From assembly GCA_964625145.1 (NCBI GenBank), contig CAZVAQ010000003.1, forward strand, positions 1 to 39,143: 39,143 nt of DNA, given 5' to 3'. The stretch is from an uncultured Candidatus Sumerlaeota bacterium (GTDB lineage: Bacteria; Sumerlaeota; Sumerlaeia; SLMS01; JAHLLQ01). Below the pieces are notes generated by a model. That model saw only the letters and a list, made by a program, of their open reading frames with translations. It ran no database searches and was not told where the DNA came from. Numbering within the stretch: the first letter of the stretch is position 1; each line of letters begins with the position of its first letter. Below, in pieces: positions 1 through 39,143 of this stretch. The position numbers and the translations under genes were made by a program.

Positions 1-90
1 CCAACCCCTGACACGCAAACCAAATTCGCCCCCATCGAGCCACCACCGCCAACTCCCCATCCACCCGCCACTCAGGGGCAACGCCTCGAC

Positions 91-565
91 GTTTGAAGAG
101 TGAAGGGTGGAGAGTGATCCTCCGTCGCGTTGAAGCCGCTATGGAGGACGGAAGAGTGAAATGATGGGCCGGGCCTTAAGCCCTCGAACTCTTGCGCGAT
201 CTGAAACCTTGGCCTTCAACCAAGGCTGGTATGGGGCGCGGCGTTGGCGCTTTGGATTCTTGGCCCGACCCCCAGCCGAGGGCGGCTGGGCCACATCTGA
301 AGAGTACAGGGAAACCCAGGGGCAACGCCCCGGCTCTATACCAGCCCGGGCCGCAGGCCCGGGAACGCGGCCCACTCCCGAATCGAGGGCTGAAGGCCCG
401 ACCTATATGGCAGACTAAAGTTTGAAGAGTGATCCTCCGTCGCGATGATGCCGCTTTGGCTGACAAGAGAGTGAAACAATGGGGCGGGCCTTCAGCCCTC
501 CACCCTCTTCACCAATCCGCAACCTTGGCCTTCAGCCAAGGCTGGTATGGCGCGCGCCGTTGGCT
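91..565. repeat. Cluster of REP/BIME-like palindromic repeats: two direct ~140-bp copies (~111-250 and ~425-565) with an inverted partial copy between them (~319-407)
   Basis: AGAGTGATCCTCCGTCGCG, GGGCCTT(A/C)AGCCCTC and AACCTTGGCCTTCA(A/G)CCAAGGCTGGTATGG..GCG..CGTTGGC occur in both direct copies. The reverse complement of 319-407 reads GGGCCTTCAGCCCTC...CCCGGGCCTGCGGCCCGGGCTGGTATAG...GCGTTGCCCC. Each unit contains short hairpins. Confidence 0.8.
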
Positions 566-586
566 TGATGGATCGACAAATTGCCC

Positions 587-1648
587 TCACTCACCACCAT
601 CCTCCATATCGCCCGGCAGTTGCAGAATATGGCGCCGTTCGAGTTCGTCGCGGAGTTCTTCCTCGCTGGGGAGGACGAGGCGGTATTTGGACGCAAACAG
701 TTGGCGGCTTTCGCTCAGCACCGAGTAGCGAACCATGGTCTCGTCCTTGTCGGCGCATAGGATGATCCCTAGCGTGGGATTGTCGTCGGCGCCGCGCTTG
801 AGGTCGTCGAACAGGCGCACGTACATGTCCATCTGGCCGATGTCGTCGTGGCCGAGTTTGCGCGTTTTCAGATCGATCAGAACGAAGCACTTGAGCAGGT
901 AGTTGTAAAAGACCAAGTCGACATAGAAGTGGGACGTTTCCGTGCTGACCCGCAGTTGCCGTGCGACGAAGGAGAAGCCTCTCCCCAGTTCCATGAGGAA
1001 GTCGCGCAGCCGCAGGACGAGACCGTCTTCCAACTCGCGTTCGTGTCGGGGCGGTTCGGGCAGACCGAGGAATTCGAGGACGTAGGGGTCCTTGATCAAT
1101 GACCCCGGATCGGTGGCTGGAGCGGGGGGCATGTCGGCGGGCGCGGGCGGATTGAGCAAACGCTGGTAAGACCCCGATGCAATGGCGCGTTCAAGCTGCC
1201 GCGTACTCCACCCCTGGGCGGCACATTCGTGGATGTAATACTCACGCGCCGCATGATCATCCACCCGCATGACCAGGCGCCAGTGGCTCCAGGTCAATTG
1301 GCTACGCACTGCGTAGCCTTTCTCAAAATGCGGAAAAGTCAGGTAGAATTGCCTGAAATTCTTGAGGTTAGCCACCGAGATCCCCCGCCCGAACTCGTCA
1401 CCCAGCCCCTTGGCCAGATCGCGGATAAGGTAGGTACCGTACTCCGCGCGTTCTTTCCCGCCCTGCTCCTCCTCAACGATGCGCTGGCCGATCCGCCAAT
1501 ACGCCTCAACCATGATGAAGTTGGCGGAGGCATAGGCTTGCCGCCGTGCCTGCCGCAGGATGTCGCGCACGTCGGTGAGCAGCGAACTGCCCGCGGCGAA
1601 TTGCGTGGGCATGGAATCTGGCGGAGTATGCTTTCCCTTTCGAGGCAT
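587..1648 (-). CDS. YhcG/DUF1016-family PD-(D/E)XK nuclease-domain protein
   Basis: Typical YhcG motifs: YWRIGQRIVEEEQGGKERAEYG, LTWSH, WSTRQLER, IKDPYVLEFLGL, FLMELGRGFSFVARQ, DLVFYN..L.CFVLIDLK, IGQMDMYV, DNPTLGIILC. The start could be 1648 or 1612. Confidence 0.92.
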   Translation of the reverse strand: MPRKGKHTPPDSMPTQFAAGSSLLTDVRDILRQARRQAYASANFIMVEAYWRIGQRIVEEEQGGKERAEYGTYLIRDLAKGLGDEFGRGISVANLKNFRQFYLTFPHFEKGYAVRSQLTWSHWRLVMRVDDHAAREYYIHECAAQGWSTRQLERAIASGSYQRLLNPPAPADMPPAPATDPGSLIKDPYVLEFLGLPEPPRHERELEDGLVLRLRDFLMELGRGFSFVARQLRVSTETSHFYVDLVFYNYLLKCFVLIDLKTRKLGHDDIGQMDMYVRLFDDLKRGADDNPTLGIILCADKDETMVRYSVLSESRQLFASKYRLVLPSEEELRDELERRHILQLPGDMEDGGE

Positions 1649-1789
1649 GCCGGTGCACTGTCCGTTATCTTTGATGCGAACAGGATTTTGACCCCCTCAT
1701 TTAAGCTCAATCCCAATCTTCACCTCCATGCCATGCTCCCGGGCGATCAAGTCTTCAGCGGTTGAGCGAAACGCCCACCTTGCCCGCGC

Positions 1790-2818
1790 CTAGCCGTAGT
1801 GCCCGAACTCCAGTGCCGCTTCGGTCATGGCACGCACGTTCTCGGTGGGGGTATTGGAGTTTACGAGGCAGCCGGGGCAGAGGACGAAGCGTTTGCTGAG
1901 GCGTTTGCCGGTCTCGATGGCGAGGCGGCTTTGCTCGAAGACGGTGTCCCGGCTGCCGAAGCAGATCGTTGCGGAGGGATCGAGGTTTCCCCACACGGAT
2001 GTCCTGTCGGCGGCGATCTCGAGGGTCTTTTCGAGGTTGTTGTAGTGATCAATTTCCAGGACGTCCGAGCCGGTGTCGATCATGCCCTTGATGATGTCGT
2101 TGGTCTTTCCGCAGATGTGCAGGGAGAGCAGCCCGTCGCCGAGTTGTTCCTTGTACAGCTTCTGATAGGGAAATGCCAGACGGTAGTACATTTCCGGTGA
2201 GATGAGCGATTGGCCGGCGGCGCTGTCGCCGATGGACGTGAGGTCGGCGCCGGCGGCGAGTTGCGCCTTGGCGAATGCCACGCCCGCCTGCGTGCAGATT
2301 TCGAGGCCCTTGTGGAGGAGGGACTCATCGCCTTCCAGGAGTTCGATCATGAATTCCTGCGGGTCGCGGAGTTGAAAGAGCAGGCCGAAGGGACCTTGGT
2401 CGGCCCGCGCCATGATGGCCTTTTCGTCGCCCACCAGGCGCCGCACTTGGCGCGTGGTTTCCAGCCACAGCGGCATGCGGCCGTCGGTGGTCGGATCGGG
2501 GACAGCCAGTTGCTCCACTTGTTCGAGACGTTTCAGGGCGTATTCGAAGACGCGGGCGGGTTCGTCCTCCGGATAAACCAACTTGGAACCCATCGCCTCG
2601 GCAAGGGTGCAGGTATCGAAATCGATGATGATGCCGTCATAGCCCAGATCGAAGGCCGTGGCGGCCAGGGCGTTGGCGGCGAGTTCGGGATCCTTGCGGG
2701 CGGCGCCAAGGGTGATGCCATAGTAGCGCATGCAAAACGTGAAATTGTGCTGGGCGACGGGAACGCGGTCGTGGGGCTTGCCACTGATGGCCGCGAGAAT
2801 TCTTTCGCGCGAGTTCAT
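1790..2818 (-). CDS. Uroporphyrinogen decarboxylase / MtaA-CmuA (methylcobamide methyltransferase) family protein
   Basis: MNSRERILAAISGKPHDRVPV N-terminus, AEAMG, DGRMP, GPF, AGAD, ISPEMY, LHICG, WGNLDP and PGC metal-ligand motifs. Confidence 0.85.
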   Translation of the reverse strand: MNSRERILAAISGKPHDRVPVAQHNFTFCMRYYGITLGAARKDPELAANALAATAFDLGYDGIIIDFDTCTLAEAMGSKLVYPEDEPARVFEYALKRLEQVEQLAVPDPTTDGRMPLWLETTRQVRRLVGDEKAIMARADQGPFGLLFQLRDPQEFMIELLEGDESLLHKGLEICTQAGVAFAKAQLAAGADLTSIGDSAAGQSLISPEMYYRLAFPYQKLYKEQLGDGLLSLHICGKTNDIIKGMIDTGSDVLEIDHYNNLEKTLEIAADRTSVWGNLDPSATICFGSRDTVFEQSRLAIETGKRLSKRFVLCPGCLVNSNTPTENVRAMTEAALEFGHYG

Positions 2819-2948
2819 GAGCGCCGTCTTCCGAACCGCGATAGCCTTGGGATTCTCCCATTCGCTGTTGGAGGGCGTCTTTCAGCCCCTCTCCAAGCCC
2901 GAGAATTGCGCCGAATTCCCATCGTGGGCAATCCCAACCGCCCCCCCC

Positions 2949-3239
2949 TCACACATCCGGCACGGTCATCTTTTCGGCCTCGATCACCACCGTGTCGGAC
3001 GGCAGCGCCAGCTCCTCCGGCGACTTGCAGTGGAACGTCAGCCCCCGGTACGACGTCAGGTACATGTGCTTCCTAGTCAGGAACCCTCCGAAACCGTGCA
3101 CCACGAAGGGCGATTCCTGCAGCGTCAGGACCAGCGCGAAATCCTCCGGCCCGACGTGGACCAGAGAACCGCATGCCTTGACGGCCTGGATCTGTGCCGC
3201 GATCGCGGCTGCGGCGCTGGCACCGGTATTGGCAACCAT
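2949..3239 (-). CDS. Conserved hypothetical protein (96 aa)
   Basis: ATG at 3239 with AAGGA upstream. Natural-looking sequence (AAAAIAAQIQAVKACGSLVHV...YLTSYRGLTFHCKS) ending at the stop at 2949. Confidence 0.7.
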   Translation of the reverse strand: MVANTGASAAAAIAAQIQAVKACGSLVHVGPEDFALVLTLQESPFVVHGFGGFLTRKHMYLTSYRGLTFHCKSPEELALPSDTVVIEAEKMTVPDV

Positions 3240-3478
3240 GAGTGTTTTTCCTTTTCGGATTCGGGAAACGATTGCGTAACCCCCTACTCCCCCCGCACGG
3301 CTTTTATTCAGGGCGTGCGCCGCGGAGCCCCATCCCGGAGGGCCCGCCCGCCCCCTGGGAACGATTGTCACCCGACCGGAACTCTTGACAGAGCCCGTCT
3401 ATCAGCGCAGCCGAAGAAGCTGGGCTTGCAGTCAGCACCGAGGAACAGAGGAAGAAAAGGGGAGGGAGCGAAGCCAGA

Positions 3479-4276
3479 ATGGTCCAGTCACGCAGCCTTG
3501 CAACCATCGCCATCGCCCTGTCCCTCGCGGCCAGCGCCCACGCCCAGATCGGCGGGCACCTCGCGGCCGACGGACCGTTCCTCCTCGAGGACGTGGAGGA
3601 CCTTGATCTGCATGCAGTCGGCGTCGCCCGCGATTGGATCCCGGACTTTGTGTCGCAGCAGGGCGGCTTGACCCCCATCCTGCTCGACTCGTCGGGTCTC
3701 ACGCTTTTTGGCGACCAAAGCCCCATCGGCGGCCTCCGTTTCCGCGTCCCCTCGCAATCGGGCTTCGTGAACAAGAGCTACGGCGTCCCTGTGCCGTCCG
3801 AACCAGGACAGTCCACGCTCTCTCATCCGGGGAACATCGTCGATTTTGAATATTTCGACTTTCTGGTGTCGTTCACCCCGGTAATGACGAATCAGCAATT
3901 CTGGATCATTCTGGAAACGTATCCGAATCGTGGCGGGAATGTCTATCCGCGCATCATGTGGCGCTATTATCCGCAGGTCGGTTCCGCGTTCCAGCGCATG
4001 CAGGTCCCCATCCACGAACCAACGCTCATCGTCGATGGCGACGGTTTCGCACTTGACGAGCTGTTGTCCCAGACGCGATTTCTCTCATTCTATTTCTACG
4101 GAGAGACTTCGACCGGGAACGTGACTTTTAATGTCCATGTGGATGACATTCGTTTATTGCCTGCGCAAGACACTCCCATGGAGTTTTCCGATGTGTGGGC
4201 AATTTATGGCCCTGCAACAATGGGGGAGACCTTGCAGGACGATAAACAGTCGGTGGGTTCACCGGCGGGCGACTGA
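3479..4276 (+). CDS. Secreted hypothetical protein, probable beta-sandwich (CBM11/CIA30-like) domain
   Basis: Signal peptide (..IALSLAASAHA/Q), purine-rich RBS, and a domain ending VHVDDIRL as in galactose-binding-like CBM folds. Confidence 0.7.
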   Translation: MVQSRSLATIAIALSLAASAHAQIGGHLAADGPFLLEDVEDLDLHAVGVARDWIPDFVSQQGGLTPILLDSSGLTLFGDQSPIGGLRFRVPSQSGFVNKSYGVPVPSEPGQSTLSHPGNIVDFEYFDFLVSFTPVMTNQQFWIILETYPNRGGNVYPRIMWRYYPQVGSAFQRMQVPIHEPTLIVDGDGFALDELLSQTRFLSFYFYGETSTGNVTFNVHVDDIRLLPAQDTPMEFSDVWAIYGPATMGETLQDDKQSVGSPAGD

Positions 4277-4281
4277 AGTCC

Positions 4282-6936
4282 ATGCTTTGCATTCCTGAAA
4301 TTCGCGGATTTCACTTCTACGTCGACGGACGCAAGTGGCTCGTCCGCGGCGTCACCTATGGTCCCTTCCGTCCGCGCGAGGAAAATCCCGATCACTTTCC
4401 GGTGGATGCATGTCTGGAGCAGGACATGGCGGCCATCGCTGCAATGGGCGCCAATGCCGTGCGCATCTACACTCCCCCCAGCGACCGCGTTGCCAACGCC
4501 GCTGCGCGCCATGGTCTTCGCCTGCTGGTCGATGTCCCCTGGCCAAAACACCTCCATCTGTACGATGACGCGCGCCTGCGCCGCATGGCCTTTGACGCGC
4601 TCGACGAATCGCTGGAAGCCGCACGACGCATCCCGAACCTGATGGGCGTGCTCCTCGGCAACGAAATCCCCGCGGACCTCGTGCGTTGGGTTGGTGCGGG
4701 CAAGGTCGAGCGCTTCCTCCGCTCCATGGTTCGTCATGCGCGCACCGTCACCGGCGACATCCCGCTCGGCTTTGCGAACTATCCGTCGACGGAATACCTG
4801 GCGCTCGACTTCTTCGATTTCCTCGGCTTCAACATCTACCTCTCCGAGCGCGAGGACATGCGCAGCTACTTCGTGCGACTGCGCAACCTGTACCCGGAAA
4901 TGCCGCTGATCCTGACGGAGACGGGTGAGGACTCCATGGCGCAGGGCGAGGAGGAACAATGCCGCGTCGTCGCCAACTCGTTGACGGAAGCCTTCGACAC
5001 GGGCTTTGCCGGCGGGTTCGTATTCTCATGGACCGACGAGTGGCACACCGGTGGCTTCGACATCAACGATTGGGCATTCGGAATCGTTGACAAGAAGCGC
5101 CGCCCCAAGCCGCTGCACGGAGTCGTCAGTCGCGTGTATAGCGATGCGCTGCGCACGCGCTCCCTTTCGATTCCTGAAGACATCCTGGATCCCGCCGCAG
5201 AGGACAACGGCGCAGAACCAACAACGACCGCCGAAGACGACGCGCCCATGGTCTCCGTCGTCGTGTGCACCTACAACGGCGGCTCCACGCTACGCGATTG
5301 CCTCGATTCCCTGCAATGCCTGAACTATCCCAACTACGAGGTCATCGTGGTCAATGACGGATCGACGGACGACACGGCCGCGATCCTGCGCGATTATCCC
5401 GACGTGCGCGCCATTCATCAGGAGAACTTGGGCCTGTCTGTCGCACGCAACGTCGGCGTCCGAGCCGCTAGTGGAGAGATCATCGCCTTCACCGATTCGG
5501 ACTGCGTTGTGGACGAGGATTGGCTGCACCATCTGGCCATGGCGTTCGTGGGCCCCCTGTGCGCCGGTGTCGGCGGACCGAACCTGACACCATGGGAGGA
5601 GAATGCCATCCATCGCTGCGTGGCTCATGCGCCGGGTCATGCCACGCACATCCTCTTCGACGCCGAGCGCGCAGAACACGTCCCCGGCTGCAACATGGCA
5701 TTTCGCCGCTCCGCGCTGCTGCAGGCAAAGGCCTTCGATCCCGTTTTTCGCACGGCGGGGGACGACGTGGATCTCATCTGGCGCTTGCAGGAGGCCGGCT
5801 TCGAAGTGCGCTACGCTCCCGGTGCGTTCGTGTGGCATCATCGCCGCTCAACCATCGGCGCCTACCTGCGCCAGCAGGCCGGCTATGGCGCGGCGGAAGC
5901 TCTGCTGATCCGCAAACATCCTCATCGTTTCAACGACCGCGGCCAGTCCTTGTGGCGGGGTAGGATCTATTCCGGCCTCGATGACCGCGCTCTCTTTCAA
6001 CGGCCTGACATTCACTACGGCGTCTTCGCGTCCTCCGGCTACCAATGTATCTACACGCGTTCCGAGAGTTATCTGACGCAGTTTGTGACATCGCTGGAGT
6101 GGCTTGTATTCTGTCTGTTCCTCCTCGTGATGGGTTTCCTGTCCCAGGCGGCGCTTCTTGGCGGCCTGGCGGGAATTGGCGCGATGTTGCTGGTCAGCGG
6201 CCTAAAGGCGCGTCGCCGGTTCATGGCCGCCCGCGATCTGTCGCTCGTGCACTTCCCCGTCGTGTGGCTGCTGTGGTTCCTTCATCCATTGGTCCGGACC
6301 GGCGCGCGGTATCTTGCCGTTGTGCGCACGAAGTCACCCGACCGCATCTTCCGCGCGTTGCTGGATACCCCGACGCGGAACCGATTCGTGAAGCTCTCGA
6401 CCTCCGAGCTGCGCTTCTGGGGGCAGCAGGGCGAACCGCGCATCGGCGTGCTGCAAAGCCTCGTCGCCCGCATGCGCGAAGGCGGCTGGCTCTTCTGGCC
6501 CAGCAGCGGGTGGGAGCCGTGGGACCTGTCCGTCGGCATCAGTTGGTCTCATCGCCTGCTCCTGACCACGGCATCGGAGGATCATGGCGCCGGGCGCCAG
6601 CTCCTCATGGTTCGCATGGCCCTGCGAGCGACCAGCCTGTTCCGCCTGGCGCTGGTTGGGGTTCTTCTGGCGGCCGTGCTGATCGCCCTCCGCGATACTG
6701 TCCTTGCGCGTCTTGTCATCCTGGCGTTTGTGCTGTTCGCGTGGTGGCTGCACCGCCAGGCATTGGCGCGGCGCCGGGTGGTGGCCGAGTGGATCTGCCA
6801 ACAGGTTGCAACTTGTGGATATGTGCCCATGGGCGAAGTGAAGGACCCAGATCAAGTCCCTGAGGCCGGCGAGGCCGATTCCGAAATGGAGCGTGCGAGC
6901 AACACAACGCCCGTGGAGGAGCACGTCGCGCCATGA
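4282..6936 (+). CDS. Bifunctional clan GH-A-type glycoside hydrolase (TIM barrel) fused to GT2 glycosyltransferase with C-terminal TM helices
   Basis: N-terminal RGVTYGPF, MGANAVRIY, LGNEIP (acid/base), LTETG (nucleophile), VFSWTDEW. Central VSVVVCTYN, VVNDGSTD, FTDSD (DxD), GCNMAF, GDDVD, YLRQQ. Several hydrophobic segments follow. Confidence 0.9.
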   Translation: MLCIPEIRGFHFYVDGRKWLVRGVTYGPFRPREENPDHFPVDACLEQDMAAIAAMGANAVRIYTPPSDRVANAAARHGLRLLVDVPWPKHLHLYDDARLRRMAFDALDESLEAARRIPNLMGVLLGNEIPADLVRWVGAGKVERFLRSMVRHARTVTGDIPLGFANYPSTEYLALDFFDFLGFNIYLSEREDMRSYFVRLRNLYPEMPLILTETGEDSMAQGEEEQCRVVANSLTEAFDTGFAGGFVFSWTDEWHTGGFDINDWAFGIVDKKRRPKPLHGVVSRVYSDALRTRSLSIPEDILDPAAEDNGAEPTTTAEDDAPMVSVVVCTYNGGSTLRDCLDSLQCLNYPNYEVIVVNDGSTDDTAAILRDYPDVRAIHQENLGLSVARNVGVRAASGEIIAFTDSDCVVDEDWLHHLAMAFVGPLCAGVGGPNLTPWEENAIHRCVAHAPGHATHILFDAERAEHVPGCNMAFRRSALLQAKAFDPVFRTAGDDVDLIWRLQEAGFEVRYAPGAFVWHHRRSTIGAYLRQQAGYGAAEALLIRKHPHRFNDRGQSLWRGRIYSGLDDRALFQRPDIHYGVFASSGYQCIYTRSESYLTQFVTSLEWLVFCLFLLVMGFLSQAALLGGLAGIGAMLLVSGLKARRRFMAARDLSLVHFPVVWLLWFLHPLVRTGARYLAVVRTKSPDRIFRALLDTPTRNRFVKLSTSELRFWGQQGEPRIGVLQSLVARMREGGWLFWPSSGWEPWDLSVGISWSHRLLLTTASEDHGAGRQLLMVRMALRATSLFRLALVGVLLAAVLIALRDTVLARLVILAFVLFAWWLHRQALARRRVVAEWICQQVATCGYVPMGEVKDPDQVPEAGEADSEMERASNTTPVEEHVAP

Positions 6937-7490
6937 GCATCATTCGCCGATGCCTCCGCCCGGATGACGGGTTCACCTTGATCGAGCTGCTGATCGTGGT
7001 GATCGTGATCGCGATTCTTGCCTCGATTGCGGTTCCGAATTTTCTCAACGCCCAGACTCGCGCAAAAGTGTCCCGCGCGGAAGCCGACTTGCAAAGCATC
7101 AACCTGGCGTTGGAAGTGTATCGCGTGGACAGGAACAAGTACCCGCCGACACCAATGGAGAGCCTTTCCGACCGCGACCGCCGGCTCCGTTTCCTCACGA
7201 CACCGGTCGCCTACATTTCCAGCCTGCCGGCCGAAGTCTTTTGGCGCGATGAACAGGGGCCGACCTACGCCTACTGGAGCGCCAACCTGAATGATGCGAT
7301 GAAGTTTTCGCCGATCTACTTCTACCTGCCCGAGGAGCAGGAGCGAAAGGGGCGATGGGCTCTCTTCAGCCGCGGGCCCGACCGCGAATACGAGGCAGCA
7401 GTGGAGGAAGGGGGGAGTGGCCTGCTGATGTTCTACGATCCCTCCAATGGCACCGTGAGCAACGGTGACATCATGAAATTCGGCCCATGA
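6933..7490 (+). CDS. Prepilin-type N-methylation (GspG/pseudopilin-like) protein
   Basis: G|FTLIELLIVVIVIAILASIAVPNF class III signal, LTTPVAY, SRGPD, YDPSNGTVSNGDI. ATGA overlaps with both neighbours. Confidence 0.9.
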   Translation: MSIIRRCLRPDDGFTLIELLIVVIVIAILASIAVPNFLNAQTRAKVSRAEADLQSINLALEVYRVDRNKYPPTPMESLSDRDRRLRFLTTPVAYISSLPAEVFWRDEQGPTYAYWSANLNDAMKFSPIYFYLPEEQERKGRWALFSRGPDREYEAAVEEGGSGLLMFYDPSNGTVSNGDIMKFGP

Positions 7491-9292
7491 GCACCGCGCA
7501 GCGCCATCGGGGGACCGGGCGGCGGCACTTCCTTGCCCTGTTGCGGTACGCCCTGCCGTATCGCCGCGCTGTGGCCCTGCAATTGTCCCTCATGGCGATT
7601 TCCGTGGGCTTTGGACTTCTCAAGCCGTGGCCCTTGAAAGTGCTGATCGACAACGTCGCCGCCGATCAGCCTTTTGCCCTTGGCCGCTGGATACCGGAGT
7701 TTTCCTGGCAAGCACTGTTGCTGCTCGCTTGCGCGGCGCACCTGTTGTTTCACGCCGGCGAGGCGCTCATCCAAGTCATGTCCGGGTGGATTGCGACATC
7801 CACCTCATCCCGGATGATTCGCGACCTGCGCTCGGATCTGCTGCAGAAACTCCAGCAACTCTCCCTGCGATTCCACGACAGCAATCGTGTGGGCGATCTG
7901 GTGCATCGCGTCACGTGGAATTCCACCGCCGTTGAGACCGCCTTTCAGTCGGGCTTCATGGGCACAGTGAAGAGCATCATCATGCTGGTTGGCATGTTTG
8001 TCGTCATGATGATGATAAACGTCACGCTGACGATCATCGCTCTGGCCGTGGTTCCACTGCTTGTCATCCTGATCCGTGCCTACGCGAAGCGAACACACCG
8101 CGTGGCCCTGGAACACCAGACCCAGGAAGGGTCCGTTTCCTCAATGCTTCAGGAGATTCTCTCCGGCATCCGGCTGGTCAAGGCAAGCAATCAGGAAGGC
8201 AATGAGCACCAACGCTTTTCCAGCAATTGTGACCGCAGCGTCGGGACACGGCTCCGAAGCACGATGGTGCAGAACAGCTTCGGCTTCTTCACCGCGCTGA
8301 TCCTGGCCGCAGGAACGGCGCTCCTGTTTTGGGCTGGCATTCGCGAAGTGCGCGCCGGGCACCTGAGCATCGGCCAGTTCCTGGTCTTCGTGTCATATCT
8401 CGGGATGCTTTACTCGCCGCTGTCCGTCCTGAGCTACACGGCGTCCAGCGTCCAGAGCGCCCTCGGCGGCGCGTCGCGGTTGTTTGAGATACTTGAAACG
8501 CCGGAGGAAGTACCCGACCCGCCGGATCCACGGGAACTTGCAGCCTTCAACGACCGGATCGTCTATGACCAAGTCACATTTGCCTACACGGAAGGCCGCC
8601 CGGTTCTTCATGATGTTTCCTTCGAAGTGCAGCGCGGCGAGACCGTCGCCATCGTGGGTGAGACAGGGAGCGGCAAGAGCACCGTATTGGGCCTGGCCCT
8701 GCGATTCTACGATCCACAGGCGGGCTCCATCCGCATCGACGGTGTGGACCTGCGCGAAATGCGCGCGGCATCCGCAAGGAGCCTGATTGCTCTCGCCCCA
8801 CAGGACACTCTCCTCCTGTCCGGCACCATCGCCGACAACATTGCCTACGGCAGACCAAACGCAACGCGGCAGCAGATCGAACAGGCCGCAACCTTGGCGT
8901 GCGCCCACGACTTCATTCGCGAGTGCGAGCAGGGTTACGACACGGTTGTCGGCGAGCGCGGTGTGCGGCTCTCCATGGGACAACGCCAGCGCATCTCGCT
9001 GGCGCGGGTGTTTCTGCGCGACGCGCCAATCCTCCTGCTCGACGAGCCCACGTCGGCCATCGATGCGGAGACCGAAGCGCTCATCGTGGGGCAACTCTCA
9101 AACATGCGCGACAAGGCGATCGTCATTGTCGCGCACAGGCTTTCGACCATTCGCTTTGCTGACCGGATCATTGTCATGGGTGATGGGCGGGTCCTGGAGG
9201 CAGGGACTCACGAGAACTTGCTGCAGCGGCGCGGTGCCTACCATCGCCTTTGGTCCGCACAGGTCTCGGGCTATGAGGAGGCGTCGGTCTGA
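7487..9292 (+). CDS. ABC exporter, fused permease plus ATPase (MsbA/NdvA-like type IV)
   Basis: TM domain, Walker A GETGSGKS, signature LSMGQRQR, Walker B ILLLDE, AHRLST. Confidence 0.95.
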   Translation: MSTAQRHRGTGRRHFLALLRYALPYRRAVALQLSLMAISVGFGLLKPWPLKVLIDNVAADQPFALGRWIPEFSWQALLLLACAAHLLFHAGEALIQVMSGWIATSTSSRMIRDLRSDLLQKLQQLSLRFHDSNRVGDLVHRVTWNSTAVETAFQSGFMGTVKSIIMLVGMFVVMMMINVTLTIIALAVVPLLVILIRAYAKRTHRVALEHQTQEGSVSSMLQEILSGIRLVKASNQEGNEHQRFSSNCDRSVGTRLRSTMVQNSFGFFTALILAAGTALLFWAGIREVRAGHLSIGQFLVFVSYLGMLYSPLSVLSYTASSVQSALGGASRLFEILETPEEVPDPPDPRELAAFNDRIVYDQVTFAYTEGRPVLHDVSFEVQRGETVAIVGETGSGKSTVLGLALRFYDPQAGSIRIDGVDLREMRAASARSLIALAPQDTLLLSGTIADNIAYGRPNATRQQIEQAATLACAHDFIRECEQGYDTVVGERGVRLSMGQRQRISLARVFLRDAPILLLDEPTSAIDAETEALIVGQLSNMRDKAIVIVAHRLSTIRFADRIIVMGDGRVLEAGTHENLLQRRGAYHRLWSAQVSGYEEASV

Positions 9293-10330
9293 ATGGGACT
9301 GCGCATTGCGGAAATTTCCACCTTGTCGCGCCCCGTTCCTCCAGTGGGGGAGGGTTCCGTGGAGAGTCTTGTGTCCTCCATCACCGAGGGGCTTGTCGCC
9401 CGCGGTCATGAAGTCACCCTGTTTGCCACGGCGGATTCCCAAACATCGGCAACGCTCTGCAGCCCGGTCCCCAGGAGCTACGTCGATGACCCGGCCAAAT
9501 GGGATTGGCAACTCTATGAAGCCTGGCAAGTGTGCGAGGCGTTTCGCCGCCACGCCGATTTCGACATCATCCACTGCCACTCCTATCATCATGCACTGCT
9601 ATTCTGTGATCTTGTTCCAATACCCGTCTTGATGTCGATGCACCTCGAACCGGGTCCTGATTATGTATTCCTGGCGGAGCGGTCGCGAAACCGGCACCTG
9701 CACTTTTGCTCGAGGTACCAAGCCCGTTCCTTCGCCCACATTTCCGGAAAGAGCATCATTCTCCACGGTGTGCCTGTGGCGGGCGCCCTTGCGGCGGCCA
9801 GCGAGCCACGCGGCCATGATCTCCTGTTTCTCGGCCGGTTTTCTTCCGAGAAGGGTGTGCTGGATGCCATTCGCATCGCGCGTCGGTTGGGCAGCAGGCT
9901 GCTGCTCGCCGCTCCTCCGAATGACTATTATCACGCCAATGTGGAGAAGGAAGTGGACGGAGACCAGGTCGTCTACGTCGGAGAGGTCCACGGCGTGGAG
10001 AAGTTCCGTCTCTTGTCCCGGGCCCGCGCGTTGCTCTATCCCGTGAATCGTGGCGAACCATTCGGTCTGGTTCTCATAGAGGCGCTCTTGTCAGGCACTC
10101 CTGTCCTGGCCCATCCTCTCGGAGCGGTGCCGGAAGTTGTCACTCACGGCGAAAATGGATGGCTGTCAGAGTCGGATGAAGGATTTGAGGCTGGTTTGTC
10201 CTTTGCCCAGGAAGCCGACAACGAGGCCATACGCGCCGCGGCCATGTCGCGTTATTCGGATGCGCGCATGGTTGACGAGATCGAGACTTTGCTGCTGCAA
10301 TTGGCCGGAAGAGGTGGCGATCATGCCTGA
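9293..10330 (+). CDS. Glycosyltransferase family 4
   Basis: PVPPVGEGSVE, GLVARGHEVTLFA, FLGRFSSEKG, EPFGLVLIEALLSGTPV (ExFG..xxEA). Confidence 0.93.
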   Translation: MGLRIAEISTLSRPVPPVGEGSVESLVSSITEGLVARGHEVTLFATADSQTSATLCSPVPRSYVDDPAKWDWQLYEAWQVCEAFRRHADFDIIHCHSYHHALLFCDLVPIPVLMSMHLEPGPDYVFLAERSRNRHLHFCSRYQARSFAHISGKSIILHGVPVAGALAAASEPRGHDLLFLGRFSSEKGVLDAIRIARRLGSRLLLAAPPNDYYHANVEKEVDGDQVVYVGEVHGVEKFRLLSRARALLYPVNRGEPFGLVLIEALLSGTPVLAHPLGAVPEVVTHGENGWLSESDEGFEAGLSFAQEADNEAIRAAAMSRYSDARMVDEIETLLLQLAGRGGDHA

Positions 10331-11312
10331 GTCCACAGCCAGGAAAGCACGCTACGTCGGGTATACAAAGGGAACGGAGAATCATGGCGACGAGGCCCTG
10401 ATCTGGATTATCCGGGATCTCTTGTCGCCGGAGATTGATGTCGTCACCGAACCTGGCCCGACAGACATCGCCCTTCTGGGCGGCGGCACGCTGATCAACC
10501 AATCACCCTGGTTGATTGATGCCTTCTCGGATGAACTGTCGCGATGCGGTCGGGGAATTGTCTTTGGCACCGGAGTTGGCAGCACCATCTTTTGGGGCAA
10601 TCATTTCGCACAATGGAACCGGCTGCTGGATAAGTGCGCGCACGTGGGCGTGCGCGGACCGCACTCATTGCGCCTCCTGACGTCCAACGGTTTCAGGGGT
10701 GCCCAACCCATCGGCGATCCCTACCTCGCCCTCCATCCACCGATGGAGTATCGCCCGTGCACTCGTCGCATTGGGATCAACGTGGGAACCACGAACGATT
10801 CTCTCCATGGCGGCAACGAAGCCGATTTCCTGCGCCGAGTGGGGGAGCTCGCCGCTTTGCTCCGTATGCGCGGATGGTCGATCTTCTGGGTGTCGGTGTG
10901 GTCACGGGATCTCGAAGTCATTCGCCAGATCCGACAGTCTGGCGGGGCGAATGACGAACCCCTGTACGACGCGCGCAGCATGACCCTTGAGACGCTCAGC
11001 GCCATTGCCCGTTGCGAAGTGTTTCTCGGCGAGAAGCTCCATGCCTTGGCCATGAGCGCCGTAGTCGGCACCCCCTTCATCGCGTGGGAATATCAGCCCA
11101 AGGTCAGGGACTTTGCGGCCTCCATCGGGATGGAGGAACTCGTCCTGTCCACCAAGACCCGGTCCCCCACCGAGGTACTCGCAAATATCGAATCTCTCGC
11201 CCGCGGTCACCAGGTCGTTGCCTCCCAGTTGAGACGGGAAGTTACTGTCCGCCGGGAAGCCATCCATGCCTTTGCCACCCGCGTCAGACGCTGGGCCAGG
11301 GAGGGAGACTGA
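10323..11312 (+). CDS. Polysaccharide pyruvyl transferase family protein
   Basis: NHGDEA, LGGGTLI, GTGVG, VGVRGPHS, DP, KLHA..M..VVGTP, YQPKV motifs. ATG at 10323 overlaps the GT4 end and has GAGGTG upstream. Confidence 0.85.
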   Translation: MPESTARKARYVGYTKGTENHGDEALIWIIRDLLSPEIDVVTEPGPTDIALLGGGTLINQSPWLIDAFSDELSRCGRGIVFGTGVGSTIFWGNHFAQWNRLLDKCAHVGVRGPHSLRLLTSNGFRGAQPIGDPYLALHPPMEYRPCTRRIGINVGTTNDSLHGGNEADFLRRVGELAALLRMRGWSIFWVSVWSRDLEVIRQIRQSGGANDEPLYDARSMTLETLSAIARCEVFLGEKLHALAMSAVVGTPFIAWEYQPKVRDFAASIGMEELVLSTKTRSPTEVLANIESLARGHQVVASQLRREVTVRREAIHAFATRVRRWAREGD

Positions 11313-11317
11313 CGGCG

Positions 11318-12478
11318 ATGCGCATTGTCCTGGCAGGGATCATCGGTCGTTACCCATGGGGCGGAGTCACCTGGTGCAGCCTCATGTACCTGCTTGGGCT
11401 GCGCAAGCTCGGCCACGAAGTGTGGTATTTGGAGGACACGTGCGAATGCAACTTCGACCCGGAGCTGAACGCGATCTCCACCGACCCGGGCTATGCGTTG
11501 CGTTACATCGATACCAACCTGCGGCCGTTCGGATTTGGCGACCGCTGGTGCTATGTGGACTACACCGGCCGCCATCACGGGATCGATGAAGCGCGCATGC
11601 GCGAAATCTGCAACTCGGCGGATCTGTTTCTCGTACTCTCGGGGGGATGCTGGGTGTGGCGCGACCACTATCGTGCCATACCCCGGAAGGCATTCATCGA
11701 CAGCGATCCTGCCTTCACGCAACTGGCCATCGAAAACGCCCGCGTCGAATCGGATCGCGAGGGAAAGAAGTCATGGTATGTTGATTTCTTCGAGGAGTAC
11801 GACACGCTGTTTACCTTCGGCGCAGGGATTGCCAATGGGTTCTCGTCTGTTCAATCGCATTTGAAGTGGCATCACACGTGGCAACCCATCGACACCAGTC
11901 TTTGGAACCCGGCCGCGTTGCCCCTCCCGCCGCGCAGGAGATTCACAACCATCATGACATGGGCCGTGGAGAGTTTCGAAGACATTGGCGGAAACAAGGA
12001 CCATGAGTTCCTGAAGATTATCGATCTGCCTTCACGATTGGGACCGGATCGCGCCGCGGCAATTGAGCTGGCCGTCACCCGCCCGCCAACGCTGCTGCGC
12101 CAAAAGGGCTGGAATTGCCAGGACGCCCTGCCGATCTCCAGAGACTTGTGGCGCTATCACGCCTACATTGCCTCCAGCGCGGCCGAGTTCAGCGTGGCCA
12201 AGGAGACATATGTTCATACCCGATCAGGATGGTTCAGCGACCGAAGCGAATGTTATCTCGCCGCGGGGCGTCCAGTTGTGTTGCAGGATACCGGCTTCTC
12301 GAATGTGCTGCCGGGGGGGGAGGGGATTGTCGCGTGGAACACCGCCGATGAAGCCATCGCGGCATTGGACGAGGTGGAGTCGCGCTACGCTCTCCACGCG
12401 CGCCGCGCCCGCGAGCTCGCGATGATCTACTTCCGGGACACGGTGGTGCTGCAGAAGCTGCTGGATCGCGTGTCGTGA
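11318..12478 (+). CDS. GT-B-fold glycosyltransferase-like protein
   Basis: MRIVLAG..RYPWGGVTW..YLLGLRKLGHEVWYLED, DSDPAFTQ, SGWFSDRSECYLAAGRPVVLQDTGFS. GGAG RBS upstream. Confidence 0.75.
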   Translation: MRIVLAGIIGRYPWGGVTWCSLMYLLGLRKLGHEVWYLEDTCECNFDPELNAISTDPGYALRYIDTNLRPFGFGDRWCYVDYTGRHHGIDEARMREICNSADLFLVLSGGCWVWRDHYRAIPRKAFIDSDPAFTQLAIENARVESDREGKKSWYVDFFEEYDTLFTFGAGIANGFSSVQSHLKWHHTWQPIDTSLWNPAALPLPPRRRFTTIMTWAVESFEDIGGNKDHEFLKIIDLPSRLGPDRAAAIELAVTRPPTLLRQKGWNCQDALPISRDLWRYHAYIASSAAEFSVAKETYVHTRSGWFSDRSECYLAAGRPVVLQDTGFSNVLPGGEGIVAWNTADEAIAALDEVESRYALHARRARELAMIYFRDTVVLQKLLDRVS

Positions 12479-12520
12479 TTCTTGCCGCGCGGCGCTGAGA
12501 CGCGCCAATCGTGCCTGCAT

Positions 12521-13666
12521 TTACGCTGATGGTGGACAGCAGCTGGATCTCTCCACCAGCGAGGGGAGGAAGACGTGTTCTTGATACTCGGGGTCCAAGG
12601 TGCCCTCGATCCGCTGCAGCAGGATCTCTGCGGCGCGGCGGGCCATTTCTTCAATGGGCGCAACCACCGTCGTCAGGGGCGGCGTCATGAAGCGCGAGCC
12701 CTCGATGTTGTCAAAACCCACGACAGAAACGTCGGCCGGAACGTTCAACCCCAGTTCGTTTGCTGCCGATAGCACGCCGAATGCAATGATGTCATTGGTC
12801 GCATAGATCGCCGTGGGGCGGCTCTCCTTTGGCCGTGACAACAAGCGCATGGCAGCTTCCTTTCCTCCTTCCTCATGTTGTAGCGAACTGACGATTATGT
12901 TCTCGTCTGGAACGTGGACGCCGCGTTCGGCAGCGGTCTCCTGGAAGAGTCGCAGCTTGCGAAGGGTCAGGCTCACGCACGGCTCGGCGCTGACGCAGGC
13001 CAACCGCACATGACCCATGCCGGTCAGGTACCGCGCGACCTCGCGCACGCCGTGGGTAAAGTCGGCGGTCACGAAGTCCGACGGGACGCGCGCATAGGAT
13101 TGGTTCAGATAAACGAATGGCAACCCCGCGATCTTCATCTCCCACAAGACGCGCTCGCGCTCTGTGTAGGCCGTGTCCAGAGGGACAAGGATGACTCCAT
13201 CCACGCGTTCCTCCATCAATCGGCGCAGGTACTGGTCCCAGCGGCGATGCTCCCCCTCCGTGCTGTGGGTGATGACGGAGAAGTTCTCCGTGCCAAGCAC
13301 CTCCTGGATGTTCTTTGCCATCGACGCGAAGAAGGGGTTGGCAAGATCGGGGATGACAAAGCCAATGGTTCGCAGGGGCCTGTCGCCAGTTCCCGAATTC
13401 GGGGAGTTGGAGAGCGACGTCGCCACGTACACCCCCTTCCCCCGATAGCGCACAATGCAACCCCGACTGTCCAACTCCTGGATCGCTCGGTTCACGGTGA
13501 CCAGGCTGACACCAAACTCCTCCGAAAGTCCGTTGAACGTGGGCAGCGCGTCGTTGGCCTTGTAGATCCCCTTGAGGATTCGCTCCTCCAGGACATCGGC
13601 GATGTGCAGGTACTGCGGACGGGGCGGCGTCCTTTCGCCGTCCCGGGTGGGTATCACGTCTGCCAT
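12521..13666 (-). CDS. GntR-HTH / LacI-type sugar-binding transcriptional regulator (AraR-like architecture)
   Basis: YLHIADVLEERI..G.Y...LPT...LSEEFGVSLVTVNRAI..L..G...GKGVYV, then IGFVIPDLANPFF, GH.R, PTAIYATND, VPADVSVVGFDN, PPLTTV, LVERSS. ATG 13666 has AAGGAG upstream; the alternative start is 13768. Confidence 0.92.
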   Translation of the reverse strand: MADVIPTRDGERTPPRPQYLHIADVLEERILKGIYKANDALPTFNGLSEEFGVSLVTVNRAIQELDSRGCIVRYRGKGVYVATSLSNSPNSGTGDRPLRTIGFVIPDLANPFFASMAKNIQEVLGTENFSVITHSTEGEHRRWDQYLRRLMEERVDGVILVPLDTAYTERERVLWEMKIAGLPFVYLNQSYARVPSDFVTADFTHGVREVARYLTGMGHVRLACVSAEPCVSLTLRKLRLFQETAAERGVHVPDENIIVSSLQHEEGGKEAAMRLLSRPKESRPTAIYATNDIIAFGVLSAANELGLNVPADVSVVGFDNIEGSRFMTPPLTTVVAPIEEMARRAAEILLQRIEGTLDPEYQEHVFLPSLVERSSCCPPSA

Positions 13667-14205
13667 GTTGCTGGCTCCTTCCCTTGCGAGATTGGAGGTC
13701 CGTGGTTGCCTGGCAGTATTGCCTGACTTTCCTGATGCCTTGGGTGCCTTGCGGCCGGTTGGACTCATGGATTCTCCATCTTCTGTGGACGCGAGGGCTA
13801 GGGCCGAATGGAGTTGGCCGGTCCGAAATTCGAATGAGCCGGCGAACTATACGTTCTAAACGGGATGATGCCTACTAAGACAGTGCTTTAGTTGTCGAGG
13901 AAAAAGCTCCACCTCTCTTGAAAGCAGCACAGAGGGCTGAGTGCGCTGAATCAAGCTGTTGGCCGGGTGCTATCTGGATGGTATCGGCAAGAGCAGAACT
14001 ACAGCGCACTTTCTTCATTCCGCCGCGGTCAAGTCGGCAGGAATTCCAATTGGTTCCGAGTGGACCAAGTGAAGTGCCAAGATGCTGAGCATTGAAGGGA
14101 TGTAATTGTATTTAGTCGAAGGCAGAAGCCCGGATAGTTTCCATTCGCTGCGCCGCCGTAGGGAATATTGGCATGCTCTTCGACTGGCAGGCCTCCGGGG
14201 GATGA

Positions 14206-14238
14206 CCCGGCTTCGCTGCGGTGCAGCTATGCCGTGGC
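14206..14238. repeat. Short imperfect palindrome (CCCGGCTTCGCTGCGGTGCAGCTATGCCGTGGC), possibly a dispersed REP-like element
   Basis: Hairpin-forming. The TCGC...GCTATG core resembles CCTCCGTCGCGTTGAAGCCGCTATGGAGG at ~119-147. Confidence 0.35.
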
Positions 14239-14292
14239 GTAGTGGCGTCAGTGGCGGGGGTTTTGGGCTTCAGAATTAATACATCTACTGAT

Positions 14293-15789
14293 CTATTGCG
14301 AAACCGGCATGGTGAAGGAGGGGCCGATGCCGTCGGAGGTCCTGGGCCAGCGGGTGGTCACAGTCTTCAGGCGTGTGTAGAAGCGCACGCCTTCCATGCC
14401 ATGCATGGCCATGTCGCCAAAATTTGATCGCTTCCAACCGCCGAAACTGTGGAATGCCATGGGCACCGGGATCGGGACATTGATCCCCACCATGCCCGCC
14501 GTGACGCCTTGCGAGAATGCTTGGGCAGCTCCGCCGCTTTGCGTGAAGATGGCCGCACCATTGCCGTACGCATGACTGTTCACGATGGCGAGTGCTTCCG
14601 CCAGATCCGCCGCGCGCAAGACACAAAGCACCGGACCGAAAATCTCCTCGCGCCACACGCGCATCCGGGTGGTCACATGATCCAGCAGCGTGCCACCGAG
14701 GAAGTATCCATTCGGCCGGTCCGGGTGTCGATAGCCGCGCCCGTCGACAACCGGAGTGGCGCCTTCCGCGATTCCATTTTCGATGGCCTGCACGATGCGC
14801 GCGCGATGTTCGGCGCTGATCACCGGGCCCATTTCCGCGTCCGGATCACTGCCATGACCGATCTTTAGTTCCTCCACCCGCTTGTGCAGGCGATCGACAA
14901 ACTCATCGGCGATTCTGCCGACGACCACGCAAGCGGAGATGGCCATGCAGCGTTCGCCGGCAGAGCCATAGGCCGCGCCGACAATCGCCTCGATGGCCTG
15001 ATCCATGTCGGCGTCGGGCATGACAACTGCATGATTCTTGGCTCCGCCAAGGGCCTGCACGCGCTTTCCGCCCCGCGCTGCCGTCTCGTAGATCGACTTG
15101 GCCACCGGCGTCGACCCGACAAAGCTGACCGCTGCAACGCGCGGATCGGTCAGCAGCGTCTCGACCGCTTCCTTGTCACCGTGCAAGACATTCAACACGC
15201 CATCCGGTGCGCCGGCTTCCGAGAGTAGCTCTGCCAGACGCACGGCCGTCGATGGGTCCTTCTCGGACGGCTTGAGCACGAAGGTGTTTCCGCAGGCAAT
15301 CGCCAAGGGGAACATCCACATGGGAACCATTGCCGGAAAGTTGAAGGGCGTGATGCCGACGCAAACTCCCAGCGGTTGGCGAAGGGAGTGGGAGTCCACG
15401 CTGCTCGACACGCGTTCCGTATAGTCCCCGCGCAGCAGATGAGGAATTCCGCAAGCAAACTCCACCACTTCAAGTCCACGGATCACGGAACCGCGCGCGT
15501 CGGAGACCAGCTTGCCGTGCTCTGCAGAGACCAGCCGCGCCAGCTCATCGATGCGGCCCTCGACCAGTTGTCGGAATCGGAACAACACGCGCGCTCGCTG
15601 CAGTGGAGGCGTCGCCGCCCATGCTGGAAAGGCTTCCGCCGCTGCGGAGACAGCGCCTCGAGCTTCGTCGGCACCTGCCAGGCTTACCCGTGCAATAGGC
15701 TCGCCCAGTGATGGGTCGTTGACCACCGCATGGCGCTCGCTACGTCCCGGCGCGAGCTTGCCAGCGATGAAGTGGGGAATGTCCTTCAT
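14293..15789 (-). CDS. mmsA: CoA-acylating methylmalonate-semialdehyde dehydrogenase (MmsA/IolA)
   Basis: GITPFNFPAMVPMWMFP, LKPSEKDP, SFVGSTPVA, KRVQALGGAKNH, GSAGERCMAIS, EEIFGPV, GMVGINVPIPVPMAFHSFGGWK. Confidence 0.95.
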   Translation of the reverse strand: MKDIPHFIAGKLAPGRSERHAVVNDPSLGEPIARVSLAGADEARGAVSAAAEAFPAWAATPPLQRARVLFRFRQLVEGRIDELARLVSAEHGKLVSDARGSVIRGLEVVEFACGIPHLLRGDYTERVSSSVDSHSLRQPLGVCVGITPFNFPAMVPMWMFPLAIACGNTFVLKPSEKDPSTAVRLAELLSEAGAPDGVLNVLHGDKEAVETLLTDPRVAAVSFVGSTPVAKSIYETAARGGKRVQALGGAKNHAVVMPDADMDQAIEAIVGAAYGSAGERCMAISACVVVGRIADEFVDRLHKRVEELKIGHGSDPDAEMGPVISAEHRARIVQAIENGIAEGATPVVDGRGYRHPDRPNGYFLGGTLLDHVTTRMRVWREEIFGPVLCVLRAADLAEALAIVNSHAYGNGAAIFTQSGGAAQAFSQGVTAGMVGINVPIPVPMAFHSFGGWKRSNFGDMAMHGMEGVRFYTRLKTVTTRWPRTSDGIGPSFTMPVSQ

Positions 15790-15983
15790 GAGTTGGTTCC
15801 GTCAGTTCGGGATGCAGTCCGTGGTGGTTTCGCGGGCTCGGGCAGTAAAAGGCAAGGGGGCTACAAAGACGACACCGCGCCCGGCGACTCGCTGCGAAAG
15901 CCGCGTAGGTTCGTCGCCTCCCGCGGAGCACTTCAACAGAAATGCATGGGGAAAGGGCGGCCGCCTGCGCGCCCGGTCCTCCC

Positions 15984-17426
15984 TCAATGAACCGATAGCC
16001 AGCTTCCGGGGACGGTTGGTGGATCAACCACGTTGGCTGATTCCCAATAGATGTTGTCGATGAAGAAGGTTGGTGTCGCCGCGCTGGTTCCATTCGCCAG
16101 GAAGTCAAAGCCAATGCCCTCAAGGAGGCCGTCGAACTGGCCATTGCCGGCGACCTCCGCGATGTTGAAACCCGCGGCGTCGGCGGGGATGGTGTACTTC
16201 TCCCCTTCCGCGGTGGGGGAGAAGGTGTGGTTGGTGATCCAGATATCGCCGTCCATGTCCAACAGCACAAAGCGGACGAGTTGCGAACCCGGCATGTTCG
16301 TCCGCATGCGCCATGTCAGTCGTTCAGCGCTCTGCAGGTCCAAGGGACTCTCTGGCAGGCGATACCGCACGCCAAAGTTCGCCCCTGCATTGAAGTTTGC
16401 CGACGCACGCAGCGAAGCGTTGCCTTCATCAACCTCGTTGGGCACGGTGGTGATCGCCATGCCGTTGTATGCGGTGCCGAATCGCGTCCACTCGCCCGGA
16501 GATCCCATGGGGAAGCCACCAGAGGTCGTGTCGGATTCGATATCCGTGATGAGATGCGGTGCACCCGGGTCTTCGGGGTCCGGCGAGTCGATCGCATTGT
16601 GGCTTGTGCTGTCGAAATAGACGAAGTGGTCTCGGGTGGGCAATGCGTCGCCCATGAAGTTCAAGTTCTCCAAACTGTCGTAGATGCGAAAATTGGTCGG
16701 GAATGCATTCGAAGGACCATACGCGCATGTGTAGGTGGGACGAGCCTTGATGCGCGGGCCGCCTTCGGCCTGGATGTACCAGTCCACAACGTAGCGCCCT
16801 AGCTGATCCTCGTCCAACTCAATTGTCAGCTTGTACCATCCACCGGGTCGGACGTGATGAGCGGGATCCGCCGGTTGAAAGACCAGGCTGCTGCCCGGAT
16901 CACCGGATCGCCCCGCGGCATTGTCCGGCTGCACGGTCAGGTAGACGAGCAATGCATTTGCCGGCAGGTTCGGAATGCTGTTTCGGACGCTGGCGCGGCC
17001 GGGGCCGATCTCGAAATCGATCTCGCGCGCGGCATTGGCGGCTGCTCCTGACTGATCCGAATACAGAAACGCGCCCAGACTCACCCGTGCATTGGCTTCC
17101 ATCGGCGGGATATACACGACCCACTCGTACATGCCGGTGGTGAAGGTCTGCTGCGTGCGGATCTTCGGGCGTTGGCCAGTGCCTGCCGCGGTCTTGAAGA
17201 GCATCACGCCGCGGCCATCAAACGTCGTCGCCTGATACGGTCCCGGTGCCGTGGCTGGAGGAGACATCGCCTGGGATGCATCACTCCATCCTTGCGGCGC
17301 CACTCCGGGTGCACCGGGCGTATCAAAGTTCCATGTGACGCCTTGTGCGTGCACGATGGCGACAGCCAGGACTTGCAAAGCCACAAGCAGGCTGATCCAT
17401 CCGTACTCCCTGTTCCACATCTGCAT
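15984..17426 (-). CDS. Secreted GH16-like glycoside hydrolase with C-terminal 'GEWTRFG' CBM-like domain
   Basis: Signal peptide, FTTGMYEW...GAFLY...REIDFEIG (ExDxE GH16 signature), Pro/Asp linker, a repeat-family domain and the C-terminal tail PPTVPGSWLSVH. Confidence 0.75.
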   Translation of the reverse strand: MQMWNREYGWISLLVALQVLAVAIVHAQGVTWNFDTPGAPGVAPQGWSDASQAMSPPATAPGPYQATTFDGRGVMLFKTAAGTGQRPKIRTQQTFTTGMYEWVVYIPPMEANARVSLGAFLYSDQSGAAANAAREIDFEIGPGRASVRNSIPNLPANALLVYLTVQPDNAAGRSGDPGSSLVFQPADPAHHVRPGGWYKLTIELDEDQLGRYVVDWYIQAEGGPRIKARPTYTCAYGPSNAFPTNFRIYDSLENLNFMGDALPTRDHFVYFDSTSHNAIDSPDPEDPGAPHLITDIESDTTSGGFPMGSPGEWTRFGTAYNGMAITTVPNEVDEGNASLRASANFNAGANFGVRYRLPESPLDLQSAERLTWRMRTNMPGSQLVRFVLLDMDGDIWITNHTFSPTAEGEKYTIPADAAGFNIAEVAGNGQFDGLLEGIGFDFLANGTSAATPTFFIDNIYWESANVVDPPTVPGSWLSVH

Positions 17427-17449
17427 TTGTCGGCCTCTCTCGCATGAAG

Positions 17450-17483
17450 ACGGGGGATGCAGCCAATGGACTGCATCCCCCGT
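17450..17483 (-). terminator. Strong intergenic stem-loop (partial terminator or mRNA stabiliser)
   Basis: ACGGGGGATGCAG-CCAATGGA-CTGCATCCCCCGT forms a perfect 13-bp stem downstream of the repeat-protein stop, with only a weak U-tract. Confidence 0.65.
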
Positions 17484-17527
17484 TGTGAGTCACTCGGAAT
17501 CGTCCAACCACTATTGAAACGACTCAA

Positions 17528-20368
17528 TTACTCGATGTAGATCCAATCGCCAACCGGTACGACGACGTCACCGCCCAGGACGACCTTGTCCACCCTGAAC
17601 GTATCGGTCCCGGCAAAGGTCATGTTGTCGAAGTTGAGTCCCCACAGAACGATTGCATCGGCGCTCAGGATGCCGTCGCCGCCCTGTTCGCCCAGTGTGA
17701 GGTCACCGTCGAACAGCAGCGTGACTGTGGTCCATTCGGTGCTGACGGGGAGATTGTCACTCGTCCAGACGTCGCCGTCGGCCTCGAACAATGCGAACTC
17801 TACCGTTGTGGCGGCATCGGCGACCGTCGCCTTCACGTCGAAGCTGATGCGATCCCACGGCGACCAATTGGCCGGTGAGCCGTAGGGCTTGTGGCGCACA
17901 CCGACGCGCGGGCCATCGTCCCAGGACGCGCCGACCTGCAGGTACCGCTCGCCATCGGTGGCCTCCTGCGCATCCGTCACGATGACGATGCCGTTGTAGG
18001 CTGCGCCGAAGCGGGTCCACTCTCCTTCAGTGCCCGTGTTGATGTAGTCCTCCGGCGGGAACCCACCCGAGGTAAAGTCCGGCAGTTCAATGCTGGTCAC
18101 AACCGGCAGTGACGGCGGTGGGACCGGGGACGCATCGTCGTAATAGATCTCGTCGATATGAAACTCGCTGAAGCCCGTTTGGCCGTTGCGCAGGAACGTG
18201 AAGCCAATCTGGACGATGCTGCTCAGATCCAGGACGCCGTCGCCGGCCTGTTCAGCCAACTGCGCTGTTACGGACAGGTCCTCGGTGAACTTGATGTATG
18301 GCAGACCGACATTGTGGCTGATGCCTTCCCAGATATCACCGTCGGATTCCACCACCGCGAACTTCACGCGATGCAGCCCCGGATCGGATTGACGGGCCAT
18401 GAAGGAGATGGTCGGCCCGGCGGAGATATCCAGTGGTGCATTGGGAATGTCGTAGCGAATGCCAAAACCCCAGCTGGCGTCCGCATCCCAATCGGCATAG
18501 ACGCCGAGGGACTTGTTGCCTGCTGCGGCTTGACTCGGATCCTCGTCGATGTACATGCCGCCAAAATGCACGCCAAAGCGTGTCCACTCGCCGGGATTCC
18601 CTTGGCCGGGGAAGCGCGGGGGGTCCTGCAGGGTATCCTCTTCTATCCCCGTGATCAGATTGTCAGCGATGGGGAGCGGATCGTCGTAGTAGATCTCGTC
18701 AAAATGGAATGTCGTGGAGCCCGTTTGCCCATTGCGCATGAAGGTGAAGCCAATGTGGCTCACGTTCGTGAGGTCAAGGATGCCGTCGCCACCTTGATCG
18801 GCGATCTCCAGCGTCTGCTGCAGGTTCTCGCGATACACTTCATAGGTCGTGGTGATGTCATGCGACGCGCCTGTCCAGATGTCGCCGTCCAGCTCCACAA
18901 CCGTGAACTGCACGCGATGAGCGCCGCGATTGGTCTGGCGGGCCATGAAGGAAATATCAGGCCCGACCGAAAGGTCGAACGGAACCTCCGTCAGGTCGTA
19001 GCGAACGCCGAATCCCCAGCTCGCGTCCGCATCCCAGTCACCCACAACCGCGAGGGACTTGCTGCCGGATGCCGCGTTGGCCGGGTTCGTGTCGATCGAC
19101 ATGCCGCCAAAGTGTACGCCAAAACGCGTCCACTCGCCCGGATCACCCTGGCCGGGGAAACGCGGCGGGTCCTGCACCGCATCGTTCTCGATGCCGGTGA
19201 TCAGGTTGTCCGGCGGCGGAGGTGGCTCCTCCTGCAGGCGGATGTTGTCCACGAACAACGATTGAGTACCCGCGCCCGCGGTGCTGCGGAAATCAACACC
19301 GATGCGTACCAGGGAGGAAAGATCTGTCGAAGGTCCCGGTCCGTCGGCAAAGATGAGATCCGTGCCCAGGTTCACTGTCTGTGTGGACCAGCTCGTGCCG
19401 ACAGGCACATTCGACGAGATGGAAATGTTGCCGGCAGTGTCCTCCACGACAAAGTTCACCGTGCTGCCTGCGACCACCGCGTTCGCGCGGATGTCGTACG
19501 CAACGATGGGATATGCCGACCAGTCGGTGTTGCCTGTGTAGAGTCCGTAGCGCGAACCAACTGACCCCCCCGCGCTCCAGTCTGCGTCGAGCTGCAGGAA
19601 ATGGGAGCCATCGGACGCATTCCCAGCATCCTGCTGGATGCCAATGCCGTTGTACGCCGCGCCAAAGCGCGTCCACTCGCCCTCCACGCCCGGGGGGAAA
19701 CCACCGCTCGTGAAGTCGGGAGGTTCGATGCTTGTCACCAGCGGCAGGGCCGGCAGTGTTGCCGACTCCTCTGCAGCGTAGTAGACTTCGTCGAAGTTGA
19801 AGGTCGAGTACCCTACCTGCCCGTTGCGCAGGATGGTGAAGCCGATCTGCACCACATTGCTCAGGTCCAGCACGCTGTTGCCGCCCGGATCGGCCAGCTC
19901 CAAGGTCGCGGACAAGTCCTCGTAAAACTTTGTGTAGTCGGTGCCAACCTCGTGCTGAACGCCGGTCCAGATGTCACCGTCACCCTCCACAACGGTGAAC
20001 TGCACGCGGGCGGCGCCGGGAGTCGTTTGGCGCGCCATAAAGGAGATCTGGGGCGCAGAAGACAGGTCCAGAGGCGCGGAGAGCACGTCATAGCGTATCC
20101 CCATCCCCCAACCGCCGGCATCCCAGTTCGCACCGACTGCCAGCGAATTGTTTCCGGCAGCGGCGTTGGCGGGATTCGTGTCGATGACCATGCTGTCAAA
20201 CGGCACGCCAAACCGGGTCCATTCACCCGGGGGACCGCCATCGGGGAACCCGGGAGGCACCGCAACCGTATCCGTCTCGATCCCGGTGATCAAGATTGGC
20301 GCCGCGGAAGCGCCCGTGCCCGCGGCGAGGATTACGGCCGTGGAAAGCAAGAATGCCAATCTCTTCAT
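17528..20368 (-). CDS. Secreted non-catalytic protein (~946 aa) with five tandem ~180-aa CBM-like repeats
   Basis: Signal peptide MKRLAFLLSTAVILAAGTGASA/AP with AAGGA upstream. Five repeats each contain ITGIE/VTSIE...GEWTRFG...G.RY...(F/V)D(E/N/K)(I/V), and four of the five contain DGD(I/V)W. C-terminal tail VVVPVGDWIYIE. Confidence 0.85.
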   Translation of the reverse strand: MKRLAFLLSTAVILAAGTGASAAPILITGIETDTVAVPPGFPDGGPPGEWTRFGVPFDSMVIDTNPANAAAGNNSLAVGANWDAGGWGMGIRYDVLSAPLDLSSAPQISFMARQTTPGAARVQFTVVEGDGDIWTGVQHEVGTDYTKFYEDLSATLELADPGGNSVLDLSNVVQIGFTILRNGQVGYSTFNFDEVYYAAEESATLPALPLVTSIEPPDFTSGGFPPGVEGEWTRFGAAYNGIGIQQDAGNASDGSHFLQLDADWSAGGSVGSRYGLYTGNTDWSAYPIVAYDIRANAVVAGSTVNFVVEDTAGNISISSNVPVGTSWSTQTVNLGTDLIFADGPGPSTDLSSLVRIGVDFRSTAGAGTQSLFVDNIRLQEEPPPPPDNLITGIENDAVQDPPRFPGQGDPGEWTRFGVHFGGMSIDTNPANAASGSKSLAVVGDWDADASWGFGVRYDLTEVPFDLSVGPDISFMARQTNRGAHRVQFTVVELDGDIWTGASHDITTTYEVYRENLQQTLEIADQGGDGILDLTNVSHIGFTFMRNGQTGSTTFHFDEIYYDDPLPIADNLITGIEEDTLQDPPRFPGQGNPGEWTRFGVHFGGMYIDEDPSQAAAGNKSLGVYADWDADASWGFGIRYDIPNAPLDISAGPTISFMARQSDPGLHRVKFAVVESDGDIWEGISHNVGLPYIKFTEDLSVTAQLAEQAGDGVLDLSSIVQIGFTFLRNGQTGFSEFHIDEIYYDDASPVPPPSLPVVTSIELPDFTSGGFPPEDYINTGTEGEWTRFGAAYNGIVIVTDAQEATDGERYLQVGASWDDGPRVGVRHKPYGSPANWSPWDRISFDVKATVADAATTVEFALFEADGDVWTSDNLPVSTEWTTVTLLFDGDLTLGEQGGDGILSADAIVLWGLNFDNMTFAGTDTFRVDKVVLGGDVVVPVGDWIYIE

Positions 20369-20406
20369 TGCGTTCGTCCTTTCGTTGTCGTGCGGGCGGG
20401 GGGTGA

Positions 20407-21045
20407 TCAGTTGAAGCGGGGAACATCCCCGAGACTGATGGTTCCGTTGCTGGGGTCGTATGCTCCGGTGATTGGCCACAGGTTGATCGGCTTGCCCATG
20501 TTGCGGGCGGATGACTCGCGGTCGGGCCCAAAGGAGGACAGCACCCAGTTCAGCGAAACTCCCTCGCGCCGGATTGCTTGTCCTTCGTTGAACACATCGG
20601 TTGAACTGGCGGGCGGCCAGTAATTGATCCACAGCAGATAGCCAAATGTTCCCGGCAGGTTGGCGTTGAAGGGCTTTTGCTCCTGAAAGACATCGCGCGT
20701 CGCCTCGATGCTCGACAGGTAGGCAACCGGCGACGTCAGCGGCACGAAGGTTTCCATCGTGGAGTATTCCCAACGCTGCCCCGCGGGAACACCCGCCAGG
20801 TTGCGCTCAATCCAATCCATCGGGTATTTGTTGTAATCCACATGGTAGGACTCAATCGCCGTGGCGACGGTGCGCATGTCGGCGGCCATCCGCGTGACCT
20901 TGGAGCGCACCTGCGCCTCCAGGAAGTTGGGGACGGCAATGGCGGCCAGGATCGCGATGATGGCCACGACGATTAGCAGTTCGATCAGGGTGAAGGCCGA
21001 GAGACGACGCTGTTGCACAATACGAGCGGGGGAAGATGGAAGCAT
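20407..21045 (-). CDS. Prepilin-type N-methylation (GspG/pseudopilin-like) protein
   Basis: A|FTLIELLIVVAIIAILAAIAVPNFLEAQVRSKV, LTSPVAY, SFGPD, YDPSNGTISLGDV. The start is placed at the nearest ATG (21045). Confidence 0.9.
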   Translation of the reverse strand: MLPSSPARIVQQRRLSAFTLIELLIVVAIIAILAAIAVPNFLEAQVRSKVTRMAADMRTVATAIESYHVDYNKYPMDWIERNLAGVPAGQRWEYSTMETFVPLTSPVAYLSSIEATRDVFQEQKPFNANLPGTFGYLLWINYWPPASSTDVFNEGQAIRREGVSLNWVLSSFGPDRESSARNMGKPINLWPITGAYDPSNGTISLGDVPRFN

Positions 21046-21160
21046 CTTGATGGGCCCTTTCGCCCCGGTAGGGATCAGGCCTGCGGGATCGCAGACTTCC
21101 GCAGGCCCTTCTGACTGGATGATGCCCCGGTTAGCTGCTCCCCCCGGCGAAGTCAACAGG

Positions 21161-21269
21161 TTTTGTGCAGACTGGAATAAATTATCCTTGCACTCCACTG
21201 CGGTCAATAATAACCCTCCGCGCGTATTGGCAAACTGGATCACAGACTTTCATTCCAGACGAGAAATTA
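21161..21269. promoter_or_regulatory. Two candidate ROK-repressor operators in a divergent promoter region
   Basis: Imperfect 21-bp palindromes TTTTGTGCAGACTGGAATAAA (21161-21181) and TTCATTCCAGACGAGAAATTA (21249-21269) share the half-site TT(T/C)ATTCCAG. A TTGACT-17-TAACCG minus-strand promoter-like element lies next to the first site. Confidence 0.5.
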
Positions 21270-21288
21270 CCCCTCGCGGGGCCATGCC

Positions 21289-22365
21289 ATGCAGTTCACC
21301 AGCGCCGACACCTCCAGCCTGCGGTCGCACAACACTCTGGTACTCCTGCGCCAGATCCGCGCCCTGCAGCCGGTCAGCGCGAAGGTTCTGGTCGAGAAGA
21401 CCGGCATGCGCGCCTCCAGTATCTCCCGCCTTCTTCGCATCCTGGCCGAGCGCGGCCTCGTCGCCTCCCGCGGCGTGGAGTCCAGCAACGGTTCCAGCGG
21501 CCGCCCCGCGGAGTTCTGGGGCATCAATGGCGGATTCGGTGCCGCTGTTGGGCTCTACCTCGCCTCAAACCTGGTGGCGGGCGTCACTGTCGACCTTACG
21601 GGCAAGATCCTCGACACCTGTGTCGTGCCCCTGCGCGATCCCAGCTCCCTGACACCCCGAAAAATCCACAATCTCCTGCGCCAGGCTTTCGATCGACTCA
21701 CCTCCTCCGGACATATCGCCTCCCACCCACTCATCGGCGTCGGAGTCGCAACCATGGGCCTCGTCGATCAGGAGAACTTCCGCATCGGCTACTTCGATGC
21801 CAGTCTCAACCTGTCGGATTTTGCCCGTCTTTGTGGCGGCAAGCTTCATCTGGAGAATGACGCGAACGTGGTGGCGCGCGGCGAAGTCACACACGGCTCA
21901 CTGGCCGGAGTCTCCGACGCTGTCGTGCTCTACGCTCACGAAGGAATCGGCGCGGGGTTGATCGTCAACGGGGCCTTGGTCAAGGGCAGCCATGGTGCAG
22001 CCGGCGAGGTGGGTTATCGTGCCTGCCAGTTGATCTCAAACCCCCTCGACAGCTCCGCGCCCGATGTTCTTGAGCGTTTCCACAACGGCACCTGCTCGAT
22101 CATCAACTTCCTGAACCCGGAAGTCCTGCTGCTTACCGGAGATCTCTACGGTCTCCCCCCTGAAGTGATCGCCACGCTGCGCCGTCGCATCGCATCGAAC
22201 ACGAATCGCGTCGCGCGGGAAGTACGCATCTCCGTCTCGCCATGCGATCCCATGGGGGTTGCCCGGCACATCGCCACCATCGTCCTCGACGAGGAAGTCT
22301 TTGCCACACCCACTGTCCTGCATTCTGCCTGCGCGGCGATGCTGGAAGCCCAGGAGGCCAGTTGA
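21289..22365 (+). CDS. ROK family transcriptional regulator
   Basis: N-terminal wHTH (LRSHN..LLRQIR...SISRLLRIL...GLV...SSGRPA), LENDAN, GIGAGLIVNG...GSHGAAGEVG, NFLNPEVLLLTG. Confidence 0.93.
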   Translation: MQFTSADTSSLRSHNTLVLLRQIRALQPVSAKVLVEKTGMRASSISRLLRILAERGLVASRGVESSNGSSGRPAEFWGINGGFGAAVGLYLASNLVAGVTVDLTGKILDTCVVPLRDPSSLTPRKIHNLLRQAFDRLTSSGHIASHPLIGVGVATMGLVDQENFRIGYFDASLNLSDFARLCGGKLHLENDANVVARGEVTHGSLAGVSDAVVLYAHEGIGAGLIVNGALVKGSHGAAGEVGYRACQLISNPLDSSAPDVLERFHNGTCSIINFLNPEVLLLTGDLYGLPPEVIATLRRRIASNTNRVAREVRISVSPCDPMGVARHIATIVLDEEVFATPTVLHSACAAMLEAQEAS

Positions 22366-24482
22366 TGAGACAGTCACTCTGGGCGATCGCTGCGGCCCTG
22401 ATGATCTCCACCGCATCTGCAAAACCGGTTGTCGAAGTGCCAAGCGTGCCACCCGAGCAATTGTCCACAATGGGCACCCGTGTGGAGCTTCGCCACTTGC
22501 TGGACGGTCAGGAAATCGCCGAGGCTCCGGCCATCGCATGGCTTGGCCATCATGACGGACAACTGCTGGTGGAGCTGCACGTGAGCGGCCGCAACCAAGC
22601 GCCCATCGCCGACCGCGATACTCTCCGGATCTTTGAAGGCCCCGCCGTCGAGGTCTTCCTCTCGGTCATGGAGGAACCCGGGCACGGCTACTATCACATC
22701 GCCACGAATCCGCGTGCCGCCATCTACGATGAGTTCGTTCGCGATGCCGGATGGAATCGCAATGTCCGCTGGGACATGCCTGCAACTGCAACGTTGGTCC
22801 CTTCGGAGGCGGATTCCTGGGCCGTGCGCCTCGAGATCCCACTCGCCGTCTTGCGGCGTCGCGTGCCGGAGGACGCACCGGTCACCACCCTCGACCAGGA
22901 GATTAGCCTGCAATTGGGCACGGCGGCCGTTCTGGCCGATGGCCGCAACTTGGCCGTCGCTTGGTCGCCCACAAACACCACCTTTCACACGCCGTCGGAT
23001 TTTGGAAGGCTGCGCCTGCTTGATCCCATTCCCCAGTTCAACGCTCGGGTCGAAGGCAGTCTCGAGATGGCTGGTGAGGAGGTTCGCGTGACTGCATCCG
23101 AATCAGGCGAGCTGCAGGGCGATCGAAGTGTGGAGATTTTGCTGCGGTTGGAGGAAGGCGCGGAGCCACTCGTATCCGTCACCACAGGCACTTCCCCCAC
23201 CAAGATCGAGGAACTGGCAGAGTCGGTGCCACTCCTCTCCACTGGAAAGGTGCATTCCATGGTCACCAGGCTGATGGACGCAAACGGCGTCCTAGTCGAC
23301 CAGCATGTCACAGCATGGCCCTATCGCGAGATGCCCCCAGTCGTCGCCATCCACGAGCGTTTCCACGACACGTTGCCACTGCGGCTCCACACATCCGCGG
23401 CAAAGCCGCTTCAACACATCGAGATCCGGACGACGGGCGAGAACCCCCGCATTGTCTGGAAATCAGCCGGCCAACCAACCTCCGGCGACATTGACATCGA
23501 TGCCTCGACATGGAGTTCCGGCGTCTATAGGTTGGTGTGGCAGGTTGGCGATCAAGTCAGCACCACCCACATCGCCCGCCTCCCGGAACCATTCCACTTT
23601 GGTCCGGATGAGTGGGCATTCTGGGGCTATGCGCCCGACGAAGAGTTGCTTGCGGAGTTTGCCACCTTCCATGAGATGACCGGCGCCGACATCGCCATCA
23701 CCGGTCTCATCTATGGCGGCTCCATCGATCCCGAAACCGGCGCCATGAGCGCCTTCAACCTGGAGTCCATGAACGCGTGGCAGCGTGCCCTGCCCGGTGC
23801 AAAGCTCCACCTCATGATCGACGGCTGGGGCAACTTTGACCTCCTGACCGATGATCAGGTTGAACACATAACCACGCGCCTGGTCGACGAGCTGATGAAC
23901 GAGGACATCGTCGCGGGCATTCACTTCGATCTTGAGCCCTACCGCCCCAGCCAGATCCGCATCACCCGCGCTCTCACCCGCAAGGGCTGGACAAAGGGCT
24001 TGAGCATGGCCACGGCACTGGCCACCACCATACCGCTGGAGCAATGGGCCAGCCTCGACTTTATGGTCGCCATGAACTACGATCTGGGCCGCACGCCGGA
24101 TGTCTTCCAACGCCGCGCCGCACAGAATGCGCGTGCCTTTGTCGAGACCGCCCGCGACGCGCGCCGGCAAGTGCTCATCGGCATCCCCGTCATCGCCACA
24201 CATCACGAGTATGGACTGGAAGTGGAAGCCGCCACGGGCAACATTACCCAAGGCGACCGGGACTCCACGATGCTTCCCTTCGTGATTCCGGCAATGGAGA
24301 TTGTGGGTGAGCTGCGCGACGATCCGGAGCTCGGTCACTTTGTCGGCCCGCCGACGCTGTGGGGTGCCCTGGCCCGCGGGCATCATGTCGGCCAGCGCCG
24401 GTATCGTTATTTCCCCACCACCATCACCGGTGATGTGTGGGGACATCTGTTGGAGTTCGATCGCGAAAGAGCCGCGCCCTGA
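22365..24482 (+). CDS. Secreted modular protein: CBM9/DOMON-like domain plus GH18-like TIM barrel
   Basis: Signal peptide. VEVFL...YYHIATNP..AIYD...WAVRLEIPL...WSPT..FHTPSDFG.L (CBM9-like). C-terminal AGIHFDLEPY, LDFMVAMNYD, VLIGIP (GH18-like strands). TGATG coupling to the ROK gene. Confidence 0.6.
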   Translation: MRQSLWAIAAALMISTASAKPVVEVPSVPPEQLSTMGTRVELRHLLDGQEIAEAPAIAWLGHHDGQLLVELHVSGRNQAPIADRDTLRIFEGPAVEVFLSVMEEPGHGYYHIATNPRAAIYDEFVRDAGWNRNVRWDMPATATLVPSEADSWAVRLEIPLAVLRRRVPEDAPVTTLDQEISLQLGTAAVLADGRNLAVAWSPTNTTFHTPSDFGRLRLLDPIPQFNARVEGSLEMAGEEVRVTASESGELQGDRSVEILLRLEEGAEPLVSVTTGTSPTKIEELAESVPLLSTGKVHSMVTRLMDANGVLVDQHVTAWPYREMPPVVAIHERFHDTLPLRLHTSAAKPLQHIEIRTTGENPRIVWKSAGQPTSGDIDIDASTWSSGVYRLVWQVGDQVSTTHIARLPEPFHFGPDEWAFWGYAPDEELLAEFATFHEMTGADIAITGLIYGGSIDPETGAMSAFNLESMNAWQRALPGAKLHLMIDGWGNFDLLTDDQVEHITTRLVDELMNEDIVAGIHFDLEPYRPSQIRITRALTRKGWTKGLSMATALATTIPLEQWASLDFMVAMNYDLGRTPDVFQRRAAQNARAFVETARDARRQVLIGIPVIATHHEYGLEVEAATGNITQGDRDSTMLPFVIPAMEIVGELRDDPELGHFVGPPTLWGALARGHHVGQRRYRYFPTTITGDVWGHLLEFDRERAAP

Positions 24483-25738
24483 TGCGTCGCCTGCTTCCGT
24501 CAATCGTGCTCGTCGTCATGGCGACGCTGTGGGTGTCCTGTGGCAATGCAGGCGATGACGGCAGCAGTGACGGCGTGGTCACCCTGCGCTTGTGGGTGTT
24601 CAGCGTTGATGTCGAGCAGGACCTGCGTCCTGTCCTTGACGAATTCGAGTCGCAAAATCCCGGGATCCGCGTCCATGCGGAGCAGCTCCCATGGGACCGC
24701 GGTTTCGAACGCATCCTCCTTTCCCTGGCCACGCGTCGTCCCCCTGATGTCTGCGAGCTCGGCATGACTTGGTTGGCACCGTTTGCGCACGAGGATGTTC
24801 TCGCGGACCTGACCGACACGTTGACCGACACGGCCGGCCAGCGCACCCTCATTGAGGCGTCCACCTACAAGGGGCGCCTTTACGCCGCACCATGGATGGT
24901 CGGAACGCGGCTTTTCTTCTACAACCGCGCCATGCTGCGCAATGCCGGCTATCCCGACGCGCAGCCGCCACGCACCTGGGACGAGCTGATGGAAATGAGC
25001 GCCGCCATCAAGCGCGCATACCCAGATCGTCATGTCATTGGCCTGCCCGCCGGCGACGCGGAGTTCACATGGATGACATTTTTCTCCTTCCTGGCATCCG
25101 GGCAGGTTCCGTTGCTGGATGCAGGGACGCGTCAACCGCTTCTGGACACTCCCGAGTTCATGCAGACGCTCGACTTCTACCGCGGCCTGAAGCCGTACGC
25201 GCTGATCGATCGCGGACCTCAACTCGACCGGGCATTCGGGACCGAGCGCATTGCCTTTCATGTTAGCGGAGCGTGGAACTTCACACTGCTGCCCCGCGAC
25301 TATCCGACGCTGGACTATGGCTATGCGCACATCCCCATGCCGGATTTCGTGGACGAGGACAAAGGCGGCGGTGCCATGGCCGGTGGGCAACTTCTCGTCG
25401 CGTTCCGCCAAGGCAAGCATCCGGAGGAATCGCGCAAGTTGCTCGCATTCCTTGCGTCACGGCCCATCGCGACCCGCCTGACTTTGCCGATCCGCTCGTT
25501 GCTCCCCGCATTTGCCGATGCCCACGAGTTCCCAGAATTCCAGAACGATCCCGCGCGCGCGTTTCACGCGCAGATGATCGACCGGGCCTACGCTCCCGAC
25601 GCCGTGCCGTACTGGGAGGAAATGCGCCGCGATCTTGTCACCCTGATCGACACTGCGCTGCTGACCGACGCACCACTCGACGCGCAACTCGAGCAGACCT
25701 CCGCGCACTGGAGCGGTCTCGTGGAGGAGTTCCGATGA
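24482..25738 (+). CDS. Sugar ABC transporter substrate-binding lipoprotein
   Basis: Lipobox WVS/C, FESQNPGIRV..EQLPW, PPDV, GRLYAAPW, FYNRAML..AG...PPRTWDEL, SGAWN. Confidence 0.93.
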   Translation: MRRLLPSIVLVVMATLWVSCGNAGDDGSSDGVVTLRLWVFSVDVEQDLRPVLDEFESQNPGIRVHAEQLPWDRGFERILLSLATRRPPDVCELGMTWLAPFAHEDVLADLTDTLTDTAGQRTLIEASTYKGRLYAAPWMVGTRLFFYNRAMLRNAGYPDAQPPRTWDELMEMSAAIKRAYPDRHVIGLPAGDAEFTWMTFFSFLASGQVPLLDAGTRQPLLDTPEFMQTLDFYRGLKPYALIDRGPQLDRAFGTERIAFHVSGAWNFTLLPRDYPTLDYGYAHIPMPDFVDEDKGGGAMAGGQLLVAFRQGKHPEESRKLLAFLASRPIATRLTLPIRSLLPAFADAHEFPEFQNDPARAFHAQMIDRAYAPDAVPYWEEMRRDLVTLIDTALLTDAPLDAQLEQTSAHWSGLVEEFR

Positions 25739-26655
25739 GCAGTGCACTCCCAACCGCGAGACGATTGCGGGGCCGGCCCGCCCGGCCAAACGGCTGGCAG
25801 ACGTTGCTGCTCCTATCACCATGGCTGGTGACATTTGCCATCTTTGGCATCTTCCCGCCGGTCTACGCGTTGGCGATCAGCTTCTTCGACTACAGCCTCC
25901 TGAATCCGCAGTGGGACTTTGTCGGGATGGACAACTACCATTCCGTCATAACCGCTCCCATCTTCTGGAAGTCATTGTGGAACTCGCTCTTTTATGCACT
26001 CGGTACGGTGCCCGTGATCATGATGCTGTCGCTGGCCCTGGCCGCGTTCCTGAATCAGCCGATGCCTCTCAAGGGCCTGTTCCGCGCGGGGTTCTTTCTG
26101 CCCACTGTCACTTCCATCATCGTCATCTCGCTCGTCTTCAAGTTTCTCTACGCCACCGACGGAATGGCAGATCGCTTGCTGGAAGGGATCGGCATTCCGC
26201 CGCCGCGCCCATCGTGGCTCCTCAACCCCACACTGGCACTCCCATCCCTGATGGTCATGGGGATCTGGACCAGCATCGGGTTCTATGCGGTCCTGTTCCT
26301 GGCCGCCATGCAGGCCATACCCGGGCATTTGTATGAAGCGGCGCGGATCGAAGGCGCCGGACCGGTGCGACGGTTTCTGTCGATCACCGTTCCCATGCTG
26401 CGACCGACCATCGCCTTCGCGCTGTTCCTCGCGACCATCAACGCCATCCAGGTCTTCCCGGAAGTTTTCACCATGACCCAGGGCGGTCCCATGGGATCGA
26501 CCACAACGTTGGTATTCTGGATCTACGAGCTTGGCTTCACGCGGTTCCAGATGGGACGCGCGTCGGCGGCAACGGTCTTCCTCGTCATCATTCTTGTCGC
26601 CGTTGTGTGGCTCCAATCGAGGATCCTTCGCACAGGCAAGGGGGTTGGTGAATGA
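25735..26655 (+). CDS. Carbohydrate ABC transporter permease (MalF/UgpA-like)
   Basis: FVGMDNY, FRAGFFLP, EAA loop (LYEAARIEGA), ITVPMLRP, TQGGP, GRASA. Confidence 0.95.
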   Translation: MSSALPTARRLRGRPARPNGWQTLLLLSPWLVTFAIFGIFPPVYALAISFFDYSLLNPQWDFVGMDNYHSVITAPIFWKSLWNSLFYALGTVPVIMMLSLALAAFLNQPMPLKGLFRAGFFLPTVTSIIVISLVFKFLYATDGMADRLLEGIGIPPPRPSWLLNPTLALPSLMVMGIWTSIGFYAVLFLAAMQAIPGHLYEAARIEGAGPVRRFLSITVPMLRPTIAFALFLATINAIQVFPEVFTMTQGGPMGSTTTLVFWIYELGFTRFQMGRASAATVFLVIILVAVVWLQSRILRTGKGVGE

Positions 26656-28010
26656 AGATCCCCCGTGAATTGCGCGAGCTGTTTGGGAGCGTGCCCGGCC
26701 TTCTTGCCTTCGCAGTGACCAGCATTCTGCTGCTGGCATCGCTTTACCCGCTCATCATCATGGTGCGCACTGCCTTCATGTCCGTTGGCGATCCCATCGA
26801 AGGTACCCCTGCGGAGATCATCCTGGCCGAGGCCAACGACAGCGGGATGACCTTGCAGAACCTGCCGATGATGGCAGGAATGTGGGATGATGAGAGAGGC
26901 TTTGCGAGGGATGACTCGACATGGAACTACCGTGAATATAATAGGCCCAAGACGAATCCAGATGATGTCGTCGCTGGATTCGAGGCAAATCGAAACGGTG
27001 CCGCCTTTCACTTCACTTGGGGAGGTGACCTTCGACGCTTTTCCCGTTTCGAGATCGAGGCCAGCGAGGGAGATCGATGGTCAATCGCATGGCATAACAT
27101 CAACGGTGACATTGCAATCCAGCAGGTGGAGTCCATCACAGGTCCAATGTGGGTCGTACCGGACCTCAACATCTCTGTATCCTTACCGGTAGATCGCCGT
27201 GGCCAGCCATTTGACCCCGTCCAGATCACCGGGTTCACGCTGATTCCGCGAAGTCAGTCGGAACACTGGTTCCGCGTGACCCTTTACCCCCGCCTGTTCA
27301 CGTTTGCGAACTTCCTCGACGTCTGGCGCGGCGACAATTTCTCGCGCTACACGTTCAACAGCCTGCTCGTCGCCATCTGCGTCACACTGGGCAGCGTCAT
27401 CACCAGCCTGCTCGCCGGTTATGCCTTTGCACGCAGCGAATGGAAATTCCGCGGCGCCTTCTGGGCAATCATGCTGGGCAGCATGCTCATCCCCTCCCAG
27501 GTGCTCTTGATCCCCGCCTTCCTCATCCTGCAGCACTTTCCGCTCTTCGGCGGCAACGACCTGTTTGGACAGGGAGGCATCGGCATGCTCGATTCCTACT
27601 CGGGTCTGATCCTGCCGAACCTTGTCATGCCCCTGGGCATCTTCCTTGTTCGGCAGAGTCTGTTGTCGCTCCCCGATGCCTTGGAAGAGGCCGCCGTCAT
27701 GGATGGCGCCTCGATCCTGCAATTGTTGCGCTACATTGTGGCGCCGATGCTGCGCCCGATTCTGGCGACCATCGCATTGCTTGCGTTCCTCTTCAACTGG
27801 AACTCATTCATCTTCCCGCTCATCCTGATCCAGACGCCTGAAATGCGCACGCTCCCCGTCGGGCTCGCGCTCTTCAGCGCCCGGATGGAAGTGGACTGGG
27901 TGCATCTCATGGCCGCGTCTACCATCACCGCCCTGCCGATCTTCATCATGTTCCTGTTCTTCCAGCGGCAACTGATTGCCGGATTTGTCCACGAAGGAGT
28001 CAAGGGATGA
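26652..28010 (+). CDS. Carbohydrate ABC transporter permease (MalG/UgpE-like) with a large extracytoplasmic insertion
   Basis: FNSLLVA, AGYAFAR, LDSYSGLILP, EAA loop (LEEAAVMDGAS), WNSFIFP, TLPVGL. About 170 extra polar residues follow the first TM. Confidence 0.93.
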   Translation: MKIPRELRELFGSVPGLLAFAVTSILLLASLYPLIIMVRTAFMSVGDPIEGTPAEIILAEANDSGMTLQNLPMMAGMWDDERGFARDDSTWNYREYNRPKTNPDDVVAGFEANRNGAAFHFTWGGDLRRFSRFEIEASEGDRWSIAWHNINGDIAIQQVESITGPMWVVPDLNISVSLPVDRRGQPFDPVQITGFTLIPRSQSEHWFRVTLYPRLFTFANFLDVWRGDNFSRYTFNSLLVAICVTLGSVITSLLAGYAFARSEWKFRGAFWAIMLGSMLIPSQVLLIPAFLILQHFPLFGGNDLFGQGGIGMLDSYSGLILPNLVMPLGIFLVRQSLLSLPDALEEAAVMDGASILQLLRYIVAPMLRPILATIALLAFLFNWNSFIFPLILIQTPEMRTLPVGLALFSARMEVDWVHLMAASTITALPIFIMFLFFQRQLIAGFVHEGVKG

Positions 28011-28969
28011 TCGCCCACGCACGAACACTCCTGCTGGTTGCTGCCGTCGGATTGCTTTGTCACGGCTTCTGCGAGGCACAACAGCCCGGCACGGCTTATC
28101 GATGGCGGGCGCCGGGGGCATATTTCGGCGAGCCGACACCCATCTCAGACCGCGACGAGGCCAGCACTTCACAATCGTCGTTCAGCATCGGCTATCGCGC
28201 AGAGCCGGTCACCGAAACCCGCAGTCGCGACATACTGATCGGCAAGTACCGGGTCGTCCCAAATCCTGCCCTGGGCTATGCCTACGCAGGGTTCGCGATT
28301 CCATTCAACACGCCGATGGCCTTGAACAGTCAGGCGGCCTTTCAGTTCGACGCGCGCACCGATTCATCCATCGACCGGTTGGAAGTGGTTCTGCGCGACA
28401 CATCACGTCGCCGCGCCACCCATGTGGTTACGCTCGAACCATCGAAGGAATGGACCACCGTGTCGGTCCCCGCCGCACAACTGGCTTCCGTGGACCAGGA
28501 TGCCATTGAGAGCGCCGCCGTCGTTGTGCTGGCGCCGGGAGAGGGAACCATTGAAGTCAGCAACGTGCAACTTCCGGTTCGTGCACTCGTCAAGGATGTC
28601 AGCGTTATCGAGGAAATTCGCACAGCCCCCAAGTGGTACACCGATGCCGAAATGGGAGTGCGCGTGGCGCAGCGTCTCGACCGGCCCATCCTCATCCGCC
28701 TCAACAACTCGAGTGAGGGGGCCATGACGCGATTGGACAGTGATCAATGGCGCGGCGTCACTGAGCAGACTGTCAATATTGTGCTTTCATCGGAGGACTT
28801 GAGCTCGCTTCCGGAAGGATTTGAGCTAATGTCCTTCCGATCGCAAGATCCCCTGATCTACCTGTTTGGACCGGGCGGGGAATTGATCATTGATGCCGCC
28901 GCATCAGACAGTGGCGCAAAGTCAATGGCGGATGCATTGGCGAAACGGGCTGGGAGCCGAAGCCAATGA
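28007..28969 (+). CDS. Secreted hypothetical protein: CBM-like beta-sandwich plus degenerate thioredoxin-like domain
   Basis: Signal peptide. YAGF.IPF..P..L....FQFDAR...LEVVLRD...WTTVSVP...IEVSNVQL, then PKWYTDAEMGVRVAQRLDRPILI without a CxxC. Confidence 0.6.
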   Translation: MIAHARTLLLVAAVGLLCHGFCEAQQPGTAYRWRAPGAYFGEPTPISDRDEASTSQSSFSIGYRAEPVTETRSRDILIGKYRVVPNPALGYAYAGFAIPFNTPMALNSQAAFQFDARTDSSIDRLEVVLRDTSRRRATHVVTLEPSKEWTTVSVPAAQLASVDQDAIESAAVVVLAPGEGTIEVSNVQLPVRALVKDVSVIEEIRTAPKWYTDAEMGVRVAQRLDRPILIRLNNSSEGAMTRLDSDQWRGVTEQTVNIVLSSEDLSSLPEGFELMSFRSQDPLIYLFGPGGELIIDAAASDSGAKSMADALAKRAGSRSQ

Positions 28970-31587
28970 TTGCCAATGATGCCACCCTTGCCGGGCTGCT
29001 GCGGCAACTCTGCCGTGAGGCCCGGGCAGCGCAACGTGATGAGTCATTCCCTTCCTTCGGACACGGAGTCCATGCATTGCCCGGCAACCGCCTGCTCATC
29101 ACTCCCCGTGCTCGCGGCGAGAGCCGCTATCCCTACGTCCACGATGGCATGAACTTCTGGGTCTACGGCTCGGGATACATGCACGCGAACGATGGATTGT
29201 TTGCGCTCTTCCCACGCCGGACAGAGGGACAGGAGCCCGGCATCGCATTCATGGCCGCCACGCCGGCAGAAGATGGCTGGAAGCCTTTTCCCCTGTTGGG
29301 CGTTCCCCACACACCCGAAGACGACGCCGCGCCCGCTGACCGCTTTGCCGTCTTCTCCCGCACCCACGCGTGTTTTGTCACAGTGAGGGAAGGTTTGCGT
29401 TACCTTCTGCGAGTACTTCCGGTCAGTTCGCACGAGATCGTCTTCACTCTTTGCGTGCTCAATGAGGGTACTGCGCCGGAATCGTTGCTTCTATCCGCCT
29501 TCTTCAACCCGATGTTGCGACACCAACTTCACGAGACCGACGAGGACCGGTGGTTTCGCAGTGTTCGCATCCGGCAGCGGGCCGATCATGCGGCGTCGTT
29601 CCTCTTTCACGTCAATGAAGACAAGGATCGCACGACATCGCTGGCGCAATACGCCATCATCGACCGCCAATGTGTTGCCGGTGGGGGAGCACAGATTCAC
29701 CGGACGGAAGAAACACCCTCGCGAGTGGCCTACATGGGAGGTGTGTCGCGGTCATTGGCCAATGCGCGCTCCCTGCGCACTGGAACATTTGGGGAATCCT
29801 GCTCCCGGCGTACATTCGTCGAACCCACCATTGCGGGGGACATGATTCATCTACAACTTCCACCCGGGGGTTCTTTCCGCGCCGACTACGTGTTCCGGGT
29901 GACCGAGGATCATGATCAGGCTCTGCACTGGCACAAAGAGGGTACTGCCCACAGGTGCCTTGAGAACGTCGTCGCGGAGCGGGAAGCAGCCGAGACCCGC
30001 CTTGCGGCCTCACTGGCACTGAAGGTGGCCGAATCTCGAAGTGAGTCGCTCTCTGCTGACGCCTTCAACGCCTTCCTGCCGCACCTGATGAAGCAGGTGG
30101 AGTTCTGCTCCCTGATTCGCGGTTACGTGCAGCTTTCCGAGAACTCCCTGATCGGCATTCGCGACATCTTCCAGGCCCTGGAGGCTCTCACGTATTGGCG
30201 ACCCGACGCCGCCCGAGCCAAGATGCTCGAGGCCCTCGGCTTCACGCTGGAAGATGGCCGATGCCTTCGCCAATACTCGCTACCCAATCGCAATGGCGAA
30301 CCGGGCCGCGCCGACGTCCGTCCCTTCATTGACCAGGGGGTGTGGGTCATATCTGCGATCACCACGTACGTGCGCCTCACCGGCGATGCCGCCTTCCTTT
30401 CAGAAAGTTGCGGCTACCATCGGCTTGTGGATCCAGGATCAAGTCGAGTGGTCAAGTCGACGCGCGTGGATTTAGTGCTCGATCATCTGCGTCGCATCCT
30501 CGACTATATGCTTGCTCAAATCGACCCCCGCACCGGTTGCCTGCGCGCGCTGTACGGCGATTGGAATGACGCCCTGGATGGCCTTGGTACCCTGCCCGGT
30601 GATTCCGCTGGCTACGGCACGGGAGTCAGCGTGATGGCTTCGCTTCAGTTGCTTCAGAATCTGCGCGAAATGCGCGAACTGCTTCAGCATGTACCGAAGC
30701 CAGGTACCATGCAGGAACTCGACCGTCTCGGTGAGCAGGAGGAGCGACTGGCCACTTCCTTGCTCAAGCATGCAATACATGGTACCTCGGAAGGTTCCCA
30801 GCGCATCATTCACGGTTGGGGCCATGAAGGATCGTATTGCGTCGGCAGCTACCACGATGTCGATGGAGCCTCTCGCGACAGCCTCACCTCCAATGCCTTC
30901 TGGGTCCTATCCGGCATGCTCGAGCGACATCCACGGACACGCGCTGACATCCTTGCCGCGTTCGATCGGCTCGATTCCAAGTATGGCTTGCGCACGTTCC
31001 AGCCGGAGTTTCCGGCAGGGGAGGGGCGCTTTGGCCGCATTGGCAAGCTCCCGCCCGGCACCGCTGAAAACGCGGGCACATACGCGCATGCCACCGCCTT
31101 CGGCATCATGGCCTTGTTCGAAATGGGAGAACCGCAGCGCGCATGGCGACAACTCGAGAAGATCCTGCCCTTCGCGCCACTCCACACGAACCTCTCCCAC
31201 TCTCCATTTGTCATGCCCAACTCCTACGGCTATAATCCAGAGCTTGGGATCGATGGGCAGAACATGAACGATTGGCAGACCGGCAGCTCCAACGTCGTTC
31301 TCAAGACGATCCTTCGCCATGTCGTTGGACTTCGCGTGCAGGGAGACAGCATCCTGCTGCGCCCCGCTGCGTGGTGCCCATTCCGGAATTGGCAAGTTCA
31401 GATCACGGCACGTACCCGCCGCTTTCAAATCCACTACAGTTGTTCCGATGTTGGGGCGCGAACGTTTACTGTAAACGGAGAGCAATACCCCGGACAACTC
31501 AACGCACGAGAAGGAGCAGTCGGCATTCTCCTGGACCAATCGCATTTTCCGGAAAAGTCAATTGTGCAGATCGTCATAAGCGACTAA
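28966..31587 (+). CDS. GH94-family glycoside phosphorylase
   Basis: IGIRDIFQ (G.RD..Q), GDWNDALDG (catalytic DWND), GVSVMA, PGTAENAGTYAHA, WQTGS. No signal peptide. Confidence 0.85.
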   Translation: MIANDATLAGLLRQLCREARAAQRDESFPSFGHGVHALPGNRLLITPRARGESRYPYVHDGMNFWVYGSGYMHANDGLFALFPRRTEGQEPGIAFMAATPAEDGWKPFPLLGVPHTPEDDAAPADRFAVFSRTHACFVTVREGLRYLLRVLPVSSHEIVFTLCVLNEGTAPESLLLSAFFNPMLRHQLHETDEDRWFRSVRIRQRADHAASFLFHVNEDKDRTTSLAQYAIIDRQCVAGGGAQIHRTEETPSRVAYMGGVSRSLANARSLRTGTFGESCSRRTFVEPTIAGDMIHLQLPPGGSFRADYVFRVTEDHDQALHWHKEGTAHRCLENVVAEREAAETRLAASLALKVAESRSESLSADAFNAFLPHLMKQVEFCSLIRGYVQLSENSLIGIRDIFQALEALTYWRPDAARAKMLEALGFTLEDGRCLRQYSLPNRNGEPGRADVRPFIDQGVWVISAITTYVRLTGDAAFLSESCGYHRLVDPGSSRVVKSTRVDLVLDHLRRILDYMLAQIDPRTGCLRALYGDWNDALDGLGTLPGDSAGYGTGVSVMASLQLLQNLREMRELLQHVPKPGTMQELDRLGEQEERLATSLLKHAIHGTSEGSQRIIHGWGHEGSYCVGSYHDVDGASRDSLTSNAFWVLSGMLERHPRTRADILAAFDRLDSKYGLRTFQPEFPAGEGRFGRIGKLPPGTAENAGTYAHATAFGIMALFEMGEPQRAWRQLEKILPFAPLHTNLSHSPFVMPNSYGYNPELGIDGQNMNDWQTGSSNVVLKTILRHVVGLRVQGDSILLRPAAWCPFRNWQVQITARTRRFQIHYSCSDVGARTFTVNGEQYPGQLNAREGAVGILLDQSHFPEKSIVQIVISD

Positions 31588-31686
31588 ATGCTCGCCAATT
31601 GCTGCATACTGAGCTGTCTCTGCTCTCGGAGACATGCCCGCCAGCAATGAAGTGAGCTAGGCCTTTGTGAAGGCTCATGCCCAGCG

Positions 31687-33915
31687 TCACCACAGGCCGA
31701 ACATGTCAATTGTCGCTGCGGGCGCGGGCGCCGGGATGACCTTCACGGCGATGTCGCGCTCGAAATCGGGGACAGGCACTCGCAGTTCGCCGTCGGCACT
31801 GTGGGCGGTGGTGGCGTGGACGATGCCTGCGCTTGTCCACGTGTCGTGGAATTCCACGCGGTAATCGCCGTCGATCATGTTGCGAAAGACCATCTCCGTG
31901 CCGCGCAGGACGCCGCCATGCTCCAGCCCCCAATCGCTCTGCATGTCGTACAACCATGCATATGCATGGCTGGGTCCAATCATCCCGATGGCGCGGACGA
32001 TGTTGCTCACGGCGCCATCGAACTCGTATGACCGGATCCGCACCCAATCCTGGCCCGTGTTTACAATTTGAACAGTGTGACTTCCGGAGGCAAGTGGCAC
32101 TGTGATGACAAGGTTCGTCGCGCCATTCTGCAGGTCCTGGTTGCGAACCGTCGTGCCATCAACCTTGACCTGAATCCGGTTGGTGCCGGCGCTTGAGACG
32201 GTCATGACATTGATGCGCAGCACCGATCCCTCCGCCAATGTCAGCGTGAACGACGGGTCGGAACGCAGTGCGGACTGGTAGCTGCCGTGCAGCCATTGTG
32301 ACAAGCTGTCGATGCCGGGAAACATGCCGTCATCGTTGATGACGAATGCCTTCTGCGGCGAAGGAGCCCAAAAATCGACGATGCCCGGATGTGCCTCCAC
32401 CGTTCGCGGTTGCCCAATCTGCACGACCTCGGGATTGCGAAACTGTAGTGACTTGCCGGCAAGGGTCTCACCTTCCAGGTAGGCCGCGAGCGGCGCGAAC
32501 TGGGCATCGTGGCCGTATTGCTCGATGTATTCCCACCACCAGTACATCGCGCCCGACCCCAGCATGGCGGCGGTCCAGATGCCGTTGTGCAGGACCAAGC
32601 CGTCGACCAATTGCTGGTCATAGGGGGCACCGAGCGACCCGATTCTTCCCTCCGGCGTGCCGCCCGGTGCGCCGAACTCCGCGAACAGGACCGGCTTGCC
32701 GTAAGTCCCCAGCGTCGAGCGAAGCCTCTCGTACTGCCGGATCTTGTCGTCGCCATACTCGTGATTCTGCACGATCTCCATGGAGGGAAGCGACCAGATC
32801 GGATGAAAACCAGAGTGCTCTGAACTGGTGCTAACCAGGTGCCCGAAGGGATCGTTGGCCTTCAGCCATTCGCCCATCTCGTGATGCCACGCGGCAACAT
32901 TCGCGCGCTGCTCGGCGCTCTCGCGAAAGCCCTCGGTAAACTGGACCTCGTTGAACAGCTCCCAGCAAAGGACACTCGTCGAATACCCCCATCGCGCGAT
33001 GATGTAGCGAAGCCGGCGCTTTGTCAGCTCCTTCGCCTGCTCGTTGGTGAAGAACTCCTGCGGATTGTTCAGGAAGCCGCCATCGTCCGCGCGCGCGGCG
33101 TTGTAGGGGTTCTCCGACCAGTTGGGATTCACGGTCGTTGTGAACTGCCCATGATAGTGCAGCGCGATCATCAGCGCGATGTCGCGTTCCTCCGCCATCT
33201 CCACGATGCGGTCGATCCTTGCCGCAAGGGGAAGACTGTACCGCCCCAGGCCCTGATAGTAGCCCGTGTGGTGCGACGAACTCCATTCCAGCGATTGGCC
33301 CCGGTAGAAGTGCGTCATCCAGATCCGCGCGAAGTTCTCCCCGGAACCGGCCATCGCATCCATCCATCGCCGGTAATCGTTCGTTCCCGCGGCCGTCGCC
33401 CAGGCGATGTTGCGCCCGATGGGGTGATACGGCGAACCGTCGTCATGGGCCAGGAAGCGTCCATCGCGCGGATCAACGCCGACGTAGCCCGGCTTGTCAC
33501 TGTATCCGGCCAGAAATGATCCCGCGTGTTCCAGGGTCGACGTGCCGTTCAGGTCCGTCACGACCAGGTCGAAGAAATGGTGACCGGTCTGGCGCGGCGC
33601 GAACCGCACTTTCCACGATGGGTTGCTACCGTTGGTGATGTACTCCGTCGCCGTGCCGCTAAAGCTAAAGTCCATGCTCCAGAAGGCGGGCACTGTGACG
33701 GTTCTGCCATCCGGCTGCAAGATGACCGCGCGCGCATCGACTTCGTGATAGTCAAACGGGTTGTCGTATTGTTCGGAAAGTTGGAAGGAAACCTCGACCT
33801 TCTCGTACTGGCCCACCAGCCACGGTGACACTTTCACGCTGGAGACGTTCGTTGCCGGGAGCAAGCCTGCCGATGCGCACAGACCGGCAACAAGCGCGAT
33901 ACGGGAGAGAGGCAC
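31687..33915 (-). CDS. Secreted DUF5060 + clan GH-A (GH5-like) glycoside hydrolase with inserted beta-sandwich
   Basis: GTG start at 33915 with AAGG upstream and a signal peptide. YEKVEV..YDNPFD, WKVRFAP, GENFARIWM, RYIIARWGYS, WELFNEV, FAEFG, MYWWW. Tail PAPAPAATIDMFGLW. Confidence 0.85.
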   Translation of the reverse strand: MPLSRIALVAGLCASAGLLPATNVSSVKVSPWLVGQYEKVEVSFQLSEQYDNPFDYHEVDARAVILQPDGRTVTVPAFWSMDFSFSGTATEYITNGSNPSWKVRFAPRQTGHHFFDLVVTDLNGTSTLEHAGSFLAGYSDKPGYVGVDPRDGRFLAHDDGSPYHPIGRNIAWATAAGTNDYRRWMDAMAGSGENFARIWMTHFYRGQSLEWSSSHHTGYYQGLGRYSLPLAARIDRIVEMAEERDIALMIALHYHGQFTTTVNPNWSENPYNAARADDGGFLNNPQEFFTNEQAKELTKRRLRYIIARWGYSTSVLCWELFNEVQFTEGFRESAEQRANVAAWHHEMGEWLKANDPFGHLVSTSSEHSGFHPIWSLPSMEIVQNHEYGDDKIRQYERLRSTLGTYGKPVLFAEFGAPGGTPEGRIGSLGAPYDQQLVDGLVLHNGIWTAAMLGSGAMYWWWEYIEQYGHDAQFAPLAAYLEGETLAGKSLQFRNPEVVQIGQPRTVEAHPGIVDFWAPSPQKAFVINDDGMFPGIDSLSQWLHGSYQSALRSDPSFTLTLAEGSVLRINVMTVSSAGTNRIQVKVDGTTVRNQDLQNGATNLVITVPLASGSHTVQIVNTGQDWVRIRSYEFDGAVSNIVRAIGMIGPSHAYAWLYDMQSDWGLEHGGVLRGTEMVFRNMIDGDYRVEFHDTWTSAGIVHATTAHSADGELRVPVPDFERDIAVKVIPAPAPAATIDMFGLW

Positions 33916-33978
33916 TACCTTGTCCTTCCATGCCTTGCTGGCAGCGGGGTGTTGCACAAAGCTTCTGCATCGGGCCCT

Positions 33979-34037
33979 GAAAAAGACAAGCAGAGGAACG
34001 GCGTCGGGGTTGTACTCCCCTCGGGCCGTCCCTCTGC
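33979..34037 (-). terminator. Rho-independent terminator-like hairpin between the CBM-like gene and the downstream hydrolase
   Basis: Minus strand GCAGAGGGACGGC...GCCGTTCCTCTGC long stem followed by TTGTCTTTTTC. Confidence 0.7.
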
Positions 34038-34057
34038 CAGTCACCCCCTCGCCAGGA

Positions 34058-35263
34058 TCAGTAAATGGCGAAGCCATCCCCAGAGGCGGGTTGCGGTGGC
34101 GTGCTTTCCGCCACGGCTCGAATCTCATCCACGTACACGTGGTTGATCTCGCCCTGCGCCGTCGCGCTGGTTATGATGCCATTGCGCATGAGATGGGACG
34201 AGTTGAAAGTTTCGAGCGCATCATGATCCAAGGCGAAGACCAGGGTTTGGAAACCGGCATTGGCCTGCAGCGTCTGGGAATCATGGGTATGGTAAGTGTA
34301 GTATGCCGAATCGGAAATGAACCCGAACTCGTCCGGGACTGCTGACTGCGTGAAGTAGGCGACGTCCAGGGGGGTGCCGCTTTCGTTCTCCAGCATCATG
34401 TCGACTTCGATGAAGTTGTAGTTGCTGATGTCCGTCGGGCGTCCATCAAAGCCCGGCAAGAAGCCATTCTGCCAAGACCAGGCCGGACCGTAGGGCCCGT
34501 TCGCGCCCTCAGCGTATTGCTGTTGGTAGTACAATACCCCATCGGTATCCGGGTAATCGATGCGCTCAAAGCCGGTATGGTTCTGCCCCGAGTTTCCAAC
34601 GATCGCATTGCCGTTGAAGTTCATGAAGATCCCGTGGAAGCCTCCATCCGACGCCGTCGGAGTGAAGTCGCAATAGACGCGTGAAGTGAGCGGTGTCCCC
34701 ACCGAGCGCACTTCATCGATGTAGTATTGCAGCGGTCCCCCCGCATAACCGCCCGGGAAGGCTCGAATGCTCACTCCCCACCCCTTGATATGCGCGACCT
34801 GGGGCGGCGTCAGCGACGCCAGGTTGAAAGTGATCGTCTTGGCGGGCTCACCGGCCGTCAATGTCACGTCCGACATGCCAACAAAGGTGTAGGCGTTCGT
34901 GGCCTGAACAAAGAACTGGAGGTTGTGGGTTGGCAGGTCACCCTCGTAGCGGATGTCCATCTCGATGGCGGACAAACCGGTAAGATCAACGCCACCTGCC
35001 GACGGCTGGAACACTGCCCCCGTGTTGTTGTAGCTGTCAGTGATCGATCCGGCACCATTGATGGTGAAGGTCAACTCCGTGGTTTCTGTGTTCTCATTGA
35101 AGTGTGTCGTGATATTCGAGATCGTGCCCGAGCCTGTGCGCCAGGACTCGGTCGAGCCGTCCTCGAAATTGTTCAGCACATGGGGGCTTTGGGCAGTGAC
35201 CTGGGTGGAGAGTCCGCAAAGCAATGTCATCGCGAGTGCCGCTGCCAGCTTGTTGACTGCCAT
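34058..35263 (-). CDS. Secreted non-catalytic protein with two CBM-like beta-sandwich domains
   Basis: Signal peptide MAVNKLAAALAMTLLCGLSTQVTA/Q. NNFEDGSTESW, DLTGLSAIEMDI...YYIDEVR, then DISNYNFIEVDM...VYVDEIR. Tail PPQPASGDGFAIY. Confidence 0.75.
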   Translation of the reverse strand: MAVNKLAAALAMTLLCGLSTQVTAQSPHVLNNFEDGSTESWRTGSGTISNITTHFNENTETTELTFTINGAGSITDSYNNTGAVFQPSAGGVDLTGLSAIEMDIRYEGDLPTHNLQFFVQATNAYTFVGMSDVTLTAGEPAKTITFNLASLTPPQVAHIKGWGVSIRAFPGGYAGGPLQYYIDEVRSVGTPLTSRVYCDFTPTASDGGFHGIFMNFNGNAIVGNSGQNHTGFERIDYPDTDGVLYYQQQYAEGANGPYGPAWSWQNGFLPGFDGRPTDISNYNFIEVDMMLENESGTPLDVAYFTQSAVPDEFGFISDSAYYTYHTHDSQTLQANAGFQTLVFALDHDALETFNSSHLMRNGIITSATAQGEINHVYVDEIRAVAESTPPQPASGDGFAIY

Positions 35264-35390
35264 GGGTGCATACCGTCCTGTCTTGGGATGGTGGAGCCCA
35301 TGAAAGGGGCTCCGGGGGGGTCTCATTGCCGCTCGCATCTACTGTCCTCGCCTGCCGTTTGGGGAGGTTCCTCTGGTGGCCGGCAGGGTC

Positions 35391-35508
35391 GGAAAACATT
35401 TTCCTTTATGGGGGCGAAACCTGCACATCCTCCGAACCGCTGTCAACGGAAAACCGATCAGGTTCAAAGCGACTTCGAGATCCTTTCCAGTCTCGGAAAA
35501 CCTTGTCA
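35391..35508. promoter_or_regulatory. Candidate LacI-family operators and minus-strand promoter upstream of the 35263 gene
   Basis: Near-perfect palindrome GGAAAACATTTTCC (35391-35404), plus GGAAAACCGATCAG (35448-35461) and GGAAAACCTTGTCA (35495-35508). TTGACA on the minus strand at 35441-35446. Confidence 0.5.
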
Positions 35509-35622
35509 TTATGCGCTGATTGCTCCGTTTCGAGTTCCGGCAACCGTCCCGAATCCCGCGAGGACAACGGCTGTCAGTTGCATCGCTCCATGCGGGGAAA
35601 ATCATTTACCGGAATGCGGAGT

Positions 35623-38436
35623 TCAGTCCTCCCGGATCTTGACGCCCACGTCCGTGCGAAACTCCGGCATTCCGACCGGAGCCCCGGTCACCGGCATGCG
35701 GCCGATGATGCTCCCGGTTGCCGTGTCCCAGAACTCAGCCACCTGATGCCGCGGCCCGATCAGCCCGTCGGGAAGTTCCGCATCCCGGATGGGGGGAAAG
35801 CCATCCAGTGTCGGCTCCGGGTCCATGGCGATGAAGCTGACCGTGGTCGCATCGGTCCGGCGAATCCACGCCAGCGTCCGGTCGTGCAGGTGCAGCGCGG
35901 AGGCCTCCAGGGAGACGCCCCCCGGCGTCTCAAACACAATCCGCGAGACCGTGCCAGGCCCGGTGTCCAATTGCTCGCCCGCCACAAAGGCGGCGATGCC
36001 CCGGTAGCGATGCCACAATCGGCGCGGCGCGATGTAGCCGTCCCACCACCAGCTCATCGCGCCGCCCGCCGCGCCGTTGGTCAGCGATGCCCAGTTGGTC
36101 GCGTGCAGGTTCCACCCCGACGCATCAACGCCGGTGGGAAGCTGTGCCACGCCGATTTCGCCCATGAACACCGGCTTGCCGTATCGCTCGTGCACGCGCG
36201 ACACGGTCCACCGGATCCTCGGCGGCCAATTGCCAACCTCATACGCATGGGGCTGCACAAAATGAATGTCCGCGGGCCCGTACACGCGGTCATCGTCGAT
36301 GGAGCTGATCGTGAACAGATGATTGTTCGGATCATGCGCGCGGACGGTGGCGGTCATTTCCTGCAGCCATGGCTCCAGGTTATCGCCGATCAGCCCGTCC
36401 GTCCACTCGATCTCGTTGAACCATTCCCACGCCATGATGTTCGGGCTGTGGGAGTAGCGGGCCATCAGGTACCGCAGGCGCCGCTTGAACAACTCGCGCG
36501 CAGTCTCATCAGTCAGGAACTCCGACGGATGCGACAGCGGTCCGCCGTTTGCCGCATTGTACGGATTGGAGTGCCACTCCGAGTTGACGCCGAGGCTCAA
36601 CTGCCCGTGGTTGATCAGGCACAACTGCACCTTGATCCCCAGCTCCTCGCACCGCCGCAGGATATGATCGAGCCTCCACAGGGCCGGCTGGCGCTCGTCG
36701 TACTGCCCCAATCCCGTGTCAGACCATTCCGGGCTGAAGCTGATGGAGAACATCCACACGCGGATGAAGTTCCCGCCATTGGCGGCCAGGGCCTCCAGCC
36801 ACTCGTCGTACGCCAGCGTCTGCCGGTTGCCGTCGCCATGATCCGCATACCAGCACAGGTTGAGCCCAATGGGAAAGTATGTGCTGCCATCGTCGTGGGC
36901 AAAGTAATGGCGGTTCCGCCCGCTGACCCGCACAAAGCCCGGATGAGTTGACTCCTCGACATGAAACTTCTGCTCGCTCGTCGCCGTGCCGTTCCGGTCG
37001 GTCACTGTCACGCGCGTGCGCCATTCTCCCGCTTCCGTCGGTGTGAATCGCACGAGCCATTGCGGGGCCTTTGCCGCGATCAGTTGCTCCTGCCCCTCGA
37101 TCACTTGACGTTCGAAGTCCCAATGATAAAAGCCCGGCACGCGCGCGATGGTTCCCGACGGAGCGACAAATTCCGCGTCGATCGCGATATCATCCGGGTC
37201 ATACGGATTGCCCCAAGTCGCGCTCAGGTCGACACGCGCCTCCAGCATCTCCATGCGCGGCACGGTGCTGTCACTCAACACGAGCCCGTTGATCGTTGGC
37301 GCGCCGTTGTGCACGGTGTTGCGGTGCGATGCAGGATCAAAGCCGATGACTGGGCTGACAGCCCGCCGCCCGCCGCCAACTCGCGTCAAGCCGGGCTCGG
37401 CCGCCGCATCCTCCCGAATCGCCAACTCATAGATGGAAAAGCCGTAAACGGTTGACCGCGTCTTCAAATCCAGTCGCACAGCCGTGGCTGTCAGCGCCTC
37501 AAACGTCACGACCTCCACGCCACCGCGACCGTCATCGATCATTGCGGCCGTGATCCAATCTCCCCCTGGTGTGCGCGCAAGGACATCGTAGGCCGCAGCC
37601 GAGGCCGTCTCCCAATGGATCGCCACCTGGTTGATGCGCTGTGGCGAACCAAACTCCACTTCCAGCCATTGGTTGTCGCCAGTCTCGGATGCCCATCGCG
37701 TGTCGTGGGACTCGTCGTTGACCGCGCTGGCCGGGGTCGATGCGCCTTCGATGCTGGAGGCGCGCACCGTCGCGTCCCACGCCACATTGCCCGGAGCGCG
37801 GAACAGTTCGTTCAATGCCGGCGGCAACCGGCGGGCTGTGGGGGAGGGCTCGATGCTTTCCTCTTCACCGCGCGCCACGCGACGCAGGTTGTCGAACTTC
37901 ACCATTGTATCAGAGTCGTGCCCCGTGAAGGACAACGACAGGCGCATCACGCCGCGTAGCCGCTCGCGCGGATACGCATCCAACTCCAGTGCCACGTCGC
38001 GGTGCTGGCCCGGCGTGACGATCACATTGCGACCGGTCATGTATTCCAAATTCGCGTCGTGCAGGTCCAACCGCAGGATCAAGGTTTTGTCCGTCGCGAC
38101 ATCCACGAGTAGCCGCGCATCTCCGGACAGATCCAACCCAACCGGCCCCGTCGGCAGGGACACCTGCGCCTTTCCATGGGCACGGTCCGGATGCAGCAGC
38201 ACGCGCATGGACCGCGTGCCCTGCGTCGCGAAGTCCTCTGATGTCTCCACGCCATGGACGTCGGTTTCCCATGGGCTTCCATCGCCGTGCCATTCCCAGC
38301 GCAGTCGACCTTCAAAGTCATCGATCAGATCCACGTCCTGCGCGGCGCAGGAAGCCGCCAATGTGCAGGCGATCAGGACGTAGCCGAAGGTTTGCGACAT
38401 CCGGCACATGCGGGCGTGAGGGCGTGTGAAAGCCAT
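35623..38436 (-). CDS. Secreted modular hydrolase: CBM-like + F5/8C (CBM32-like) + DUF5060 + clan GH-A catalytic domain
   Basis: Signal peptide, LIDDFEG..W, TRWASETGDNQWLEVEFG...WE...SIYEL (discoidin), NPYDPDDI, WLVRFTP, GGNFIRVW, WEWFNEIE, MGEIG, MSWWW. The start may be a slightly downstream ATG. Confidence 0.85.
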   Translation of the reverse strand: MAFTRPHARMCRMSQTFGYVLIACTLAASCAAQDVDLIDDFEGRLRWEWHGDGSPWETDVHGVETSEDFATQGTRSMRVLLHPDRAHGKAQVSLPTGPVGLDLSGDARLLVDVATDKTLILRLDLHDANLEYMTGRNVIVTPGQHRDVALELDAYPRERLRGVMRLSLSFTGHDSDTMVKFDNLRRVARGEEESIEPSPTARRLPPALNELFRAPGNVAWDATVRASSIEGASTPASAVNDESHDTRWASETGDNQWLEVEFGSPQRINQVAIHWETASAAAYDVLARTPGGDWITAAMIDDGRGGVEVVTFEALTATAVRLDLKTRSTVYGFSIYELAIREDAAAEPGLTRVGGGRRAVSPVIGFDPASHRNTVHNGAPTINGLVLSDSTVPRMEMLEARVDLSATWGNPYDPDDIAIDAEFVAPSGTIARVPGFYHWDFERQVIEGQEQLIAAKAPQWLVRFTPTEAGEWRTRVTVTDRNGTATSEQKFHVEESTHPGFVRVSGRNRHYFAHDDGSTYFPIGLNLCWYADHGDGNRQTLAYDEWLEALAANGGNFIRVWMFSISFSPEWSDTGLGQYDERQPALWRLDHILRRCEELGIKVQLCLINHGQLSLGVNSEWHSNPYNAANGGPLSHPSEFLTDETARELFKRRLRYLMARYSHSPNIMAWEWFNEIEWTDGLIGDNLEPWLQEMTATVRAHDPNNHLFTISSIDDDRVYGPADIHFVQPHAYEVGNWPPRIRWTVSRVHERYGKPVFMGEIGVAQLPTGVDASGWNLHATNWASLTNGAAGGAMSWWWDGYIAPRRLWHRYRGIAAFVAGEQLDTGPGTVSRIVFETPGGVSLEASALHLHDRTLAWIRRTDATTVSFIAMDPEPTLDGFPPIRDAELPDGLIGPRHQVAEFWDTATGSIIGRMPVTGAPVGMPEFRTDVGVKIRED

Positions 38437-38440
38437 GGAC

Positions 38441-39103
38441 TCAGCGTTCGATCACTGTTCCGCCGGCGGCGAACTTGCCGATGTCGCCAAGGCTGATCGT
38501 GCCGTTTGTCGCATCGTACTGGTTCCCATAGCCACCATAGGAGGTGACCATGAAACCGTTCACGCGATCAGGTCCCATCGACCAAAGGACGTAGCCCATC
38601 TTGGTGTCCAGAACCTGGGGGGCGTGTTCGGCGCTCGGCAGCAGGTAATGATCGTAGAATCGCGAGCGAACGTACTGACCTTCCTGGTGCGCGGCTTCGT
38701 AGAAGTAATGCTGCTGGGCGGCGTAGAACGAACCGCCCGCCGTTTGCGTGCCGCCGACGGCGAAGGGATCCTTCAGCAGGCCGACCGTCAGATAACTCAC
38801 CGGCGAAGTCAGTTGCCACGGCAGCCCAAAGAAATTCCATCCCGTACCCGGATCATGATAACGCCCGCGGTTGTTGCCTTCGGGAGTGTAGATGTTGAAC
38901 GGCACGGCGTTGTTATCCACCGCATATCCGGCAATGCCCAGGTTTAGCGTGCGGATGTCAGCGTACACGCGCGAGACCTTGGACCGCGTCTGCGCTTCCA
39001 GAAAGTTCGGAACCGCAATGGCAGCCAGAATGGCGATGATCGCCACCACGATGAGCAGTTCAATCAGGGTGAAAGCTCGGAACATCTTCCGTGAAGTCTT
39101 CAT
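38441..39103 (-). CDS. Prepilin-type N-methylation (GspG/pseudopilin-like) protein
   Basis: A|FTLIELLIVVAIIAILAAIAVPNFLEAQTRSKVSR, LTSPVSY, SMGPD, YDATNGTISLGDI. Confidence 0.9.
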   Translation of the reverse strand: MKTSRKMFRAFTLIELLIVVAIIAILAAIAVPNFLEAQTRSKVSRVYADIRTLNLGIAGYAVDNNAVPFNIYTPEGNNRGRYHDPGTGWNFFGLPWQLTSPVSYLTVGLLKDPFAVGGTQTAGGSFYAAQQHYFYEAAHQEGQYVRSRFYDHYLLPSAEHAPQVLDTKMGYVLWSMGPDRVNGFMVTSYGGYGNQYDATNGTISLGDIGKFAAGGTVIER

Positions 39104-39143
39104 GGGGGGGGCAGCCTCTGGCGGGGGGGTCACTGAAGTTGGT

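What the first reader, a model, noticed from the sequence alone, without database searches (positions are those of the whole stretch)
6933..39103. Three paralogous pseudopilin-like genes, each embedded in a different glycan locus
Seen: 6933-7490, 20407-21045 and 38441-39103 share FTLIELL-IVV..IAILA.IAVPNFL.AQ.R.KV.R, LT(S/T)PV.Y, S.GPD and YD(P/A)(S/T)NGT(I/V)S.GD(I/V), with variable segments between these blocks. No other T2SS or T4P machinery is in the window. Two sit directly upstream of secreted CBM/GH proteins, and one is translationally coupled inside a glycan-biosynthesis operon. Established: class III signal peptides direct proteins into pili or pseudopili, and Planctomycetes DUF1559 prepilin proteins are similarly expanded near sugar genes. 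Inference: an expanded family of locus-specific, interchangeable pilins that capture glycans or select cargo for a shared pilus/T2SS. Together with the C-terminal tails, this could be a PUL-like system using pilins rather than SusC/D.
Basis: partly seen in the sequence, partly recalled or inferred. Interest (0 to 1): 0.8.

Follow-up and report, generated by a model that had tools for sequence, protein, structure and literature searches.

The report
Locus-linked pseudopilin family in Sumerlaeota
Three pilus-subunit-like genes in this window belong to a family of dozens of copies per genome in an uncultured phylum, and each has stayed beside its own sugar-polymer gene set in related species, which suggests an unstudied link between pilus-type machines and glycan use.

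Summary
The ORFs at 6933-7490(+), 20407-21045(-) and 38441-39103(-) are paralogous prepilin-type proteins, 42-49% identical.

- **Family size:** the family has 35-45 copies in this 3.8-Mb MAG. It gave 18-77 matches in 41 of 41 genomes sampled from the phylum, which source names give as Sumerlaeota/BRC1.
- **Fold:** a modelled head resembles the T2SS major pseudopilins EpsG and PulG, with family-specific inserts.
- **Conservation:** the first 40 mature residues are near-identical across paralogues, but only about half of the identical residues use the same codon. That indicates selection, not gene conversion.
- **Synteny:** orthologues keep their partners. GT2-pilin1-ABC exporter holds in 7 of 7, pilin2 stays in its ROK/ABC/GH94 locus in 5 of 5, and pilin3 stays upstream of its GH5 in 3 of 3.
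- **Genome-wide:** a large secreted protein lies directly downstream of 6 of 26 pilins, against 91 of 2814 other genes. A rare C-terminal "DW" tail clusters beside pilins. CAZyme enrichment is only 2-3-fold (p 0.04-0.13), and many copies sit by housekeeping genes.

Function is inferred. Direct pilin-cargo binding was not shown. This scan noted similar Sumerlaeota pseudopilin-glycan pairs earlier on other DNA.

The parts
6933..7490 (+). pilin1: GspG-like prepilin paralogue (185 aa). It overlaps the GT2 gene upstream and the ABC exporter gene downstream by 4 nt each.
   Evidence: Translation. Pfam N_methyl 1.2e-7 and T2SSG 3.9e-6. Orthologues at 65-74% identity keep the GT2-pilin-ABC order in 7 of 7 genomes.
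20407..21045 (-). pilin2: GspG-like prepilin paralogue (212 aa), first gene of a pilin / CBM-repeat protein / secreted protein string. It is divergent from the ROK regulator gene.
   Evidence: AF2 model with pLDDT 87.8. Best fold matches are EpsG (Z 7.0) and PulG (Z 6.7). Orthologues stay in the locus in 5 of 5 genomes.
38441..39103 (-). pilin3: GspG-like prepilin paralogue (220 aa), directly upstream of a GH5 protein. The window ends at a scaffold gap just 5' of it.
   Evidence: Orthologues lie upstream of the GH5 orthologue in 3 of 3 genomes.
4282..6936 (+). 884-aa GT2 synthase-like protein with a weak N-terminal GH72-like match; the gene upstream of pilin1.
   Evidence: Pfam Glycos_transf_2 1.9e-33 and Glyco_hydro_72 1.4e-6.
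7487..9292 (+). 601-aa ABC exporter (transmembrane domain plus ATPase), downstream of pilin1.
   Evidence: Pfam ABC_membrane 1.5e-39 and ABC_tran 4.6e-31.
9293..12478 (+). Rest of the glycan-biosynthesis string: GT4, a polysaccharide pyruvyl transferase and an unassigned ORF.
   Evidence: Pfam Glycos_transf_1 4e-17 and PS_pyruv_trans 3.7e-19. Gene calls.
17528..20368 (-). 946-aa secreted protein made of about five self-similar segments. The modelled C-terminal repeat is CBM11-like, and the protein ends in the tail ...GDWIYIE. It starts 38 nt after pilin2.
   Evidence: Signal peptide and tail. Internal repeats. AF2 of the last repeat gives pLDDT 75.6 with a disordered tail. Foldseek matches CtCBM11 1v0a at 3.6e-8. 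The tail is kept in 4 of 5 orthologues.
15984..17426 (-). 480-aa secreted protein with one homologous CBM-like domain and the tail ...GSWLSVH.
   Evidence: (41% identity to the 946-aa protein over residues 563-755).
21289..31587 (+). Divergent sugar-use string: ROK regulator, 671-aa unknown, ABC solute-binding protein, two permeases, 320-aa secreted unknown, and a GH94-superfamily phosphorylase-like protein.
   Evidence: Pfam. The same genes are syntenic with pilin2 orthologues in loci L063-L067.
35623..38436 (-). 925-937-aa secreted F5/8 type C, DUF5060, GH5 protein, directly downstream of pilin3.
   Evidence: Pfam F5_F8_type_C 2.9e-14, DUF5060 6.7e-10 and Cellulase 1.7e-7. Signal peptide.
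31687..35338 (-). Two further secreted proteins on the pilin3 strand: a 401-426-aa unknown ending ...GFAIY, and a DUF5060-GH5 protein ending ...MFGLW.
   Evidence: relaxed tail list.

Best explanation
The three genes belong to a family of GspG-type (type II secretion major pseudopilin-like) proteins that is heavily expanded across the phylum. Each paralogue is inherited, and probably co-transcribed, with one particular extracytoplasmic glycan module:

- **pilin1** sits inside an exopolysaccharide synthase / ABC-exporter operon.
- **pilin2** sits in front of a tandem-CBM protein, in a ROK/ABC/GH94 glucan-use locus.
- **pilin3** sits in front of a secreted GH5 enzyme.

**Shown**
- Family membership at the level of the prepilin signal and a GspG-like core fold.
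- The copy number, and its presence in every sampled genome of the phylum.
- Purifying selection on a near-identical N-terminal helix.
- Conserved synteny at orthologue level.
- Excess of large secreted and tail-bearing proteins next to family members.
- Assembly ATPases, secretins and prepilin peptidase elsewhere in the genome.

**Inferred**
- The proteins are cut by the prepilin peptidase.
- They are fed through their common helix into shared T2SS/type IV filament machines.
- The variable head adapts the (pseudo)pilus to the module expressed with it. It would do this either by helping to export or display the co-encoded CBM/GH proteins, possibly through their C-terminal DW tail, or by helping to extrude the polymer in the pilin1 operon.
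For: - **Prepilin motif:** found in 3 of 3 window proteins and 32 of 34 family members. T2SSG matches 20 of 34. TIGR01710 GspG matches 34 of 34 at E<=0.01.
- **Fold:** the top structural matches of a pLDDT-87.8 model are EpsG 4lw9_A (Z 7.0, rmsd 2.5 over 95 residues) and PulG 5wda_A (Z 6.7).
- **Copy number:** 35 genes at E<1e-20, or 45 six-frame matches at E<=1e-10, in this genome. Between 18 and 77 matches in 41 of 41 sampled genomes of the phylum.
- **Selection on the helix:** the first 40 mature residues are 83% identical between paralogues, against 25% mean column identity over the whole alignment. Only 51% of identical residues use the same codon.
- **Synteny:** pilin1 7 of 7, pilin2 5 of 5 in the locus (4 of 5 in the same gene order), pilin3 3 of 3.
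- **Large secreted neighbour:** the downstream same-strand gene within 200 nt is large and signal-peptide-like for 6 of 26 pilins, against 91 of 2814 other genes (odds ratio 9, p 1.8e-4). Upstream of pilins it is 1 of 25.
- **Tails:** of 8 proteins with the strict tail, 6 lie within 3 genes of a pilin, against 128 of 2824 genes overall (p 2e-7, post hoc). A looser motif defined on other genomes gives 5 of 11 (p 6.6e-5).
- **Intergenic regions:** no terminator-like site lies between pilin2 or pilin3 and the downstream gene, and an RBS-like GAAAGGA precedes the cargo ATG.
- **RNA libraries:** contigs bridge both junctions, 505 nt at 20283-20787 in X1 and 288 nt at 38235-38522 in X3.
- **Machinery:** 5 full-length GspE/PilB-type ATPases, 5 secretins and Peptidase_A24 at 2 loci.
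- **Precedent for pilin1:** the cyanobacterial hps locus combines glycosyltransferases with four pseudopilins for polysaccharide secretion (PMC12475490, Discussion passage).
Against: - **Many copies have no glycan neighbour:** within +-2 genes some have EF-G, NusB, ATP synthase epsilon, RibBA, ABC1 kinase or a phosphonate transporter instead.
- **CAZyme enrichment is modest:** 9 of 31 against 6 of 40 (p 0.13); 11 of 31 against 7 of 40 (p 0.07); 14 of 31 against 9 of 40 (p 0.039). These come from my manual classification, with statistics.
- **No link to assembly ATPases:** no family member lies on the contig of any of the 5 GspE/PilB-type ATPases. One lies beside two PilT-like ATPases.
- **Weaker in other genomes:** 3 of 19 downstream against 1 of 22 upstream in three genomes of the same family or order. 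The strict tail regex scored 0 of 98 near and 0 of 41 far there, and 0 of 37 near and 0 of 125 far in G005. Only looser DW-type endings recurred, 4 of 98 near against 0 of 41 far.
- **Below the curated cut-off:** GspG equivalog scores are too low (61.6 against 88.85 bits for pilin1) and cover only the N-terminal 60 residues. Fold Z scores of 6.7-7.0 are middling.
- **RNA caveat:** RNA-library contigs cannot exclude DNA carry-over and show no strand or level.
- **Method limits:** gene calls and signal-peptide calls are my own crude heuristics.
Confidence: 0.5

Rival explanations
1. Glycan-binding adhesive pili. The variable heads bind polysaccharide themselves, so each locus supplies a pilin that tethers the cell, or a retractile pilus, to the substrate of that locus. 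No interaction with the neighbouring proteins is needed.
For: - The head inserts are hypervariable on a fixed scaffold.
- Each paralogue is linked to loci for different glycans.
- One family member lies beside two PilT-like ATPases.
- Precedents, seen only as search listing and abstract starts: C. bescii regulates pilus expression in response to xylan (bioRxiv 10.1101/614800), and Trp146 of M. xanthus PilA mediates the pilus-EPS interplay (PMC12691611).
Against: - It explains neither the pilin inside a biosynthesis/export operon nor the clustering of tail-bearing proteins beside pilins.
- The co-encoded proteins already carry CBM-like domains.
- No carbohydrate-binding family matches the heads.
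Confidence: 0.2
2. No functional coupling. The family is a redundant pool of alternative major pilins for twitching, adhesion or surface variation. Its neighbours reflect only the general clustering of envelope genes in a CAZyme-rich genome.
For: - About half of the loci have no glycan-related neighbour.
- CAZyme enrichment is p 0.04-0.13.
- The pattern is weak in G005, where 1 of 9 pilins has a tail-like secreted neighbour.
- The one passage on pili found in the main Sumerlaeota paper mentions only type IV pilus twitching (PMC8092238, passage).
Against: - Partners are conserved in 15 of 15 orthologous loci spanning several families of the class, including a rearranged locus that still keeps the pilin.
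- There is a downstream/upstream asymmetry, 6 of 26 against 1 of 25.
- Tails are associated with pilins.
- pilin1 overlaps both neighbouring genes by 4 nt.
Confidence: 0.15
3. Bindosome-like receptors. The class III signal is used only for processing and membrane or envelope anchoring. The heads act as non-filament binding proteins that hand oligosaccharides to ABC importers, as with the Sulfolobus sugar-binding proteins assembled by the Bas system.
For: - pilin2 sits next to an ABC sugar importer.
- Sulfolobus sugar-binding proteins carry class III signal peptides and depend on a type IV pilus-like assembly system (PMC3047682, abstract start in the search listing).
Against: - The heads are small and GspG-like, not solute-binding-protein folds.
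- The importer has its own SBP_bac_1 protein.
- pilin1 and pilin3 have no importer beside them.
- The near-invariant polymerisation helix argues for filament assembly.
Confidence: 0.1

Closest known systems
T2SS major pseudopilin GspG (PulG / EpsG / XcpT; TIGR01710, Pfam T2SSG PF08334)
   Same: - Prepilin signal with Phe+1 and Glu+5, and a hydrophobic N-terminal helix.
- The start of the head matches T2SSG and TIGR01710.
- The best fold matches are EpsG and PulG.
- A conserved Asp/Gly-rich C-terminal block sits where GspG, as I recall, has its calcium-binding loop.
   Different: - Scores fall below the curated equivalog cut-off, and only the N-terminal 60 residues match.
- The heads are 50-100 residues longer, with family-specific blocks (LTTPVAY, YDPSNGTxSxGD) and hypervariable inserts.
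- There are 35-45 scattered copies instead of one gene in a gsp operon. None lies on the contig of a GspE/PilB-type ATPase.
Planctomycete N_methyl + SBP_bac_10 (DUF1559) prepilin family
   Same: It is a heavily expanded prepilin-signal family, with 41 or more genes per genome. The genes are spread around the genome and often flanked by genes with signal peptides (PMC8567305, section 18 passages).
   Different: - A different head domain: 0 of 34 members match SBP_bac_10, and 0 of 34 match the H-X9-DG model TIGR04294.
- A different phylum.
- The passages I read did not report orthologue-level synteny with particular neighbours.
Cyanobacterial hps locus pseudopilins (HpsB-D, HpsH)
   Same: Pseudopilin genes are embedded among glycosyltransferase genes and proposed to push polysaccharide through a secretin (PMC12475490, Discussion passage). 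This parallels pilin1 between a GT2 synthase and an ABC exporter.
   Different: - Only 2 of 34 members touch the HpsB model, at E 0.0067 and far below its cut-off.
- The window has one pilin, not four.
- There is an ABC exporter in the operon, and no secretin or minor pseudopilin in the window.
Sulfolobus bindosome (class III signal sugar-binding proteins plus the Bas system)
   Same: Proteins with a pilin-type signal are dedicated to sugar use and depend on a type IV pilus-like assembly system (PMC3047682, abstract start in the search listing).
   Different: - It is archaeal.
- Its proteins are full-size solute-binding proteins, not GspG-like heads.
Bacteroidota polysaccharide utilization loci (SusC/SusD)
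   Same: Regulator, binding proteins, glycoside hydrolases and a transporter for one glycan are grouped in one locus.
   Different: No SusC/TonB-dependent receptor or SusD-like gene is in the window. Import is by an ABC system. The shared element here is a pilin, and its role is not shown.

Membership tests
Type IV filament subunits (prepilin-type proteins) | Class III signal: a short basic leader, G/A at -1, Phe+1, Glu+5, then about 20 hydrophobic residues | tested here: met
   Pfam N_methyl is above its cut-off in 3 of 3 window proteins and matches 32 of 34 family members. The motif is visible.
T2SS major pseudopilin GspG (TIGR01710 equivalog) | Full-length match above the curated cut-off (88.85 bits) | tested here: not met
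   The three window proteins score 61.6, 46.7 and 41.3 bits, and only profile positions 1-62 of 134 match. All 34 of 34 members match at E<=0.01.
T2SS major pseudopilin GspG (Pfam T2SSG PF08334) | Match to the T2SSG domain above the gathering score | tested here: inconclusive
   pilin1 scores 27.3 bits against a cut-off of 21, but covers only profile positions 2-48 of 108. pilin2 and pilin3 have no hit at E<=0.01. 20 of 34 members hit at E<=0.01.
T2SS major pseudopilin GspG | GspG-type head fold | tested here: inconclusive
   The top two of 48,161 chains are EpsG (Z 7.0, rmsd 2.5, 95 residues) and PulG (Z 6.7, 114 residues). By the tool's own note, Z under 8 is middling. Foldseek found no hit at E<=0.001.
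T2SS major pseudopilin GspG | Encoded in a gsp operon with GspE/F/D and the minor pseudopilins | tested here: not met
   The window holds no machinery. No family member lies on the contig of any of the 5 GspE/PilB-type ATPases. Contigs are short (N50 19.9 kb).
Type IVa major pilins | C-terminal disulfide-bonded D-region | tested here: not met
   The mature parts of the three proteins contain no cysteine pair (translations).
Planctomycete DUF1559 / SBP_bac_10 prepilin family | SBP_bac_10 (PF07596) head domain | tested here: not met
   0 of 34 members match at E<=0.01, and 0 of 3 window proteins.
PVC-type H-X9-DG prepilin proteins (TIGR04294) | C-terminal H-X9-DG domain | tested here: not met
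   The model is not among the families matched by any of the 34 members at E<=0.01.
Hps polysaccharide-secretion pseudopilins (NF038303 HpsB) | Match to the HpsB equivalog, plus a location among glycosyltransferase genes | tested here: not met
   2 of 34 members match at E 0.0067, scoring 16.4 bits against a cut-off of 150. The context feature is met for pilin1 only.
Bacteroidota PUL | A SusC-like TonB-dependent transporter paired with a SusD-like protein | tested here: not met
   No such Pfam family occurs among the 26 window ORFs.
Archaeal bindosome substrate-binding proteins | Class III signal fused to a solute-binding-protein fold | tested here: not met
   The signal is present, but the head models as a GspG-like pilin fold and has no SBP family hit.

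The most novel reading that the evidence does not exclude
Sumerlaeota organise extracellular glycan capture and breakdown around pili rather than SusC/D. Each glycan locus encodes its own GspG-like adaptor pilin. The variable head of that pilin docks the short C-terminal DW tail (or the dockerin) of the co-encoded CBM and GH proteins onto a shared pilus or T2SS pseudopilus. The result would be a modular, pilus-borne counterpart of a cellulosome or PUL, with a sister module that extrudes the cell's own exopolysaccharide.
Probability: 0.2. Interest if true: 0.85.

Novelty: new variant of a known kind. Interest (0 to 1): 0.62.

Why it matters
No one has shown how diderm bacteria outside the Bacteroidota organise secretion and surface display of glycan-degrading proteins. 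It is also unknown how T2SS machines recognise cargo. A family of dozens of major-pseudopilin-like genes, each co-inherited with one secreted CBM/GH set or one polysaccharide export operon, gives a concrete and testable candidate for cargo-specific or substrate-specific pseudopilins. It also gives a handle on the biology of an uncultured, compost- and sediment-dwelling phylum. The short C-terminal DW tail that travels with these pilins could be a new docking or sorting signal. If the coupling is real, pilin genes could serve as markers for finding glycan loci in phyla that lack SusC/D.

Tried and rejected
- **Co-fold of pilin and cargo:** I folded the pilin2 head (residues 44-212, alignment A3) with the last CBM-like repeat plus tail of the 946-aa protein (A4). 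The score was 0.00 in both runs, so there is no verdict either way.\n- **Foldseek on the pilin model:** against PDB there was no match at E<=0.001. The best was the type IVb pilin 9iuf at 0.026.\n- **PDB profile search with A2:** only the N-terminal helix region matches. The best hits are Geobacter PilA-N at 1.6e-21, M. xanthus PilA and PulG at 3.3e-12.\n- **Gene conversion as the cause of the identical N-termini:** rejected. The first 120 nt are 75% identical, only 51% of identical residues share a codon, and 5 of 528 pairs share an exact run of 31 nt or more.\n- **Idea that the pilin 5' ends systematically break the assembly:** only 7 of 35 lie within 400 nt of a contig end or gap. One of them is pilin3 at the window's end.\n- **Orthologues of the two cargo proteins among 40 sampled genomes of the phylum:** none for the 946-aa protein, and only partial GH5-domain matches for the 925-aa protein. 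Orthologues were then found through the pilins in genomes outside that sample.\n- **Strict tail regex on other genomes:** no hits, 0 of 37 near and 0 of 125 far in G005, and 0 of 98 near and 0 of 41 far in G013/G029/G021. Only looser DW endings were seen.\n- **RNA contig depth:** it cannot rank expression, and stretches without cover prove nothing.\n- **Literature searches that found no description of this family or its locus linkage:**. Two Sumerlaeota papers were searched by term: PMC8092238 has one passage on type IV pilus twitching, and PMC10866078 has no pilin terms. I corrected it.

Full report
**Observation**

The window is the first 39,143 bases of contig C3 of a 3.84-Mb, 329-contig MAG. 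The MAG is 91.5% complete, 1.9% contaminated and 62% G+C. The three ORFs are real: 6933-7490 on the + strand, and 20407-21045 and 38441-39103 on the - strand. All three match Pfam N_methyl above its cut-off. pilin1 also matches the start of T2SSG. No T2SS or T4P machinery gene is among the 26 window ORFs.

**Family size and conservation**

- An HMM of the three proteins finds 35 genes at E<1e-20 in my gene calls for this genome.
- A profile of 34 paralogues (A2) gives 45 six-frame matches at E<=1e-10 here.
- Source names on close homologues read Candidatus Sumerlaeota, Sumerlaeia or BRC1.
- The first 40 mature residues are 83% identical between paralogues, against 25% mean column identity overall. 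Only 51% of identical residues use the same codon, and the DNA is 75% identical. The helix is therefore held by selection on the protein, not by gene conversion.

**What kind of pilin**

- All 34 members match the GspG equivalog TIGR01710 at E<=0.01. The three window proteins score 41-62 bits against a cut-off of 88.85 bits, and only over the N-terminal 60 residues.
- 20 of 34 members match Pfam T2SSG. None matches SBP_bac_10 (DUF1559) or the H-X9-DG model.
- A PDB profile search matches only the helix region.
- An AlphaFold2 model of pilin2, built with 122 homologues, has pLDDT 87.8 and pTM 0.79. Foldseek finds nothing at E<=0.001.
- An all-against-all structural search puts EpsG (Z 7.0, rmsd 2.5 A, 95 residues) and PulG (Z 6.7) on top, followed by other pilins.
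- The heads are best read as a GspG-like core with family-specific blocks and hypervariable inserts. They have no cysteine pair, so they are not classical type IVa pilins.

**Context in the window**

- **pilin1** overlaps by 4 nt both an 884-aa GT2 protein upstream and an ABC exporter downstream. GT4 and pyruvyl-transferase genes follow.
- **pilin2** is followed after 38 nt, with an RBS-like GAAAGGA and no terminator-like site, by a 946-aa signal-peptide protein.
  - That protein is made of about five self-similar segments.
  - The last repeat models as a beta-sandwich (pLDDT 75.6). Its best Foldseek matches are the CBM of a Bacillus mannanase (1wky, 1.4e-8) and C. thermocellum CBM11 (1v0a, 3.6e-8). 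Its last 12 residues are disordered.
  - A 480-aa secreted paralogue follows.
  - Divergently lie a ROK regulator, an unknown, an ABC sugar importer with its own binding protein, a secreted unknown and a GH94-superfamily protein.
- **pilin3** is followed after 4-40 nt by a secreted F5/8C-DUF5060-GH5 protein, then by two more secreted proteins, one of them another GH5.

**Orthologue test, the strongest result**

I searched all 75 held genomes of the phylum with each pilin.

- **pilin1** has orthologues at 65-74% identity in 7 genomes of six families. All 7 keep the GT2-pilin-ABC exporter order. Two 50% hits do not, and I read those as paralogues.
- **pilin2** has orthologues at 60-89% identity in 5 genomes. 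All 5 remain in the same locus. Four have the same order: pilin, CBM-repeat protein and 480-aa protein, divergent from ROK, unknown, SBP, permeases, secreted unknown and GH94. In the fifth, from another family, the pilin is still divergent from ROK and next to GH94, but the CBM proteins have moved behind ROK.
- **pilin3** has orthologues at 56-88% identity in 3 genomes. All 3 lie directly upstream of the GH5 orthologue.
- Only 40-45 candidates per genome were scored in these searches, so some orthologues may have been missed.

**Genome-wide tests in this MAG**

- **Large secreted neighbour.** With my crude signal-peptide and size rule, the gene directly downstream (same strand, within 200 nt) is a large secreted protein for 6 of 26 pilins with a non-pilin downstream gene. 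The figure for other genes is 91 of 2814 (odds ratio 9, p 1.8e-4). Two further obvious cases were missed by the rule. Directly upstream the count is 1 of 25.
- **Glycan-related neighbours.** I classified Pfam families (E<=1e-6) by hand within +-2 genes, for 31 pilin loci and 40 random loci.
  - Degradative CAZyme, CBM or dockerin: 9 of 31 against 6 of 40 (p 0.13).
  - Adding sugar ABC systems and regulators: 11 of 31 against 7 of 40 (p 0.07).
  - Adding glycosyltransferases and nucleotide-sugar enzymes: 14 of 31 against 9 of 40 (p 0.039).
  - The other pilin loci border genes such as EF-G, NusB, ATP synthase epsilon, RibBA, an ABC1 kinase and a phosphonate transporter.
  - The two genes upstream of pilin3, beyond the window, were not annotated.
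- The link to glycans is therefore a tendency of part of the family, not a rule.

**C-terminal tails**

- Several secreted neighbours end in a short D/S-W-hydrophobic-x-hydrophobic-x tail after a Pro/Thr-rich linker.
- A strict regex finds 8 such proteins in the genome. Six lie within 3 genes of a family pilin, against 128 of 2824 genes overall (p 2e-7; the motif was defined after seeing the data).
- A looser motif written from other genomes finds 11, of which 5 are near pilins (p 6.6e-5).
- The tail is kept in 4 of 5 orthologues of the 946-aa protein.

**Replication elsewhere is mixed**

- In G005, a complete genome of another family, I examined 9 pilins. One is followed by a 498-aa secreted protein ending ...ADWQLF. 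The strict regex scored 0 of 37 near and 0 of 125 far.
- In three genomes of the same family or order (25 pilins), large secreted proteins lie downstream of 3 of 19 and upstream of 1 of 22. Loose DW endings occur in 4 of 98 nearby proteins and 0 of 41 distant ones.
- Both samples took only the best-scoring copies listed.

**Machinery and expression**

- The genome holds 5 full-length GspE/PilB-type ATPases, 9 shorter T2SSE matches, 5 secretins, and Peptidase_A24 at two loci.
- None shares a contig with a family member, except one copy beside two PilT-like ATPases.
- Compost and manure metatranscriptome assemblies hold parts of the region. One 505-nt contig (X1) spans the pilin2/cargo junction, and one 288-nt contig (X3) spans the pilin3/GH5 junction. 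DNA carry-over cannot be excluded.

**Mechanism**

- The invariant helix, the prepilin signal and the GspG-like core make assembly into a T2SS pseudopilus or type IV-like filament by shared machines the most economical reading.
- Three results make module-specific function of the variable heads likely: the conserved pairing with particular secreted CBM/GH proteins or an export operon, the pilin-first gene order, and the travelling tail.
- I cannot tell whether the head recognises cargo for export, anchors it on a fibre, binds glycan itself, or acts as a piston for the polymer in the pilin1 operon. The last would resemble what is proposed for the cyanobacterial hps pseudopilins (PMC12475490, passage).
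- The one co-fold I ran gave no verdict.

**Novelty**

- Expanded prepilin families are known in Planctomycetes (PMC8567305, section 18 passages). Pilins near glycan systems are known in Caldicellulosiruptor and Myxococcus (listing and abstract starts).
- I found no paper describing this family, its orthologue-level locus linkage or the tail. Two Sumerlaeota papers were searched by term. Supplements were not opened and may list pilin genes.
- This scan has already noted a Sumerlaeota pseudopilin inside a beta-1,2-glucan operon, and pseudopilin/secreted beta-sandwich pairs, on other DNA. In the present genome one family member likewise precedes a PF10091 glucoamylase-like gene and a GH1 gene.

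**Limits**

- Gene calls, start sites and signal-peptide calls come from my own heuristics.
- The Pfam classification was done by hand.
- Contigs are short.
- The tail motif is post hoc.
- The equivalences DUF2961 = GH172, NAGLU = GH89 and PF10091 = beta-1,2-glucanase-like, and the position of the GspG calcium site, are recalled and were not tested here.

Noticed in passing
G000:C2:16242-19529 (locus L116:3236-6523): A 1095-aa protein combines a BlaR1-type M56 peptidase domain (1e-33) with a T2SSG pseudopilin-like domain (9.4e-13). It lies next to a Penicillinase_R repressor gene. A signal-transducing membrane protease carrying a pilin-head domain is unusual.
   Followed up: no
window 15984-20368 and loci L063-L067: The CBM11-like repeat protein has about five repeats here, but its orthologues in L064-L066 are only about 370-400 aa, roughly two repeats. 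The orthologue in L063 appears interrupted between residues 821 and 815 of the query.
   Followed up: partly
window 14-20 kb, 31-35 kb; G000 C1:27700-35568, C21:29563-31080, C24:20808-21647, C53:14315-15823, C63:14316-17195, C100:3383-5251: A short C-terminal tail, D/S-W-hydrophobic-x-hydrophobic-x-COOH, follows a Pro/Thr-rich linker on secreted proteins of 279 to 2622 aa. It has no transmembrane segment or basic cluster, so it is unlike PEP-CTERM-type signals. The last residue is usually not aromatic, so it is unlike an outer-membrane-protein beta-signal.
   Followed up: partly
window 39103-39143 and G000:C3:39144-39156: The window stops at a 13-N scaffold gap that lies just 5' of pilin3. Seven of 35 family members have their 5' end within 400 nt of a contig end or gap, so the copy number is a lower bound.
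   Followed up: partly
G000:C9:8854-17917: A run of seven genes carries divergent prepilin-type N-termini and encodes mature proteins of 147-330 aa. It is not part of the family studied here.
   Followed up: no
G000 C77:13224-15734, C29:12323-16693, C20:13151-17329, C8:24195-27179: Several large secreted proteins near family pilins end in a type I dockerin domain (E 1e-5 to 8e-8). I looked for no cohesin partner.
   Followed up: no
window 4282-6936: The GT2 protein upstream of pilin1 carries a weak GH72 (glucanosyltransferase)-like match over its first 255 residues (E 1.4e-6). That is an uncommon fusion for a bacterial synthase.
   Followed up: no
window 587-1648: A DUF1016/YhcG PDDEXK nuclease gene sits at the left end of the window, unrelated to the glycan loci.
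   Followed up: no

Follow-up and report, generated by a model that had tools for sequence, protein, structure and literature searches.

In the genome of this uncultured bacterium, whose 75-species phylum is probably Sumerlaeota, we found that 54 of 2841 predicted proteins end in the same short tail, P-x(3-5)-[DE]-x-[WF]-[SA]-[IVL]-[YFHW]-COOH, where the rate at internal positions predicts 0.84. The carriers, mostly glycan-active enzymes and peptidases, are strongly enriched for signal peptides, and their relatives across this small, little-studied phylum end in the same 6-7-residue acidic-tryptophan-aliphatic-tyrosine motif on a flexible linker. The tail looks like an undescribed address label for export or surface attachment. 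No Pfam or NCBIfam model covers it, and literature searches listed no paper that describes it, although secretome tables in supplementary files, which were not covered, could bear on this; the term "c-terminal" was found 0 times in PMC11535203 and 0 times in the passages searched of PMC8092238.

The starting point was a window of 39,143 nucleotides, in which a first-pass annotation had noticed that four signal-peptide proteins end in a Pro-containing linker and a short aromatic tail, and that a fifth protein carries a similar motif near its end. All five sequences are present as described, and the observation is real, but much larger than was first noted. The coordinates of the features are collected in Table 1. 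An internal control proposed at the same time also holds, as the DUF5060-GH5 protein 31687 reads ...FERDIAVKV followed by IPAPAPAATIDMFGLW, while its paralogue 35623 reads ...FRTDVGVKIRED and stops. By matrix score only 34058 is a strong member among the four, 15984 and 31687 are weak, and 17528 belongs to a variant class; all four are nevertheless confirmed by their orthologues, which keep the tail.

Table 1. Features of the 39,143-nucleotide window that bear on the C-terminal tail.
Feature	Position	Strand	Gene or reading frame	Sequence	Matrix score	Homologues and other evidence
Canonical C-terminal tag of the tandem CBM-like protein	34061..34099	-	ORF 34058..35338; gene 34058..35263, start at Met26	PPQPASGDGFAIY	16.1	9 of 12 database homologues end in the tag; the orthologue in genome G001 ends SDGLAVY
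C-terminal tag of the DUF5060-GH5 protein	31690..31737	-	ORF 31687..34128	IPAPAPAATIDMFGLW	2.8	Closest homologues end DLFGIY, DMMGIY, DAFLIQ, NSWLLH, 13-17 residues after the strand D-I-A-V-K-V
Variant tag of a protein built of six CBM11-like modules	17531..17566	-	ORF 17528..20773, likely start 20368	VVVPVGDWIYIE		Variant class [DE][WF]xΦΦ[polar]$
Variant tag	15987..16025	-	15984..17426	DPPTVPGSWLSVH	4.2	Homologues 66-79% identical end GSWMAIR, GSWIAIR, GSWLEVH, SSWVEIH and ADWMVVY
Same motif in an internal position, 22 residues before the stop, followed by a 22-residue acidic and Pro-rich extension	4187..4207	+	Gene 3479..4276	SDVWAIY		The orthologue in genome G017 (55% identical) also has GDAWILS plus a 19-residue extension; three other relatives end QWTIY, NWVLYE and PWQLYW
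Tail-less DUF5060-GH5 paralogue (internal control)	35623..38436	-		Ends ...FRTDVGVKIRED		Pfam DUF5060, Cellulase and F5/8 type C
Pseudopilin gene	6933..7490
Pseudopilin gene	38441..39133

To determine whether the tail exceeds chance, we made our own rough gene call of the whole genome and built a position matrix of the last 8 residues. This matrix scores above 8 for the 54 C-termini, while the expectation of 0.84 derives from 317 hits in 1,067,797 internal positions, and 50 random internal draws gave 0.70. Since the matrix was trained on these same ends, we also used a fixed pattern as a less circular count, and [DE].[WFLM].[ILVMF][YFWH]$ matches 40 C-termini against 1.50 expected. Two variants are enriched as well: [DE][WF].[ILVMFNT][YFW]$ was found at 6 C-termini against 0.46 expected, and [DE][WF].Φ.Φ.[polar]$ at 6 against 0.42, the latter including GDWIYIE from the window. 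A minority of proteins carry 1-4 extra residues, or about 20, after the motif, which argues against a strict reading of the free carboxylate. The carriers form 36 BLAST-unrelated groups. Among the 40 that were scanned with Pfam, we found Golvesin_C in 5, M10 in 4, C25 in 3 and NAGPA in 3, followed by chondroitinase B, GH18, S8, BNR, VanY, deacetylase, M14 and others, and a further carrier is pullulanase-like. This cargo is typical of an exoproteome. Conservation is at the protein level since synonymous codons are mixed (GAT 16/GAC 15, ATC 12/ATT 10, TAC 19/TAT 14).

Two outcomes had been named in advance as grounds for giving up the idea of a sorting or anchoring signal. One was the absence of enrichment on secreted proteins. 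With a strict signal-peptide heuristic of our own making, 32 of 48 complete tail proteins are positive against 375 of 2550 others (14.7%), an odds ratio of 11.6 with p = 1e-15; the remaining 16 complete carriers fail this strict test. The other was that the tail might be a needed strand of each preceding domain. Neither structures nor complexes were predicted in this work, hence this point was addressed only indirectly, from sequence. The tail lies outside complete Pfam envelopes: VanY ends at residue 343 of 355, at profile position 131 of 132, Alpha-amylase_C ends at 645 of 662, and CarboxypepD_reg at 727 of 739. Within one orthologue family the linker varies from about 10 to 37 residues, and at least 25 of the 120 listed homologues of the DUF5060-GH5 protein stop 12 residues or fewer after the last strand, without any tail. 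The interpretation of a modular peptide for secretion, surface display or docking onto a scaffold or pilus is thus supported, though no one has shown that the tail directs any of these, or what reads it.

The tail is kept in orthologues that are 27-76% identical, while more distant homologues carry something else in the same place. Of 12 homologues of 34058, 2 carry PEP-CTERM, with TIGR02595 over its cut-off. Among homologues of 31687, 3 carry a T9SS C-terminal domain (PF18962), one (P0096) gives a dockerin hit, many have dockerin-like ends, and the tail-less homologues counted above carry nothing. This provides a clean natural experiment, in which the same enzyme body is fitted with four different C-terminal address modules in different phyla. 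Within its own phylum, the tail is present in the order of this organism and in G045, a genome of another class (12 pattern hits against 3 controls), and samples of two further genomes, G036 and G016, also show it. The DNA pattern counts undercount lineages with Leu at position -2 and are not evidence that the tag is absent there. The tail is not enriched in five named genomes from other phyla. As to the placement of the organism, no 16S gene was found, a search for loci related to 34058 found nothing, a URO-D-like protein gave only distant hits, an RpoB fragment is 49% identical or less to four named genomes, a possible connection to Fervidibacter gave nothing, and the only useful label is the NCBI name on protein P0035.

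We next looked for machinery that could read the tail. Tail genes are not tied to any one neighboring machinery gene, and the only small families always found beside them are GntR/LacI-type regulators and metallophosphoesterases, which are locus content. The genome encodes five secretin-domain proteins, a C-terminal processing peptidase (Ctp; TIGR00225, 341 bits, cut-off 218.6), three HtrA-type proteases, the third of which was judged by eye from its translation, and an RseP-like protein judged from the gene listing alone; none is linked to the tail by position. PorU-like C25 peptidases are near-universal in the phylum (73/75), though their co-occurrence with the tail comes down to a single lineage. 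In other families of the phylum, the core C25 forms of about 780, 1500 and 1800 residues have no tail, although some of these reading frames were probably wrong, and this gave neither a variant tag nor support. In G036, pseudopilins and two T2SSE ATPases lie near the region between two C25 genes, mixed with housekeeping genes, which is a weak lead only.

Our favored explanation, which we hold with moderate confidence, is that the tail is a short linear C-terminal sorting tag, read after Sec export, that marks part of the exported proteome of this organism. The sequences themselves show that carriers have N-terminal Sec-type signal peptides, so they reach the periplasm, and that the last folded domain is followed by a Pro/Ser/Thr-rich linker of variable length ending in [DE]-x(0-1)-[WF]-[small]-[IVL]-[YFWH], usually at the very C-terminus. 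What follows is inferred. In this view, the exposed end with its free carboxylate is bound by a factor specific to the phylum, in the periplasm or at the outer membrane, and both faces of the strand look constrained, with W at -4 and an aliphatic at -2 on one side and a small residue at -3 and an aromatic at -1 on the other. The factor would then pass the folded cargo across the outer membrane, hold it on the cell surface, or both. No receptor, translocon or processing enzyme has been identified, and we have no data on where the proteins end up or whether the tail is removed. It is only speculation that the receptor belongs either to the secretin and pseudopilin (type II-like) machinery or to the PorU-like C25 peptidases, which could clip the tag after the conserved acidic residue. 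A bolder version, which we regard as unlikely but which the evidence leaves standing, is a new sorting pathway in a diderm that does not depend on T9SS, where a PorU-like clan CD (C25) transpeptidase clips the 6-7-residue peptide after Asp/Glu and the cargo is exported or covalently attached to the cell surface, possibly together with the type II/pilus machinery. This would make the tag the shortest known bacterial sorting signal without a membrane helix, with a new sortase class behind it.

Other explanations are less likely. The tail could instead be a docking peptide, by which enzymes and CBM proteins already outside the cell bind non-covalently to a surface scaffold or to a pseudopilin or pilus fiber, like a very small dockerin. 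Structural look-alikes of 34058 in Bacillota carry Dockerin_1 in 99% of one cluster, Planctomycetota-labelled homologues of 31687 end in a dockerin-like module, pilin-like genes make up 8 of 173 neighbors within two genes of a tail gene against 1.3% of all genes, and the window has two pseudopilin genes. However, no protein with repeated receptor modules was identified, the pseudopilin enrichment may only reflect polysaccharide-use loci in general, and 6-7 fixed residues give little binding surface. Peptidases, a VanY-like enzyme and a di-haem peroxidase also carry the tail, which fits a general export label better than a glycan-degrading complex, and we consider docking unlikely. Somewhat more doubtful is a recognition motif for a periplasmic protease with a PDZ domain (Ctp/Prc or a DegS-like HtrA), serving maturation, turnover or envelope-stress sensing rather than sorting. 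PDZ domains bind hydrophobic C-termini with a free carboxylate, DegS reads aromatic C-terminal ends of outer-membrane proteins, and the genome has the Ctp and HtrA proteases with PDZ domains; the tail sequence is compatible with such a ligand, although binding in a PDZ groove was not assayed. Yet Ctp and HtrA occur in almost all bacteria (PDZ_2 was detected in 14 of 14 control genomes), while the tail is confined to one phylum among the genomes tested. In addition, homologues swap the tail for sorting or docking modules rather than degrons, and conservation reaches back to position -6 and to a proline at -10 to -12, further than in a typical PDZ ligand.

A structural role, as a last strand or cap conserved for folding, is very unlikely. 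Many carriers do end in beta-rich modules such as CBM-like, Ig-like and CarboxypepD_reg domains, but the 36 unrelated groups include an amidase-like VanY domain and C25 peptidases, and the complete Pfam envelopes, the variable linker, and the homologues and paralogues that are complete without the tail all speak against it. An artefact of chance, composition bias, a DNA repeat at gene ends or mis-called stops is refuted despite our rough gene call: 54 ends stand against 0.84 expected, the C-terminus is fixed by the stop codon whatever start is chosen, synonymous codons and all three stop codons are used, and independent database proteins from other assemblies have the same ends.

C-terminal sorting tags have repeatedly led to the discovery of their machinery, including sortases, exosortases, rhombosortase and T9SS, and all known ones are either a motif with a membrane helix and a basic cluster or a folded domain. 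The tag described here is a peptide of about 13 residues with no helix that marks roughly 2% of the proteome in an uncultured-dominated, polysaccharide-degrading phylum. It would predict the exoproteome of that phylum directly from sequence, point to an export or attachment route that is still unidentified and, if it proves transferable, offer a very small portable tag for secretion or display.

Compared with the tripartite signals (PEP-CTERM/exosortase, LPXTG/sortase, GlyGly-CTERM/rhombosortase, MYXO-CTERM and PGF-CTERM), the tail is likewise a short C-terminal homology region shared by many otherwise unrelated secreted proteins of one genome, with a restricted taxonomic range. Those signals have a signature motif, then a membrane helix, then a basic cluster. 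Here, as the first-pass annotation had argued for the window, we found neither helix nor basic cluster: the longest strictly hydrophobic run in the last 30 residues is 5 or fewer in 54 of 54, and 38 of 54 have no K or R in the last 8 residues. No NCBIfam sorting-domain model hits the carriers, and TIGR02595, which hits the two foreign homologues, hits none of the five tag-bearing proteins scanned alongside them. A search for another C-terminal tag class in this genome gave only 13 tripartite-like ends, most of which look like ordinary membrane proteins. A T1SS C-terminal signal, which acts in one-step export without an N-terminal signal peptide, does not agree with the enrichment for Sec-type signal peptides.

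The beta-signal of outer-membrane barrel proteins and the aromatic ends that activate DegS share with the tail an aromatic last residue, hydrophobic residues at alternate positions and reading at the free C-terminus. However, the carriers are soluble enzymes and CBM proteins rather than barrels, and their hydrophobic positions are -4, -2 and -1, with an acidic residue at -6 or -5 and a proline linker. Dockerins are also add-on C-terminal modules on glycan-active enzymes and occupy this position in look-alikes and homologues, yet they are calcium-binding duplicated segments of about 60-70 residues. No such repeat is present here, Dockerin_1 (PF00404) is neither among the 25 commonest Pfam families of the 40 carriers nor in the window proteins, and no cohesin-like partner was found. 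The short recognition tails of clan CD transpeptidases (PorU, legumain-type ligases, GPI transamidase) resemble the tag in having a conserved acidic residue a few residues before the C-terminus, though no cleavage is shown and we have no data on the specificity of the C25 proteins.

The T9SS C-terminal domain (type A/B sorting domains of Bacteroidota and allies) likewise sits at the C-terminus of Sec-exported hydrolases, peptidases and adhesin-like proteins, with no membrane helix and dozens of carriers per genome, and it fills the same slot in homologues of the DUF5060-GH5 protein. We rejected membership in this system. PF18962 finds nothing in the six-frame genome, Por_Secre_tail is not among the 25 commonest families of the 40 carriers, and searches for PorV (NF033710) and SprA (TIGR04189) gave no hit in this genome, which is 91% complete; the PF18962 and SprA searches had no positive control. 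Three carriers and a core 1774-residue protein resemble PorU, but the C25 proteins score 28-169 bits against a PorU (NF033707) cut-off of 420. The T9SS domain is a folded module of about 70-100 residues that matches PF18962 or TIGR04183, whereas this tag has about 13 residues, of which 5-6 are fixed; if our inferred model holds, it would do the job of the T9SS C-terminal domain as a short peptide rather than an 80-residue fold.

The first-pass annotation had proposed, from the sequence alone, that four signal-peptide proteins end in a Pro-containing linker and a short aromatic tail and that a fifth has a similar stretch near its end. To verify this, we translated the reading frames and found that all five C-terminal sequences are present as it had given them. 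The observation is therefore confirmed, and the analyses below extend it from 5 proteins to more than 50, and to a phylum. The surroundings of these genes are polysaccharide-related and include glycosyltransferases, an ABC sugar transporter, a GH94-like enzyme, GntR/LacI-type and ROK regulators, and two pseudopilin-like genes.

Positions of the proteins, motifs and neighboring genes examined (G000, G017 and G036 are genomes of the phylum; C numbers denote their contigs and L numbers their loci)
Position	Strand	Feature
Window 3479..4276	+	Protein without a Pfam family
Window 4187-4276		Motif in an internal position of 3479..4276, followed by an acidic, Pro-rich extension of about 20 residues; same arrangement in its 55%-identical orthologue (L173, G017)
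Window 4282-6936	+	884-residue protein with a GH72-like N-terminal part fused to a family 2 glycosyltransferase; in a cluster with an ABC exporter, a GT4 and a polysaccharide pyruvyl transferase
Window 6933-7490	+	Single GspG-like pseudopilin gene
Window 15984..17426	-	Protein without a Pfam family; contains the same module type as 17528..20368
Window 17528..20368	-	Secreted protein of six tandem CBM11-like modules with the recurring motif PGEWTRFG; no catalytic domain
Window 31687..34128	-	DUF5060-GH5 paralogue
Window 34058..35263	-	Protein of two CBM-like modules
Window 35623..38436	-	DUF5060-GH5 paralogue
Window 38441-39133	-	Single GspG-like pseudopilin gene
G000 C16:26261-27004		Single GspG-like pseudopilin gene
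G000 C53:15874-16593		Single GspG-like pseudopilin gene
G000 C69:9970-15294		Peptidase_C25
G000 C113:6804-9764, C60:13477-16827, C51:2181-4157 and others		Family of about 12 paralogues with a shared C-terminal region
G036 C1:590001-625000 (L207/L208)		Region with two C25 genes, pseudopilin genes and ATPase genes

To determine whether the shared ending exceeds chance, we examined the whole genome in which the window lies (3.84 Mb in 329 contigs, 91% complete), where we called 2841 genes with a home-made codon-usage model; the C-terminus of an ORF does not depend on the start that is chosen. Of the 173 proteins ending in W, F or Y, many share one ending. A position matrix of the last eight residues scored above 8 for 54 proteins and above 10 for 52, while random internal positions gave 0.70 and 0.22, respectively. 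Across all 1,067,797 internal positions there were 317 hits, which predicts 0.84 at the C-termini. Since the matrix was trained on these same ends, we also used fixed patterns, and found that [DE].[WFLM].[ILVMF][YFWH]$ matches 40 C-termini against 1.50 expected, with two variants matching 6 against 0.46 and 6 against 0.42. The resulting logo reads V/I at -14/-13, P at -12 to -10, D (31) or E (10) at -6, W (31), F (9), L or M at -4, S/A at -3, I/V/L at -2, and Y (33), F, H or W at -1. The motif sits at the exact end in 54 cases, and only 2 and 4 cases have one or two extra residues, respectively. Codons at the fixed positions are mixed and all three stop codons occur, hence selection is on the peptide and not on a DNA repeat.

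We next asked which proteins carry the tail. With their last 15 residues removed, the 54 proteins form 36 BLAST-unrelated groups of sizes 9, 7, 3, 2, and 2, plus 31 singletons. In the G000 paralogue family, the shared C-terminal region reads Y-x-L-x-D-[VI]-D-x-N-G-x-x-T-x-H-G-P...S-S-V-x-[DE]-W-x-L-Y. A Pfam search of 40 of the 54 carriers returned Golvesin_C (5), M10 (4), C25 (3), NAGPA (3), and beta-helix and DUF11 (2 each), with single cases including chondroitinase B, glucoamylase-like, GHL10, S8, BNR, VanY, GH18, polysaccharide deacetylase, M14, and di-haem peroxidase. Seven more carriers that were scanned separately include a pullulanase-like enzyme, an Amidase_3 domain protein, and FG-GAP/BNR proteins, while one of the seven matched no family. 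Enrichment on secreted proteins had been set in advance as a condition that a sorting signal must satisfy. With a strict signal-peptide heuristic, 32 of 48 complete carriers are positive, against 375 of 2550 others (14.7%), where six carriers truncated at the 5′ end were dropped; a looser version of the heuristic gave 44/54 against 1137/2763. No carrier has a hydrophobic run longer than 5 in its last 30 residues.

The proposal had also been staked on the tail not being a β-strand that each preceding domain needs. No structures were predicted, so our answer to this rests on sequence. Pfam envelopes are complete before the tail, with VanY ending at 343/355, Alpha-amylase_C at 645/662, and CarboxypepD_reg at 727/739. 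In the family of 3479, the spacer between the last strand and the W runs from about 10 to 37 residues, and one relative has a long Pro-Thr linker. Three other relatives end with the motif itself or with one extra residue, while the internal motif of 3479 and its orthologue could be a masked or processed form. Lastly, at least 25 of the 120 listed homologues in the DUF5060-GH5 family stop 12 residues or fewer after the last strand D-I-A-V-K-V, as does the window's own paralogue 35623.

The tail is conserved among orthologues and across several lineages. Orthologues of 34058 end SDGLAVY (59% identical), TDWQTFD, and MDWALYR (27-28%), and homologues of 15984 keep …SW[MIL][AE][IV][RH] or …DWMVVY. 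For the C25 peptidases of about 940 residues in two families of the phylum (f1 and f2), all 23 loci read end 15-27 residues after the LLFGDP motif, and by eye each has an acidic or Gly residue, then W or F, then hydrophobic residues. The phylum has only 75 species genomes in the collection that we searched. A protein 65% identical to 15984 is labeled ‘Candidatus Sumerlaeia bacterium’, so the phylum is probably Sumerlaeota, and two tag-bearing homologues are labeled ‘Candidatus Omnitrophica bacterium’. A DNA pattern for [DE]xWx[IV][YF]-stop gave, against reversed-pattern controls, 13 hits against 0 in genome G000, 11 against 1 in G001, 11 against 1 in G009, 10 against 0 in G011, 16 against 4 in G016, and 12 against 3 in G045, which belongs to another class. 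Several other families show near-control counts. However, a 400-kb sample of the complete genome G036, which scores 1 against 1, contains …SSVEDWSLY, …SSIEEWREY, and …SSVADWQLF, so that the pattern misses lineages that use Leu at position -2. The SSVx[DE]WxL[YF] form of the tag in the G000 paralogue family is also the form seen in G036. Five named genomes of other phyla (a Planctomycetaceae, two Hydrogenedentota, a Verrucomicrobiota, and a Treponema) gave 1-4 hits against 0-8 controls.

Taken together, the reading of the tail as a modular sorting or anchoring tag is supported, directly by the enrichment on secreted proteins and on sequence evidence only for the tail not being a domain strand. 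The sequences show that the carriers have Sec signal peptides and that the tag is exposed, is conserved as a peptide, and is interchangeable with sorting modules. From this we infer, without having identified what reads the tag or where the cargo goes, that it is read after Sec export by a factor specific to the phylum, leading to outer-membrane passage or surface retention. The protein of tandem CBM11-like modules could be a glycan-binding scaffold.

There are two leads for such a factor, neither of which was tested, and no complexes were modeled. One is Peptidase_C25, which is near-universal in the phylum, being present in 73 of 75 genomes at 2-9 copies in size classes of about 780, 1500, and 1800 residues, and which we found in 0 of 14 control genomes and 1 of 5 named outgroups. 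These proteins resemble PorU below its cut-off, and the conserved acidic residue could be a clan CD cleavage site; however, this co-occurrence amounts to one lineage and is weak. The other lead is the type II/pilus parts. The genome has five secretin-domain proteins and 37 pilin-like genes found by a regular expression, and the pilin-like genes are enriched near tail genes (8 of 173 neighbors against 1.3% overall). The single GspG-like pseudopilin genes sit inside polysaccharide-use-like loci, next to tail-bearing enzymes and GntR/LacI-type regulators. In the complete genome G036, two pseudopilin genes lie next to the 1842-residue C25 gene, and two T2SSE ATPase genes, one PilT-like and one GspE/PilB-like, lie upstream of the 778-residue C25 gene, with housekeeping genes in between.

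To compare the tail with known systems, we searched the carriers and the genome with existing models. No Pfam or NCBIfam model is shared by more than 5 (Pfam) or 3 (NCBIfam) of the 40 carriers, and none of those is a C-terminal sorting model. PorV, SprA, and the T9SS domain were not found in this genome, although the searches for the last two had no positive control, and the proteome has no sizeable class of tripartite C-terminal signals. Our literature searches, which included term searches within individual papers, gave no description of such a tag. Some homologues of the window proteins carry recognized modules. Of 12 database homologues of 34058, including the protein itself, nine end in the tag (…NWNLY, …SWELY, …NWSLY, and others), two end in PEP-CTERM (TIGR02595 at 19.3 and 16.8 bits, cut-off 16), and one ends otherwise. 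Among the 120 listed homologues of 31687, by our reading, 9 carry the tag 13-17 residues after the last strand and 2 carry it plus four more residues, while three have a T9SS domain (PF18962) and one, among the Planctomycetota-labeled homologues, has a precomputed dockerin hit (PF00404). Many of the Planctomycetota-labeled homologues (database proteins P0047-P0124) end in a dockerin-like EF-hand module, ...DLNxDGxVDxxDFxxLAxxWxxxCPxxWP[FLY]-COOH, which is itself a conserved aromatic C-terminus. The same slot therefore holds recognized sorting or docking modules in other lineages.

Follow-up and report, generated by a model that had tools for sequence, protein, structure and literature searches.

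A five-domain CBM11-like repeat protein in a putative beta-glycan utilisation locus of Sumerlaeota

Carbohydrate-binding modules of family 11 (CBM11) bind beta-1,3-1,4-glucan (PMC8612152) and contain conserved calcium sites (PMC4416756). Their fold and the principle of arranging CBMs in tandem are already well known. Non-catalytic glycan capture is also found in the polysaccharide utilisation loci of Bacteroidota, where SGBP-B, a multi-domain glycan-binding protein, lies beside an endo-glycanase and a transporter. Here we describe a comparable arrangement in the genome of a Sumerlaeota bacterium, probably from compost (window: 39,143 nts of contig CAZVAQ010000003.1, assembly GCA_964625145.1). 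Sumerlaeota is an uncultured phylum of scavengers of refractory polysaccharides (PMC8092238). The best reading of the locus is that of a beta-glycan utilisation locus with a non-catalytic glycan-capture protein. The latter has a predicted fold related to that of SGBP-B (7k44, Z 10.4) but lacks the lipoprotein Cys, consists of CBM-like domains throughout and is accompanied by an ABC transporter for uptake; SusC/SusD families were absent among the 26 window proteins scanned. The locus offers a concrete, testable picture of how Sumerlaeota might capture substrates without SusC/SusD. The central protein is organised as follows:

17528..20368, minus strand: repeat protein of 946 aa; a probable signal peptide precedes five CBM11-like domains (A-B-A-A-B), and the chain ends in a short Trp tail
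20303..20368, minus strand: probable signal peptide, recognised by eye from its basic start, hydrophobic core and A-x-A
19745..20296, minus strand: repeat R1, subtype A
19208..19744, minus strand: repeat R2, subtype B
18662..19207, minus strand: repeat R3, subtype A
18107..18661, minus strand: repeat R4, subtype A, modelled jointly with R5
17561..18106, minus strand: repeat R5, subtype B

The motif GEWTRFG marks each repeat (aa 48, 230, 411, 593 and 782) and occurs once more, at aa 311 of the adjacent 480-aa GH16-like protein; a six-frame translation of the window contains no further copy. The repeats measure 179-192 aa and, judged by their sequences, are real; all ten pairs tested scored far above 200 shuffles (z 24-119). 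The A copies are 61-64 % identical to each other and the B copies 42 %, with 31-34 % between subtypes. These values bear out the A-B-A-A-B array and the additional copy in the neighbouring enzyme that had been proposed in a sequence-only reading, as does the composition the acidic and aromatic-rich character (D+E 11-17 % versus K+R 3-5 %; W+Y+F 9.5-12 %). The mature protein, with a pI of about 4.05, has 131 acidic and 39 basic residues and no Cys. Its export is likely from the N-terminal sequence; no membrane anchor was found, nor did Pfam and NCBIfam scans reveal a catalytic domain.

The same reading took R3 and R4 for a recent duplication on the strength of a stretch in which 77 of 96 nts are identical. 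Over their full length the two repeats share 69 % of nucleotides and 64 % of amino acids, and 30 of 57 four-fold sites are alike, against about 33 % expected. Moreover, each window repeat resembles the orthologous repeat of a relative's locus, L004 (78-88 % aa identity), more closely than its paralogues. On this sequence comparison the duplication is old and predates a split within the genus. The number of copies varies from two to five among orthologous arrays.

At sequence level, profile searches relate the repeats to CBM11. Each of the three profiles built from them has CtCBM11, from Lic26A-Cel5E of Clostridium thermocellum, as its best PDB match (E 2.6e-4, 1.5e-7 and 2.7e-9). Single-sequence PDB searches with the repeat protein and the GH16-like protein returned nothing relevant. 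The 946-aa protein stays under every Pfam and NCBIfam cut-off, with no NCBIfam match at all; it scores 21.9 bits against CBM_11 (PF03425, cut-off 27 bits) and has no match at E 0.01 to CIA30 (PF08547, cut-off 24 bits). The CBM_11 cut-off is passed by four of the 33 relatives scanned, among close orthologues (P0003, 58.9 bits; P0004, 60.1; P0015, 28.5; P0014, 27.2), whereas P0013 fails at 24.4; P0003 and P0004 also pass CIA30 (28.0 and 31.6 bits). Taken singly, 4 of 29 repeats match CBM_11 at E <=0.1, and the 480-aa protein has no CBM_11 match. An Atlas search yielded solely unnamed or mixed CBM-like clusters, and a metagenome contig scan gave 63 pattern matches and no relatives.

The predicted structure of R4-R5 (pLDDT 90) points in the same direction. 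CtCBM11 (1v0a) ranks first (Z 16.8, rmsd 2.8, 151 residues aligned), a rank it shares with 1wky, a mannanase that contains a CBM (Z 16.7), and with the viral turret protein 8qpg (Z 16.2); the other CtCBM11 entry, 6r31, gives Z 17.2, and a G6 model matches 1v0a at Z 16.7. Most of the best 50 fold matches are CBMs or glycan-active proteins. The CIA30/NDUFAF1-type complex I factor 7zkq, which has no glycan role, scores Z 14.9. Despite the shared fold, the repeat protein differs from CIA30/NDUFAF1 in being probably exported, repeated and encoded in a sugar locus rather than engaged in respiratory complex assembly.

At residue level, the positions aligned to CtCBM11 E91, E101, D141 and D163, presumably calcium ligands, are kept in 48, 47, 41 and 60 of 60 domains, so that calcium ligands are likely retained in the repeats; DG-x-x-W and LDL motifs are also common to the repeats and CtCBM11. 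Conserved calcium-site residues, the low pI, the strong acidic excess and the tandem build could also suit an acidic, calcium-bridged coat or adhesin without a foraging role, attached to surface glycan of the cell itself. Such a function appears very improbable given the patchy occurrence of the array (strong copies in 6 of 75 phylum genomes) and its tight linkage to genes for sugar import and phosphorolysis. The binding cleft itself, which we take to be formed by Tyr22, Tyr53, Arg126, Asp128 and Tyr129 in CtCBM11, has changed. Tyr53 aligns to Gly or variable residues, with a Trp one position earlier in 13/13 A domains, and the R126-Y129 segment corresponds to a shorter loop without Tyr; because of these differences, the alignments indicate that the known binding site of CtCBM11 is not preserved. 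The profile alignments to 1v0a start at residue 50-53, downstream of Tyr22, for which Phe29 of the WTRFG segment is a plausible counterpart by inference; of the surface-type residues (R3 numbering), W26 is conserved in 59, R28 in 52 and F29 in 51 of 60 domains.

Thus the repeats resemble CBM11 in their predicted beta-sandwich (Z 16.8-17.2, about 175 aa), the acidic residues at the presumed calcium sites and their fusion to glycoside hydrolases. They differ in being only 18 % identical, in lacking the Tyr129-type loop, in having a conserved FP-GEWTRFG segment and in forming catalysis-free arrays of two to five copies with A, B and GH16-proximal subtypes. The repeats would thus be divergent relatives of CBM11 with a similar mode of action, though not necessarily with its specificity. 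The earlier label of a possibly unclassified CBM consequently holds for the window protein as far as family cut-offs go, but not in the sense of a domain without known kin, some orthologues passing CBM_11. The proposed multivalent carbohydrate-binding module with calcium loops agrees with predicted fold, profiles and gene context.

The sixth repeat belongs to the adjacent gene:

15984..17426, minus strand: GH16-like protein, 480 aa, with a likely signal peptide, a GH16-fold domain, one repeat domain and a Trp tail
16587..17342, minus strand: GH16-fold domain, EIDFE (EXDXE) motif at 17010-17024
16017..16556, minus strand: sixth repeat, G6, assigned to a separate GH16-proximal subtype from identities and the best tree

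G6 had been read as a B-type copy, a resemblance that is confined to its N-terminal words; overall it is nearer to A (36-40 %) than to B (31-35 %). In the best tree of 60 domains it falls outside the B clade (96/95) and within a GH16-proximal clade (99/98), a placement that is not proof, as an AU test on 34 of the 60 tree rows did not reject G6 forced with B (p 0.142). In the tree set, 16 proteins combine a repeat with a GH16-like domain.

The GH16-like assignment of the sequence-only reading is borne out by fold and motif. The modelled domain matches the mixed-linkage glucanase 5nbo best (Z 19.1, rmsd 3.0, 210 aligned), and all of the best 21 fold matches are glycanase jelly-rolls. EXDXE or EXDXXE marks the GH16 catalytic strand, EXDXE being the licheninase motif (PMC6827312). 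Among the proteins checked, 12/14 have EXDXE, P0022 has an EXDXXE-like variant and P0017 lacks the pattern. The protein shares jelly-roll (Z up to 19.1) and EXDXE with licheninases (GH16_21), Crh transglycosylases and XTH/EG16, but has no Pfam match at E 0.01 (PF00722 included), no PDB sequence match and no NCBIfam match, and its structural identities range from 9 to 22 % (highest for Crh5, 22 %) and point to no one subfamily. One Atlas cluster set contains PF00722 in 15 % of its members (score 0.95).

The remaining features of the locus are as follows:

17450..17483, minus strand: GC-rich 15-bp hairpin without U-tract (z -4.69), in the spacer that separates the repeat gene from the GH16-like gene
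20407..21036, minus strand: pilin/pseudopilin-like gene carrying an N-methylation motif; the repeat gene follows immediately downstream
21289..22365, plus strand: ROK-family regulator, divergently transcribed
22365..24482, plus strand: protein with HFDLEPY and MNYDL motifs in a GH18-like C-terminal barrel, and with a weakly CBM9-like N-terminus
24437..28010, plus strand: sugar ABC transporter made up of a solute-binding protein and two permeases
28007..28969, plus strand: conserved unknown protein of the locus, matching the repeat profile very weakly
28966..31587, plus strand: GH94 glycoside phosphorylase, far from all solved members (best E 1.7e-21)

A scan for sigma-70 promoters gave none, and no terminator was found at the hairpin. 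A strong hairpin occurs at the same place in L004-L007 and none in L038, these relatives being scored without a shuffle control. The protein at 22365-24482 has no Pfam match; its GH18-like region has a profile match to 20 GH18 domains (probability 84 %, pairwise E 7.6e-6, versus 0.41 for the reversed control), and the D-x-E and M-x-Y-D motifs are invariant in 6/6 orthologues.

Conserved versions of these gene clusters are present in L004-L007 and L038. Strong repeats occur in 6/75 phylum genomes, the GH16-like gene and the GH94 orthologue each in 7/75, and the same six genomes have all three; these six, which also have the ROK regulator, the sugar ABC transporter and the GH18-like protein in the locus, are relatives, so that the co-occurrence is not independent evidence.

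Taken together, we favour, with a probability of about 0.7, the view that the array is an exported, non-catalytic capture protein, whose predicted CBM11-like, calcium-stabilised beta-sandwiches keep a beta-linked polysaccharide close to the cell, within reach of the predicted GH16 enzyme. The pilin-like, repeat and GH16-like genes, judged by their order, would likely form one transcript, divergent from that of the ROK repressor. Both repeat-bearing proteins would be exported, and their common short C-terminal Trp tail may serve in sorting. The repeats would hold the glycan with avidity, A and B possibly recognising different epitopes, as their subtype-specific residues suggest. The polymer would be cut by the GH16-like enzyme, tethered via its own repeat, and by the putative GH18-like enzyme. 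Oligomers would then be imported by the ABC transporter and phosphorolysed by GH94, roles that are customary for these families.

The array might instead be a protein scaffold or spacer, in which contacts of the repeats among themselves, with the pilin-like protein or with enzyme tails organise an extracellular enzyme complex, as protein-binding CIA30/NDUFAF1 might suggest. The fold indeed serves non-glycan roles (7zkq, 8qpg), two orthologues pass CIA30, the pilin-like gene lies directly upstream of the repeat gene in the window and in L004-L007, and dockerin-bearing proteins are present in the genome. However, neither the repeat protein nor the GH16-like protein has a cohesin or dockerin Pfam match, which separates the array, whose best fold is also another, from cellulosome scaffoldins. 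The scaffold option of the first reading finds no support here. The domain occurs fused to glycoside hydrolase folds and, in remote cases, to GH18 proteins, where a CBM would usually sit, and the varying copy number also speaks against a scaffold, which we consider unlikely.

As to what the capture protein holds, a pure glucan locus with CBM11-like binding of barley beta-glucan or lichenan is similarly unlikely. CBM11 is the top match in sequence and fold, with some orthologues passing its cut-off, and 5nbo and the licheninase motif fit such a substrate. Yet the Tyr129 loop is missing, the window protein remains below the CBM_11 cut-off, the GH16 fold matches are tied over many activities (Z 17-19), and a GH18-like gene in 6/6 clusters examined, with a NagB-like gene in L038, would be needless. 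Overall, beta-glucan in some form is the foremost candidate, somewhat short of an even chance; chitin-glucan or another GlcNAc-bearing glycan comes next, and other substrates are rather unlikely.

A bolder and doubtful proposal is that the GEWTRFG domain represents a CBM family of its own and a sister of CBM11; its three subtypes (A, B and GH16-proximal) would bind different parts of the fungal wall (beta-glucan, chitin or their cross-link). The Sumerlaeota-specific utilisation locus would combine the enzyme-free, multivalent array with three enzymes, namely a GH16 and a GH94 that are both unassigned and a cryptic GH18-like one, and in distant relatives the domain would form part of nested, circularly permuted assemblies. 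In any case, the locus adds three predicted carbohydrate enzymes (GH16-like, GH18-like and GH94) that family libraries miss or leave unplaced, and its repeats are candidates for a CBM11 subfamily or a separate CBM family.

A DUF5060/GH5-like gene pair (31687-38436) was rejected as part of the locus core, being found in 8/75 genomes and in just two of the six with the array; since it lies outside the conserved core, it was left out of the substrate inference. A literature search on its PDB match, 9gmj, found no paper. A rule of one pilin per sugar locus was likewise dropped, pilin-like genes showing no enrichment near the genome's sugar ABC permeases (3/32, against a mean of 1.5 at random; p 0.20). 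RNA-library contigs from three runs give shallow coverage of parts of the locus; with no silent-stretch control, they are not counted as expression. Finally, in line with the capture reading, the same genome encodes a second catalysis-free array, which passes the CBM_11 cut-off (35.3 bits) and has both a pilin-like gene and sugar ABC genes as neighbours.

Five copies of a domain carrying the motif GEWTRFG make up a 946-aa protein, and a sixth (G6) forms the C-terminus of its neighbour:

17528-20368, minus strand: 946-aa repeat protein, five GEWTRFG copies
15984-17426, minus strand: 480-aa GH16-like protein, a single GEWTRFG copy

No further copy of the motif was found in the window, and in a whole-genome search only these two proteins gave strong repeat matches. 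The repeats, 179-192 aa long, occur in the order A-B-A-A-B (A: R1, R3, R4; B: R2, R5), as a sequence-only reading had correctly stated. Identity amounts to 61-64 % among A copies, 42 % between the B copies and 31-34 % between A and B, and similarity exceeded that of 200 shuffles in all 10 repeat pairs tested (z at least 24).

The array is real, conserved, unclassified and CBM11-related. Single-sequence PDB searches with the repeat protein and the GH16-like protein returned nothing, but CBM11 of Clostridium thermocellum (CtCBM11, PDB 1v0a) is the top PDB match of all three repeat profiles, built from 6, 29 and 28 sequences (E 2.6e-4, 1.5e-7 and 2.7e-9, respectively). A structural comparison with CBM11 had been suggested, and the AlphaFold2 model of R4-R5 (pLDDT 90), predicted to comprise two beta-sandwiches, places 1v0a first among 48,161 chains (Z 16.8, rmsd 2.8, 151 aligned residues, 18 % identity), although tied with the CBM-containing mannanase 1wky (Z 16.7) and a viral turret protein (Z 16.2); next in rank are 7zkq, a complex I factor (14.9), and many CBM families. 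The G6 model matches 1v0a at Z 16.7. The earlier description of the module as possibly unclassified holds only in that, on Pfam CBM_11, the window protein reaches 21.9 bits against a cut-off of 27; by both profile and predicted fold, a relationship to CBM11 is recognisable. Among 33 relatives scanned, P0003, P0004, P0014, P0015 and the remote P0034 pass this cut-off; when 29 repeats were searched individually, 4 reached E <= 0.1. A search of the open-access literature on Sumerlaeota and carbohydrates found no description of the domain or the locus.

The CtCBM11 R126-Y129 loop has no counterpart in the aligned repeats and Y53 is aligned to Gly; both are presumably glycan-binding in CtCBM11. Given the fold and profile match, the sub-cut-off score and the missing loop, we infer that the domain works like CBM11, yet should not be filed as a member. 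Of 60 domains, 48 retain the residue aligned to E91, 47 that aligned to E101, 41 that aligned to D141 and all 60 that aligned to D163, and 48 have a conserved N-terminal Glu; these residues, which we take to be ligands, would bind calcium. Calcium sites of CBM11 are conserved according to PMC4416756. W64 is found in 13/13 A domains and is absent from the common B residues, and position 158 is Arg in 10/13 A and Asn in 20/23 B domains; these differences may sit at a candidate cleft.

By sequence, the N-terminal 250 aa of the 480-aa protein match no family in Pfam, NCBIfam or the PDB. The label 'GH16-like' is nevertheless borne out by its model (pLDDT 87; Foldseek was also run), whose predicted fold matches GH16 enzymes at Z 17-19, and by EIDFE, corresponding to the EXDXE catalytic strand of GH16 (PMC6827312). 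EXDXE is present in 12 of 14 proteins checked; the relative P0022 has EIDAFE, an EXDXXE spacing in place of the EXDXE of others. Fold scores are tied across enzyme activities, the top identity (22 %) being to the chitin-glucan transglycosylase Crh5 and the top Z to a mixed-linkage glucanase.

G6 had been taken for B-type. Its identity is 36-40 % with A copies and 31-35 % with B copies. A tree built from 60 full-length domains, with 27 partial pieces omitted, places it outside the B clade (25 rows, support 96/95) and in a cluster with six further GH16-proximal copies (99/98). This split recurred in a reduced set of 34 rows, obtained by removing long branches and near-duplicates from the 60, yet on that set an AU test does not reject G6 forced with B (p 0.142). 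The proposed recent duplication of R3 and R4 is not supported by the data: R1, R3 and R4 form a single clade with the P0002 orthologues (100/97) and are 78-88 % identical to their respective orthologues at locus L004 versus 62-64 % to their paralogues, and the R3/R4 four-fold sites (30/57 alike) are close to saturation. By these comparisons, the expansion is lineage-specific, not recent.

The repeat profile matches 9 of 75 phylum genomes, 6 strongly. The GH16-like gene occurs in those 6 plus one more, and a GH94 orthologue in the 6 plus one whose contig stops inside transporter genes; since the genomes are kin, mostly incomplete and probably overlap with L004-L007, these counts are not independent. 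At L004-L007 the order pilin-like gene, repeat protein, GH16-like protein is kept, divergent from the ROK regulator, the 22365 protein and ABC genes; at L038 the same genes are rearranged and the contig lacks the ABC genes. Catalysis-free arrays have 2, 3 or 5 domains, mostly A-like first and B last. The repeat and GH16-like genes are probably co-transcribed, and a hairpin between them (z -4.69, conserved in 4 of 5 relatives) could set the array level above that of the enzyme. At about 21100-21280, an upstream element ending in TTGAC is conserved in the window and L004-L007, and the window also has ATTCCAG-like half-sites in opposite orientation; together they make a possible promoter and ROK operator.

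In the proposed pathway, the probably exported array would bind a polymer with avidity, cleavage would fall to the two predicted enzymes, GH16-like and GH18-like, the ABC transporter would take up the products and GH94, a distant relative of all solved members, would phosphorolyse them. CBM11 is specific for beta-1,3-1,4-glucan (PMC8612152); PMC12603373 and PMC5849603 bring no decisive further evidence. A fungal wall is as plausible a substrate as plant beta-glucan, in view of several hints, none decisive: the putative GH18-like C-terminal barrel of the 22365 protein (profile probability 84 %), an extra glucosamine-6-phosphate deaminase-like gene at L038 (weak match, E 0.0029, below cut-off), the labels of the 14 DNA runs in which most of this region is present (fungus metagenome in 7, compost in 2, manure in 2, soil in 1 and plain metagenome in 2) and the description of Sumerlaeota as chitin and cellulose scavengers in PMC8092238.

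A second catalysis-free array in the same genome (L085:7159-9735, G000:C77) consists of four CBM11-like domains, which belong to a different family and score 35.3 bits on Pfam CBM_11, and a Dockerin_1 tail. It has a pilin-like gene upstream and adjoining sugar ABC genes, which shows that the design is reused. An association of pilin-like genes with sugar transporters was not supported genome-wide. The genome also contains a large expansion of 38 ORFs with a pilin N-terminal motif, 32 sharing a YDPxNG-like tail, and Dockerin_1 proteins at L086 and L088 (G000:C13, C237), one a canonical GH16 and one with SGBP_B_XBD matches. Weak repeat-profile matches (E 6e-7 to 6e-4) were seen at L065, L066, L069-L073, L075, L076 and L080; such ORFs occur in 10 of 25 phylum GH18 loci, the match falling in the C-terminal half where alignments are shown.

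Non-tandem repeats occur in the GH16-like relatives P0005 (aa 604-1160), P0006 (aa 265-814), P0011 (aa 295-844; two members of its cluster are named Phycisphaerae) and P0017 (aa 273-866), and more weakly in P0009. In the first four, the piece order N, N, C, N, (M), M, C, M, C fits a domain 2 nested in a loop of domain 1, with a circularly permuted domain 3 nested in domain 2. A permuted profile covers the whole length of the inner unit in P0006, P0011 and P0017 (88-112 bits); since this profile also scores at normal tandem junctions, the real case for nesting lies in the order of the pieces.

Both window proteins end in a short tail with Trp 3-5 residues before the end (17531-17560 and 15987-16016), which also occurs in the majority of orthologues and in several further large ORFs of this genome; it has no NCBIfam match and is possibly a sorting signal. 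A second cassette at 31687-39133 comprises a pilin-like gene, two DUF5060/GH5-like proteins (the larger matching PDB 9gmj, E 7e-81) and a protein of two domains whose repeat-like matches are very weak, with ABC genes beyond the cassette just outside the window. A glycosyltransferase operon at 4282-12478 begins with a GH72/GH2-like N-terminal domain fused to GT2 and also holds a pilin-like gene, an ABC exporter, a GT4 and a pyruvyl transferase.
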